Numbered from the whole stretch's first letter, positions 1 to 62,654 are shown. The stretch: 62,654 nucleotides of DNA, filler included, from Chrysochromulina tobinii (GCA_001275005.1; 9 parts of 9 records of this genome joined end to end with filler, not necessarily neighbours in it), one strand, 5' to 3'. The notes: a model not told the origin generated them from the sequence alone. Numbers and translations are program-made.

Positions 1-1251
1 GCCGGAGCATCGCGATGCGGTCATTGTTGGCGAGGGTGAGGATCCGGTTATCGTCCATGACGGTGTTCATGTTCTCGATCCAGATGGCACTTTACGACGG
101 CCCCGTCGACGCCATCTGATGGGAAGAGATCCTCGATGAGCGAGAGGAAGAGCGGCACGTCCTCGGCGACGAACTTGGACAGGTTCATGTCGCGCAGCGT
201 GCGCATGAGGAGCATGTGCTCGGACGCAGTCAGGTCGTCGCGCTTCGAGCCGCCCGCCGTGAGGAGCACTGCCAGGATGTTGCACAGCCCGAGGTCGTAG
301 TGCGGCTGCTTCGAGAGCTGCTCCTCGCACAGCTTGTAGAGCACGTTTAACTTCTTGCCCAGGATGGCGTTCTCGCGGTAGCCGGCGCCAGTGAGCTTGA
401 CCTTCATGATGATCTGACGGTCGGGCACCATCATGGTGACGCCGCGGAAGAGCGACTTGAGGTTCTCGGGCAGCTCCTGGCGGCCGGCGTAGTCGGGATT
501 CATCGTGATGAAGTAGCCCACCTCCTTGTTGAGGTTGATGATCTGGCCGTCGGTGAACTGCAGCTGCTTCTTGTCCGCCTTGATGGACTCGAAAACGACG
601 CCCACCTGCTGCGCGACGACGGAGATCACCTCGAGGTCGATGCGGTTGAACTCGTCGAAGCAGCCCCACACCTGCCTGGGCGAGGCCCTTGATGATCTTA
701 CCAGTCCATCTGGTCGCCGCAGTTGGTTACGAGCACGAGCTTGCCGAGCGTGCAGCCCATGTCCTTGGCCGTCTCGGTCTTGCCCGTGCCGGCGGGGCCC
801 GCGGGCGCGCCGCCGAGGCAGAAGCCAAGCGCCTGTGAGAGGGTGATGTAGCAGCGATCGGTGAGCGGCGTGATCACGAGGTGCTCCTTGACGCCGAGGT
901 ACTCATTGCAGTAGTCGAAGTTGACGTCGGCCACGTGCACTTTGGCGACCTCAAAACTGGCCACGTGCACTTTGGTAGAAGCGCGCCTGCTTCGACCACT
1001 CCAAATCCTTAAAAGACGTCCTTCACCTTCTTCTTGACCATCACGTCGAAGACGTCGCGTGCGTGGACATCGACGAGGATCATCGTCTCGACCTTACAGC
1101 GCGTCCACCGGCCGTGCACCACGAGCTGCTGGTCGGTCTGCAGGTTGATCCCGATCAGGTCGTTCAGGCGCTGCTGGTTCTTCTTGTTCACGGTGTTCAT
1201 CACGTCAAGCAGCGGAGAGGTCGAGGCACTCGAGGCGACAACGCGCCGCAT
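1..1251 (-). pseudogene. Degenerate axonemal dynein heavy chain fragment (linker, AAA1, part of AAA2)
   Basis: Motifs [11 protein letters not shown], Walker [57 protein letters not shown] and [23 protein letters not shown] are spread over several frames, with small deletions near 670-705, a stop at 1009 and a large internal deletion near 120. Confidence 0.9.
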
Positions 1252-1377
1252 CGAAAACTTTGTTCAGTGAGTGCGCACCTGAGACGCGTAGCCAGTTGTC
1301 CAGCAGGCGTAACTCAGTCAGGCCACGTGGCATCGAGTTGCTCAGCGCATGAGCGATTGTGAGCGTGCCCGCCTCGG

Positions 1378-1944
1378 TCATGCGACACTATGAGAGGTCA
1401 TCAGCGAGCCGAGCACCTGATGAGGGAGGCAATCAGAGGTCATCAGCGAGCCGAGCACCTGATGAGAGGGGCAATCAGAGGTCATCAGCAAGCCGAGCAC
1501 CGTGTTGAGTGCGAGCAGCTCAGAGAGCTGCACCACATCACGGCCGTAAATGTGCAGCCCCGCAAGCGAGAGTCGCGTTGCGCGCCCCTCCCAGTCGAGC
1601 ACGGGCAGCGGCGTCGACGAGAGCGTGAGCAGGTGCAGCCGCGCGTGCAGCCGCCTGCGGTGCACAGCTTGCGCGAGCTGCATCGAGGCAGATCCGGGTG
1701 GCGGCGGCGGCGTCATCGCCGCGTGCAGCGTCTCCCCCGCGCCGATTCGATGACCCACGTTCATCAGCAACGCGGCACTGTCTAAGACCAGCTGAGCAAG
1801 CTGCACCTCCGTCAGACCGATGCATGGGCGGTTGCTCACCTCCCATACCTCGGAGTCGGCTGCAGGCGCGGCGGTGGGAGCAGCGCTGGCGGCGACGGCG
1901 GCGCTGGTGGCGCCAGCGCGTCGCTTCTCTTCGCCCCAAGCCAT
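1378..1944 (-). CDS. Uncharacterised or fragmentary ORF whose 3' part runs into an intron-like repeat
   Basis: 188-aa ORF; the end (LSLAGLHIYGRDVVQLSELLALNT) is weakly LRR-like and is followed by the 42-bp repeat. Confidence 0.3.
   Translation of the reverse strand: MAWGEEKRRAGATSAAVAASAAPTAAPAADSEVWEVSNRPCIGLTEVQLAQLVLDSAALLMNVGHRIGAGETLHAAMTPPPPPGSASMQLAQAVHRRRLHARLHLLTLSSTPLPVLDWEGRATRLSLAGLHIYGRDVVQLSELLALNTVLGLLMTSDCPSHQVLGSLMTSDCLPHQVLGSLMTSHSVA
1393..1500 (-). repeat. 42-bp tandem repeat of the intron-associated GTGCTCGGCT...TGATTGCCTCCCTCATCAG unit (about 2.6 copies)
   Basis: Units at 1459-1500 and 1417-1458, partial unit at 1393-1416; each full unit starts GT and ends CAG on the minus strand. 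Confidence 0.85.
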
Positions 1945-1952
1945 TCGGGCGG

Positions 1953-2066
1953 GAACTGGATCGCGTTCTCAAAGGTGCGAAGACAAGCGGATTGCTTGAG
2001 CGTGATGAGCTTGAGGCCGTTGGCTTTCTCAATGTTGCGCACCCACTTGCTCGCTTGCTCTTTCAA
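1953..2066 (-). pseudogene. Isolated dynein heavy chain AAA5-region fragment
   Basis: QASKWVRNIEKANGLKLITLKQSACLRTFENAIQF resembles the QANKWIKNME...LRTLENAIQFG segment of dynein heavy chains. Confidence 0.75.
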
Positions 2067-2278
2067 TCATCAGAGGCCAGCGTGCACATTCCTCGCGTAC
2101 TGCTTCTTCCACGCCTGGGCCACCTTCGAGAGCGACGAGGCCGGCACCTCAACCCGTCGCACCCGCTCGAGAGCGTCGCTGGGGGAGGTCTCCCGACCGT
2201 ACATCGCTTCTCATCGCCACAGAAGGCGGGTGGGTGGCGGCGCCTTAATTTCCGCAATCAAAGACACACACGCACAGA

Positions 2279-2375
2279 TTCAGTTCAGTTCAGTACAGTT
2301 TCTTCGCGATCCCTCCACGCTCACTCCACAACCGTCTCAGAGGACGGCTCCGCTCCCCTCGGTCAACACAAGTAC
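2279..2375 (-). mobile_element. SINE/LINE-like 3' fragment with (CTGAA)n tail, copy 1
   Basis: About 90 bp nearly identical to 32426-32516; ends in a short-repeat tail on the minus strand; ACAGATTC occurs at both ends (2274-2281 and 2374-2381). Confidence 0.6.
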
Positions 2376-2716
2376 AGATTCGCACAGCACGGCACTGACC
2401 ACACATTTCACGGTTATCAGATATCACCCAGTCGAGAGTGTGCCTAGCCCAAGAACACCGCGAATCGAATCAACCGATGCATACCCGCAACAGATAATGA
2501 ATCGCACCACACCTGCTTCAACATGTTGCTCTAAAATTGGGAGCACTCCTCGAGCCGGTTGGACGTCGGGTAAGCAGACCCGGGGCGTCTTGAACGCTCC
2601 GGCTTGCTGCAACCGCCATGGAGCGCCTCCGCGTGCTGTCCGCGTGCACATCCTCTCACACCTCGAATATGTGAACGTGGCCCGACCCGGTCGCACAGGC
2701 CACCGCACGCCCCCTT

Positions 2717-4913
2717 ACGTGCGTCGCGATGCGCGAAGGGACTGCAGTCATCAGGCTGGAAGAGAGGCTCGCAAGGCGCTCACCGGTAGAAGCCGAGAAG
2801 ACTTCGCACGTGCGTTCCATCCCGCCGCAGAGGATGGCGTCTGCCCCTGTACAGTCCAGCTCACACCGGAGAGGAACGCCATCTCAGGGGCCATCTCGTA
2901 TCACAGGGGGCCATCAACAAGGACCGTCAGGGACTGGCAGGAGAGATCCTCCACAGCCACCAGTGGTTTCAAGAGGCCAGCTGAGGAGCACACACCTGCA
3001 GTCCAGATGGCCCGAAACGGGAGGAGCCAGCGCCCCGTGCTAGTACGGTGGTTGATGAGAGGTTCAGCCTCAGGCGCCGAGATTGGATCGCCCGTGATTC
3101 GATCGCCCAAGGGCAAGATTCGCAGGCGGTCGTCGAAGCACGTCACCGCAAGGCGGCCAGAGCCGTCGGGGGCCCATTCGGCTGCCTGCGTGGCCTTGGG
3201 TAGCGCGATCGTCACGACCGGACCTGCTCGCGCTCCCATTTTGCGCACGTCCCATACCTGTAGAGAGGATTCCGCGCTCGAGAACGTGACTCAGAATCCG
3301 TCAGGCCGCCATCAGCCGTGTGGCCGTGAGGGCGCTGGGCATCCACGGACCATGACGGACGCATCCGAGCTCGAGGAAGCCAAGAGCCAAGGGCGCCCAT
3401 GGTCATCCAGCGAGAGTGAGTTGATCTTCAGGCCATGGCTCCGCACCACCTTTTCGCAAACGAGACCCGTCCGGGGGTCCACAGCGCAAAGGCTCCCCTT
3501 GGTCGTCCCCAGCCACATCGTCGCCGCCGCACCATCCAACGCGAATGCGGACCACGCGTGCTCCGTTGAGACATGCAGCGTCGCAAAGGCGCGCATCTCC
3601 ACATTCAAGCAACGTACGGTGCCATCATATGAGGCGCAAAAGAGCGCCTCCGTTGAGCGCAGGCCCCACCGGAGCCCCGAGATGCCCTGGGGCACCTGAT
3701 GAGGGAAGCAATCAACAGGCCGTTGGATGCAGTCAGCTCAACGTGGCAAGCCGTATTGGCGGCGGATGCCCCTATACGCACCGGCCGATAAAGATGCACC
3801 CCATCGCTCGGCTTGCTCGCGTCTCGATTGGCGTTCCAGAAGCTCACATGTCCATCTGTGTCGGCAGCCGCCACGAGCAAGAGGTCGCTCCGTGGCTGCA
3901 GGCCATTGGGGAGGGGGTCGACGACCAACAATCATGGTCGTCGTGAGCACGAATGGCAGGATGTGGCAGGCAGTGGTCATCAATGGGGCACCGTGCCCCA
4001 AGACATGGAACTAGAGAGCAGCTCACCAAAGGGTGTGTCATCAGCGGCCATCAGCGGCCATCACGGGGCTCCACACACACGCGCGCGTACTCACATGGAA
4101 TTGGAGATGGACGACCGCCTTCTTGAGCACCTTGACCACCATGGCCTCGTGGAGCACGCAGCCGCTCAGCAACGCCGCCGCCCCCTTTTCGTGAGCAGAG
4201 ACGTCGCTCCCCGCAGCCTCTGCCGGTTGCAAGTCGCCTCCGAGCAACCGAAGGAGCTGGAGATCGCGCGCGTCGGGTTGGGGGAGAGCTGCCGCAGCCG
4301 CCCGCGCCGCCACGGACACACGCATCCTCAACGGGATATCCTCGTCGTCCTCGACGGCCGCCGCCGCCGCCGCCGCCGTGCTCTCGCCCTTGGGCAAGAT
4401 GACCGTCAGAGTTTTGCTCGCGACTCGACGAAAAATGGTTGGCAGGCGTGGATCAACCGCGCCACCCTCCGCTTCGGTCGCCATCACCCTGCCTGGTGGC
4501 ACCACCTCGCCGGCTGCAAGCTCGCTGCGAACACCGTCGGCAGGCTCCACTTCGTCGAGGCCGCTGTACTGCGGATCGTCGCCCTTGAGGCGGCCCGACG
4601 CGCGCGTCGGCGGCTCCGGCGAGGCGCGCCGCTTCCGTGAGGCACCCACAACACTCCGGGACCTGCCCGCCATGCACACCGCGTCCCTGGTCTCCAGCAA
4701 GCCAAGAGCTGCAAGCTTCAACTCGTTGCTGCGGATATTCTCCAGGCGCTCGAGTTCATACGCCGAGAGCCCACCGGATGCATTTGCGCTGGCCCTGCCA
4801 GGCACGGCGACGGAGGCGATCGGGCGCGTCAGCAGCTCTGGAAAGAGAGCATGACAGGGCGTGGGCACCGCGGGCGCCGCCACACGAACCTCCTTCCCGC
4901 CATAGCGAGACAC
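2717..4913 (-). CDS. WDR76: WD40 protein WDR76/CMR1 homolog, multi-exon (3' end not resolved)
   Basis: N-terminal LSAYELERLENIRSNELKLAALGL, then FH|PRSDLLLVAAADTDGHVSFWN, ASYDGTVR, SSDASVM|VWDVRK, HRTSTGRWLLPFRAIW and MTAVPSRIATH. GT-AG introns at about 3900-4095, 3696-3781, 3258-3350 and 2847-2995 join the frames. Confidence 0.8.
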
Positions 4914-5222
4914 GTGGTATTTCTCTTCAGTGTGAACGTTAACACGACAGACGCGACAGCCGGTGCTACGGCACTGTTACTGCCCGCTCAGAATACACAC
5001 ACCTTACATGACCCCGGTGTGCGCTCGTACGGTACCGGTAAGTTTGACGAACCGGAAAAAAAGAAACGAACCGGTAACCCATGATTAGGTTCCTAGTCTC
5101 GGATCTGACACTCCGCCCCCCCCCCCCCCCGCGGTTACAGGCGCGCCGCGCCGTGTTTCCAAATTAGGCACTTTCAGCCTCCTCCCAAAGGAAGGCCCGA
5201 CACTCGCCGCGGAAAATGGGCG

Positions 5223-5322
5223 NNNNNNNNNNNNNNNNNNNNNNNNNNNNNNNNNNNNNNNNNNNNTTAATTAATTAANNNNNNNNNNNNNNNNNNNNNN
5301 NNNNNNNNNNNNNNNNNNNNNN
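5223..5322. other. Artificial contig spacer
   Basis: N-run, TTAATTAATTAA, N-run; 100 nt. The same spacer recurs at 14414-14513, 25984-26083, 32055-32154, 36120-36219, 40714-40813, 52702-52801 and 60269-60368. Confidence 0.98.
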
Positions 5323-8300
5323 TGCAGCTCACAAGCCCCGACGGGGTGACCGTCGAGTACGAGTACGTGCGCGTGCCGTGCGTGGAGCTCACCTGGTTCA
5401 CGGGCGGGCGTGTCGTGACGGATGGACGGTTGGGGCAATGCGCCAATCCGCAGACCGCTGCGGCAGGCCCGGCGTGCTGCCGCAACGATGGCAGCGACGA
5501 CGATGGCCATCATCAGTGCCGGTACTTCGTCGAGCGCGTGACATATGCAACTGCTGCGCTGCGCTGCAACACCTCGACGCCGACCCCATCAGGGCGCGGT
5601 AATTGGGCTATGTGTGACATTCTCAACAACCGCGGCGCCGAGGGCTGTGGCTACGCGGGCTCCGATGACCCGCGCTCGCAAGCGTACCTGTGGTCCCGAC
5701 GGGCATGCCAAACGTTCGTCCAGGTGCACTCGGAGCCGGAGGGCTGGGTGGGCGTGGTCCAGGAAGTGGCTCCAGGTCTTTCGGTCGGCGACCAGTTTAA
5801 GCCGCACGCGGACGAGAAATTCCGGGTGCGCTGGGCTGCAGGTCTCTTCCCGCACCCGAGCAATGGCTGCCTCACAGGTGGGCCAACGCCCGGCCTGTGC
5901 GTTGTCGACACTAACCCCGCCACGCTCATCCCGACGTGCAAGTGCACTGCAAATGTCGTGGAGGCAGCCGTCTTCACCAACGCTAGTGCCCTACCCACGG
6001 CGGCGGAGGTTGTGGAGCGCCTCGCCATCGGCTCGGTGTCTCCTATAGATTACGACACGGGCACGTTCATCCAGTGCACGACCCCCGCGTGCAATGCCGC
6101 GGCACCCGCCGTGAAGATGTACCTGCGTGGTGGCACCCTCGACAATCGCGCCATCTTTGAGGTCGTCATCAATGGCACAGCCACGTACCTCGCCAACAAG
6201 GAGAGTTTGGTCTCCCTCGGTAACTTCTCCTTCCGCAATCCGCCCAAGTTCGTGTCCTGGGTCGAACCTGCCAACCGCGACGCAGAGTACGAGACGAGTG
6301 CGCTCCTCGACCATCTCGTCTACCACCCCAACACGGCTCCCTTCATCGTGTACCGCCTCATCCAGCGGCTCGTGACATCCAATCCGTCGCCACGCTACAT
6401 GAAGGCCGTCGTGGACGCCTTTCGCACCGGCCAGCTGAACAGCAGCGGCCTCACCTTCTCGGGCCGTTACGGCGATCTCGGCGCGACCTTCGCCGCCATC
6501 CTGCTCGATCGTGAGGCACGCTCTCTCACTCTCGAGCGCGACCCATCCTTTGGCCAACTGCGCGAGCCCGTGCTCAAGCTGCTGCACCTGATGCGCGCCA
6601 TGGAGTTTGTGAGCAAGGATGGGCGCGAGGTCGAGCTCGCTGGCGTGTTCAGTGCCATCGGGCAGCAGGTCTTCCAGAGCCCATCCGTCTTCAACTTCTA
6701 CAAGCCCGAGTTCAGAGGGGACGGGGCCGTCCTCGCCGCCGAGCTCGCGTCGCCCGAGGCGGAACTGAGCACCGCCCCCTCCCTCGTCGGCTTCTTGAAC
6801 GGCGTCTCCTCACTCGTGCGCCTCGGCCTGACCAGCTGCGAGGACGGCTTCGGCTCCCGCGTTTCGACCGGTAAAATGGACGTCGGGGGCGGCTTCCCGC
6901 CCATCGCTTCGAGCAGGAATTGTGACTTGCCCGCCCAGCGCCACTTCTCGCCCCCGCAGCTGGGCGCCGTCGATGGCTCAAGTTCCGACGGCGAGCTTGC
7001 GTTTACGCCCACGAACCCTTCTGATGCAGCCGCGACGGTCGCCGAGCTCGATCTGCTCCTCACCGCCGGCCGCCTGTCGCCCAACACGCGCGCTCTGCTC
7101 GAGTCCGAGTATGAGCGGATGCGCCTCGGCCCGCTTGGTCGGGCCGAGTACCTTGTCGCGACCACCCAAACTTGCTCTGCTTGGATGGGGGCGGATGTCA
7201 CGTCGATTGCAGAATGCCAAGACGCAGCGCAGTACCTGGACACCAACAACCTCCGCGACATCAGTCGCTTCACGGCCACGGATGACGGTAGGACGGGCTC
7301 ACGTGAGCGGCCGCGTGGCTGCACCCACCGCAAGACAAGCTCCCGCGAGGACCTTAATTTCAACGTCGCCGGCAGCAACTACGGCTTGTGCACGGTCAAC
7401 TGGCCCTGCCTGTGCAAGGTGTCGGGCGAGCGGCATGCCCTCAAACGCGTGCAGGAGCTGCTTGTCATGAGCCCCGAGTTCCACAGCGTCAATGAACCTC
7501 AACCGCACGGCGACGCGCGCGGCGCGCCTCCCAACACGGCCTCGCAAGGGCGGCCGTACAAGGCCGTAGTGGTCCTCTTCCTCGACGGCGGTTTGGACTC
7601 GTGGAATCTACTCGTGCCGCACTCGGGATGTGCCGCGGGCAACTCCTCGACCAGCTACGAAAGCTACGTGGCCGTGCGGGGCATTGTGGCTCTCGAGCAC
7701 GATGAGCTGCTCGAGCTGTCGGCAACCGTCGGGCAACCGTGCACCACCTTTGGCGTACACCCCGCGCTGCCCATCGTGCACAGCCTGTACGGGGCGCAAG
7801 AGGCCGCATTCTTTGCCAACACGGGCACCCTCGTGCGCCCCATCACTAAGGCGCAGTTCCAAGACGGTAGCGCGGAGACGCCGCCCTCGCTCTTTTCGCA
7901 CAACATCCAGGTGCGCTCCACCCAGAACGTGCACGCGCAGAAAATCAGCTCCGGGGGAGTGCTCGGACGCATCGTCGACGCGCTGAGCGCGCCGGGTGGC
8001 CCGGCTTACCGCTCGGCCGCCTACTCGCTCGATGGCCTCAAGAAGATGCTCGACGGCGAAAATACGTATAACGTCCTTGACAGCACAGGCGCCAAGCGCC
8101 TCAACCGGGCTGGCAAGCTGCAGACGCAGATTATGAGCCTCACCGCGGGTCGTCTGCGCTCACTCTTCACGGAGAGGTACGCCTCGTTCATCGAGAAGTC
8201 GATCATCTCCTCTGAGCTGCTCGGATCGAAGCTGGAGACGGTCACTCTCCTCTCGACGCGATGGAGTCCTCGCGACTCCATCAACAACGACTGCTTCGAA

Positions 8301-9107
8301 TCCCTCACGTGCAAGAAGTTCGAGCAGGTGGCGCGCGTGATCGCGTCGCGCAACCTGCTGCAGGAGGAGCGCCAGGTCTTCTACGTCGAGGTGCTCGGCT
8401 TCGACACGCACACTTCAGCGAAGGAGACGGTGCAGTATCTGCTCGATGACATCAATGGGGCACTCACCGCTTTCGTGGACGAGATGCGACTGAGGGGCGT
8501 GTGGAACAATGTAGCCGTGGTCACCGCTTCCGACTTCGCCCGCACGCTCGACAGCAACGGCGCAGGCACAGACCACGCGTGGGGCGGCAACTACCTTTTG
8601 CTTGGCGGCAGCGTCAAAGGCGGGACGATCCACGGCCAGTACCCGGCTTCACTGCGAGGTGATGTCGAGGTGATTCGCGGCCGGCTGATGCCGACTACTC
8701 CGTGGGAGGCCGTCTGGTACGGTCTCGCCCAATGGCTGGGCGTGCCCGACACCCGCATGGCCGAGGTGGTGCCCAACGCGGCCAACTTCCCGAACGAGGA
8801 GCTGCTCCGCAGTGAAGATCTCTTCACTGCCTCCATGGTCGGCGGCGTTAGGAGCAACTTGAGCGGAGACGACGGCATCATCAGCACAGAAGGGGTGATC
8901 ATCACCGCGGTGCTCGGAACCGTCATCTTGGTCGGCACCCTCATCGGCATGGGCCTGTACAACATGCATAAGCGCGGAGTGCCGATGCCATGGCACTCTT
9001 CACCGAAGACAGCAGTCACAGCTGGCAGCTCTCCGGTGGCCTCGGCCGCCTCGGCTGCGAGCAGCACCGCTGGCCCGGCCGAGAGCTCGGCCGAGAGCAA
9101 CAAATGA
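5323..9107 (+). CDS. DUF1800-DUF1501 fusion protein with C-terminal transmembrane helix (5' truncated by contig end)
   Basis: DUF1800-type HPNTAPFI...RLIQRLVTSNPSPRY...GDLGATFAAILLDREAR...LREP...SPSVFNFY; DUF1501-type YKAVVVLFLDGGLDSWNLLVP, LFSHN, GFDTH, SDFARTL...GTDHAWGG; TM segment VIITAVLGTVILVGTLIGMGLY. Confidence 0.85.
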
Positions 9108-10304
9108 TTGAGCAGCAAGCGGCGCGTGCTGCCGGCTTGAAGGCAAGCCAACACAATTACAACACAATGCATGCAAAGGGCCGGCGACCCGGCGTGCGTT
9201 GTTCTGGAGTGTGCTGACTAGTACGACGTCGACCGATGTTGGGGCACGCCGCGTGTGGGGAGGGGGCGTCAGGCAGAAGATGGGTATTTTTATCTGCGCA
9301 GAGTCTGAACTATCTCAAGGACCGAGAGGCGGGCCTGCTGATCGTAGGCTGCGTGAGAGCAGGTTGATAGATGTAACGGAGCATGGAGAGCGTGGGGTGA
9401 CGGGGGGGGTCCTATACATTTTCTGCGTGTGTGTGCGTGCGTCTCTCCCAGACACCCCGGCTGCTGTCCCGCGCTCCGATAGGCTACTACAATGAGCCCG
9501 GGCAGCGGGCGCAGTGTGTCTCGAGCAGCACAGTTCCAGTTGTGCGAATGTGCGGTACTTCGTGATCGGTTAAATAGACCGGTCACTAACCGCAAACCGG
9601 TCACCCCGGGGTCCGGGCCGTTCGGGTTGGGTTGATCTTGATGTCCCCCGGTCCGAGACTCGAGACTGTCGGCCGCGTACAGCACGCTCCCACAAAGATC
9701 AAAGTGCTAACCGCTCCCGACGGTATCCCGCGCGACCGGGTGCACGGTCCGACCACGCGGGCCCCGGAGCTCGCGACGCACGCCCGTCACCCGTGGCCGT
9801 GCGGGCGGCGTGGGGGGAGAGTACTCGGGAGCTCACTTGACACTTCGTTGTCTGCGTTTCGTAGATCGTACTTTGAGGACTTTAGTTTGACGTGAATCTG
9901 AATGCTGAATCAAACCTGCGTTAAAATTCCCGCCGGGTCTCCTGTGAGAATCATTGGCCAGAATCGAACCTGTCCGCGCTCCGGTCGGGAAACGTGCAAA
10001 CCTATCGATCTTCGCACACTCTCGAGCAATTGTGAGCCCACTGCTGTCCACGCGTGCTCCGCCTCCATCATGTCGCGTCCCCAAAGCCCACAGCCTTCGC
10101 CAAAAACTGTGTTGGTTCTCGCCGCCATCCTGGGGTATCCCCTGCAGCTGTGCACCGGTACGAAGCATCTCGACTCTGCTGACGACCGAGGCCATCCGGC
10201 CGCGGTGATCACTCCCCCGCCCCGGCGGCACCTCGTTCGCCCACAGCTCAATTCCTCCCCCGCCGCGCCTCGGTATGCTGTCCCAAGCCCCGTGCCCCCA
10301 TTTC

Positions 10305-13300
10305 TCACGCCACCGTCGCCAAGTAGCGCTTGCCATCCGCGTCGGCATTTGCAGCCGCCTCATCGGCGAACGCGTTGGCCTTTCGCACCCCGTCGTTCAT
10401 CTCGCCGAGCAGCTTGGCGAGCGCCACGTCAATGCCCGGGTGCAGTTCCGAGCGCGTGCCGTCGAAGCTCACGTACGAGCGCCCGTCGTAGAAGACGTCA
10501 TCAGGAAGCGGCGCGTGGTCGCGCAGCTCATCCTTGACAGCCTGCGTGTGCTCCGCTGGCAAGGTGGCGAGCGTATAGAGAGGCTGGCGCGGAGGCAGTG
10601 GCCGGCATCCAAGCAGAATCTCTGCGAGCGCGGCCGAAGTCAGCCCGCGGCACAGCACAGTCAGCCCCGTCGGCTCGGCCTGCGCAGACGGCACCGGAGG
10701 GCGCACGGTGCCCGCCGACGCATCCAGATTGACCACGGCCGCACCGCTGGCATCGGCGCCGGCTCCAAGCACGCGCAGCGAGCCGTATAGGAGCAGAATC
10801 TGCGCCGGGTGCGGCGCGCCCGGCGCTGGCGCGTTTGCGGGCTTGGCACAGCGCGCGGTGAGGGCCGGAACGAGCAGGTTGAGCGCCACGGGCGGCGGCG
10901 GCGGCACGTGCAGCAAGAGCACACCGTCGAGCGCGGGGTTTGGCGTGGCGGCCGCCGCGCGAGTCGCAGCCCAGCCGCCTGAGACGGCGCGTGCCGCCAC
11001 CATCGCCGGCGCATAAAAGGGTGCGGGGACGCTCATGCTCGGGTGAGTGGCGGAAGAGCCTGCGCTGGCTGTGGAAGGAAGCACCATCGCCGCGACAGTG
11101 GCGCCCGCGGCCCGGGCGCCGCGCGGTGCACGAATGAGGGCGGCATGGGGCGCCGTGGCCGCAAAGAGCTTCGAGAGGCTCGCCTCTTTCGCGCTGTCGA
11201 GCTCAGACATGTGGCACGCGACAACTGCTTGCGTGTATCCGTCATCGAGCAGCTCGAGCACGCCTGGCGCACAGCGGACGTCGCCGTCGGCCGCCCACGA
11301 CTCGAAGACACGTGGCGCGTCCACGCACGCCACGGCGGCGCCAAGGCCGAGCTGGAGCCCGCCGGCGCCGGCGGCCGAGTGGACGGCAGCGCACGCCTGC
11401 ACGACGGCCCGCGCCGCGCTTGGCATCTCGGCGAGCCCGCGCGTGGTCACGAGCACGCGCTCGGGCAGCGAGCCGCCGCCAGCTTTACCGGCGGCGAGGC
11501 TCGCCTTCAGCGCCGTCGCGAGCGCGTGCGCATCGCAGCGGCCGTCGTCCGCAACCCATGCCGCCGGGTCGGGTGCGGGCAGCCACGCGGCGGAGGAGCT
11601 GCTCAGGTCGACAGCGCCCGCCCCGAGCTCGGTGAGCGTCGTGCCGGGCAGGCCCACCAGCAGCAGCACCGATACCTGCCGACCCTTGGTGCCCGTCACG
11701 ACGCCAGTCACGAAGGGGCACTCGTCGAGCGCCGCGTCGTCGACGCGGGCAGCGGCGGCGGAGGGCGTAGTCGGGGGTGGCAGCGCGGCGACGGCGCTGG
11801 TGACGGCCTTGGCGGCGCGCGTGGGCCACGTGGACGAGAGCGTGCTCGTCGGGAGCGCGAGCAGTGGGGCGCGCGGCACGGGCGCATCGATGTTCACCTC
11901 GACGCCTCGCTTGGCCCACTGCTCGCGCCAGGCGGGCACCACGGTGCGCCGAAGCAGCCTGCGCGCCACCCCGCGCGTCACCCCAAGGGTCACGTCGAAG
12001 AGGGCGCGTGGGTCGCTCGCCTGAGCAGGCTCGGCAGGGGGCGTGCTCAGGGCGACGTACAGCGAGGCGCGCGAGCCGAGCACGAGCGGCAGCTGCTCGG
12101 CCTGGTAAAAGAGGCGGACCGTCATCAAGCTGTCTTCGAAGAGCACATCGCTCTCGGCGACGGCGGCGGCGGCGTCGGCGGCGGCGTCGGCGGCGGCGTC
12201 GGCATACGAGAGCGCTCCCTCGTGCTCATAAAGCTCGACGCGTCGCGGCGACATGCCCACATCGAAGAGCAGTAGCATGGCTCCGAGTCGCGGGTGAGAG
12301 AGGACCGCGCCGCGCTCGTACGCGTACATGAGCACGGGCAACGGCTGGACGGCGCTGTGCGGTGACAGGAGCGCGATCCCGTCGATCGGGTCGGCGATCG
12401 GCTGGCCGAGCAACCCACCCACGAGCGGGTGCTCCGGCATCCTGGGCTGCAGCGAGCCGGCCGCCGAAGAGACCTGTAGGTGTCCGAAGGCGATCGTGGC
12501 GGCCGCCACGCACGCGCTTGTCAGGTCGGTCGAGGCCTCGGCCTCCGGCCCGTGAGCCCGCCACGCCTCGTACGTGGGCACGCCGGCGGTGAGGGCCACG
12601 ACTCCGCCGCCTTTAGCTGAGGCGACGGCCGTGTACGTCTGCCCGTACAGCAGGCCACCGAGTGGGGCGTCCGTGCCGCCCCCGCCGCTCGTGGGGCGCT
12701 CAACGCCTTGCAGCGACAGGACGACGCGCAGCTGCACGAGGAGCCGCCCCGCCGCCGCCATCGCCGCCGCCGCTGCGCCGCTGTAGCTCGAGCCGAGCGC
12801 GTCGACGCACGTCGCGCTCACTTGCAGCCGGGCGGCCAACGAGCTCGCGTCGAGAAAGGCCGCGGGCGCGGCGGCGGCACTCGTCGCGAGCTGGGCGCGC
12901 GCTGCGCGAACGACGAGGCCGGAGAGGATGCACTCAAAGAGCGGCCCGGACGCGTCCGACGTACCTGACGCCGCGGCCGCGAGAAGTTCGGCCGCGTCCT
13001 GCGCAGCAAGGGCGTGGTCGGTCGCGCCGACGAGTGCGCCGTACAACCCCTGCAGCAGGTCGGAGGAGGCGAGGAGGGCGTCCTCGAGGCCGCTCGTGTC
13101 GGCGGCGGCGGCGGCGGCGGCGATGGTCGCGCGCAAGCCGGCGGTCTTCCGTTTCGGAGGCGCGGCGCTCTCGTCAGCGTCGATGAGCTCCTCAGCGGCT
13201 TCGTCCGTGCCGTGCGGCGGCGCGCGCGCGCCCGTGCTCAGGAAGTACGAGCGACCCGCATAAAGCGGGCCGAGCGGCTCGGTGACCTCGCAGCACAGGT

Positions 13301-14243
13301 GGCGCGAGAGCAGTTCGGGCCCCCCCGCCTCGCCCGCGCGCGCCGCCGAGCAGCTCGTCTTCGGCCCGTCGCCGAGCAGCGCGGTACGCCCGCCAACGAG
13401 GAGCGACACGCGCCCAACGAGGGGCACGTCAGGCGCAGCGCAGACGGCGGGCGCGAGGGGTGCCTCGCCGACCACCGCGGACGCGCTCGGGATAGTGCGC
13501 TCGCGCAGCTTACCATGCGCGTGGTACGTGAGCGCAGGCTCGAATAGCTCAGCCTCCGACAGACGCACCGCGCGCCCGCCGTCGCAAGCGACGTCGACCG
13601 ACTGCAGGCAGTCGGCGAGGCAGCCGGCGAGGCGCGGGGCCTCGACATCCCGCAGCCAACCGAGCGCCGGGGCGTCCAGCTGCAGCTGCAGCGCGCGCAA
13701 CGCCTCCGCCACACTCGTCACCTCGTGCTGCTGTGTGAAGAAGCCGCCGCCCGTGAGTGCCTCAAAATCCTGCAGTGCAAACGCCTGCACGAGTGGCCAG
13801 AGCTCGATAGCGGCAGCGGGGCCCTTGCCGCTACCCTCAGCGGGTGGCAGCGCGACGCCCACGCGGCCGACGCCGCTTGCCATCGCGATGAACGACCTGA
13901 TCTTATGCTCCTCCACCTGCTCGACGTCGTCCTCGAGCGCCACGGGCGGCGACCAGACCTGCAGCCTGCGCCAGCGGGCGACACGAGGCTGCAGTGCCGC
14001 CCACAGCTTTGGCGGCGCGTAAAGACGTGCCGCGTCCGCGGTGATCAGCAGCACCGCCTCATCGAGTGCGTTGTCATGCTTAGAGCCCCAGATCTCGCGG
14101 CCGCTTAGGCCGGAGAAGAGCCAGTCGAGCGCCTCCCGCGAACCCGCGTGGTTGCGTCCGTCCACGCCGCCCACAAGCAGCAGCGAGTCGATATCCGGCG
14201 ACTCGGCGATGAGCGCCTGAATGGCGGCGAGGCGAGCGGTCAT
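10305..14243 (-). CDS. DNAAF9: DNAAF9 / Shulin / C20orf194 homolog (dynein axonemal assembly factor), 1312 aa
   Basis: N-terminal DSLLLVGGVDGR...LDEAVLLIT...EEHKIRSFIAM...WPLVQAFAL...GGGFFT and C-terminal LPDDVFYDGRSYVSFDG...HP match my recollection of C20orf194 conserved blocks; degenerate P-loop-like LLVGLPGT in the C-terminal half. Confidence 0.8.
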   Translation of the reverse strand: MTARLAAIQALIAESPDIDSLLLVGGVDGRNHAGSREALDWLFSGLSGREIWGSKHDNALDEAVLLITADAARLYAPPKLWAALQPRVARWRRLQVWSPPVALEDDVEQVEEHKIRSFIAMASGVGRVGVALPPAEGSGKGPAAAIELWPLVQAFALQDFEALTGGGFFTQQHEVTSVAEALRALQLQLDAPALGWLRDVEAPRLAGCLADCLQSVDVACDGGRAVRLSEAELFEPALTYHAHGKLRERTIPSASAVVGEAPLAPAVCAAPDVPLVGRVSLLVGGRTALLGDGPKTSCSAARAGEAGGPELLSRHLCCEVTEPLGPLYAGRSYFLSTGARAPPHGTDEAAEELIDADESAAPPKRKTAGLRATIAAAAAAADTSGLEDALLASSDLLQGLYGALVGATDHALAAQDAAELLAAAASGTSDASGPLFECILSGLVVRAARAQLATSAAAAPAAFLDASSLAARLQVSATCVDALGSSYSGAAAAAMAAAGRLLVQLRVVLSLQGVERPTSGGGGTDAPLGGLLYGQTYTAVASAKGGGVVALTAGVPTYEAWRAHGPEAEASTDLTSACVAAATIAFGHLQVSSAAGSLQPRMPEHPLVGGLLGQPIADPIDGIALLSPHSAVQPLPVLMYAYERGAVLSHPRLGAMLLLFDVGMSPRRVELYEHEGALSYADAAADAAADAAAAVAESDVLFEDSLMTVRLFYQAEQLPLVLGSRASLYVALSTPPAEPAQASDPRALFDVTLGVTRGVARRLLRRTVVPAWREQWAKRGVEVNIDAPVPRAPLLALPTSTLSSTWPTRAAKAVTSAVAALPPPTTPSAAAARVDDAALDECPFVTGVVTGTKGRQVSVLLLVGLPGTTLTELGAGAVDLSSSSAAWLPAPDPAAWVADDGRCDAHALATALKASLAAGKAGGGSLPERVLVTTRGLAEMPSAARAVVQACAAVHSAAGAGGLQLGLGAAVACVDAPRVFESWAADGDVRCAPGVLELLDDGYTQAVVACHMSELDSAKEASLSKLFAATAPHAALIRAPRGARAAGATVAAMVLPSTASAGSSATHPSMSVPAPFYAPAMVAARAVSGGWAATRAAAATPNPALDGVLLLHVPPPPPVALNLLVPALTARCAKPANAPAPGAPHPAQILLLYGSLRVLGAGADASGAAVVNLDASAGTVRPPVPSAQAEPTGLTVLCRGLTSAALAEILLGCRPLPPRQPLYTLATLPAEHTQAVKDELRDHAPLPDDVFYDGRSYVSFDGTRSELHPGIDVALAKLLGEMNDGVRKANAFADEAAANADADGKRYLATVA

Positions 14244-14586
14244 GTAGTGTCGCGGCTAATCGCGTTTTGCCGCCGCGGAAGCTTCGTCGAACGCGCAGAC
14301 GAAACCCCTTCCTACCCTCTAGAACTGGGATCTGGCGTATTAGCCTGATCAGTATCCATGTGTTACGCCGACCTCAGGCAACTGGGGTTTCTGGTCCCAG
14401 GTCTGCCAAGAAGNNNNNNNNNNNNNNNNNNNNNNNNNNNNNNNNNNNNNNNNNNNNTTAATTAATTAANNNNNNNNNNNNNNNNNNNNNNNNNNNNNNN
14501 NNNNNNNNNNNNNACTTGCCTGGGCGAACTTCATGTCTTTCATGGCGGGCCCTTCCACAGTACTTGACATCGCGGTCTAGTGTGCG

Positions 14587-16914
14587 ATGCACATGAAGGC
14601 CGGCTTCGCCTGCTTTTTGCGATTTGCAGCGACCGCATCCTTCACACGCATAGGCTTGCAACGGGCGCCGCAGCTCACTGTGGCTCTGTCACGTGAACTC
14701 GCCATGACTGTGACCGAAGCTGAGAGTAACGTTGCTGCGAGTGTCGAGATGGCACTCAAGGATGCGCTCGGTCCTGTCGGCCTTCACGCTCTGCCCCAAA
14801 AGGTCCCCGAGCTGAAAGCGTGGTGTGTGACCGAGCGCATTCGTCCCCTGGCTCTGCTGCAGCTGTTCCCGGAAGCGTTTGTGGTTGAGCCCACAACGAG
14901 CGATGTTTCTTTGCTCTGCGTTCGGCTCGCCCATGGTGGCTCGCCAGCTGTGGGCACAGCCGCCATGGTTGATGATGGCACGCCATCGATGGATGCATCA
15001 GGTGTCGCAGACATGCTCGGCGAGCGGCTCGGCACCACGCTTTCAAAGTACCACGCTCATCGGCCATCCTTGCCAACCGACCCTGTGCCCCTCTCGTGGC
15101 TCGTCCGCTCGATGCCTAGCCCCATCGAGGCGCTTGTGATCGCCGCGCCTGAGCGAGAATGGTTCTTCCATCTCGACCCGGCGCGCTTTGGGTATAAGGA
15201 TCGCGCGTGTGCATGGAGCGCCTGCCGGGACGCCCACCTTCGCCGATTCGTCGACTCCCGCCAGGAGCAGTTCACTTGGCACGAACGCGACGACGGGACG
15301 CCAGCGATCTCGATGACCCTCGCGGAGGTTTCGAGGCGACGTGGCTGCTCGGCGGCTGAGAGTGCGATCTCGATGGCTGAGATTGCGAGAGCTCGACACG
15401 GCGTTCTGACGGGGCTCTCCCGCGCGCAGCGCAAGGCTGCGACGGCCACTGCCGCAATGGCCTCTCCAGATCCACTGCCGAGCCCGGCTGTCGGGTCTCG
15501 ACTCTACCTCGTGCGCGGGTCCGCCCGAACCGTCTCGCTCCTCGACGAGGAGATGCGATCTGCCGCCGAGTACGCAGGCTTGGCGCCGGAGCTTCTGAGG
15601 CCGCTCACTCCGGGCCTGTGGCTCCAAGTACGCGGCACCGACGGAGGCGGCCCTGCTGCCATGAGGATGGCGACCCTGCTACCACATCTGGCGGCGGTGA
15701 GAGGCGGCGGCACGCTGCTCCTCGGCGCGTCAACGGCGGCGGCGATGGTGCAGCTGCTGCGCGGGGCCCGTGATTGCGACTCGCTGTGCCGGCGCGTGTT
15801 TCGTCAAGGGCCTTGGTTTTGTCCCCCCGAGAACGACAAGGACGAGCAGGACGGTCGAGCCGGAAGTGATCAGGACGGCCCCCGCCGAACCGGAGGTGCT
15901 CAGGACGGCGCCATTCGAGCCGGAGGTGCGCACGGATGGACTCTGCACGTTGAGCAGCATTACCCCCCTGCTGACCAGCGCGTCCTGCCGTTCCACTGCC
16001 TCGACGACGTTGGCGAGCTCTGTGTGGCTCTCTCTCGCGCGCTCGACCGGGGGGCTCTGGGAGTGGACGAGGAGACGGAATCTCCTTCGTTGGTGCCAGA
16101 TGGGGTAGCTCATCTGACGCTCCTAGTGACCAAGGGCACTGTGCTCCTGCTCCGGGAGGACGACCCCGCACCGCCGAAGGTACGGGTAGACGAGGGCGTG
16201 GCCGAAGGCGAGCTGCCGAGTTCTCGGGATCAGCTGCGACTGCCGCGGTGGATCAGCGCGTGGGACCGCCGCGCCTTCTTCTTCTCCGCCGCACTCGACC
16301 CGATCGTGGCCCAAGCGTCTCTCAATATCGCACTCCACACCCACCTCAAACTTCATCCCGACCAGACGCTTCCCAGCGACGTGCACAGCGCCGATCCTTC
16401 GGACACCCTGCGGGTCTTCGATCCGTGCCTCGGCTCTGGGACCATCCTCGCTGCGGCAGCCGCGCGAGGGATTCGACGCATCGTCGGCGCGGACATCAAC
16501 GCCGAGTTTGTCGCGCGTGCACGCTCGAATCTTTTGGACGCGCGGCTCCTCGGCTCGGGAGTGCGCTTGTTCGTCCATGATGCGGCCACTCCCTATCTCG
16601 CCGAGGACCTCGATCCGCTTTCACATTCACAGCTCGATCCGGGTTCCCTCTCTTCACATTCACAGCTCGATCCTGGTTCCCTCAGTCAAACCCTCGTAGT
16701 CTCTAATCCACCTTGGGGGAACAACATCGGAGAGGGGCTGGACGGCAAGGCGATTGTCACCTCGGTGACCTCTCAGTTCGCGGGGGCGACGATGTGCTGG
16801 ATCGCCAATCCCCTCGCCGTCGAGGCGCTGCGCTGTCTGCCCGGCGTCACTGTACTCCGCCACGTGCCCTTCGGCAGCGTCGAGCTGGTCGTGTGCACAG
16901 CATCTAGATTCTAG
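14587..16914 (+). CDS. SAM-dependent amino-methyltransferase (UPF0020/RlmL/Trm14-like C-terminal domain)
   Basis: SAALDPIVAQA, VFDPCLGSGTIL (motif I), GADIN, HDA and VVSNPPWG (motif IV); long unassigned N-terminal region with a possible organelle-targeting leader. Confidence 0.7.
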   Translation: MHMKAGFACFLRFAATASFTRIGLQRAPQLTVALSRELAMTVTEAESNVAASVEMALKDALGPVGLHALPQKVPELKAWCVTERIRPLALLQLFPEAFVVEPTTSDVSLLCVRLAHGGSPAVGTAAMVDDGTPSMDASGVADMLGERLGTTLSKYHAHRPSLPTDPVPLSWLVRSMPSPIEALVIAAPEREWFFHLDPARFGYKDRACAWSACRDAHLRRFVDSRQEQFTWHERDDGTPAISMTLAEVSRRRGCSAAESAISMAEIARARHGVLTGLSRAQRKAATATAAMASPDPLPSPAVGSRLYLVRGSARTVSLLDEEMRSAAEYAGLAPELLRPLTPGLWLQVRGTDGGGPAAMRMATLLPHLAAVRGGGTLLLGASTAAAMVQLLRGARDCDSLCRRVFRQGPWFCPPENDKDEQDGRAGSDQDGPRRTGGAQDGAIRAGGAHGWTLHVEQHYPPADQRVLPFHCLDDVGELCVALSRALDRGALGVDEETESPSLVPDGVAHLTLLVTKGTVLLLREDDPAPPKVRVDEGVAEGELPSSRDQLRLPRWISAWDRRAFFFSAALDPIVAQASLNIALHTHLKLHPDQTLPSDVHSADPSDTLRVFDPCLGSGTILAAAAARGIRRIVGADINAEFVARARSNLLDARLLGSGVRLFVHDAATPYLAEDLDPLSHSQLDPGSLSSHSQLDPGSLSQTLVVSNPPWGNNIGEGLDGKAIVTSVTSQFAGATMCWIANPLAVEALRCLPGVTVLRHVPFGSVELVVCTASRF

Positions 16915-17347
16915 GTCGGGGACGGCGGCGGTATTGCGACGCGTTGTGTCGTGTCGATCAGTGCCCGGGTGCGAACATCCGTAGCCGTGCGGTCCCCGCT
17001 GGCGCTGCCGCTCGAACCCGCTCCGTGCCGGCCGGTGTGCGCAGTGCGGACGCCGATTTCCGCTCGAAGCGAATGCGAAGTTCGAGTCAGACGCGCCTTG
17101 TCGGTTCGAAATAGACTAAACTGGGAACTTCAATGGATGCTTTGAAGAGTGCTAAGTACACCGGGCACAGGGGGACGAAACAGAACGACCGCGTCGCTCA
17201 CGCGGCGGTGCGCACTGGGAATGCACGTGGCCAATACGCGCGCGAAATCCGTGGTTGGACGAGGGCGCTCGAAGAAGACAAGCACATTGCGCGGCGGAAA
17301 CGAGCGCAGCGTCTAACGCGCCAAGCAACGTGGTGGGAGCTCGCTGC

Positions 17348-18121
17348 TCAGCCGGCACCCGGCGAGGCGTCTTCGTCCGCAACCGAGGGCGAGGCCGCGG
17401 TGGGGAACAACTCGACGCGGCGCAGCACGTTGGCGAGGCCGCCATCGTCGCGCATGACGCAGAGTTCATCGTCGAGGTAGGTGATGTAGAGCTGGCGAGA
17501 ATACGCTAGGGGGCCGGGGAGCAGCGAGCGCTGCCCGAGCAGCGATGCCTCTACAAACTCCTCGCGTAAGCACACGTCCGAGCGCGCTAGAAGATTCGCG
17601 CGCAGCTCGAGCGTCTGCTCCGCACCGAAGAGTGAGACGCTCGTGGCTGTGGTGACGCGCGGCTGCCCGGCTTGCATGGATGTGATCGTCACGCGCACCT
17701 TGCCAATCGACGCCGCGCCAAAGGGTAGCTTTGATAGCCCTTGCGCCAGCACGGCGGGCGAGAAACCGGTCGCGTAGAGGCTGAGTGCCAGTGGCCGAGT
17801 GGGCGAGTCGACGAGCCCGCCGCCAGGTGTCTGGCTGTATGCGACCTCCCACACGCCGTTCAGGAGGTTGCTCTTTGCGGGCATCGGCGTCGGATTGCAG
17901 GCCGAAAGCCCAAGGATGGTCTCAGCTAGCTCCTGCTGCTGAGTGGCAGCGAGTGGCAGCGAGGAGATGTCACCAGCGGCGATGATCGACAGCAAGCTAT
18001 CTTTCAGCGTCGCCGGATCGGCCGACATCGCGATGCGTGAGGCACGCGTCATTGTAGTCACTGAGAGTTGCGGCAAGGTCCACGCCAGGCATGAAGATAT
18101 TAGAATGGAGGCCGGAAGCAT
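17348..18121 (-). CDS. Plastid lipid-associated protein / fibrillin
   Basis: NPTPMPAKSNLLNGVWEVAYS and QLYITYLDDELCVMRDDGG; signal peptide plus transit-like leader (LISSCLAWTLP...RASRIAMSA). Confidence 0.85.
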   Translation of the reverse strand: MLPASILISSCLAWTLPQLSVTTMTRASRIAMSADPATLKDSLLSIIAAGDISSLPLAATQQQELAETILGLSACNPTPMPAKSNLLNGVWEVAYSQTPGGGLVDSPTRPLALSLYATGFSPAVLAQGLSKLPFGAASIGKVRVTITSMQAGQPRVTTATSVSLFGAEQTLELRANLLARSDVCLREEFVEASLLGQRSLLPGPLAYSRQLYITYLDDELCVMRDDGGLANVLRRVELFPTAASPSVADEDASPGAG

Positions 18122-18285
18122 CGCGGCTGGCGACCGCCGACCTTTCACAGCCTGGTTTTCGGACTCCCACTAGAAGTAGTCAAATGGTCCAATTTTAGGT
18201 CCTTCCAGCCCTTCACGAGGTCCTTCACGCCTCTCCCACGTCGCACTGCCTCCCCGCAACTCCCCCAAGCCCCTCCTCAATCCCG

Positions 18286-21200
18286 ATGGCAGGCAATCCG
18301 CAGCGCCCGGCCTTGGGCCGGGTCTTCGCGCCTGCAGACGACCTCACGTACGTCATCGCCATCAGCCCCGGAAAGCCTTTCCTCGTCATCGACCGGCAGA
18401 CGGGTACAGCTTCGATCGTTGACGCATCAAAGCTCGACACCCTCATCGGCCCGCCAACGTCGCGTGCGCGATCACTTCGCATGGACGCGGTGGTCGGCCT
18501 GGTCACGTTCCCCGACGACCGCTACCTCGTGGTCGTCGGCGAGAGCGCGACCAAGCCTGTCGCCAGCGAGCGTGGCATGTTGCAGGTGCCATACATCACC
18601 AAGGTTGTCTTCCTTGCGCTCAAGCCGCCGAGTGGGGGGGAGCCGGGCTCGCCCGGTGGAGCCGGCGGCGAGGACCCGTACTCGCCCGAGGCGAGCCTAA
18701 CCGCGCTCAGTGCCAAGCAGCGTGGCTACCTCAAGGACTTTCTGGAGGCGGGCGACGTGTTCCTCGCACACGAGGAGCGCGGCGCATTCACGCACACGCT
18801 GCAGCGGCGCGCGGCGCGGCGCGAGGCGCTGCAGAGCGCGCCGCCCTCGCTCGCGGACGCGGACGAACGCTTCGTGTGGAACGCGCGCGCGCTCGCGCCG
18901 CTCGCCAAGGCGGGCGCGGGCGAGTGGCTCACTCCGCTCATGCAGGGCAACGTGTGCACGGAGCAGGTGCTGCTGCCTGGAGACGGCGTGCTCACCGCGT
19001 CGCTCGTGGCGCGCCGCTCGTGCGAGCATGCGGGCACACGCCTCAAGACGCGCGGGATCAATGACAGTGGCGCCGCCGCCAACTGCGTCGAGCTCGAGCA
19101 GATCCTTCATATGAAGCTCCGGCGGCAGGCGGTGACCTCGCTCGTCCAGATTCGCGGCTCGGTGCCCGTCTTCTGGGAGCAGCGGACAAAGCTCGGTACG
19201 GTGAACCCGAAGCCGCGCGTGAGCCGCGTGACCGAGCTCACGACGCCCGCGCTGCGCGAGCACCTCGACGGGCTGCAGGCGCTCTACGGCAAGGTGATCG
19301 TGCTCTCGCTCCTCGATCAGCGCGGCGACGAAACCGAGCTCGCCACGGCGCTGGCCACGTGTCTCGAGGCTCTCGAGGAGCGAATCTCCGCGAGCGTGCG
19401 GTACGCCGCCTTCGACTTCCACCATGCGGCCAAGGCGACCAGCCGCGGCGACGCGTGCCGCACGCTGCTGCAGCGCCTCTCGACCGAGCATGCCGACGCG
19501 CACCCGGCCGCACACGGCTACTTTGCGATGCGGGTGAACGAGGCCGAGGCGGCGGCAGGGACCGAGAGCACGACGGCACCGGTGAGCACGCAGCGCGGCA
19601 TCGTGCGCACCAACTGCCTCGACTGCCTCAACCGCACCAACATGGCGCAGACAGTGCTCGGTTTGCAGTCGGCGACGGCACAGCTGCGCGCGCTCGGGAC
19701 TGCTTGTGAACTGCCCGCGGCGGCGAACACGCCCGCGCTCGAGACGAACTTGCATGCGGCGCTCCGCAAGCTGTGGACCGAGGCGGGAGATGTGATCTCG
19801 GTCCAGTACACGGGCACGAGCAATTTGAGCAAGGGCTCCGGCATCCTGGGCGAGGACGCGAGCGAGAAGAAAAAGTCCCTCTTCGAAAAGGCGCGCGGCG
19901 CCGTCGAGAAGGGTGTGAAGACAGCCCAGCGCTTCGTCAATGAGCAGTTCCTCGAGGACACGCGGCAGGCGGCGATCGACACGCTCCTCGGCGCGGGCTC
20001 GGAGCGCTTGCGCCGCGTCTCGTCCGCCGTCGGTGGCGCCGAGGCGGCCGGCGTCGAGCCAGTCACCTTACTGGTGGGTACCTGGAACAACAACGGCAAG
20101 GTCGGCTCGGCCGACGAGGTGCAGGCGTGGCTGCAGGCGTGCTCGACCAAGGTGTCGCGCGTGCCGCCCTCGGACGAGAGTGCACGGCTCTTGGCCGAGG
20201 AACCGCCCGGCGTGTGCATCCTCGGCTTTCAGGAGTTCGTCTCGTTGGATGCGAAGAATCTGATGCTCAAGGACCACGAAGAGCGTCGTCGCGAGTGCCG
20301 CGCGCGCGTACTCGCCGTCCTCCAGGACCTCCATGGCGAGCGCTACGTCGAGGTGGGCGCCGAGCAAATGTTTGGCGTCTTTCTACTCGTGTACGTGCGC
20401 CCGCGCCTCGCCGCGTTCGTGCGTGGCGTGCACGCCGAGGTGGTGAAGCTGGGTTTCGGCTCGGACTCGCTCGGGATCAAAGCGGGCAACAAGGGCGGCT
20501 TAGCGGTGCGCCTGGACCTCTTCGGTGCATCGGTCTGCTTCATCAACTCGCACCTACCCGCGGGCCAGTCGCACCCGGAAGAGCGCAACGAAACCTACCA
20601 CGAGATCCTCAAGGGTCTCAAGAGCGGATTCGCCGCGTGCCGCGGGGGCCCCCACCCGCCGCCCCTTGAGCACGATCTGTGTGTCTGGCTGGGCGATCTC
20701 AACTACCGGCTCGAAGGTCCCAACGAGGAGGTGCGACGCATCGTGGCCGATGCGGCCTCGATGCCGGCGCCACAGGCCGCCAAGGAGCTGCAGGCCATGC
20801 TCCAGTACGATCAGCTCACGATCGCGAAGGCGAGCGGCGCCGCGTTTGACGAATTCGTAGAGGCGCCCCTCGAGTTCGCGCCGACGTATAAGTATGACGC
20901 GGGCACCCAAGTCTACGATACGAGCGAGAAGGCGCGGGTGCCGTCGTGGACCGACCGAGTGCTCTGGCGCGAGGGCAGTCGCTCCGAGGTCAAGCAGGTG
21001 GCGTGCTTGGCGTACGACTCGGCCAACTCCGTGCTTGTCTCGGACCATAAGCCAGTCGCGGCGCTGCTGCTCTGGAACCCGGGCAAGGGCAAGGCCGCCT
21101 TGAGCTCGACGGCTGCCCCGAGCAACGTGTCCGCGCGCTCGGAGGAGGGTGTGGATCCCGGTATGGATCCCTTGCCTAATTTGGATCTCTTGGGGGGCGA

Positions 21201-21810
21201 CGACGACGGCGATGGCGGCGGCGGCAACGAGGACGGCCAGGTCGATTTACTCGACGGTCTGTTTGGCGGCGGCGACAGCCCCGGCCAAGGCACAGCGGCC
21301 GGCGGCTTCGGGAGCTCCTCCGACTTCGTGCCTGCCTTCCCGACCTCATCCTCCGACTTCGGCGGCAGCATCAGCAGCAGCACCGGCGCCGCGGCCCCCA
21401 CCGCCGGCACACCCAGATTCCCACAGGCGCCTTTGGGTTTCGGCGAGTCTTCGGCCTTTGGTGACTCATCCGCATTCGGGGCGCCCGCGCCGCGGCCACT
21501 GGCTCCGATGCCGGCCGCAGCGCCTGTCCCGGCGGGCGTATCTTCCATGACGGCGGGACTCTCCTCGATGACTTTCGGGGTGACGCCGAGCGCGCCTCTG
21601 TCGGCCAACGACTTTGGCGCCGTGATGGGCGCCGGCATGTCTCCAATGGGCGGCATGGGTATGGGGGGCGGAATGGGGGGCATGGGGGGCATGCCGCCGA
21701 TGGGCGCTATGGGCGGCGGCATGGGCGGCGGCATGGGAATGGGTGCCGGCATGGGCCGCATGGGCGGCGGCATGGGAATGGGTGCCGGCATGGTGGGTGG
21801 CATGCCTCCG

Positions 21811-21842
<32 letters not shown>

Positions 21843-21960
21843 TGGCATGCCGCCGATGGGCGCCTTGCCTTCCTCCATGTTTGCCACCCCGGCCACCCCG
21901 GCGCCCGCCCCCGCCCCCGCCGCGCCAGACCCATTTGCGAGCCTCGCAAAATTGCCTTGA
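18286..21960 (+). CDS. Synaptojanin-like phosphoinositide phosphatase (SAC1 domain, inositol 5-phosphatase domain, Gly/Met/Pro-rich tail)
   Basis: SAC1 motifs RFVWN, ARRSCEHAGTR, RGSVPVFWEQ, RTNCLDCLNRTN, QYTGT; 5-phosphatase motifs GTWN, GFQE, GNKGG, NSHL, GDLNYR, PTYKYD, PSWTDRVL, SDHKPV. Confidence 0.92.
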
Positions 21961-22414
21961 CAAAGATATTGGGCGCCCATGGTGGAAGAGAGTCAAGTGT
22001 AGTGTGTGGAGGGCCCAATCCATAGAGATGCGGCCCTTGTGCCTTGGGGGCGGTCAAGCATTGTCAAGGTCGCGGCCTCGCGCGTCATCGCAGCAGCAGC
22101 GGCGCACCGGTATGGGATTGCAGGATTGCATGGGAGTCGTGGAGGTTAGAAACTTGCGTAAAAGGTCAGCTCATGGCGGCACACTTCGCTCCGCCGCGAC
22201 GTTGCGAAAAAGGTCTGCGAGCGGCGGAAGGGTGTGGCGGTCCTTTAGGCATGCTAAGGGAACCGGATACTTAGACCGGTAACCGCCGTAGGAGATCGGA
22301 CTTTGTACCGGGGGATCCGGAAGGGATTCTCACGGGACATGATGTCACGGGAGCGTCTAGAGTGTTCGTGGTCTTGTTCGGTCTGAACGCGCGTCTTCGA
22401 CCTCTTGGGGCTCC

Positions 22415-23780
22415 ATGGCTTCGTCGCCCCCGAGGTCGGCCTCTGGGGGGTTCGCGCCGGCCGGTCGTCCTCTACACGAGGAGCCCGGTCGCATGGTAGC
22501 GGTGGATGATCCTGATCCTCCACAAGAAGCAACAATCGAAACCGAATCAATGGGAGTTCTTCGGGCTCACACAGTGGTCGTTCAGCGTCTCGCGAATGAG
22601 CTGTTCCATATCGAAGAGCTCCACCTTCGCGTGCAGCAAGGCTGCGAGCTAGACGCTGCGCAGCGCGAGAAGCTGGGGCGCGAAGATGAACTCCTAGCGG
22701 CCCTGGAAGCAGCAGTCGCAGTAGCGGAAGCAGCATTCGCAGTGCCGCGAACCGGGCCAGGGAGCCCTCAGAAACGCGAGGTGCAGTCCGCCCTCGACGC
22801 ACAGCGGCCGCAGCAGATCGAGCCAGAGAGCCCGCAGCAGCCGCGCGCCACGCTCGGGCCTACCAGACAGCACGAGGAGCCGTGCTCAGACCTCGTGCAG
22901 CAGCTCGAGGAGCTGTCAGCTCTCGTGCAGCGGCCACATCAGCCGCGCGTCGCAAAAGACGCAAGCAGGTCCACGGAGCCCGCTTCAGCGCGAGCAGCAG
23001 GCAGCCCACGAGCAGCGGCCGCAGCAGCCGCGCGTCGAAAAGACGCATAAAACAGGGCCAGGGAGCCAGCGTGAGCACAAGGAGAGCGTTCCTCTCGTGC
23101 AGCGGCCGCAGCAGTCGAGCGTCGCGAAGACGCAGATCGGACCAAAGAGCCCACGTAAGCGCAAGGAGCAGTCAGCCCTTGTGCAGCGGCCGCAGCAGCC
23201 GGAATTTGGGCCAGTGAGCCAAAGGAAGCGCGAGGAGCAGTCTGCTCTCGTGCAGCGGCCGCAGCAGCCGCGCGTCGCAGAGACGCAGCTCAAGCCAGTG
23301 AGCCAAATATGTGAGCACGAGGAGCAGTCAGCTCTCGTGCAGCGGCCGCAGCAGCCGCGCGTCGCAGAGACGCAGCTCAAGCCAGTGAGCCTATGTGAGC
23401 ACGAGGAGCAGTCTGCTCTCGTGCAGCGGCCGCAGCAGCCGCGCGTCGCAGAGACGCAGCTCGGGCCGGAGAGCCCGCGTGAGCACAAGGAGCAGTCAGC
23501 TCTCGTGCAGCGGCCGCAGCAGCTGCGCGCCACAGTTGAGGTGCAGCCAGAGCCACAGTCAGAGCCAGAGCCACGGGATCCAAAGCAACAGTCAGAGCCA
23601 GAGCCTCAGAAGCCAGAGCCACAATCGGACGCCGAGCCCGACAACTGGATCTGGAAGCCAGGGGGCTTCGAACCCCGAGTGTTCGATCCTGGGGGGTCAA
23701 CAGAGATGACGGTGCGCAAGCCTGCTCACAACACGTGCTCGTCCCTTCGGGTGCGCCTTCGACTGCGTGGCGACGGGTGA
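22415..23780 (+). pseudogene. LTR-embedded ORF (coiled-coil, Q/P/E-rich tandem repeats, WKPGG/FDPGG), frameshifted in copy 1
   Basis: ORFs 22415-23050 and 23097-23780; homologous starts at 24132 and 25715; roughly 72-75 bp repeats encoding EEQSALVQRPQQPRVAETQ. Confidence 0.6.
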
Positions 23781-24697
23781 GCACGCAGCCCAAATCTGAC
23801 CCAGGGACCTACACTTGGTCCCGGACTCGGAACATGGGGGGCAGCAGGCAGCGGACCCGTACGCGGTCCCGCAGGCATGAAACTCCACCGCTCTGTTCGC
23901 TCAGCGGCTCAAGATGCCTCGAGCGTGGGGGGTGCGAGCGGCGGAAGGGTGTGGCGGTCCTTTAGGCATGCTAAGGGAACCGGATACTTAGACCGGTAAC
24001 CGCCGTAGGAGATCGGACGAGGTACCGGGGGATCCGGAAGGGATTCTCACGGGACATGATGTCACGGGAGCGTCTAGAGTGTTCGTGGTCTTGTTCGGTC
24101 TGAACGCGCGTCTTCGACCTCTTGGGGCTCCATGGCTTCGTCGCCCCCGAGGTCGGCCTCTGGGGGGTTCGCGCCGGCCGGTCGTCCTCTACCCGAGGAG
24201 GCCGGTCGCATGGTAGCGGTGGATGATCCTGATCCTCCACAAGAAGCAAAAATCGAAACCGAATCCATGGGAGTTCTTCGGGCTCACACAGTGGTCGTTC
24301 ATCGTCTCGCGAATGAGCTGTTCCATATCGAAGAGCTCCACCTTCGCGTGCAGCAAGGCTGCGAGCTAGACGCTGCGCAGCGCGAGAAGCTGGGGCGCGA
24401 GGATGAACTCCTAACGGCCCTGGAAGCAGCAATCGCAGTAGCGGAAGCAGCATTCGCAGTGCCACAAACCGGGCCAGGGAGCCCTGAAAAACGCGAGGTG
24501 CAGTCCGCCCTCGACGCACAGCGGCCGCAGCAGATTGAGCCGAAGAGCCCGCAGCAGCCGCGCGTCGAAAAGACGCATAAAACAAGGCCAAGGAGCCAGT
24601 GCAAGCACAAGGAGAGCGTTCCTCTCGTGCAGCGGCCGCAGATCGGGCCGAACAGTCAGCACAAGGAGCAGTCAGCCCACGTGCAGCAGCCGCAGCA

Positions 24698-25424
24698 GGG
24701 TACCAAGTGTAGGTCCCTGGGTCAGATTTGGGCTGCGTGCTCACCCGTCGCCACGCAGTCGAAGGCGCACCCTAAGGTGCGAGCACGCTTTGTGAGCAGG
24801 CTTGCGCACCGTCGTTCCCGTTGACCCCCCAGGATCGAACACTTGGGGTTCGAAGCCCCCTGGCTTCCAGTGGTCGGGCTCGGCGTCCGATAAGGCGATG
24901 GTGTTGAGCGCGATGCCCATGAAATTCTTCTCTGGCGTCTGCTCGACACGCAGCTCCTCGGGCTCCTTTGGCTTCGGCTGCGTCTGTGGCTGTGGCTGTT
25001 TTGGCCCTGGCCCTGACTGTGGCTCTGGCTTCCGTGGCTCTGGCTCCCTTGGTTTTGGCTTGGGTTTTGGCTGAGCCTCTGCGGCATGTGGCTGCTGCCG
25101 CTGCACGAGAGCTGACTGCTCTTCGCGCTCACGCGGGCTCTCTGGCCTGATCTGTGTCTCTGCGACGTGCGGCATCTGCGGCCGCCGTACGAGAGCTGAC
25201 TGCTGCTCGCGTTCACGCGGGCCCACTGGCCCGATCTGCGTCCCTGCGACGCTCGGCATCTGCGGCCGCTGCGCGAGAGCTGACTGCTGCTCGCGCTCAC
25301 ATTGGCTCATCGGCCCGATCTGCGTCCCTGCGACGCTCGGCATCTGCGGCCGCTGCACGAGAGCTGACTGCTCCTCGTGTTCACATGGGCTCTCTGGCCC
25401 GATCTGCGTCTCGGCGACGCGCGG
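24698..25424 (-). repeat. Inverted segment of the second LTR unit
   Basis: 24701-24860 is the reverse complement of about 23660-23820; collinearity with unit 1 resumes at GGACTCGGAAC (25425). Confidence 0.9.
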
Positions 25425-26083
25425 GGACTCGGAACATGGGGGGCAGCAGGCAGCGGACCATTTCGCGGTCCCGCACGCATAACCACCGCTCTGTTCGCTC
25501 AGCGGCTCAAGATGCCTCGAGCGTGGGGGGTGCTAGCGGCGGAAGGGTGTGGCGGTCCTTTAGGCATGCTAAGGGAACCGGATACTTAGACCGGTAACCG
25601 CCGTAGGAGATCGGACGAGGTACCGGGGGATCCGGAAGGGATTCTCACGGGAGCGTCTAGAGTGTTCGTGGTCTTGTTCGGTCTGAACACGCGTCTTCGA
25701 CCTCTTGGGGCTCCATGGCTTCGTCGCCCCCGAGGTCGGCCTCTGGGGGGTTCGCGCCGGCCGGTCGTCCTCTACCCGAGGAGGCCGGTCGCATGGTAGC
25801 GGTGGATGATCCTGATCCTCCACAAGAAGCAAAAATCGAAACCGAATCCATGGGAGTTCTTCGGGCTCACACAGTGGTCGTTCATCGTCTCGCGAATGAG
25901 CTGTTCCATATCGAAGAGCTCCACCTTCGCGTGCAGCAAGGCTGCGAGCTAGACGCTGCGCAGCGCGAGAAGCTGGGGCGCGANNNNNNNNNNNNNNNNN
26001 NNNNNNNNNNNNNNNNNNNNNNNNNNNTTAATTAATTAANNNNNNNNNNNNNNNNNNNNNNNNNNNNNNNNNNNNNNNNNNNN

Positions 26084-28497
26084 GACTCGCGTCGCGGCGG
26101 GAGGCGGCGGCGGCACGCACCTCGGCAGGAAGGCGCGCCGTATCGATCACCCACCCAAGCGCAGGCACCCCCCTCGAGGAGCGCGATACGGTGCCTAACG
26201 AGAAGCTGCCGCTGCCGCCGCCGCTCAGGCCGCTGCCGCCCATCTGACCGCCGCTGCTGCTGCGGTTGGTGCCGCGCCTCTCTGCCACATGCCCCTTCGG
26301 GTTCGGGTTAGCCTCATGCGGCTTCGCATGCGGCTGGTCGTCCGGCTCCTTCTCTTGCCCCTCGGGCTCGCCATCACATGGGCCGTTGCACGGATAGAAG
26401 CCCGGATGGTAGTAGCCTACCCTTTCGAGCCACCAGGCAGGATAGAAGAGCTTCTGCACCTGGAGTGTTGGCGAGGCAAGGGGCGAGGCGACGAGGTAGC
26501 CATCGTGCAGCTTCGTCATGAGCGTCGTCGCGAGCGAGCGCCACGCCTCGGTGCTCGCGAGCGCGCTCGCACGGTCGGCGGCCGCCAGGATCGCCGCTGC
26601 CTCCGCCGCCGTCGGCGCCGCCGCCGCCGCCGCCTCGGCCACCTCTGCGGCCGCGGCCGCCGCGCCCTCGGCGGCCGCCTGAGCGGCCTCAATGTCGTCC
26701 CACGCGAAATCGTACCCGTTGGCGCGCGCCCAGTTGTTGACGAGGTTCGTCTGCCAAAAGTACGAGCCGCTCGGCTCGAAGACGTCGGAGCGGTGCAGCG
26801 AGCCTTGCACGAACGCGTGCGGCAGCTGTGTGGGCGCGTCCACCGCCACGTCGGGCAGGATGTGCAGCGGAGTATACACGGCCGCGTGCGGCGCACCCTG
26901 CGTCGCCCAGACTCGGCCGCCTAGCCACGGCCTGTCGCTCGCAGACGTGGGACGCCCTATCTCGGTCACGTGCGAGTACGACGTACGGAACATCGAGATC
27001 GCGCGAGGGAAGGTGCCGCCGGGCGAGAGTTGGTTGCCGTCGTAGCGCGACGGGTCGCCATACGGGCCCGAGGCGAGGTTGCGCGTCAGGTCGAGCGACG
27101 CGTGCGCGGCGCCGCGATACACATCGCGGATCAGGCTCAGAAAGTCGCCGGCGGTGAGCGGGCGCGCGGGCGCGGCGGAGAATGGGTAGATGTCGGTGGC
27201 GAGTGGCGTGTGCGGCGGCCACGGCCACTCCCGATCCGGCGCCCACAGACTAAACGTTCGCCACAGCCGATCGTTCGAGTACGGCGCTTTCTCAGGTTCC
27301 TCGTTGCCACCAAACGTGAGCAGCCAGTCGACCAGCCGCCGCCCTTGGGCGTCGCGGCGCACGCCGTGGCGCAAGGGCGGCAGCCGCTCAAACGGCTTCG
27401 CGCCGGCAGAGCCGAGGGGGTGCACGAGGGTGAGGTACTCGGCCACTTCCCACAGGTGGGACGCATACCGGAAGGCCTCGCCGCGCACCGCGCGCAACGT
27501 GGGCGTCGCCTCATCCGGCGTCCCCTCGGTCACATCGCGCGTCACATAGCGGTTCGCCACGGGCACAAAGTGCTCATCGGGTACGCGCTGCGCTACCCAC
27601 ACCGCCGAGTGCCACGCGGCCTCTGGCGTGGCGATCCCCGCGGCAGCCTGCGCGCTCGGCGGCAGCGGAGCGATCTGAAACGCCCACGCCTCCGTCGGGT
27701 CGGCCACCTGCCATCACAGGCGAGCAGCGCCGATCGGCGGCAATCTAGAGCCAAATCAGCAACAAAGCAGCGGCACTCGGGCGCACTCAGCACGCAGCAC
27801 TCACCAGGAGGAGTTCGCCGTTGGCAGCCACTTCAGGCAGCCCCGTCCCATGCCCGCCGTAGAAGCCATCGCGCGTGGCCAGGTAGCCCATCAGGTCGAC
27901 GGCGCATCGGGCACTCGGGCAGCGGCTCAGCGCCACGCGGCTCAGCGCTGAGATGTCCCACAGCGCCCCATCGCGCGCACCCTGCGACGGGTTCGTCCGT
28001 GCGAGGCTCAGCAGCGCCGGCGTGGCGCCACACGTGCTCTCGACCATTGCCACCTGCTTCGAGTTAGCGATGCTGTACTGGCCCTCGATGGTCGCAAGCG
28101 TGCCCTCCGCGACCACGCCGAGCATCGCCGCCACCTCGGGCTCGAGCGGCGCGAGCTCGCCGATCGTTTGGTTGTTGTACCACTCGTCACTCGTCCAGAC
28201 GTCGAGGAGCGGTTTGGGCAGCTCGGTGTCGAGGTTGCTCGGATCGTATGTTGGCGAGCGGTTGCTCACCTCGCGTGGGTACAGCTGGCTGAATAGGCGC
28301 ACGGGCTCTGGCTGGGCAGCGGCCGAGGCTGAGAGCGGCGGCACGCGCGCGAGCCTGAAGTCGCAATCGAGGCAGTCGTCGGTGTGCAGGAGTAGCGTCG
28401 CGCCATTCGCGGTCGCCTTGCGACCGGCCACGACGGCGGTACATGCAGTGGCACGCTGCACGGTGAGCGCGACGAGCACGATCGGCAGCAGCCTCAT
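26084..28497 (-). CDS. Secreted peptidase C69 (dipeptidase/secernin family), intron 27708-27804; 3' end runs off contig
   Basis: Signal peptide then A|CTAVVAGRKATANGATLLLHTDD (N-terminal Cys nucleophile), NSKQVAMVESTC, GELLL|VADPTEAW, WVAQRVPD, VANRY, GPYGDPSRY, RAISMFRTSYS. Confidence 0.88.
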
Positions 28498-29104
28498 ATG
28501 ATACACGAGCATTGGAGCCTGCGCGCCTCCACTACGTCTCTGAGTCTCATCATCCGCCGAAGAGACCCCCGACGTCGGCACAGCCTTCACACGGTTCCAG
28601 GTGTGAATGAACTCACTTTGGGCGGTGTGATTGTCAACCGTGCGACATCCTTCAGTGCCTACTAAGAGGTTGGTCCAATACCGCACATCACCCTTTCACA
28701 CACACCCCTTGCTTGCAGTTCCGGGCAAGCCCCCCTCGAAGCCCCCCGCCCTATAGGCCGCGCCTTATTCTGTTACCTCATCCCCAAGAGGAGCATGCTC
28801 CTCACCACATGCACAAGGGTGGGAACCACTTGCATAAGGGGACCCTTTAGGACTACCATGGTACTCGTCATCATCATCGTCACCATCGAGTGCCTTTGAC
28901 GATGTCGTCCGAGTATCATGACAAGTCTGCAAGTCGTTTCACGCGATCCCGCCGTCTTCTCTATGCATCACCTTATTCATCTTCACACATCGTCATAGCG
29001 AACAGTGATGTTGCTTCGCACGTTGCAGCGCCAGCATGTGGGAGATGTTGCCAAAGGCTTCCCACCTTCCTGGGCCATTCTGGGCCATTTCAAGGTGCAA
29101 GCAC

Positions 29105-31672
29105 TTACAGGCGACTGCTCAAGTCCTCCATCTCGGCGTAGGGGGACGCGCTGCCAGTCCCCATGCCAGTCGAGGCTCCACCGATGCCAATCTCGGTAAT
29201 CTGCGCACGGCCGCGAGCCGGCAGGCTGCGGGATATGCGCTTGCCACGGTAGAGGAAGAAGCAGCAGCACAAAATTGCAATCATGCACAGGCCTCCACCG
29301 AGGACGACGACACCGAGGATAAACCCGAGGACGAACCCCGCGGGGTCGACGCTCGGGGGTGAAGATGGCGGCGGTGGCGATGGTGGTGGGGGCATGGCAC
29401 CTCGTGGGAATGGACTGCCCGTGATGGGCGTGCTGGTGTTGCGATTGCTCAGGCGGGCGGCAGTGCCGTGATGCCCGTAGATGAGAAGGTTCCAGCTGTG
29501 GAGCGTCGAGTCCACATTCGGACCGTTCGCGATCCGCCGATCACGGATCGCGAGCGTCCACGTGCCCACCGGGCTTTCGCCCCAGCTACGCACGCTCGTC
29601 ATCTTCCAATTGAAGCGTGGCATGTAGAGCGAGGGCTGCCCGTTCGCGCCCACCCAGTTCGCCGCAAGGCAGTCGTCGTAGTCGCACTCACAATCCAGAG
29701 GGTTGTCGCAAACTCCATTGTTTTTCGTGGGGCACGTGTCTGCCGTGGCCGAGCAGCCCTCGACCGGCGGGTTGGACGTCTCGGGCCGCGGGCCGGGGGT
29801 CAGGACGGAGTGCGTGCCCGAGGGCGAGGTGAGCTCGAGCTGCAAGTCGCCGCGCGACGAGTGGTTGAGGTTGAGGAAGATTTCGATCCACTCGATCGCC
29901 CACGCCTGGCTCTGCGCGCCGACCGTGACACTGGTCGACAGCGTCGAGCCATCGTGCGGGACGGTGAGCAGGTGCTGCGTCGAGCTCGCAATAATGCGCT
30001 GCTCGATCCCCCAGTTGGTCCACGAGAGCGCGGCAGCCACAGCCGCGCTGGCGTCGACCATGCCGAAGCCGTACCTGATGTTGTGGATGAAGCCAGCCGC
30101 GTTCGTGGTCCAGAGGGGGCTAGTGGGGTCGTTTCGGCTCGTCGTCGCCGCGAGGATCCCTTGCAAGTCGCGGTAGGTGAGCAGCGGGTTGGCTTCGAGC
30201 ATGAGCGCGACCACGCCCGAGACGACGGGGCACGAATACGAAGTTCCCTGCCCCTGCGCGGCACAGCCGCCGCCTGCTGCCGCGACGTACCAGCTGTTGC
30301 TGTGCTGAGTTGAGTCGCCGCCCGGCGCGGTGATGAAGAGCGACGAGCCCGTCGCCGAGTAGTACGAGTGCAAGCCGAGCTTGTCGGTGGCGCCGACGGT
30401 GATCGTGAAGCGCGAGTGCATGTAAATCTCAAAGTTGACGTTGTTGCCATCGGCGTTCCCGTTGCCTGCTGAAAAGACGTACACGATGCCGCGTCCGCTG
30501 CGCCCCTCGAGGACACCACGCTGCAGGACACGATTGATGACCCAGGGCTCGTGCGTGTACGTGCATGTCGTCCAGAGGTACGTCCACGAGGCGCACTCAC
30601 CGTCCGCGTCAAAGTTGAAATCGTCCTGGCAGTAGGTCGAGATGACATCGTTGCAAGAGCTCGGCGGCGACGTCCAGCTGGCCCCGGCGCACTGGGAAGC
30701 GCTGCACGGGCTGATGCCCGAGGCCACAAAGGGGCACCCCTGCAGCTGACGCTGCCGGAGCTCGCGCCGCCTATAGCGAGCGAGCGCTGTGCACGCGTCA
30801 GTCCCCCACGAGTTGGATGAGATGTGGTTTCGGTCCATGTTGCCGATTAACTGATCCTCGACGGTGTTGACAAGACTGCACTCGGACAGCGTCGCACCAT
30901 ACGCGACGCCGCGAGAGCATCCAACGTTATCGGCCGCGAGCGCGATCGCAGCCGTTGTGGTACCGTGTTCGCCGTCGCTTTGGAACGGGCACGACCCCAA
31001 CGCATCATACTTGCCCGAAAAAGCGGGGTGTGTCTGATCGGGCGTCTCTGGATCGACTATGTTGATCGTCACGCCAGCACCAGTGTAGCCCGCCGCCCAT
31101 GCGGGCTGCAGGTTGATCAGAGTGTGCGCCCAGGCGTTCATCTCGTAGTAAGGGTCGGTGACAGGCGAGGCCACGCAGCCGCTGCTGCTCGTCCAAGCAT
31201 CGTGCGGGCAAAGTATGCGATCGCCTGGCAGCAGCGCCGATATCGGCGCAGTCGCACACAGCGCGCCTGCGGCACACCACCAGTTGGAGGCGCGGGCGGC
31301 CATGCAGCTGCTGCACGTCCTGTAGTGAGAGTACAGCTGTTGCCCACAGGTGGTGAACCCACAGGTGGCCGGACAATTGTAAGCCACTTCCGCGAAATAC
31401 TGTGAAGACGGCTCGCAGTACCCAGAGGCTGCAAAGGCGGCACACGTCGAATTGAGATACACGTCGACGCACTGCGCACAGTTGAGCCTACAGGTGGCCG
31501 GACAGGTGAGAGTCATGTACGCGTATAGACTCGAATTCGGCGAGCAATACCCAAGGGCTGCCCCGTCAGCACAAAACGAAGCTGGCTGCACGTCGACGCA
31601 CTGAAAGTGTGAAGCGGCCGAGATGGCGAGCAACGTGCTCAATGTTGCGAAGATGGATTTTATCGTCCCCAT
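29105..31672 (-). CDS. Kexin/furin-like subtilase with two N-terminal ShK-like domains, a PSI-like domain, P-domain and C-terminal TM helix
   Basis: Catalytic motifs VTINIVD, HGTTTA, SAGNG, GTSYSCPVVSG; NPLLTYRDLQ, YGFGMVDA; P-domain HSSRGDLQLELTSPSGT and WGESPVGTWTL; two six-Cys CVD...C...GYC...CPATC..C repeats after a signal peptide. Confidence 0.88.
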   Translation of the reverse strand: MGTIKSIFATLSTLLAISAASHFQCVDVQPASFCADGAALGYCSPNSSLYAYMTLTCPATCRLNCAQCVDVYLNSTCAAFAASGYCEPSSQYFAEVAYNCPATCGFTTCGQQLYSHYRTCSSCMAARASNWWCAAGALCATAPISALLPGDRILCPHDAWTSSSGCVASPVTDPYYEMNAWAHTLINLQPAWAAGYTGAGVTINIVDPETPDQTHPAFSGKYDALGSCPFQSDGEHGTTTAAIALAADNVGCSRGVAYGATLSECSLVNTVEDQLIGNMDRNHISSNSWGTDACTALARYRRRELRQRQLQGCPFVASGISPCSASQCAGASWTSPPSSCNDVISTYCQDDFNFDADGECASWTYLWTTCTYTHEPWVINRVLQRGVLEGRSGRGIVYVFSAGNGNADGNNVNFEIYMHSRFTITVGATDKLGLHSYYSATGSSLFITAPGGDSTQHSNSWYVAAAGGGCAAQGQGTSYSCPVVSGVVALMLEANPLLTYRDLQGILAATTSRNDPTSPLWTTNAAGFIHNIRYGFGMVDASAAVAAALSWTNWGIEQRIIASSTQHLLTVPHDGSTLSTSVTVGAQSQAWAIEWIEIFLNLNHSSRGDLQLELTSPSGTHSVLTPGPRPETSNPPVEGCSATADTCPTKNNGVCDNPLDCECDYDDCLAANWVGANGQPSLYMPRFNWKMTSVRSWGESPVGTWTLAIRDRRIANGPNVDSTLHSWNLLIYGHHGTAARLSNRNTSTPITGSPFPRGAMPPPPSPPPPSSPPSVDPAGFVLGFILGVVVLGGGLCMIAILCCCFFLYRGKRISRSLPARGRAQITEIGIGGASTGMGTGSASPYAEMEDLSSRL

Positions 31673-32154
31673 GCTTTGAGATCTACCCTCGTTGACCTCG
31701 GCGCCAGCAGTGCACTCCCGTTCTGCAAGACACGAAAAATGCGCGTACTGTACGAACGTGTGCGAACGTGCCACTATCTGAAACGGTGACTTTCTTTCCC
31801 TACAATAGTAAAAGCCGCGATACGAACTATCTGGAGAAAACATGCCGCGAAAGATGCAGTCGCACAATGGTCCGTTTTCAAAAGCCAATACGTCTCTGCG
31901 CTGCGATTACATGTAAAGATGGGGATCTACTACATTTGTATGTGGGGTGACGGGGGTTTTCCTATTCAAATTGGGGGTGGTTTCCTATACAATACGTATC
32001 CTTATGTATCCTGCATGTATCTTGCATGTATCTTGCATGTATTTCGATGTGTCCNNNNNNNNNNNNNNNNNNNNNNNNNNNNNNNNNNNNNNNNNNNNTT
32101 AATTAATTAANNNNNNNNNNNNNNNNNNNNNNNNNNNNNNNNNNNNNNNNNNNN

Positions 32155-32336
32155 AACGCCCCCTCGGTGCCGCCCGTGTCGCTCACCCAGTTGGCGAGCG
32201 CGGCCGATCGCGCCGCGGCCGAACGGGACCACGCGACCACCTCGCCCTCGGCGCTTCGCACCCTCACATCGCTATCGTCGCCGTCGCCGACGATGTCCTC
32301 ACCACCGTCGACGACATCGTCCCGATGACGCTTCAT
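32155..32336 (-). CDS. 5' end of a tandem paralog of the Skp1/F-box/LRR gene (truncated by contig end)
   Basis: MKRHR...VRVRSAEGEVVAWSRSAAARSAALANWVSDTGGTEGA is nearly identical in DNA to 34897-35076. Confidence 0.8.
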
Positions 32337-32425
32337 TTTGCGGTCGCACACATTACCGGTAGGCATGCGCATTCACACCACGGACGACTTTGGATGTCAA
32401 GAGTGGGACTTTCACATCGTGAACC

Positions 32426-32516
32426 TCAGTTCAGTTCAGTTTCTTCGCGGTCCCTCCACGCTCACTCCACCACCGTCTGAAAGGATGGCTCCGCTCCCCT
32501 CGGTCAACACAAGTAC
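32426..32516 (-). mobile_element. SINE/LINE-like 3' fragment with (CTGAA)n tail, copy 2
   Basis: Near-identical to 2279-2375 on a different contig. Confidence 0.6.
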
Positions 32517-33191
32517 TGAGTACTCGTTCGCTTGGGCTACTCAATTTCGCTAGTGAGGTCGGTCTCTCCCAGCACACAGTGTGATCTCTGGTGCTCGCTG
32601 CCCTATACTACCGGGCGGGATTGTGATAGGCAATCAGGTGGGGGGTGGGGGGAGGGGTGGGGGGTGGGGTTTTGTCAACCGTCATCATATCACCATCCGA
32701 TCCGATATCTCTGCCGTCGTTGTCCTGCCGCTGCCTCTGCCGTCCGTGCGAGTGTAGCGCTTTTTTCAATCATGCCGATCATCTGCGGTCCGATCTTGAT
32801 CGTGAACCTCGATTAGGAATGACGAACTCCGATTGTTTTCACACCGCACCCCTCGGGGCGTCTCGCGGCGTCGGCGGCGGTCCGCCATTGTGCTCCCCGA
32901 GACCATCACAATGCGTTTAATCTTTAAATGCGTGTGCTCTAACGACCGTTGATCGACGTCGGTGACTCGTAGCGGGTGTGACACTCACACACCCGCAGCC
33001 GAACTGCCCGTGCGCAATAAATAGAGCAATAGTACTACGCAGCAAGGCCCGACATGCAGTCACGAGTCAGCATGTCTTACAGGTCACCCACATGCACATT
33101 TCCATTGTTTTCGATGGCGAAGCCGGTGCAAAGAGCAGGATGGTGCTGGGTGGCTCTCCGGCGGACTTGAGAATGTCGAAGCTCCACATTA

Positions 33192-35076
33192 TCAAGTCAA
33201 AGCTAGCATGAAGGCTCTCATTAAGGCTCTCCCACCGAGGCTCATGAGGCCGGCAGGCAGCTCGATTGACGTCAATGAGGAGCAGCCAGAGAAGGCGCGC
33301 TCACCGAGGCTCGTGGGACCGGCAGGCAGCTTGATCGATGTCATCGAGGAGCAGCCAGAGAAGGCCTCCTTACCGAGGCTCGTGAGGCCTGCGGGCAGCT
33401 CAATCGACGTCATCGAGGAGCAGCCATAGAAGGCGTGACCACCAATGCTCGTGAGTCCAGCGGGGAGCGTGATCGACGTCAACGAGGAGCAGCCATTGAA
33501 GGCCTCCTCACCGAGGCTCGTGAGGCCGGCAGGCAGCTCGATCGACGTCAATGAGGAGCAGCCATGGAAGGCGCACCCACTGATGCTCGTGAGGCCTGCG
33601 GGCAGCTCGATCGACGTCATCGAGGAGCAGCCATAGAAGGCGCACCCACTGATGCTTGTGAGGCCGGCGGGCAGCTCGATCGACGTCATCGAGGAGCAGT
33701 GAGCGAAGGCGTCATCGCCGATGCTTGTGAGGCCGGAGGGCAGCTCGATCAACGTCAACGAAGAGCAGCCATCGAAGGTGAACCCACCGAGGCTCGTGAG
33801 GCCGGCGGGCAGTGCGATCGACGTCAACGAGGAGCAGTCACAGAAGGCGAAACTGCCGATGCTTGTGAGGCCGGCGGGCAGCTCAATCGACGTCAACGAG
33901 GAGCAGCCAAAGAAGGCACCCTCACCGAGGCTCGTGAGGCCGGCAGGCAGCGCGATCGACGTCATCGAGGAACAGCCCTCGAAGGCGCTCCTACCGATGC
34001 TCGTGAGGCCGGCGGGCAGCGCGATCGACGTCATCGACGTGTCGTCGCGGAACGCGTTCGCCGGCACGCGCGCCTCGCCGTCGCGCAGCACGCACGCGGC
34101 GAGCAGCACCTCCATCGACGCCTCGCCCTCGCCGCGGATGCACGCGCGCACCCCTGCCATCGGATACGGTTGCGTACCATCTTCATATTCTTCCGATCCA
34201 TCTGAAGACGCCACGCGCCTCAGCGTGGCCACGTCCACCTCGAAGCCGCCCAGCCCCGTCACCTTTGCCAGGTTGGGCAGCCAGCGCGACGCGTCGGCCG
34301 CGTCGGCGAAGAGGCGACCGGTGGTGCGGCTGTCCGAGAGGTCGAGCTCGGTCACCTCGACGAGGTTGCTCGTGAGCGGCAGGCCGATGCGTGCGCACAG
34401 CCGCGTGCACAGGACGCGCCGCGCCCGCGCGCGCCACGCGAGGCTCACGCCCTTGAGCGCGCGCAGCGTCGGAACGTCAGCGTCCGCGAGGGCGTCCTCG
34501 AGGGCGTCCTCGTTGACGAGCTGCGTCGAGAGCCAGCACACGGGCGCTGGCGGTGTGGGTGCGTCGGCCGCTCGCGGTGCCGTGGCGTCGTGCTGAGCGT
34601 CGTGCGTGTAAATCGGCTCCTTCGTCGCCACCTGCCGCTCCGCCTCGGTGGGGAAGTCGCTCGCGACACCCAGCAGCCGCCCGAGCTCCGGGCCACTCTT
34701 GCCGGCGAGGTGGCCGGTGCACAGGGAACGCGAGAGGAGGCGGCGAAGCTCGACGTCCACGTCGAGAAAGTGCGCGCCGTGCAACAGCTGCGCGAGGTGC
34801 GCGAGCGAGCACCCCTCCAACGCCCCGCCATTTTCCGCACCGCCCTCGGCGACGCGCGAGAGCGTGCGGAGCGCAGCCGCAGGCACCAGAGTGGCGAACG
34901 CCCCCTCGGCGCCGCCCGTGTCGCTCACCCAGTTGGCGAGCGCCGCCGATCGCGCCGCGGCCGAACGGGACCACAACCTCCTCGCCCTCGGCGCTTCGCG
35001 CCCTCACATCGCCGTCGTCGCCGTCGCCGCCGATGTCATCACCGCCGCCGGCGTCGGCGACCCGACATCGCTTCAT
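33192..35076 (-). CDS. Skp1-like, F-box-like and BspA-type (LRR_5) leucine-rich repeat protein; 2-nt frameshift near 34975
   Basis: About 12 repeats of 23 aa, S(L/M)TSIxLPAGLTS(I/L)GxxAFxxCS; upstream LLHGAHFLDV...LAGKSGPELGRLLGVASDFPTEAE resembles the Skp1 dimerisation domain; NEDALEDAL...LRALKGVSLAWRARA resembles an F-box. Confidence 0.75.
33231..34040 (-). repeat. 69-bp tandem array encoding BspA LRRs
   Basis: Recurring gaggagcagcc...gaaggc...gctcgtgaggccggc unit with 69-nt period. Confidence 0.92.
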
Positions 35077-35205
35077 CCTCGAGTAAACTTGGTCGCGTGT
35101 TTGACTTGAATTGCTGTTCATCAGAGCTACACAAGCAGCCTGGTGAGCGCGACAACCCAGGATCGGCGAGATCCAGCCCAAATGACCCAAAACCCAGATG
35201 GGCGC

Positions 35206-36119
35206 CTACGGCTGTTGGAGCAACGTCGCCCGAAGCCGAGTAAGAGCCCGCGAAGGAGGCGAATTAGCCACCATGCGGAGCGCCGCCCCCACATAGTCGT
35301 GGGGTCCCTCGGCGACCGGTGGCGCAACGGCCGGCGATCCCCCAGGCTGTAAGACGACCGGCGACGGCGACCCAATCACATCGTGCTCGTCGCCCATGTC
35401 GCCCGCCTCGTCCTCTTCCCCGGCCTCGAGCCGGAAAGCGTCGTCGCCCCCATCCCCGTCGAAATCATCGTCGACTGCCGCATCGAGCGCCTCCCCGTCG
35501 TCTTCGTCGGTGTGAGGCGGCGGCACGGTTTGCAGATTGATCATGTTCCGCGAGAGGTTAAAGACGGAGGCGAGGTTGAACCGAGAGTAGCGGGAGGCGT
35601 TGCCCGGCTTCCACCCGCCGTGGGCCTCGGCCAGATTAGGGTCCACCGCCGCCGCCAGATTCCAGCCCTCGACCCGGAGGCCATGGAGGCCATAGTCGGT
35701 GTCGTCGGGCGAGACACGGCGAAGGAGGTTCTTGAAGTCCCTCATGGCGGCCGTGTACGTGTACGGGCGCACCCGGTCCATCGCCATGAAGAAGGGGGAC
35801 GTCTCCGCCCGAGGTCCCGGGTAGAAGCCCATGAGGAGCCGATACCATTTGAAGGGGCTAAGAGCATGTCCCGGTAGATCGCCCACGAACGACCAGTCGG
35901 AGCCGCCTCTCGTCGCTTCACCTTGTGCGACGTCGAGGCGATGATCACCACGAGCTTCAGGCCGTTCGATGCGCCGGTCCTGCTTGATGGCCTTGAACCG
36001 GACCGCCAAGACGTAGACGCCGCTGACGCAACGAATGACAATGTCTCGCACCATCCAGTGCTTGGTGTCGTCCCACGCGTTCTTGCCCGTGAAGGCCTTG
36101 GGGCAGGGGCACTCCGATC
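35206..36119 (-). mobile_element. Tyrosine recombinase C-terminal fragment (DIRS/Ngaro- or Crypton-like element)
   Basis: VRFKAIKQD (catalytic Lys loop), YGLHGLRVEG (HxxR), AHGGWK...SRY (H/W and Tyr nucleophile). Confidence 0.75.
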
Positions 36120-36219
36120 NNNNNNNNNNNNNNNNNNNNNNNNNNNNNNNNNNNNNNNNNNNNTTAATTAATTAANNNNNNNNNNNNNNNNNNNNNNNNN
36201 NNNNNNNNNNNNNNNNNNN

Positions 36220-36845
36220 GGAGACGGCGGCTTCGACGTCTGGCTGGGTGGTGCTGTGGCAATCAGCTGCGCTGTCCTGGGGCTCACGCAAGCAAAAGTC
36301 CATCGCGCTGTCTTCCTGCGAGGCCGAAATCATCGCCCTCTCCGAGGCCGCCAAGGACGTTGTCTACCTGCGCAAGCTCATTCGCGGCCTTGGTGAGCCC
36401 GAACCCGGTCCTTCGACGCTCGCCACCGACTCCCAGAGCGCGCGTGACGTCTCTTACAACCCAGAGCACCATGATCGCATGAAGCACGTCCAACGACGGC
36501 ACTTCTTCATCCGCGACATGGTCGAATCCTTCGAGATCGAAGTGCCCTTCGTGCGCACCGCGGACAACATCGCCGACTTCTTCACGAAGCCGATGAAGTC
36601 CGCCAACCAATTCCACGCCTTCCGAAAAACTATTATGAACGAACTGTGATCCTACTGCCGCTTCGGGAGATAGTCTGCCCTTCCGTGTCACCCACGTCGA
36701 TCAGAGGGGGGGCGTCCGAACGCATCACGTAGTTCACAGTCCGGTGTTCGTTTCAGTAACGTACGGTAGGCGCGCTTTAGGATTCAAGTAGGCTCTGGAC
36801 CTCTTCATTCTCTCGCCGTGCGCTCCGACCGCACGCGCAACGACG
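36220..36845 (+). mobile_element. 3' end of a Ty1/Copia retrotransposon (RNase H, PPT, short 3' LTR)
   Basis: SWGSRKQKSIALSSCEAE, DSQSA, RMKHVQRRHFFIRD, NIADFFTKP (stop at 36649); PPT AGAGGGGGGG at 36703-36712; putative LTR 36713-36845. Confidence 0.9.
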
Positions 36846-36850
36846 GGCCC

Positions 36851-37674
36851 CAGGGATAGGTAATACACGGAAAAGATCAGAATATTATGTATTATACGTA
36901 TTATATTGTATTCTGTATTAATACGGTTCGTATTATTGGCCGACATAATACAGCGGACCGTTCACGTTCACGCGAAGCTGCGTCGTGCCGAGCAGCGCAG
37001 CAATGAACCCCGCTGAACCCCGTGACCACCCCAACCACCGTGACCGCGACGATGGCCGCAGCAGCTGAAACCCGGCGGCTGGACATGACAAGTGCCGACA
37101 AGCGCGCGAACGGGTCATGACAAGTGCCGAGAAGATGCCTGCCTACCTGTGGTGGGACGCCAACGGTGCGAGCTGCCCCGAGCTGCAGTGCGTGGCGCGT
37201 CTCGTCCTCGCCCAGCCTGCCTCGGCCTCGATCTGCGAACGCATCAACTCTGAGTTCGCGTTCATCAAGGACCCGCGGCGCAACAGGCTGCAGCACGACA
37301 AGGCAAACAAGCTCGTGGCCATCTTCCACAACCTCCGCCTCCTCGCACGCATGAACAAGCCCAATTACGTGGAGCCAGCCGTCGGATGGAACTGCGAGGA
37401 CAACCACGTGGGTGTCATCAAGTACGGCGTCGCGGACTACGAGCCCCGCAAGAATTCCACCCCAATCTCAGCGCCGAAGCGGCCAGCGCTCCTCCAACGA
37501 TGGCCGGAGGACGAGCCGCTGCAGCTCCAGCTGGACCAGGACGGCGAGCCGCTCATGTTGCTGATGTAACGGTAATACACCATAGGCGGGCCAGCCGAGC
37601 TGTATTATGTATTATACGTAGTATTATATTATATTTTTATATATTTTTATATGTATTATGTATACCTAACCCTG
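36851..37674 (+). mobile_element. Internally deleted non-autonomous hAT DNA transposon
   Basis: Imperfect TIRs CAGGGATAGGTAATACA and TGTATACCTAACCCTG; AT-rich subterminal repeat TATTATGTATTATACGTA at 36883 and 37603; hAT dimerisation-domain ORF 37117-37569 (WW...PELQCVARLVLAQPASASICERINS...RRNRL). Confidence 0.88.
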
Positions 37675-37816
37675 CTTGGCCCCCTCCAGAACGTCGCTCA
37701 GATTTTGGGGGATTTCGATTTTCCCTCGGTTGCGTTCGTTCTTTCATCAACGAAAACCAAAACGCAGGTCTGCAGGATTGGCCTCGTCACTGCCTCGTCA
37801 CGGCGCAGCCAAAAAA

Positions 37817-40713
37817 ATGCTGTCGAACCTGTACCCCCCTGGTCGTCCGCGCATGGGGGGCACTCCGGGAGTCTTCCTGATCATGATGGTGGGCTTCAGC
37901 AGCGCACAGTTCTTCACCGTCACCGGCCCATGCACCGTCGATCCCGCCGCCCCAAACTGCATTCGCTCGCCCAACCATCCGGCGAATTACCCCGTCAGCC
38001 TGACGTGCTCCATCACGCCGACTTCGCTCGCCATCGGAAGTAGCATGACAGCAACCGCCTTTTCAACGCAAACGCTTGACAGACTCAGCTTGCCCAACGC
38101 GGCAGGGACGCTCGTGCCCTTCAGCGGGCTAGGGTTACTTTTCGGACCTGCCAATTTCACGTTGGGCAATCGGTCGATCAGGTGGTTTTCGGACGCTGTC
38201 GCAACTGTTTCTACGGGCTGGCGAGTGTGCTCAAACCCGCCTGCGCCGCCGCCCAGCGCACAGTACTTCACCGTCTCCACCGGCCTTTGCACCGTCGATC
38301 CCTATGCCCCAAACTGCATTCTCTCGCCCAACTTTCCGTTCAATTACTTCACCGGAGCTGGATCCACCAGCATAACGTGCGACATCAGGCCGACTTCGCT
38401 CGCCATCGGAAGTAGCATGACAGCAACCTCCTTTTCAACGCAATTGAACTTTGACAGGCTCCGGTTGCCCAACACGGCAGGGGCGCTCGTGATCTTCACC
38501 GGGACACTGCTAACAAACGGACCTTCCGATTTCACGTTGGGCAATGGGTCGATCTTTTGGTCTTCGGACACTGTAACTGTTTCTACGGGCTGGCGAGTGT
38601 GCTCAAACCCGCCGCCGCCTCCTTCGCCTCCGAGGACTCCACCGCCGCCTCCGCTTCCGCCTCTCGCGCCGCCGCCCAGCGGAATGTACTACAACGTCTC
38701 CGCCGGCCTTTGCACCGTCGATCCCGCCGCCCCAAACTGCATTCGCTCGCCCAACTTTCCGGCGAATTACGCCGTCAGCCAGACGTGCTCCATCACGCCG
38801 ACTTCGCTCGCCATCGGAAGTAGCATGACAGCAACCGCCTTTTCAACGCAAACGCTTGACAGACTCAGCTTGCCCATCGCGGCAGGGACGCTCGTGCCCT
38901 TCAGCGGGCTAGGGTTACTTTTCGGACCCGCCAATTTCACGTTGGGCAATCGGTCGATCAGGTGGTTTTCGGACGCTGTCGCAACTGTTTCTACGGGCTG
39001 GCGAGTGTGCTCAAACCCGCCTGCGCCGCCGCCCAGCGCACAGTACTTCACCGTCTCCACCGGCCTTTGCACCGTCGATCCCTACGCCCCAAACTGCATT
39101 CGCTCGCCCAACTTTCCGTTCAATTACTTCACCGGTACATCATCCACCATTAATCCGGCGTGCACCATCACGCCGACTTCGCTCGCCATCGGAAGTAGCA
39201 TGACAGCCACCGCCTTTTCAACGGAGCTGAACTATGACTTTCTCAGAATGTATAACACGGTAGGGGCGCTCGTGCCCTTTACCGGGACACTGCTCTCAAA
39301 CGGACCTTCCGCTTTCACGTTGGGCACGGGGCCGATCCTGTGGTATTCGGACACTTCGGGTGTTAATACGGGCTGGCGAGTGTGCTCAAACCCGCCGCCG
39401 CCTCGTGCGCCGCCGCCTCGGCCTTTTCCGCCTTTTCCACCGCCTCCGCCTCGTGCGCCGAACTCACAGTACTTTACCGTCTCCACCGGCCCATGCACCG
39501 TGGATCCCGCCGCCCCCAACTGCATTCGCTCGCCCAACTTTCCGGCGAATTACGCCAACAGCCAGACGTGCTCCATCACGCCGTCTTCGCTCGCCCTCGG
39601 AAGTAGCATGACAGCCACCGCCTTTTCAACGGAGCTGAACTATGACTTTCTCAGAATGTATAACATGGCAGGGACGCTCGTGCCCTTCAGCGGGACACTG
39701 CTCTCAAACGGACCTTCCGCTTTCACGTTGGGCAAGGGGTCGATCACGTGGACTTCGGACAGTTCAGGTGTGTCTACGGGCTGGCGAGTGTGCTCAAACC
39801 CGCCTCCGCCTCCGACTCCGCCTCGTGCGCCGCCTCCGCCGCCTCCGCCTCGTGCGCCGCCGCCGCCGCCTCGCGCGCCGCCTCCGCCGCCGATGTCGCC
39901 TTTCCCGCCGATGTCGCCCCAGCTCGATCCGGGCGAGTGCGCTGTCGTCTACTACAAGGCCACAAACCCCGATGAGATTGGGATCGTGCTCTTCGATCAT
40001 CTCCTTCCCGGCGACACGATCTACATCACCGACAACTCCGTTGTTGGAGGGTGCAGCGAGAATTGCCACTGGGCCTCCGACGGTTATTGCGACGATGGTG
40101 GCCCCGGCGCCCAGTTTACAGATTGTGTCAGTGGCACCGACTGCACCGATTGCGGCGCCCGCCCTGTAACTTGGTCTAACACTGAGGGGCACATGATGTA
40201 TACGGCCCCCACGCGGAGGGGCCCCGGCACCGTCCTCAATATAAGCAACTTTGTGGCGGCCCCTAGCCCTAACCCCTTTGCATTGGCTTTGGACGGCGAC
40301 GAGCTCATCGTCTACCGGATTGGTCTGGGCCAAACCCGGGCCACCCCCACATTCCTATGCGGCCTCTGCAGCAAGAGTGCAGCGGTTAACGCTACAGCTC
40401 ACCCGTGCGGCTTTGACAACATCCCAGGAATCTCAAGCTACCCTCCGGGCGTCTGGAACTACTTCCACACTGCCACCCCGTCTGGCACTATTTCCTTCGC
40501 CGGTCAACAGAACCAGTGGATCTACAACTCGAGCGCGACGGGTGCGGCGGGGGGGTATGCCCCAACGTCGGGCTCCAGGGCTCAGCTGCTTGCTGCCATC
40601 AGCACCCGCGCCAACTGGTTCTTCAGCAACACACAGTTTTTACCCATTCAATCCGTCGTCCCCGCCAATGGGTATCGCATCACCAACCTCCCTCCGTCTT
40701 TGCCGCCCCCCCC
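37817..40713 (+). CDS. Secreted or cell-surface protein with five CUB-like repeats, polyproline linkers and a CDDGGPG Cys module (3' truncated)
   Basis: Five repeats of C-TVDP-APNCI-SPN-P-NY...C...W-SD...GWRVC; hydrophobic leader GVFLIMMVGFSSA; CHWASDGYCDDGGPGAQFTDCVSGTDCTDCG. Confidence 0.8.
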
Positions 40714-40813
40714 NNNNNNNNNNNNNNNNNNNNNNNNNNNNNNNNNNNNNNNNNNNNTTAATTAATTAANNNNNNNNNNNNNNNNNNNNNNNNNNNNNNN
40801 NNNNNNNNNNNNN

Positions 40814-41655
40814 CTGGTGGCGGCGACGGCGGTGGCGGTAGCTGGTGGTGGCGACCGGCGGTGGCGGTGGCGTGGGTGGGGCGATGGTGGTGGCGTGGGT
40901 GGCGGTGGTCCCGGCGGAGGCGGCGGCGACGGCGGTGGCGGTCCTGGTGGTGACGACGGCGGTGGCGGTGGCGTGGGTGGGGGCGATGGTGGTGGCGTGG
41001 GTGGTGGTGGTCCCGGCGGAGGCGGCGGCGGGGTCGGAATAGGAAGCGGGTTAGCTGAGAGGGGGAAGGATTGTCTCGCAGCGAGGAAAAGGCAATCAAC
41101 TACGTACTCAAGGTGAAGGTTGAAGAGGTATGTCTCATATTTTTCGAAGGAGAGATCGAGGAGGAGAGTATCACGCTCAAAGGCAGTCTCGCGTTCAAGG
41201 ATTTCGGGTTCGAAGAAGGAGAGTTCGGGGGACCATTCTTCAAACGGGTGCCAAAGTTCATCATGGGTGAGGAAGTGGAAAGGGGAGTAATCGCGCGAGG
41301 AAGGGTGGCTATGTGTATGTGGTGGGTTATCGTCGGGCCAGGGGGAGGGGGAGAGGGAGGGATCGTCGATGGAGTGGCGGAGGTACTCGGCCTCGTGATC
41401 ACACTCATAATCCTCAACTTGCATGGAGTCAGAACGGAGGAGGCAGTCACGGGCGGAGGCGTGGAAGGTAGAGATCTCGTGTTGATCGTCATCAACAAGG
41501 TCATCAAAGGATTTGGAATCATAGGGGAGTTGGAGGTGGTAGAGGTCAGGGCGGAGGCGTATGAATCGGGTGACGACAGAGAGGTGGAATTGTGCCTTCA
41601 CAGTACCCGGTATGAATATCCAAACATGGGACGGCATGGCGTCGTTCACAGCCAA
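40814..41655 (-). CDS. Hypothetical acidic/Pro-rich ORF, possibly transposon-derived
   Basis: Open frame of about 280 codons running into a PPPPGPPPP repeat; composition differs from neighbouring genes. Confidence 0.3.
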
Positions 41656-41705
41656 TGTTTAAAGTTCAACACCCAAGCGACAGTGTGCCGTAACCATCCG
41701 TAACC

Positions 41706-42533
41706 ATGCCTGGATTCCTGGGCCTTTGTCTCCCTCTCGTTCTTCGCGGAATCGTACCGCTCGACGGAACTGAGCAGGCTTTGGCCGTCAATTACGAGAG
41801 AGGTGACTTACCTGGCAGCCGCCCCGCCCCGCCAGGCCCCGCCCCGACCAGCTCATCCGAGCTGTGTGTGGTCTCGCACGGCACCGGCCCGCTCTACGGG
41901 AACAGCAGCATAGGAGCCTCTCTGTCGAAGAATAAGCAACGCTACTGTGACCAGCTAGGCTACCGTTGCATCTTGCTGAGTGGAAGCCGGCTCGACGCGA
42001 GCCGCGATGCCGTGTGGGACAAGATTTTGGCGATGCAGCTGGCGATGAGTACACATGCGTGCCGCAACTGGGCCATGTGGGTAGACTCGGATGTCGTCTT
42101 TGAGACTATGACGCCCATTCCGCTGGAGGGGCTGATCAATAGCTCGCTCGCTTTCTCGACTGCAAGGACTGGCTTGTGTAACGGCGTAATGCTCGTTCGG
42201 GCGGATGAGGTGGGCCAAGCCTTTCTGCAAGCTACGTGGAATCAAACCGCCTTCGCGGCACTCCATCGTGAGGCTGAGCAGTCCGCGATGCTGAATCTTC
42301 TCATCCATGAACCCCTATTCCGTGACCGCGCGACCATCCTCTCGAACTCTATGGTAAGCTATCCGGAAGGCTACGTGCATAAGCACACCGCGCTCAGCTT
42401 GCCGAACGTGCACGTCGAATGGCGTTCGGAAACGATTTTCAAGCTTCCAATGTTTCACGTAACGGGCAGTCGGCAAGTCAGAAGTGACCGCCTACATTGG
42501 TTTCAGCGCGCTTTAAATGCCTCTGAATTGTAA
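41706..42533 (+). CDS. GT34-family glycosyltransferase (GMA12/MNN10-like)
   Basis: KNKQRYCDQLGY, WDKIL, WVDSDVVF (DxD), LCNGVMLV, EQSAM; hydrophobic N-terminus. Confidence 0.8.
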   Translation: MPGFLGLCLPLVLRGIVPLDGTEQALAVNYERGDLPGSRPAPPGPAPTSSSELCVVSHGTGPLYGNSSIGASLSKNKQRYCDQLGYRCILLSGSRLDASRDAVWDKILAMQLAMSTHACRNWAMWVDSDVVFETMTPIPLEGLINSSLAFSTARTGLCNGVMLVRADEVGQAFLQATWNQTAFAALHREAEQSAMLNLLIHEPLFRDRATILSNSMVSYPEGYVHKHTALSLPNVHVEWRSETIFKLPMFHVTGSRQVRSDRLHWFQRALNASEL

Positions 42534-42576
42534 TAAGCTATACGAGCTGCTCTCAAGTCCCAGTCCGGTCACGGCC

Positions 42577-45423
42577 TCACTTCCGCCCAGCCCAAGCGCC
42601 GCCAGCCCAAGCAAGGTGCACGGTGGGCTCGACTGGCGGCCGCACTTCATTCTGTTGCGCCACGTGTGTGAAGAGCCGGAGCAGCTTCTGCTGGTCGGGG
42701 GGGTCGGCCATCTGACGGCGGGAGCGCTTCTTAGCATGCTGCTGCTCGAGCAACGCGAGGCCAACACGCTGGTAGTCTCTCCACTCGACGCGCGCGTAGA
42801 CGAGGCCCGAGGCGCCGTTGACGAAAGCTTTCCACACCGCGAGCTGCTCGGACGCTGTGAAGCGTAGCCCCACCTCCTCGAGCGACCGGTAGAATTCGCG
42901 CTTGGACAGCCCTCCGGAGCGATCCGCATCGGCGGACTCAAAGGCTCGACGCAGCAGGGCAGTGTGCTTCGCACACCGGACCTCCTCATCGCTATACAGG
43001 TGTGCGCTCGCAGGCGGCACGCGAGTAGGGCTGCTCGCGCTAGGGTTGCTCGCTCGAAGTCCCTCTGTAGTCGCGCGCTCCAATTCCATCACTCGTTCCT
43101 GGGCGGCGTCCTCGGCTGCCCGCGCGCGCGCTGCCTCGAGCGCACGTGCCGCCACCGCCGCGCGGGCCTCCTCGGCACGCGCCGACTCGACGAGGACCTC
43201 CGCACGAGCTGCTTCCAGGGCGGCATCCCTCATCTCCGCCCAAACCTCCTGCCGCGCCTCGGCCCTCGCCTCCGCCCACGCCTCCCGCCGCGCCTCGGCC
43301 CTTGCTGCCTCCACCGCTGCCTCCAGCTGGCGCCGTGCCTCCCCGCGCGCCGCTTCGGCCGAGCCCTCGTCCCTCTTCCCCTCTGCCAACTGGAGCGCTT
43401 CGTCGCGCGACTCCCTAGCCGCCTGAAGCTCGGCTTGCACCTCATGCAAAGCCTCGCGGCGGCTCTGGACGCGTGCTTCTTGAACGGCGAGCGCGAGGCG
43501 CTGCTCAAGGTGCCGCTCAAACTCCGCAGCCGCCTCGCGTCTTGCCACCTCCACGGCCTTGGTCTGCTGCGCAGTGAGCACCATGGCTTCACGTCGAGCC
43601 GCCTCCAAGGCCTCGTGATCCCTGAGCCGTCGTGCCTCGGCTGCGGACGAGGACCAGAAGCCAAAGGCGATCGAGAGCTCTGGGGCCTTGATCCGGCTCG
43701 CTGCCGCCTGCAGCCGCCGCTGGGCAATCACCCTCTCTTCCCACGTAAAGTGCCACGCGGTCCAGCCACGAGACAGATCCTTTTTGAGCATGCGCCGAGC
43801 GATCAACTCGCTCAGATGCTGCACGCGCTTCTCCTTCTCCTTCTCCCCTTTTTCACGCAGCTCGATCAGCTGCTGCTGGTAGGCCGCGCTCTGCAACGCC
43901 GCATCGCGCTGCACAGCGTCCGCGAGCGCCGCCGCATGCCGCGCCTCCGCCGCAGACACCGCCTGCAGCACCGCCGCCTCGCGAGACGCTTCCGCCGCGG
44001 ACGCAGCCTGCAGCACCGCCGCCGCCTCCCGCATAGCCGCCTCGCGCGACGCCGCCTCCCGAAGCACAGCGGCGGACTTGTGGGCCGCCTCGACGCGCTG
44101 CGTGACCTCGTCTCGCGCCCACTGCCGCACCGCCGCCAGCGCGGCCTCATGGGACGATGCCGCCGCCTCGTGCTCGCGCCTCGCCTGCAACATCTCCGCC
44201 ACGAGCGCCGTCCTGAGCGCCTCGACCTCGACCAACTTCGCCCGGAGCTCATCGAGCTCATGCAAGGCTCGGTCGTGCGCTGCCTGCAGAGGAGCGACCG
44301 CAGCTCTTGCGGCCTCCGCCTCGATCCTGGCCACCTCCGCCTCTGTCCGCGCGTCCTCTGCCTGAGCCCATGCCTTTTCGACCTCCAGATGCGCAGCCTC
44401 GGCCTTGTTTCGCTCCCGCTGCGCCTCGGCCTTCGCCGCTTGCATCTCCGCCTGCGCCTTGGCCTTCACCGCTTGCATCTCCGCCTGCGCCTCGGCCTTC
44501 GCCGCTTGCATCTCCGCCTGCGCCTTGGCCTTCGCCGCTTGCATCTCCGCCTGCGCCTCGGCCTTCGCCGCTTGCATCTCCGCCTGCGCTGCCTCCGCCT
44601 CGGCGCATGAACGCATGAGCGAAATCACCGCCGCCTTCTCGCGCGCTTCGAGGCGCTCGGCTTCGGAAGCTGACCGTGCGGCGACGCATTCGGCCATCTC
44701 GGCCTGACGCGCCGCCTCGCGCTCCTTGGCACGCGCGACGCGCACCTCCTCTTGCGCCGCGCGCACCTCCTCTTGCGCCGATGCTGCCTGCACCTGCACC
44801 GCCGTCTGCGCCGCCGCCATAGCCTCGGCCGCCGCCTGGCGCGCCTCGGCCGCCGCATCAGCCGACGCCTTTCGCGCGGCCGCCAGCTGCACCTCCTGAT
44901 CTCGCTTGAGCTGGCGCATGTCTTCGAGCGCGCCGTCGAGCTCGTTCGCCGCGCTCGCCCAGCCGGCCCTCGCTTGGGCCGCTTCGGCCTGAGCGAGCTC
45001 CGCCTCCGTGGCAACTTCTCGAAGCCTCGACTCCAGCCCGACACGGGCGTCGCGCTCCAACGCGATCTCGGCCTGAAGCCCTGTCAAGGCATCATCCAAA
45101 GTCGCGACGTGCGTGGCCGCGGCCATTGCCGCCGCAGTAAAGCGTGCCGCCGCGGCGGCAGGAGTTGCTGGCGGAGTCTCTGGCGCCATTGAGACCCTCC
45201 GAGCAGCTGCATCCCGTGGTATCCCCGGTGCCACATTGTCGGGTGTGGTTCTCGGCATACGGAGCCGCAGGTCGATCAGAAGGAGAAGGGCTGCCGCGAC
45301 GAGCGTGCACAGAAGGGTGTACGCTGCGGTGGGTGCGGAAGGCGCGGCGAGAGTCTCGACGAGGGTGGTTGTGGCTGCCGTGGGCAGCGGTGTTTCATAA
45401 AGCCACTCGACCCAAGATGCCAT
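42577..45423 (-). CDS. Long coiled-coil protein with N-terminal TM segment and C-terminal EF-hand
   Basis: TM segment AYTLLCTLVAAALLLLI; Ala/Glu coiled coil; 33-bp repeats encoding AEAQAEMQAAK (about 44420-44590); EF-hand AFESADADRSGGLSKREF. Confidence 0.7.
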   Translation of the reverse strand: MASWVEWLYETPLPTAATTTLVETLAAPSAPTAAYTLLCTLVAAALLLLIDLRLRMPRTTPDNVAPGIPRDAAARRVSMAPETPPATPAAAAARFTAAAMAAATHVATLDDALTGLQAEIALERDARVGLESRLREVATEAELAQAEAAQARAGWASAANELDGALEDMRQLKRDQEVQLAAARKASADAAAEARQAAAEAMAAAQTAVQVQAASAQEEVRAAQEEVRVARAKEREAARQAEMAECVAARSASEAERLEAREKAAVISLMRSCAEAEAAQAEMQAAKAEAQAEMQAAKAKAQAEMQAAKAEAQAEMQAVKAKAQAEMQAAKAEAQRERNKAEAAHLEVEKAWAQAEDARTEAEVARIEAEAARAAVAPLQAAHDRALHELDELRAKLVEVEALRTALVAEMLQARREHEAAASSHEAALAAVRQWARDEVTQRVEAAHKSAAVLREAASREAAMREAAAVLQAASAAEASREAAVLQAVSAAEARHAAALADAVQRDAALQSAAYQQQLIELREKGEKEKEKRVQHLSELIARRMLKKDLSRGWTAWHFTWEERVIAQRRLQAAASRIKAPELSIAFGFWSSSAAEARRLRDHEALEAARREAMVLTAQQTKAVEVARREAAAEFERHLEQRLALAVQEARVQSRREALHEVQAELQAARESRDEALQLAEGKRDEGSAEAARGEARRQLEAAVEAARAEARREAWAEARAEARQEVWAEMRDAALEAARAEVLVESARAEEARAAVAARALEAARARAAEDAAQERVMELERATTEGLRASNPSASSPTRVPPASAHLYSDEEVRCAKHTALLRRAFESADADRSGGLSKREFYRSLEEVGLRFTASEQLAVWKAFVNGASGLVYARVEWRDYQRVGLALLEQQHAKKRSRRQMADPPDQQKLLRLFTHVAQQNEVRPPVEPTVHLAWAGGAWAGRK

Positions 45424-46073
45424 GGTTGAGCACGCAAGCAAGTGTTTTGCAGAAATGGAGTTCTGCGAAAAGGTCAGCTTCTGATGTTCAACTCTCCGGA
45501 CACCCAAGCACAGGAGCCGCTATCACTTTGGACGGAGGTGTGGTCGACACAACCGTGGTAACATAGGCCGTTCGCGGCAAAGAGTGGGGGAACGAAAAGG
45601 GCCAAAGGGCGCCGTACCATCCATGCGCGTACTAGAAGCTTCTGTGCTAGTTGCAAGGCCGGTCCCGGTGCATGAGTGCATGTCCCTTCCCCCGAGTGTT
45701 AACGAATAGTGCCAATAGGACCGCTGTTCGCAGCGGCCACGCCACGGCCGCGGCGGCACGCAGAGGACGCACACGCAAGCGCGGAAGACCGGGAGTGGAG
45801 CATGGAGTGGAGTTCGCGGTTGTTTGCGAAAAGGTCAGTAAGAATACGGTAGAATCGACACACACGGTGCAGAGCTATGGGTAAGCTATGGGCAGCGCGC
45901 ATGGCGCTCACCTTTTCATTCTTTTGTGTCGCCCACACCCAGCGCTCCGACAAAGCGCTCGATATGACGCGATCCACTTTCTAATGCACATGCGCGTGCG
46001 CGCTGCAGTACAGTTGGCGGCGCTCTCATTTCCGAGCGCTCGAGCGCTCGCTCGCCTCAAGGGTCCCCACGTT

Positions 46074-49000
46074 TCACCAGTAGTCGGTATTGATTTCGCG
46101 CCTTCCGAACCCACTGTCGTCCGCCTTGCGTTTGCCAGGGCGCCCGCCTGCCGCTCCTGCCGCCGCTGCGCCCGCTGCGCCCGCTGCGCCGTCGGCACCC
46201 TCCGCCTTGGCGGCGCTTGGCTCCTCTCGCGTGCGGCTCTCCGCCTCCAGCGCGTCCTTCTCGATGAGGTTGATGATGCCGAGCGCCTCGGCGTCCATCT
46301 TGACGCCCGCCTTCGCGAGCCGCTGCTGCCAGTTCTGGAGGCGCGCGTAAGGCACCTTGACGCCCACAATGCGCGTCCCGGCCGAGAGACGCACGCGCGT
46401 CACGCGCATGGGCTTCTTGTCCCCTCGGCCGTTGAGCACGACAGTGAGCTCGTCAAGGGCTTTCCACAGCGGAAGGATCGAGCCCGCGATGACCGCCTCC
46501 GTAACGAACTTGCTGCCGTAGCGGCTCTTGCACGAGCACGGCGGCGCGTGCCAACACCGGGCGCTGTCCGTGTGCATGGCAGTCCACTCGCGTTGTGCGC
46601 GCGCCTTGGCTCTCTCATCGCCGAGGTCGTACCTGATGACGGGGGCAATCGGAAGCAATTAGCGGCGATCACATGGGCAATCTTGATGGTCCTCTCATCC
46701 CGAGGTCGTACCTGGTGTACGTGCGCCGTTCCTCGAGCGCCGCTCGCTGGATAGTCCAAGTATAGCCGAAATTGGGGTGAATCAGCTTATAGATCTCATA
46801 GTGTGGATTGTGCTGCGCCTCACCCGACTGGTACGGCTTGCGGATGGCGACGTAGTGGTGCCGGCGTTGCGTCGCTCCGCGTGTCGAGTATGGCGCGACG
46901 TCGTGGTAGATGCCGTTGATGTGCGCACCGGCGTGGCCCTCGGCGGCCTCGCGCGCATTCGCCGCGTCGAGCTCCGCGAGCGCCTTGGACCATTCACACC
47001 CGCGGTCGAGCTGCAGCGTGTACAGGGTGGTGCGCGCCTTCGTGGTCGGGTCCGTGTAGAAGGGCACCGGCTCGTCCTTGTAAGCAATCGAGGTGGCCCT
47101 CATATCGACGACGCCGTCGTCGAAGCGGCCCTCAGACTTGTCCTTCGCAATTTCGTCCTCAAAGAGGGCGTTGAAGTGCGCAAAGCATCGGCCCTGGAGG
47201 CGGACGGTGAGCCCCAGCAGCCGATTGAGGAACGTCTTCACCGACGGGAGATCCTTCCTCTTGCCCCGCGGGCCACCCTGACCAGCCGCGACCCGGTCGG
47301 CATAGTCGAGCGTCAGGTCGATCCCCACAATCTGAAGCGCCGTCTCGAGCTCTTCACAGTGCTCGTTCCATGGCGTGAGGTCGCCCGTGTCCGCCGCCAA
47401 GCGCGCCGCCTCGGCGCCTAGGACGCGCTCGAGCAGCAGCTTCATGCGCCCAGCCCCAAAGGAGTGAGTGCGGATGGAATCGACGAGCCGCTCGAGCGCG
47501 CGGCGGCCGTACTGGGTCTGGAAATCGAAGCTGGACAGGTTGGCTGCATCCGCCGCGCGACGATCCCCCTTAGTGAGGGCGCCGAGGTGCTGTAACCGCT
47601 TGGCGAGCTGCGCCGCAAAGCGGCGCTCGCCGCCGAGGGTCGTCATGAGGAGTTTGAAGTCCGGCGCGGAGGTCTGGTTGGATCGATGGGTGCGACCGAG
47701 CTGCTGGAGCGCCTCGTCGGCCGACCATGGCAGCTCGAGTGTGATGTGGATGCGCTTGGCGCGGTTGGCAAAGCGCCGGTCCGCGTGCAGCGAGATGCCG
47801 CTCGAGGCTGCCTCCGAGATGATGGCGACCATCTTCTGGCCGTTCATGAAGGCCTCCTTCTCGGCCATGTTGACGCGTGCCACCGTCACGTCGAGCTCCT
47901 TGGCTCGCTTGACCATGCGCGCACGCCCGTCGGCCGCATCGTACACGAGCTTCATCTTGCGCCCGGTCAGCTCTGCGACCTTCTCAGTGCCGCCGAGCGC
48001 GTGGATGAGTTGGTCGAGTGGGTTGTCGGGCAGCGAGAGCGACGCCGCCTCGCGAAGCAGCTCCTCCTTGAGACCGCGCAACGAGCCGCTTAGGAGCCGC
48101 TGCCTAGCCGCCGCGCCCACCTCGAGCCCCTGCTCGAACCCCTCGCCACCGCCCGCGTCACCGCCCGCGCCGCCGCCCTCGCCGCCGCCCGCGCCGCCGC
48201 CCGCGCCGCCGACGCCGTCCGCCAAGAGCGGATCCGTGGCGCTCAGCCCGAGGGCGCGGGCGAGCTCGGAGTGCGGCAGCGACGCAACCTCCTCGCCAGC
48301 CGCGGCCAGCAGGTGGTAGTGGCAAGCGACGGTGCGTGCATAGACGGCCTCGACGAGCGCCGCCTTGCCTGTCGGCTTGGCCTCGCCGTGCACGCCCAGG
48401 TCGAAGAGCCGCCGGCGTAGCTGCGTCGTGCCGAGCGCCCAGATGCCCTTGTAGCTCTCTAGCAGCTTACGCAGCCTGTCGTCGCGCTGCTTGGGCAGCT
48501 TGTACTCCGACGTGATGAAGGCGCCGACCGCGAGTACGAGCATCGTGGGCGAGTACGTCTTGAACTTACGAGGCGCCCCCTCTATCGCCGCGTGCTTCGC
48601 CTCACTCGCAGCCATCGAGAGCTCCTCGTCCGAGTCGTCCGAATCGCTCATCACGGCGCGCTTCGCGGCCGCCGAGGCGGATGAGGACGAGCCCGCGGCG
48701 CCGGCCAGACCACCGCCTAGCGAGGAGGCAGACGATGCGGCAGCGGCCGCCTTCTGCTTAGGCACCGACCTCTTTGTTGACGGTCGCCTCGGTGCATAGA
48801 CATCGCCGAGGGCGTCATGGCCCTCGTCCTCGTCGGCGAGCATCGGTTCGTCCGGGTCCGCGTCGTCGTCCTCTTCCTTGTCGCCACGCGTCGGAAACTG
48901 GGTCTCCAGCAGGTTCTCGATGATCGCATAGAGCCCCGCAAAGTCTTCGAGGCCCTCTTCGCCCGCCTCCTTGAGTGCCTCGACCATGCGCGCCTCGCCC

Positions 49001-50992
49001 GTGGTCTGGAGCCCAACGACGACCGCATAGCCCTTGGCGCGGCACTCTTGGGCCACGCGTACGACCTGCGGCACCTTGACGCTCATGCAGAGCTGCTTGA
49101 AGAAGCGCTGGTGGGCGCCCCAGAACTGCGCCATCGCATGCTTCGGGGCCACCCACCCGTCGCAGCTGTGAAGTTGCTCGAGCGCACTCTCAAAGCACTC
49201 TTGCATCGCTTGCCAGAAGAGCGCGCACCGGTCATACAGCGTCGCCTGACGCTCGTCCAAGTGCACGTTGATCGTCTCAAAGGTCGCGTCCTTGTAGCTC
49301 AGGTTACGGCTTAGGTACATGCCGCGCTGCTTCATGTCGAGCGCGATCAACTCCATCGCGCCGACGCCTGCCTTGTCGATGGCCTTGTCGAAGGCCCCGA
49401 AATTCTCGAAGGCAGTGCCGGGTCCCCACAGGCCCAGCCGCACCATGTACGCCATGTTCTTGACCGAGCTCGCGCCGGTGGCGGAGCAGTAGACGACGCG
49501 CGCCTTGGGCAGGTGCTCCTGGAGCTCGAGCACCGCTCGACCGGTGAGCGTGCCCTGCCCGCCGCTGCTGCCCATCACGAGGTTCTTGGCCTTGTGGCAC
49601 TCGTCGAAGAGTACGCAGCCCGTAGCCACGCCCGCGCCCGCGCCCGCACCCTCGCCCTTGACCGACGCCTTGCCACCACCACCGCCGCCGCCGACACCAC
49701 CATTCATCCATCGCACGATCTGCTCGAGCCGTGTGCGCTTGGCGGCGCCGCTCGTGGCGGCGGCGGTGGCGTCCTTCTCAGCGTCCTCGTCGCCTTCCTC
49801 CAAGGCTGCCTGCCGGTCCTTCTCGGCGGCGTTCAGGCCTTCCTTGGCAACCAGCGCCGAGTAGGTGCAGAAGAGCTGCGCGCACCGTCGCCGAGAGGCA
49901 GATGGAGGAAGGGAGCGCACAGCTCAGCAAGGTACAGCAGGGTTCGGGACCCAAGGCAGCAGAGGCGAGGCAGCTCACCACGCCGGCCTTGAGGCTGATA
50001 TCACGGTACGAGAGTCGCGTGAGGTTCACAATGGGGATCTCGCCGATGGCGGGCTCTAGGTGTTTCAGTAGATCCTTGAGGTCGCGGCTGGCGTCGTGCT
50101 CCAGGTCTGGAGAGACGGAGAGCCACACGTGCCGCTTGCGCCCGGCAAGCCAGTTTTCGAGGATGATGGCGGCGAGCTGGCGCCCCTTGCCCACGCCGGG
50201 CCCATCGCCGAGGAAGAATCCGGCCGTCGAGGCCGCCGGGTCGGAGAGCGTCTGCTCGTGGCGCAGCCCGGCGTAGGCGACGGCCTCAAGCTGCAGCGCC
50301 GAGAGCGTGCGGTGCGCGACACACGACTGCAGGATGCCGGGCAGGAGCTGGCCGGTGTCGGCGAAGCGCGGCGGCTGCACGAAGGCGAGCGACGTGGTCT
50401 CGACGACCGGGTCGGGGTGCTCGCTCCCGTGCGGAAAGTGGCAAGGCTTGTAGTGCTCGAAGAGCTCCTCGCTCTCCTCGTCGTCACCCTCGATTCCGGC
50501 GCTTTCGGCGTCGCCCGCCGCAGGAGGCAAAGTCTCGTCGGCCGACGGCGCCGCGGATGCAGGATCACCCACCGTCGCGTCGACCGCTGCGGGAGCCGAC
50601 GGCGCCGCTTGCGGCGGCGGCAGTGACGGCGGACGAGCTGCGGTCGGCGGACGAGCTGCCCGAGCACGCTGCTCAGCCAGCTCGCGCGACTGTTGCTGGC
50701 GTTTGGCCTCCGCCCGCGCAGTCACCCAGCGCCGTCTGGCAGGTGTCGCGTGACAGTGCGACGGGCACGAATCACACGCGTCGCTGCACGTGCGTCCATC
50801 GCACCCGGCCGTCCAGTGAGTGCACTTGGAAGCGACATCATCGCACACCCAGCAGTAGCAAAAGTCGCAGCGGTCGCCGTGTGCGCCCGGCTTGAAGGGG
50901 TGCGTGATGCAGTCGGGCCGAGCGTGCGGTGCGTCGCGTGCAGCGTTGAAGCCCGACTCCCCCGTGACCTCGACATCCGAATCGGAGTCCAT
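46074..50992 (-). CDS. SBNO: Strawberry notch homolog (SF2 helicase-like), introns 49876-49978 and 46633-46711
   Basis: HPDPVVETTSL, LSALQLEAV, GFFLGDGPGVGKGRQLA, GV|LFCTYSAL, FDECHKAKN, YCSATGAS, FWGAHQRFFKQLC, NPLDQLI, ELTGR, SEAASSGISLHAD, LELPWSAD, GRTHRSNQ, GERRFA, FLNRLLG. Confidence 0.93.
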
Positions 50993-52801
50993 CGTCGGCG
51001 CCCGTCCTCTCCCGCCTCGTGTGTCCCTGCGCTACGAGGGAGAATCATAGACGGAAACGTCGTGTTGAGCGCCCTCTCGACGGCCCAAACCTCCGTCCAT
51101 AGCGATAGAGGCCCTCGTGCTTGGGGGTCCGAAGGTTTTGCGCGTTGTGATCAACAGCAGCAGCACCTACAAATCTTTTTCCGCTTGTACACAACAACAC
51201 AAGATCACAAGTACACAACACTCCGTCTCTAGAACACTAGAAGGACGACTCCGCGCAGCGCAGCGCGCGTATATGACGCGCCAACCGCAGACAGCAGAGC
51301 TCCGTCGTCCCCGCTTTCCGCTGGTGTATCTACAGTCGCAGTCAGACAGTCAGTCAAAGACAAAGTGGGCAGTTGTGCGTAGTTCAAGTTCAAGTATCAT
51401 GTTACTACATAAACAACAGACAACCTAAAGGAACTTGAACTTGAACTTGAACTTGAACGTACAATACAATCTCTATATAGACCCGCCCAAACCGGGAAAG
51501 TCTTTGAGGCACGCTTTTTTTGCCCGTGGATCATCGGGAGCGTCCTTCGACAAGGCACCTTGTGGAACGAAGGAGCGTGGCCACCGAGGCTGCACCCTAC
51601 GAGGGCAAGAACCGGCTCGGCCAGGAGCTCAGGGGCATACCGCTTGGGGCTGCTCGAGGCGCTTGAGGTTTTCCCCAAGTTCGGCTGGGGGCCACGGTGT
51701 GCTTGATGGTTCCCGGCCAGAAGCAAGAGGAGGGATGAAGCGGGCGCCGTCGCGGCCTTTTTTTTGTGCCGAACTCCCCACCCCCCCTACGTGTGGCACC
51801 CATCGAGAGGGTGCACAGACGGTTCCAGAAAGGTGTCTGCGGTCGCGGGGCATGCAAATCTCATTCCATAATGAGTTGCGTCAGTTTTGAGTTTTTTTTG
51901 AGCGTGCAATGACGTCGCGCGACTGCTTCTACTGCGGCAAGCGAGTCGCTGCGGGCAAATCTTGCAGTGTGCTGTTCCTCGACGGTCGGGGGTATCCCCC
52001 GAGCGACTCCGAGATCATCCAGTACGCGCAACTCTGCGATACAACCCGCCAACATGATGCAGGCCATGCAGCATTTCCGAGATTGCGTGCAACTCATTTC
52101 AGTGCTATCGCCTGTTCAAAGACGTCAACAATTTCGTCGTGAGCAGCGTGCACGTCACACGCATTATTGGGGAAGCCTCTTCCTCCACACCAATCCTTCC
52201 AGCGCATCGCAAGGTGCTCACCGCCGCAGAGAAGGCAGCACATGTGAAGAGCATTCAGGCCGCTCGGCGGACAGTCTCTATGGCACAGCCAGCCACACGG
52301 CAGCCACCGCGTAGCCACCGCGCCACGCGCCGCACACACTCTCCAATTGCTGCAATCCCTTTTCATGTCTCTTTTCTAATCCACGCAAGGCCTACCCAAG
52401 GCCGCCGCAAGTTGCCGCTGCTTGGACAGTACTTGGACAGCGGTTGCCGCCGCGCTTTTCCGCCGCTCTTTTCGCAACCGCGCAGCCGCCATCGCAATCA
52501 TCAACGCCATCACCTCCGCCACCGATAGCACCGCTGCTGCAGCCATCACCGCTGCCATTGCTGCCGACTTTGCCGTCTTCGCCTCGGTCGCCACGACGCC
52601 ACCGCCTCCACAAAGCCAATGCTCACCGCCGCTATACCTCGAGCTACCCTTGCCACACCTCCTCCACGGCTCCAGATCCGCCGGAACAGCCGCCGCCGCA
52701 ANNNNNNNNNNNNNNNNNNNNNNNNNNNNNNNNNNNNNNNNNNNNTTAATTAATTAANNNNNNNNNNNNNNNNNNNNNNNNNNNNNNNNNNNNNNNNNNN
52801 N

Positions 52802-53824
52802 GGTAGCGAAATGGCGCGCGGAGGCGGAGAGCCATCGGAGCACTGATTACCTCTGATTGCCTGTGATTGCCTCCCTCATCAGGTAGCGAGATGGCGCGCG
52901 GAGGCGGAGAGCCATCGGAGCACGATGTCAAAATGCTCCGAGCGGCTGGCGAGCGTCGTGCCGGTGCGCCAAGGGCTCCACGGGGACGGACGCCCCCCGC
53001 CGCTGCCGCTCCTGATCGAGAAGATGCTCGACAAGTACCGCGGGCTCGGGGGCACGCTCGAGCAGATGCACGCGGAGCTCCAGTCGGCGAGCGCATCGCT
53101 CGCGCAGCTGCAGGCTGAGCTGGACAAGGCTGAGGACCACGGCAAGGCGCAGATACGCGAGCTCTCGCGCGAGCTCAAGGCTCAGCTGCGCGCGCAACGG
53201 TCGACGCTCGTCGCTGTCGCCCTCTCGTCTATGCAGCAGCTGCGCACCCACCTGGTGCATGCCTTGGCCGGCCTGCGGGAGGTGCCCTGGACTCGTCAGG
53301 CGGCGTCCCAAGGCACCACTCGGCTCGGATGGAACCCGGCGCGGCGCTGCTGGTTTGTGCAGCCGATGGGACGCGTGGACGAGATCCTGCTGCGCTTGGA
53401 GATGCCGCCGCTCCAGACGACGGGCGTGCCCGTGCCTGCCCCAACCACGCCGCGCCGTCTTGAGCTCAAGACCGTGCCTGCGACACGCCCGACGACGTCG
53501 GAGGGGTCGACGCGTCCTGGCGGCAAAGACTCGCTCGTGATGCTCGCGCCGCCCAAACTTGGAAACGCCGAGCAGCGCCCGGGCTGGACCATGCCGACGG
53601 CGCCCTTTCGCGAGACGGACGAGTTCTCGCACCGGCCGCATGCGACGCGACCGAGCTCGCCGCCGAGCGGCGTCGCGAGCGCGCGCGGCTGGTCAGGCGC
53701 GCCGCCCACCGGCGCTGGCTTGCTTGGCGCGGCCCGGGGCGTGGGCGCCGGCGCCGGAGGAGGACAACCCGCGCCGCCACCCATCGGGCGGCCGGTGCCC
53801 TCGGCCGTTTTCGGAATGAGGTGA
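52802..53824 (+). CDS. 3' part of an uncharacterised coiled-coil protein (intron 52803-52882)
   Basis: About 300-aa open frame with heptad region LEQMHAELQSASASLAQLQAEL, preceded by a CAG acceptor. Confidence 0.55.
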
Positions 53825-54444
53825 GCGCAAGACGGACCCACGCTGTCGCGGCTGTGGGATGAGAGTCTTGTGAGAATTCGAGTGAGAATATCTTGGCGGC
53901 CGATAGAAACGTATAATCACGGGCACGCTTTGCAGTGGCACACCAGATGACCTCCCCCTCGTCGTCTCGCATGTGCGCGCCTCAAACCGAACGTGGGTCC
54001 TCTCACGTCTCGAGCGATACACGCCCCGCCCCCGGATACCGTACGAATTCGACACCGCGCGCGCGCGCGCGCGCACCGCGAGAACTACACCGACATCGTG
54101 GGTTGTGGCCACACCGAACCGCACCGTCCACCGAGGCGAGCCCTACCCCCCCACGAACCTCGAAGTACGGTAGTACAGACCAACGACAGTACTCGTTTGC
54201 CGCGTGAAGCGCCACGCTCATCCCCATGTGCATCCTTTCCCTCTCCCCTCTCGCTGCCCTGCACACGCCGCCCTGGGCAGGTACATGCAACTGTACTGAG
54301 CAGGACCGCTCGTAGACGGCTCTCCCTTGGGCAGTGACGGCCAGCTCAGCCGCGTACGCCGCCACTACATGTACATCGAACTTGCTCCGATTTGGTCGAC
54401 CATCTGCGCTGGCCTACGCCTCAGTACATGCCGTCGTCCATGCC

Positions 54445-56175
54445 TCACCAAAGTGAGACGCTGCCGTCGCCCACGACGGGCTGCGTGAGCAGTGGCGAGC
54501 CCATCGGGCCGTACGCCAGGTAGATGTCGCCATCGAGCTCGAAGCTGCCACTGGACTCTGGCGATAAGGGCGAGGCCGACGGCTCGGACGACGACCCGGG
54601 CATCCCCAGGTTCGTCGGGAGGAAGGGGGTCGGAGCCGCGACCACACGCGCCGACAGAGCGCCTAGAGCCGCCGACAGACCCATCGCGGCAGTCAGCCGC
54701 TCGGGCGTCACCACAGGGGCCGCCGCGCGGCGGTCGGAGCGGAGACGAGTCTCCGCCTTGGCCTTGGCCTCCGCCTTCGCCTTCGCCTCTGGCTCTGCCT
54801 TGCCCTTGGCCTTCGCCTTGGCGGCTACTGCTGCATTAGCCTTGGCCTCCGCCTCTGCCTTTGCCTTGGCTGCTGCCGCGACAGTCGGCCGGCGAGCTGT
54901 GGTGCTTGAGGCAGCTTTTGATGCAGAGGTGTCAGTCGTACGCGCGCCATGAACGGAGCCGCCGCGGCTGATGCCACTGCGGGTCGTGCTGGCACCGCCA
55001 CCACGGGGCGCCGTGCGTGTGCGCTGACTCTGCTGCACGGCCTCAAGCATGGTCTGAGTGCCGAGCATGGTCTGATGCTTCAGAGATTCAATCCGTTGGG
55101 CGAGCTCAGCATGCTCAGCCTCTCGGTCCTCGAGGTTTGCATCCTCCTCAGCCCGCCTCGCGACGCGCTCCGCTTTGCGGTCGCGCAAAGCGGCCGCATA
55201 CTGAGCCTGCTGAAGCTCCCAGCGCGCGTCCTGTGCCTGCACATTGCGCGCGTATTCATCACGGTGAGCGCTGACGTGAGCGTCGGTGCGCGACGTGATC
55301 ACCAGTATGTCCTGCGTCGCACCCATGTGCTCCTCCTGTCGAACAGCAATCTCGTCTTGGCGCGCGAGGATCAGCCGCAGCATCTGCCGGGCCTCGCTGC
55401 CCACTACGCCGTGCTCAGCCGGCGCAAGCGCCGGCGCTGCGCGCGTGGTGCCCGTTTCGTCCACCGATGCGTCGTGCGCCGGCGGCTTCTCGCACGGTTT
55501 GGGCGCTCGGAACGGTGTCGTTCGCACCAGATCCTCGAAGGCTGGCGTAGCCTCGAGCACGCCATGCTTGAGCACGCCGGCCCGGCACAAGAGGTCGGCC
55601 TGGGTTGGCAGCAGCAGGCAGTACAGGGTCGCCGGGTCGACCTCTGCGATCGCGGCACGCGTCATCGCCTTCAGTTGGCGGCGCAACCCGCGTACGGGTT
55701 CGCTGAGCACACGCCGGATCTTACCAAACCTCTTTGTCTTGTCATCGGACAAGTCGGTGTCACCGAAGCTGCCCGTCGTGCCAATGGCACCGTGCGCGAT
55801 GAGCCTCGCCTTCGCGGAAGCCACGAACGTGGAGTCGCCCTGGCGGCATGACTCGACCTCGGCCGCAAAGAACACAGCCAGCCATGCGAAGAGCTTCTGA
55901 AGCTCCTCACCGATGGCGAGACTTTCGCCGGCAGGCGATTGCACCGTCAGTTTACGCGTCGGATGCGCGCCCGCGAGCAGAATCACGAGCTGCATCATGC
56001 GCTGTGGGTTCCGCGCAACCAGAGGCACCTGCAGAGCCGCCGTCAAATTCGTCCTTGGGCCGGCTGACGGCGAGCCCAGCGGTGAGGTGGGAGAGGAGTC
56101 ACTTACCTCATCGGACGTCGGAACCGGCTCGTCCATAAGGTGAACAACGGCGCGGTTCCAGAGTGAGCGCATCAT
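54445..56175 (-). CDS. Hypothetical protein with coiled coil and Ala/Lys-rich repeat
   Basis: Intronless ORF of about 575 aa; no family recognised. Confidence 0.55.
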   Translation of the reverse strand: MMRSLWNRAVVHLMDEPVPTSDEVSDSSPTSPLGSPSAGPRTNLTAALQVPLVARNPQRMMQLVILLAGAHPTRKLTVQSPAGESLAIGEELQKLFAWLAVFFAAEVESCRQGDSTFVASAKARLIAHGAIGTTGSFGDTDLSDDKTKRFGKIRRVLSEPVRGLRRQLKAMTRAAIAEVDPATLYCLLLPTQADLLCRAGVLKHGVLEATPAFEDLVRTTPFRAPKPCEKPPAHDASVDETGTTRAAPALAPAEHGVVGSEARQMLRLILARQDEIAVRQEEHMGATQDILVITSRTDAHVSAHRDEYARNVQAQDARWELQQAQYAAALRDRKAERVARRAEEDANLEDREAEHAELAQRIESLKHQTMLGTQTMLEAVQQSQRTRTAPRGGGASTTRSGISRGGSVHGARTTDTSASKAASSTTARRPTVAAAAKAKAEAEAKANAAVAAKAKAKGKAEPEAKAKAEAKAKAETRLRSDRRAAAPVVTPERLTAAMGLSAALGALSARVVAAPTPFLPTNLGMPGSSSEPSASPLSPESSGSFELDGDIYLAYGPMGSPLLTQPVVGDGSVSLW

Positions 56176-56453
56176 GGTTGCCCGCGCGGCGCGCGCGCAG
56201 CGCGGAAGCGGCCCAAAGTCGAAGCCTGATTTCCCTTCTGAGCACTGAAGCGACAAAGATCGTACGAATGCATGCGGCTTGCGGGAGTTCTGGTCGAAGT
56301 TCAGGGCGAGCCGGGTTCCAAAAACTGACAGCCGCTGAGAGGCAGGCTATCAGACACGCCGGGAGCCGAGGACGCGGTTCACACACAAGACACATACACT
56401 GCTGATCACGATGCGCATGTGGTCGGATCTCGCACATGGAGTCCTCCCCGCTC

Positions 56454-59400
56454 TCATGCGAGGCCGCTCGCCTCGTCTTCCGCGGCGCCCCGTTGCAGCT
56501 CGTCGTCGCCCTCCTCCGCCTCCTCCATCTCCTCGACATGGAGGCGCAGCAGCCGGAGCTCATACGTCGACGCCGCCGCCTCGAGCGCTCGGCGCCCCCA
56601 CCGGCTGCACGCGAGCCTCCGGAGGAGGTGCACGTACGTATGCGCGGCGACCGCCCCGACTCCCCCTCGCCTGACGAGGCTCGCGGCCTCGGGAAGCAGC
56701 CCGAGCAAGGCCGAGAGGAGGGCGAGCAGCGCGTCCGTGCTCGCGCGCGCCTTCGCGGCACACAGCACCAGCTGGTGCACCAAGTTGGCGTACCCGCCCA
56801 CGAGCTCGTCCGAGGGGCACTGGAGCAGCGGCGTGCGCAGGAGGGGCTGCGCGCGCTCGGTGATGCACTCGATCGCGTGCTCGAGGAGCTCTGCCGGCCC
56901 CTCCTCCATCAGTGTGAACAGCGCCTGCAGCACACCGGGCAGGCGCGCGCCCCCGACGGCGCGCTGCGTGTGAAGGAGGGTGCCCGCTGTGAAATGGAAT
57001 CCGTGCACCAGGGCGTCGAGCGCCTCGCGAGGTGCGATCTCCCGCGCGCGCCAGGCCTCGGCCTGCTCGGTGAGCAGCCGTTCCACAGCGACCAGGTGCC
57101 GTGTCGAGAAGACGTGGGCGCGTCGGCGCAGGGCCGCGTTGTCGGCGAGGACCTCGTCCAACGCCCACTGCCCGCCTGCGATCTCCGCGGAGGTGCGATC
57201 TCCGATCGCCGATGCGGAGGGAGCGGCGGCGCCCCCATCGCTCGTCGCGGCTGTGTCCCGAGTGCCCTCGGCTCGCTCGCCCGGCTGTGAGCATGGGGTG
57301 TGAACATGGGCTCGCTCGCCCGGCTCCAAAGGGCACTCGTTCTCGTCAGGGCACTCGTTCTCTTGACGGCGCTCATAGAAGAGCAGGTAGGGGGTGGCGA
57401 GCGAGCCCGCCTCGACGCTGCAAGCCTCCGCCTCGCTCGCCTCGCGCACGCTCGAGTCATTAAAGAGGAGCCAACGGCCGAGCGTGCTCGGCACAGCGCC
57501 GGCGCCGCGCTCGCCACTCGATGCCGCCGCCTCTCCCGCCGCCGCCGGCTTGGCGCGCTGCTGACCGGAGGTCGCCGACGCAGCGTCGGCACCGAGCCCA
57601 GGTTCACACCCCATGTTCACAGCTGGGTCGGCACCGAGCCCGAGCCCCGCGCGCCCCTTGGTGCGCTCCCGCACGTATGAGTAGTAGTGGCCATTCTCCG
57701 AGTCGCCTAGATGCACGACCACCCCCACAAGCGCGTACGTGAAGCCGTCGCCGCCTGTGCCCTCGCCGCCCGCGCCCTCGCCGCCCTCGCCCTCGCCGCC
57801 GCCAGCAAGGAAGCGCGGGCCGAGGTGCAGGGTAGGGGGGAAGGCGCAGGCGTCGAAGACCTTGAGCTTGCACATCGCGTCGTAGTCGAACCGGAAGCGC
57901 TTGAGCTGCACGATGAGGGTGTGGGGCAGCTTGCCCAGGCGCGTCCGCTTGATCGCATCGACCGTCTGACCGGCGCTCGTCTGGTAGCCGCGGATGGGCT
58001 CCGCCATCACGAAGCGCTCGAGCGCCGTCTCGAGCGTCGAGCAGCCCTCGATCTCGAGCGGGAGCACGCGGAAGCTCTCGCGCGTCTCCGACCTCGAGGT
58101 CTCACGCACGAGGGCGGGGGGCGCCCAGGACGGCGCCGACGGATGCCCGCCGCCCTCTACCGGCGCCGTCGTGGGCGCCGCCTCTTCCCACAGGATCTGC
58201 TGCACGAGGGTGCCTCCAAATACGCGGTCGAGGAGCTTGCCCTGCCCAAAGTCATCCTCGAGGCGCTGGAAGAGCGTGTGCAGGTACTCATCCGCATCCC
58301 GCTGCTCCCACGCCGAGAGGCACTCGCCATCGAGGTCCCGAAACGCCGAGCAGAAGGCGGTTGGCTCGAAGGCCACGTGCTCGGAGGTCGAGAGGTACGC
58401 GAGCAGCTGCTGCAGCTGCTCGAACATCGGGGCGTACCGCTTCGCCTCGGAGGGGTGTGCACGCAGCAGCCCGGCCGTCAGGCTCGGCACCATGTGGAGC
58501 TGCTGCATGCACGAGGCCATGTAGCACGTGCACCCGAGGTTGGCGAGGCCCACGTACCTGATGAGGGAGGCAATCCGAGGTCATCCTCCAAGGTCATCAG
58601 AGGTCATCATCCGAGGTCATCCGAGGTCATCATCCGAGGCCATCCGAGGTCATCCTCCAAGGTCATCAGAGGTCATCATCCGAGGTCATCCGAGGTCATC
58701 ATCCGAGGTCATCCGAGGTCATCATCCGAGGTCATCCGAGGTCATCATCCGAGGCCATCCGAGGTCATCCTCCAAGGTCATCCGAGGTCATCATCCGAGG
58801 TCATCCGAGGTCATCATCCGAGGTCATCCGAGGTAGGCGAGGCCCACGTACCCAGCGGGCGCGCACGTTGGCTCAGTCTCAATCTCCCACATCATCTCCC
58901 ACCCGTCGGCCGCACCCCCCTCGACGCCGTGGACGCGCAAGAGTGCCTCGAGCGCCGCCCCAGCGAGCCCGCCCCCACCCTCGCACAGAACGAGTAGCAG
59001 CTCGTAGGCACCCACCTCGGTCTGCGTCGATGGTCGATGGATCGCGCGGCACAGCGGCGAGGCGCCCGCGAGAGCGCGCGGCATGAGCGGCGGCGCGACC
59101 GGCAGCAGCAGCACGTCGATGAGCAGCGCGAGCACGCCCGGCACGACGCGGCTCCGTAGCGGCGCGTGGCGGGTGGCGAGTGCTCGCAACAGCGCGAGCA
59201 GGCCGAGCACGAACGCGTCGGCGGGCGCGCCGTCTTGGGCGGAGCCGTCTGCGTCGGCGGCGACGGTATGAGCGGTGTCGTGGGCGCCCGGCGCGGCGGC
59301 GGCGGCGGCGGCGGCGCTCATGACTGCCGGCGCCCACGACGGCGCCCTTCGCCTCGACGCCCTGACGACCCGCCTCGCCCGTCGTGAGCGCCGTCGTGAG

Positions 59401-60268
59401 CGCCTCGGCGGTCCGAAGAGCTCTGAGTAGCGCGCCCAGCGCCGCGTCAAAGAACGCCTCGGTGGTGGCGATGCTCATGCCGCCCGCCGCCTCGCCGCCC
59501 GCCCCCTCGTGCATCGGCGTGAGGCGCAGCGCGTGGAGCAGCAGCGAGAAGTACGCACCGGCGCGCGTCGGGTGCGAATCAGCCGCCGGGAGCAGCGCAC
59601 TGAGCTGGAGCACGAGGGTCGCAAAGGCGCGTGTGGGCTCGGCCGCCGCCGCCGCCCATTCCGAGAGCGCCTCGGCCGTTTGAGATCGCACCTACATGCA
59701 ATCAGTGGCAATCAGCAGCAATCAGTGGCAATCAGTGGCAATCAGCAGCAATCAGAGCGCCTCGGCCGTTTGAGATCGCACCTCGTCCGCCGCCGCGCCG
59801 AGCAGCACCGCGCGCAGCCACGGCGCCGTCGTGGGCGCACGCAGCCAGCTGAGCAGGTCGATGGCGGCGGGCTCCACCGCCGAGGCGGCGGCGGGCGCGT
59901 CGTGCCGGGCGGGCGCGTCGTGCCGGGCGTGCGCGTCATGCCGGGCGTACGCGTCGGCCGCAGCCGCGCCGGGGCCGAGAGCGCATCCGAGGAGCCGCAG
60001 GCTCGCATCCGCCAATCCCGCCGCCTCAGCCTCCACCGCCATCCCCAGCCCCGACGCGCCCGCGACGGCGCCGGCGCTCGGGCGGCGGTGCGCGAGCAGA
60101 GAGAGGGCCGCCATCGCTGCCTGGAGCAGTCGGGGGCGCTCGAGCGACGCGCATGCGGCGCGCAGCAGCGAGGGATCCGCGGCGAGGGTCTGCACCAGGA
60201 GCTGCTGGTCTGCACGCGCTTCCTTTGATCGGGGCCACTCGGGGGGCGGACACTCGGGGGCGTCGGGG
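56454..60268 (-). CDS. Ubiquitin-specific protease, USP9/24/34-like (5' truncated; introns 59692-59781 and 58558-58851)
   Basis: Cys box GYVGLANLGCTCYM, QRDADEY, LKRFRFDY, His box GVVVHLG...GHYYSY, WLLFND, YLLFYER. Confidence 0.9.
58574..58830 (+). repeat. Intronic (CCGAGGTCAT[CAT])n minisatellite
   Basis: Over 20 alternating 10/13-bp units. Confidence 0.95.
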
Positions 60269-60830
60269 NNNNNNNNNNNNNNNNNNNNNNNNNNNNNNNN
60301 NNNNNNNNNNNNTTAATTAATTAANNNNNNNNNNNNNNNNNNNNNNNNNNNNNNNNNNNNNNNNNNNNGCCCTCGGTGGCGAGCAGCAGCGCCCAAGCCG
60401 TGGTGGGAGTACGAGGAGGCTCTCGCCCGGCTCGCCTTTGAACTTCGAGGTGAGGCGGCAGCGCAGCGAGCGGCACACACGAACTCCTGCGGTCAGCGGC
60501 GGCTGGCGCTGCGCGCTCGAGGCGGCTGGCGCCCGGGAGAGCCGCCGAGCGCGAGGCGCTTGCCGCCTCGGCTGAGCTCGCCGCCGAGCGCGAGGCGCTT
60601 GCCGCCTCGGCTGAGCTGCCTCGCGCGCCTACATTCACAGCTCGCCCAGCTGATGGAACGGTGTCTCGGACGAGAGTGTCTCGAGACTGACGAATGTGTA
60701 GTTCTTGTACGCGGCGCACAGGCTGCTCGTGATGCTATTTATAAATAAAAGTAACTTTATTTATCACGCACCGCACGAAGTCACTCTGCATGCGAGTGCT
60801 CACCACAGCGCCCCCTCGGTAACGGTACTT

Positions 60831-62654
60831 TCACGAGGGCGAAGGCGTCGTGCTGGGCGTGCCCTCAGTACCGGTACGCTCACGAGGGCGCCTGACGCCA
60901 CGCTCAGGCGTCGTGCTGGGTGTTGTGCTCGGCGGCTGGCTGCGTGCAGGCGTCGTGCCGGGCAGGAGGTTGGGCGTTGTTGGGCGGCGCGAGTTGCTCG
61001 GTGGCGAATGTACGGGCATGGAGGGTGGCGGTTGTACTCGATCAGGTGTTCTTGGGGTTGGCATGGTGGCCGAACTCGACGCCGCGTCGGCAACGGACGA
61101 TGGCGCCGCTGCCTCAATGGCCGTCGGCTCAGTACCCAGGTCGCGCCCAACATGGCGCTGTGGAGTGGACGGCGGCGTTGCGAGCGCGGCGCCCACGGCA
61201 GCGCGCACCGGCGCGGCAGCTCGAGGGCCCAAAGCGTCCCACTCGCTGCTTGGAGCCCGCCCGGCGGCCGGCCGGGTGCTCGAGACGGCGCTCGGGACGG
61301 CGCTCGGGACGGCGCTCGGGACACGGAAGCCGAGGGCATCAAACCCTGCTGATGGCGTCACACGCGCGGGCGCGCCGAGATGGGCACCCAGCAGCGTAGG
61401 AGGTGGCACGGGCGGCAGGCTGCCTGCTGAGCACTTCGCGCGCCGTGTTGGGCCCACCGCGTGCCGTATCGGGCCCCAGGTTGAGCAGCTCGGCCGACGG
61501 CCCCGGGGTGTGAATGAGCCTGTGAATCAGGGGCGTGGCGGTGGCGTGGCGCTGGTCCGCGAGGGCGTAGAGGACGGCGAGCATGAGGATGCGCCAGCGG
61601 CGCGCAGAGCGTGAGGAGGAGCTGGGCGGGCAGCGCGAGCGGCGCTATGTCGAGCGCGCGCGCGCCGTCCCTCCAGCCGGCTCGAATGGCGGCGATCAGC
61701 CACTGGCGGCTCCGTAGGCGCCCGCTCCGGCGCCGGCTCCGTGGGCGCCCGCGACGGCGCCGGCTCCGTGGGCGCCCGCGACGGCGCCGCTTGCACCAGA
61801 TGACGCGGGTGGTAGGGGCGCTCGACGCGGCGCCTGGGCGCGGCAGCTCGCCCGAGTGTCCTCGGGAGTCAGGCGAGGCAAAGGGCGGCAGCTCGCCCGC
61901 CTTGAGCTGCGCCTGGAGGCGAGGAGGCGGCAGCCGAGGAGGAGGAGCATGTGCGATGTGAGCGCCGGCGTGTTCGCGCGCTCATCAAAGAGGTGATGGA
62001 GGAGCGGCAGCAGCTGCCAGCCGTTGGGACTCTCGAGCGAATGACGAAGCAGCTGGGCGAGGAGACGAAGGCTGAGGCGCGCCGCATGCTCCTGCTCTGC
62101 GCCCGCGACGGCGCGTGCATGCTCCTGCTCTGCGCCCGCGACGGCGCCCGCGCTTGGGGGCACGCAGCGCAGGAGCAGACTCACATGGACTCTTCCAAAG
62201 TTTACCAGAGGCATCACCGAGGCCGCCACCTCGGCGCCCGGTAGGCGCGCGCCACTCGGCGCCCGGTACGGCGCGCGCCATCTCGGTGCCGCTCGCATGG
62301 ACAAGGGCGTCGCGACGCCCGGTACGGCGCGCTTGGTCGCGCCAGGTACGGCGCCCGGTGGTTTCGGAGCGGTAGTGGGAGGGCTGCTGAGCGTCGTGCC
62401 GATACGGCGCGCGACCTCGAAGAGATGGACGACGCACAAGCTGTCCTTGAGAAGGAGAGCAGCGCTGAGCGTCCCGTGGCGTGCCCACAACGGCGCGTGG
62501 CGTGCCTGCCCGCCGCCGCTGCTGCTGCTGCCCACGACGGCGCGACCGTGTCCATGCGACGCCTCGGTGGAGCTGCTAGTGCTGCCGCTGCCGCCGCCAC
62601 TGGCGGCTCCGTAGGCGCCCGCGACGGCGCCGGATCTGATGCGCCCGCGACGGC
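60831..62654 (-). CDS. Fragmentary uncharacterised gene with low-complexity repeats
   Basis: Overlapping minus-strand ORFs (61696-62535, 61339-61584, 60831-61457) with Leu-rich helical segments; 27-bp repeats at about 61707-61790 and 62605-62654; AT-rich 3'-UTR-like patch at 60735-60765. Confidence 0.35.

Follow-up and report, generated by a model that had tools for sequence, protein, structure and literature searches.

Many introns of the haptophyte Chrysochromulina tobinii show a duplicate-filler-duplicate anatomy, in which the fillers are made of intron repeat tracts and of intron 3' or 5' ends from at least two sequence families. The repeated unit is a duplication plus a piece of an existing intron and not one element, since a second cassette, mirror introns, tracts in the sense orientation only and rare fillers common to same-gene neighbours all occur. 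We propose, with about even confidence, that these introns are born when staggered breaks are repaired with an existing intron as template, which in most cases lies in cis.

The window, i.e. the whole N-spaced stretch of 62,654 nt that was analysed, contains six intron-like inserts on three contigs, which an initial annotation had listed and which we confirmed as GT..AG intervals on the expected strands (Table 1; introns are named by their first coordinate). As had been claimed, the four clearest cases (46633, 52803, 58558 and 59692) open with a 20-41 nt copy of the start of the next exon.

Table 1. Introns of the window and their parts
Feature	Coordinates	Strand	Length	Phase	Exon copy	Remarks
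Class I intron	58558..58851	-	294 nt	2		USP (ubiquitin-specific protease) gene, Cys-box
Intronic duplicate of 58558	58828..58851	-	24 nt		58534-58557	1 mismatch; source of GT donor
Family-A tail of 58558	58558..58575	-	18 nt			exact; ends at acceptor AG
Class I intron	59692..59781	-	90 nt	0		duplicate, six repeats and variant end GATTGCATGTAG
Duplicate of 59692	59754-59781	-	28 nt		59664-59691	perfect
Class I intron	52803..52882	+	80 nt			duplicate, repeats and exact tail (52865-52882)
Duplicate of 52803	52803-52843	+	41 nt		52883-52923	1 mismatch
Older class I intron	46633..46711	-	79 nt	2		strawberry-notch-like gene; repeats and tail diverged
Duplicate of 46633	46692-46711	-	~20 nt		46612-46632	one deletion
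Intron	3696..3781	-	86 nt	0		WD40-like gene; 1-mismatch tail; duplicate decayed
Array-type intron	1388..1500	-	113 nt			LRR-like gene; two tail-bearing 42-nt units of identical design (1459-1500, 1417-1458) and a third unit, 1388-1416 (29 nt)

Intron 58558 is composed of the exon duplicate, about 25 repeats of ten to thirteen nt and the 18-nt tail, and it splits the Cys-box of the USP between PAG and YVGLANLGCTCYM (Pfam UCH, E 3e-18). It probably shares one gene with intron 59692, 840 nt away on the same strand, so that the inserts do not all lie in unrelated genes as had been supposed. Introns 58558 and 52803 carry the exact tail, but intron 59692 ends in GATTGCATGTAG and not in the proposed common TCATCAG acceptor. 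Intron 52803 abuts a contig edge, with its upstream exon outside the contig. That splicing restores the reading frame held true for introns 3696, 46633, 58558 and 59692, where long open frames lie on both sides after splicing and the frames derived from codon usage agree, but not for an insert proposed at 1417-1500, the removal of which leads to a stop after 12 codons. This segment is part of the array 1388-1500; its supposed duplicate has no exon counterpart because the frame is restored only by removing all 113 nt.

Splicing of intron 58558 out of mRNA is read indirectly from RNA contigs of three runs, which end at 58541, the leftmost placement of the 294-nt skip and thus the predicted place. 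For the other family members, reading frame and collinearity with homologues identify them as predicted spliceosomal introns, and frames derived separately for the two sides agree in 29 of 35 singletons, with one third expected. An independent DNA run (X4, distinct from the run marked as a possible source) spans the duplicates, tails and junctions of introns 52803, 58558 and 59692, and the same introns recur at ~99% identity in independent assemblies and in other metagenome records. A candidate intron-less orthologue of the gene with intron 46633 (P0004) was rejected as probably transcript-derived and therefore supports only the 46633 junction; on 12-kb contigs one member of the cluster ends 30 codons upstream.

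All statistics come from the window and from 134 loci (750,818 nt, with some redundancy) that were picked out by the exact tail. These loci hold 216 distinct exact-tail sites: related introns are numerous and lie at unrelated positions that look specific to the lineage, as expected of introners in the broad sense. Alignment of intron 5' ends to the downstream exon, which the initial annotation had suggested as a check, gave ungapped duplicates (score at least 12) at 64 of the 157 terminal tail sites followed by GT or GC and at none of 565 permuted pairings, so that direct repeats flank the introns above background, matching intron gain by double-strand break (DSB) repair. With gaps allowed the counts were 78/148 and 2/148, and 70 of the 148 tail-bearing introns (about 45%) had no clear duplicate; some introns consist of a shared head and tail without any. 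No other tail directly precedes 47 of the 64 duplicate-bearing sites, and 40 of these 47 follow an exonic G. Duplicate length varies continuously from 13 to 55 nt, and some duplicates are as short as 2-8 nt; 26 of the 64 duplicates are perfect and many others differ from the exon copy, some by changes towards GT donors. Microhomology at the junction, another earlier claim, stood up in modest form: it reaches at least 3 nt in 20/64 against an expectation of 13.5%, in a test slightly biased upward, and is absent in another 20/64. Longer duplicates go with shorter fillers (rho -0.54, n=57) and total intron length falls within 60-100 nt in 45/57, the anticorrelation fitting a length floor but also a remodelling that conserves length.

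The reading of the initial annotation is partly supported. The data back a genome-wide intron-generating process with long and variable duplications, no terminal inverted repeats (TIRs), a variable repeat number and a donor taken from the duplicated G/GT, but not one system for which the TCATCAG acceptor would be diagnostic. Family B, an unrelated and non-repetitive 3' cassette, has the same kind of duplicate (29/66 against 2/424, array units included). In mirror introns (class II) the end of the upstream exon is duplicated instead and the tail is absent. An automated, uncurated scan for duplicate-filler-duplicate structures (n=205) returned 56 of class I, 20 of class II, 34 two-sided ones and 95 without exact register, and at least three different 3' ends are in use. 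Existing splice sites are often spanned by tandem duplications, some units of which have no usable donor. A head plus cassette of ~50 nt recurs near-identically on several unlinked contigs, and therefore copying in trans or a master exists.

The fillers track neighbours in the same gene. Tracts always lie in gene sense: of 142 tracts flanked by same-sense tracts, all 142 are same-sense themselves, and antisense tracts were not seen in the sampled loci. Rare filler variants are common to neighbouring introns of one gene in 9/47 pairs against 1.5%: at least 8 identical nt upstream of the tail were found in 9/47 same-strand pairs at <1 kb, 4/39 at 1-4 kb and 0/15 beyond, in 0/57 opposite-strand pairs and in 362/23,662 cross-locus pairs, these pairs not being independent. 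After removal of more redundancy, sharing in cis was 9/85 against 221/22,351. Rare fillers of 21-52 nt are common to single pairs in which each intron has its own near-perfect duplicate (L028, L123, L034). Tract similarity falls with distance (0.128, 0.076, 0.055 and 0.023, against 0.047 between contigs), and opposite-strand tracts <2 kb apart are not less similar (0.09, n=13). Family B gave no cis excess at the threshold used (0/26 against 1/1,285). In locus L001 perfect duplicates beside an older intron have fillers unlike that intron, and therefore simple slippage is insufficient. The common sequence stops at the acceptor: it extends at least 3 nt past the AG in 3/14 cis pairs against a background of 27%, so that microhomology running past the AG of the donor intron was not above background in these 14 pairs.

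According to the mechanism that we propose, a staggered DNA break would arise in a transcribed gene, a stretch of 20-60 bases from an existing intron, frequently one of the same gene, would be copied into the gap, and the overhang of 13-55 bases would end up duplicated on both sides. In class I a duplicate starting with G/GT (or GC) would become the donor and the filler would bring the 3' end; in the mirror class II a duplicate ending in AG would become the acceptor; and a duplicate spanning AG/GT would give both splice sites. Selection would retain those events that give clean splicing and a length of at least about 60 nt, and events at existing splice sites, being neutral, would accumulate as compound introns. 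Slippage would later alter the number of the 10-nt repeats, each of which contains CTGAT, presumably a branch-point-like word. Exchange between duplicates would yield arrays and could also delete an intron precisely. The template may have been intron RNA or pre-mRNA, which we slightly favour, or resected DNA of the same orientation. A bolder version, less likely than not, is that of transposon-free, self-propagating introns: the excised intron RNA (or pre-mRNA) would serve as template when staggered breaks of its own gene are mended, and introns would spread contagiously along intron-bearing genes, each birth being recorded by a duplicate of 13-55 nt that would also allow self-amplification or precise erasure. 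Such a process would have built most introns here and would be invisible to current introner screens.

Judged from sequence comparison with distant homologues, the intron positions look lineage-specific. Five intron sites of a CoA-transferase gene are uninterrupted in five homologues on contigs of 4.8-12.8 kb (68-76% identical), and the coding sequence of a USP homologue (8.3 kb contig) likewise runs without a break through the position of intron 58558. The presence/absence comparison suggested earlier revealed no empty allele in four aligned haplotype pairs containing family introns and no read-through of the 58558 site among 13 USP cluster members; since no empty allele was found, we infer recent de novo gain rather than having caught it. 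Haplotypes differ in repeat number, the changes amounting to whole units.

The main rival of the break-repair reading, somewhat unlikely in our view, is the remodelling of older introns, where one end would be replaced by exon sequence and the other kept native, either via a single polymerase switch between a spliced copy (cDNA or an intron-less template) and the locus or via expansion and contraction of an array across a splice site. It explains why one junction lies exactly at the splice site and accounts for class I and the mirror class II together; the tandem duplications across splice sites, the narrow range of total length, the lack of an empty allele and the introns with head and tail alone also speak for it. 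However, rare fillers common to neighbours with fresh duplicates would have to be explained separately, by ectopic conversion, and the remodelling view also has to cope with perfect duplicates whose fillers are unlike the adjoining old intron and with positions absent from homologues, albeit distant ones. Closest to the view of the initial annotation, and unlikely, is target-primed reverse transcription (TPRT) by a non-autonomous, SINE-like non-LTR element or of excised intron RNA by a LINE-type reverse transcriptase (RT), which predicts a fixed 3' end, 5' truncation with microhomology and a variable target-site duplication (TSD). Class I fits, with a fixed end beside the downstream duplicate, a duplicate of variable length and microhomology at the other junction; the head plus cassette in trans agrees as well, and non-LTR introners are on record in the accessible part of one report (PMC12130899). 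The mirror and two-sided classes, however, lack a fixed 3' end, several 3' ends are in use, and the absence of antisense copies, the cis bias, the lack of poly(A) and the lack of a visible RT ORF in 750 kb count against it.

De novo addition of 10-nt repeats at break ends by a telomerase-like enzyme, which would contain a short RNA template, is very improbable. It would account for the variable repeat number and the primer-like microhomology at the end of the duplicate, but repeat variants are specific to introns and genes and change by whole units between haplotypes, family B does not consist of repeats and Rfam yielded no match in 143 kb. The dedicated RT or telomerase-like RNA carrying the repeat complement that had been envisaged likewise found no backing in the DNA examined, a small part of the genome: RT-like motifs in 3 of 2,431 ORFs were by eye not RT, and the empty Rfam search implies no hammerhead or snoRNA, despite a CTGATGA word. 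Three candidates with endonuclease motifs were rejected as a synaptojanin-like phosphatase or as having no match, and viral contigs gave 0 matches. Hardly to be expected is a classical, MITE-like DNA-transposon introner that decayed later. Its donor would come from the duplicate and its acceptor from the insert, as in Polarella classes 4/5/6/8/10, and in some copies the end of the tail is the reverse complement of one repeat variant (a 7-bp internal stem), but this stem was significant in only one of five folds and the hairpin or TIR idea was dropped. DNA-transposon introners would show similarity at both intron ends, a short fixed TSD and TIRs; here one end is a locus-specific exon copy (in 64/157, plus the mirror class), inserts are cut at variable points at their 5' ends, TIRs are lacking, only one orientation occurs and the duplicates are not fixed at 3-8 nt, the perfect long ones largely refuting this origin. 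Gain by tandem genomic duplication would involve local exon sequence only, and here the filler is common to other introns; reverse splicing would copy whole introns without target duplication, and here partial copies come with long duplicates. Assembly artefacts of collapsed short repeats, scarcely conceivable, are suggested by the way repeats break short-read contigs, as for 52803 at its contig edge, and by the odd array 1388-1500; against them stand the junctions covered by the independent DNA run, the recurrence of the introns in independent assemblies and metagenome records, and the divergence of many duplicates from their exon copies. The first unbiased repeat scan was dominated by coding repeats.

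Tandem repeats of 10-11 bp are reportedly abundant in the introns of Emiliania huxleyi (Read et al. 2013), and Roy and Irimia are said to have proposed RT template switching for intron transposition. The following comparisons refer to the accessible parts of the sources cited. Introner-like elements of Polarella glacialis (classes 4/5 and 6/8/10) and Symbiodinium are whole elements with fixed 4- or 8-nt TSDs; those of Symbiodinium carry inverted repeats, and some elements occur in both orientations (Roy et al., 10.1101/2020.10.14.339549). As here, the duplicated target provides the 5' splice site with its 5' end and the insert provides the 3' site, with thousands of related introns; unlike there, our duplicates are variable, the inserts are partial and in sense only, a mirror class exists and fillers are shared in cis. 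TIR-less introners also occur in haptophytes, in Chrysochromulina MAGs and E. huxleyi (10.1101/2022.06.06.494994/PMC9860276; PMC12130899). E. huxleyi fam24 (5 members, mechanism unknown, '10bp terminal direct repeats') likewise co-opts the 5' site and carries the 3' site, whereas the Chrysochromulina family figured has 4-bp TSDs and carries its own 5' site (PMC9860276; PMC12130899). The pipeline of Gozashti et al. 2022 demanded similarity at both intron ends (PMC9860276) and would therefore have filtered the present introns out; C. tobinii has 0 introner families in Gozashti et al. 2025 (PMC12130899), and three motifs looked for are absent from the searched part of the Gozashti supplement text (PMC9860276, PMC12130899).

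Sporadic intron gain is described, in the accessible text, by tandem duplication of an AGGT-containing exon and by DSB repair with direct repeats in Daphnia (PMC3443670). There, too, the duplicated exon gives splice sites and staggered-break repair leaves direct repeats around a filler, but the repeats are short and the filler is not shared or is mitochondrial or unknown (PMC3443670), whereas here it is intron-derived and provides the missing signals in a genome-wide process. Intron transposition (Micromonas IEs, fungal ILEs and same-gene duplications, near-identical intron pairs of Oikopleura; PMC3879977, PMC3609843, PMC4122922, each in its accessible part) resembles our case in sense-only copies in transcribed regions and in same-gene copies, but produces whole-intron copies without long exon duplication, in cis a few pairs per genome, while here the copy covers only a portion of an intron, with target duplication making up the remainder. 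We found no description of the present intron class in the literature searched, mostly outside subscription journals.

The origin of new spliceosomal introns is a long-standing question. Gain on the scale of a genome has hitherto been linked to transposons (introners), and for duplication, break repair and the copying of introns within a gene only sporadic cases were known. The signatures of these three coincide here in hundreds of sampled introns. As one intron end is locus-specific, introner screens requiring similarity at both ends would miss the class, which may exist in other genomes scored introner-free. Divergence of the duplicates provides a built-in clock and donor-recipient pairs can be identified, in an organism that is in culture and sequenced at both the DNA and the RNA level, so that whether RNA or DNA templates the birth of introns can be tested directly.

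The window, with a GC content of 55-73% across its nine N-joined contigs, contains six stretches that the initial annotation had described as introns or intron-like inserts of common design, and sequence inspection at these places agreed with that description. Four of these introns, named here by start coordinate, begin by repeating the start of the following exon, over 41 nt in 52803, 28 nt in 59692, 24 nt in 58558, and about 20 nt in 46633. The proposed restoration of the reading frame also held, as exact excision of 3696, 46633, 58558, and 59692 resulted in long open frames with codon-usage frames agreeing on both sides. The reading of 1417-1500 as an intron had to be amended: this stretch belongs to an array of three units, and the frame is restored only by removing 1388-1500. 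Another intron-like stretch, located in the WD40-like gene interrupted by 3696 (3940-4100, minus strand), contains three family repeats and has neither a tail, i.e. the 18-nt acceptor end of the family (family A), nor a duplicate.

The Cys-box of a ubiquitin-specific protease (USP) is split by the 58558 intron; once 58558 and 46633 are spliced out, the predicted products can be aligned to homologues with no gap at the junction. In three RNA runs, contigs (records of 528, 227, and 418 nt) match up to 58541, with 47, 43, and 65 letters left over. As the exon and the intron copy are identical over exactly 16 nt starting at 58542, the 294-nt skip that splicing predicts can be placed no further left than 58541. 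With the intron retained, the match would have run on past this position, which is indirect evidence that 58558 is spliced. Moreover, an independent DNA run, X4, spans duplicates, tails, and junctions of all three introns on this contig (52803, 58558, and 59692). Between the 59692 and 58558 introns the USP-like gene shows one change of the codon-usage frame (59300-59340, minus strand), probably a 1-nt assembly indel as X4 has one gap in this stretch.

Among the matches listed, 143 stretches carry the exact tail, drawn from several culture assemblies as well as other metagenome records; the whole metagenome collection is estimated to contain 3,100, and a search of viral contigs gave 0 matches. 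Of 216 distinct sites, 129 have GT directly after the tail, 37 have GC, and 13 have GG. Permitting up to three mismatches in the tail gave 157 terminal sites followed by GT or GC, and 64 of them have an ungapped duplicate of 13-55 nt, compared to 0 of 565 permutations. Forty-seven of these 64 sites have no other tail directly before them, 40 lying after G and 21 after AG. Separately inferred frames of the two flanks concur in 29 of 35 such singletons, the remaining 12 of the 47 being left out due to short or repeat-containing flanks. Gapped alignment yielded duplicates in 78 of 148 sites (vs. 2 of 148), the duplicate being short, decayed, or absent in the remainder. Perfect duplicates make up 26 of the 64, the average divergence being about 4% (70/1,686 positions), and several intron copies exhibit a change of the donor from GC to GT. 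The length is 60-100 nt in 45 of 57 introns, and the length of the duplicate is anticorrelated with that of the filler, the intron-derived piece between the two copies.

An unbiased scan revealed a second 3' cassette, family B, consisting of GCATGCAAGTGCTCACCACGGCGCC, pyrimidines, and CACAG, with the same kind of duplicates (29/66 vs. 2/424), as well as additional end variants with such duplicates. In the window, a motif resembling the family-B cassette is located at 60787-60820 (plus strand), with neither acceptor nor duplicate nearby. In a mirror class (class II) the repeats follow the donor, and the last 13-40 nt duplicate the exon upstream, this duplicate providing the AG. An automated, uncurated scan for duplicate-filler-duplicate arrangements gave 205 cases, i.e. 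56 of class I (next-exon duplicate as donor), 20 of class II, 34 two-sided, and 95 without exact register, many of the latter being array-internal, decayed, or events at an older intron's donor. Nearly all introns visible in four intron-dense genes, coding for a family A DNA polymerase, a filamin-like protein, a CoA-transferase, and a thiolase, are made of these repeats, and many are compound. The basic unit is thus a tandem duplication into which a piece of intron has been inserted. The polymerase gene (L066 1240-5500, minus strand), whose Pol theta/nu-like motifs were recognised by eye, has about 17 introns of the duplicate-filler class, several of them in conserved motifs. At the end of contig L001 (1-130), part of an exon of the gene located there recurs in inverted orientation, with duplicate, filler, and tail; its forward counterpart, at a distance of about 400 nt, shows a tail-like site and no intron there. 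The two are possibly an empty/filled pair or a chimeric join.

Neighbouring introns on one strand have common sequence upstream of the tail much more often than unlinked introns do. Such sequence was shared by 9 of 47 same-strand pairs less than 1 kb apart, by 4 of 39 at 1-4 kb, and by 0 of 15 beyond, as well as by 0 of 57 opposite-strand and 362 of 23,662 cross-locus pairs. With more overlaps dropped, sharing was found in 9 of 85 same-strand neighbours vs. 221 of 22,351 unlinked pairs; in family B a neighbour excess was not seen (0/26 vs. 1/1,285). Two introns of locus L028, 590 nt apart, contain an identical rare 52-nt filler between duplicates that differ, yet are each perfect. Common filler within a locus also occurs in L123 (42 nt) and L034 (21 and 26 nt), and in culture contigs tract similarity declines with distance. 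Sharing in trans takes the form of a head of about 50 nt plus cassette, repeated on several unlinked contigs. Tracts flanked by same-sense neighbours have the same sense in 142 of 142 cases, and adjacent tract pairs less than 1 kb apart agree in orientation in 202 of 203. The sequence common to neighbouring introns ends at the acceptor, and microhomology is modestly enriched at duplicate-filler junctions.

We infer that repair of staggered breaks by copying existing introns is the simplest single account, as it covers three classes, several cassettes, the cis bias, compound introns, and arrays. The break would be staggered and leave 3' overhangs; one end would then prime synthesis on an existing intron, take over part of its sequence, and be rejoined, thereby duplicating the overhang, and selection would retain outcomes able to splice. 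We lean towards an RNA template since orientation is strictly sense despite copying in trans and copying halts at the acceptor; same-orientation DNA switching after resection is a live alternative source of the filler. TPRT of a SINE-like or intron RNA is a less probable but live rival; the DNA examined, a small part of the genome, showed neither an RT nor a structured RNA.

The duplicate may record either the birth of an intron or later remodelling, and a remodelling of old introns is likewise a live rival, less probable than birth by break repair and slightly more so than TPRT. Repeat number differs within the species in four aligned haplotype pairs, and a search of the same pairs for an empty site found none; likewise, 0 of 13 USP variants read through the 58558 site. 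When five family introns are removed from the CoA-transferase gene of L065, the product is a protein of 513 aa to which eight homologues are collinear. Of these homologues, five are uninterrupted ORFs on contigs of 4.8-12.8 kb (68-76% identity). Similarly, the 58558 site lacks an interruption in a USP homologue from a contig of 8.3 kb. Judged by their length, these contigs would be genomic. The introns were thus likely gained after the split from relatives with uninterrupted homologues.

The introns resemble introners of Polarella/Symbiodinium in that the donor is recruited from the duplicate, but they do not have the defining features of those introners (bioRxiv 10.1101/2020.10.14.339549). 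A 2022 introner screen required similarity at both ends (PMC9860276), and a 2025 screen lists 0 introner families for C. tobinii; the nearest catalogued haptophyte entry is an E. huxleyi family of five members that has 10-bp terminal direct repeats and a mechanism listed as unknown (PMC12130899). Tandem duplication and break repair are each described as sporadic routes of intron gain (PMC3443670), as is same-gene intron copying (PMC3609843, PMC4122922). No description of the combination of duplication, break-repair signature, and same-gene intron copying was found in the literature searched, which lies mostly outside subscription journals. The observation is real and is a new variation on known intron-gain routes at genome scale; beyond the footprint itself, the analysis adds a second cassette, a mirror class, templates in cis, and a rule on orientation.

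Other features of the window and of loci ascertained by the exact tail
Feature	Location	Strand	Remarks
69-nt (23-codon) coding repeat array, LRR-like	window 33233-34037		paralogue at L065 5093-5889, 84% identical
About four coding repeats of 372-447 nt	window 37996-39900		proline/alanine-rich linkers between repeats
Intron-less 1,253-codon frame, synaptojanin-like	window 18199-21957	+	SacI and endonuclease/phosphatase domain matches
Dispersed AT-rich repeat of ~300 nt, MITE-like	L021 14417-14697, L065 7317-7615		inverted-looking termini; unrelated to the introns
ORF with weak Pfam match to ADP-ribosyltransferase family	L009 15498-16052	+	adjoins protein kinase domain

Long genes without these introns, such as the synaptojanin-like frame, contrast with the intron-dense genes of the loci. 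A stretch paralogous to the ORF of L009 is present in L029.
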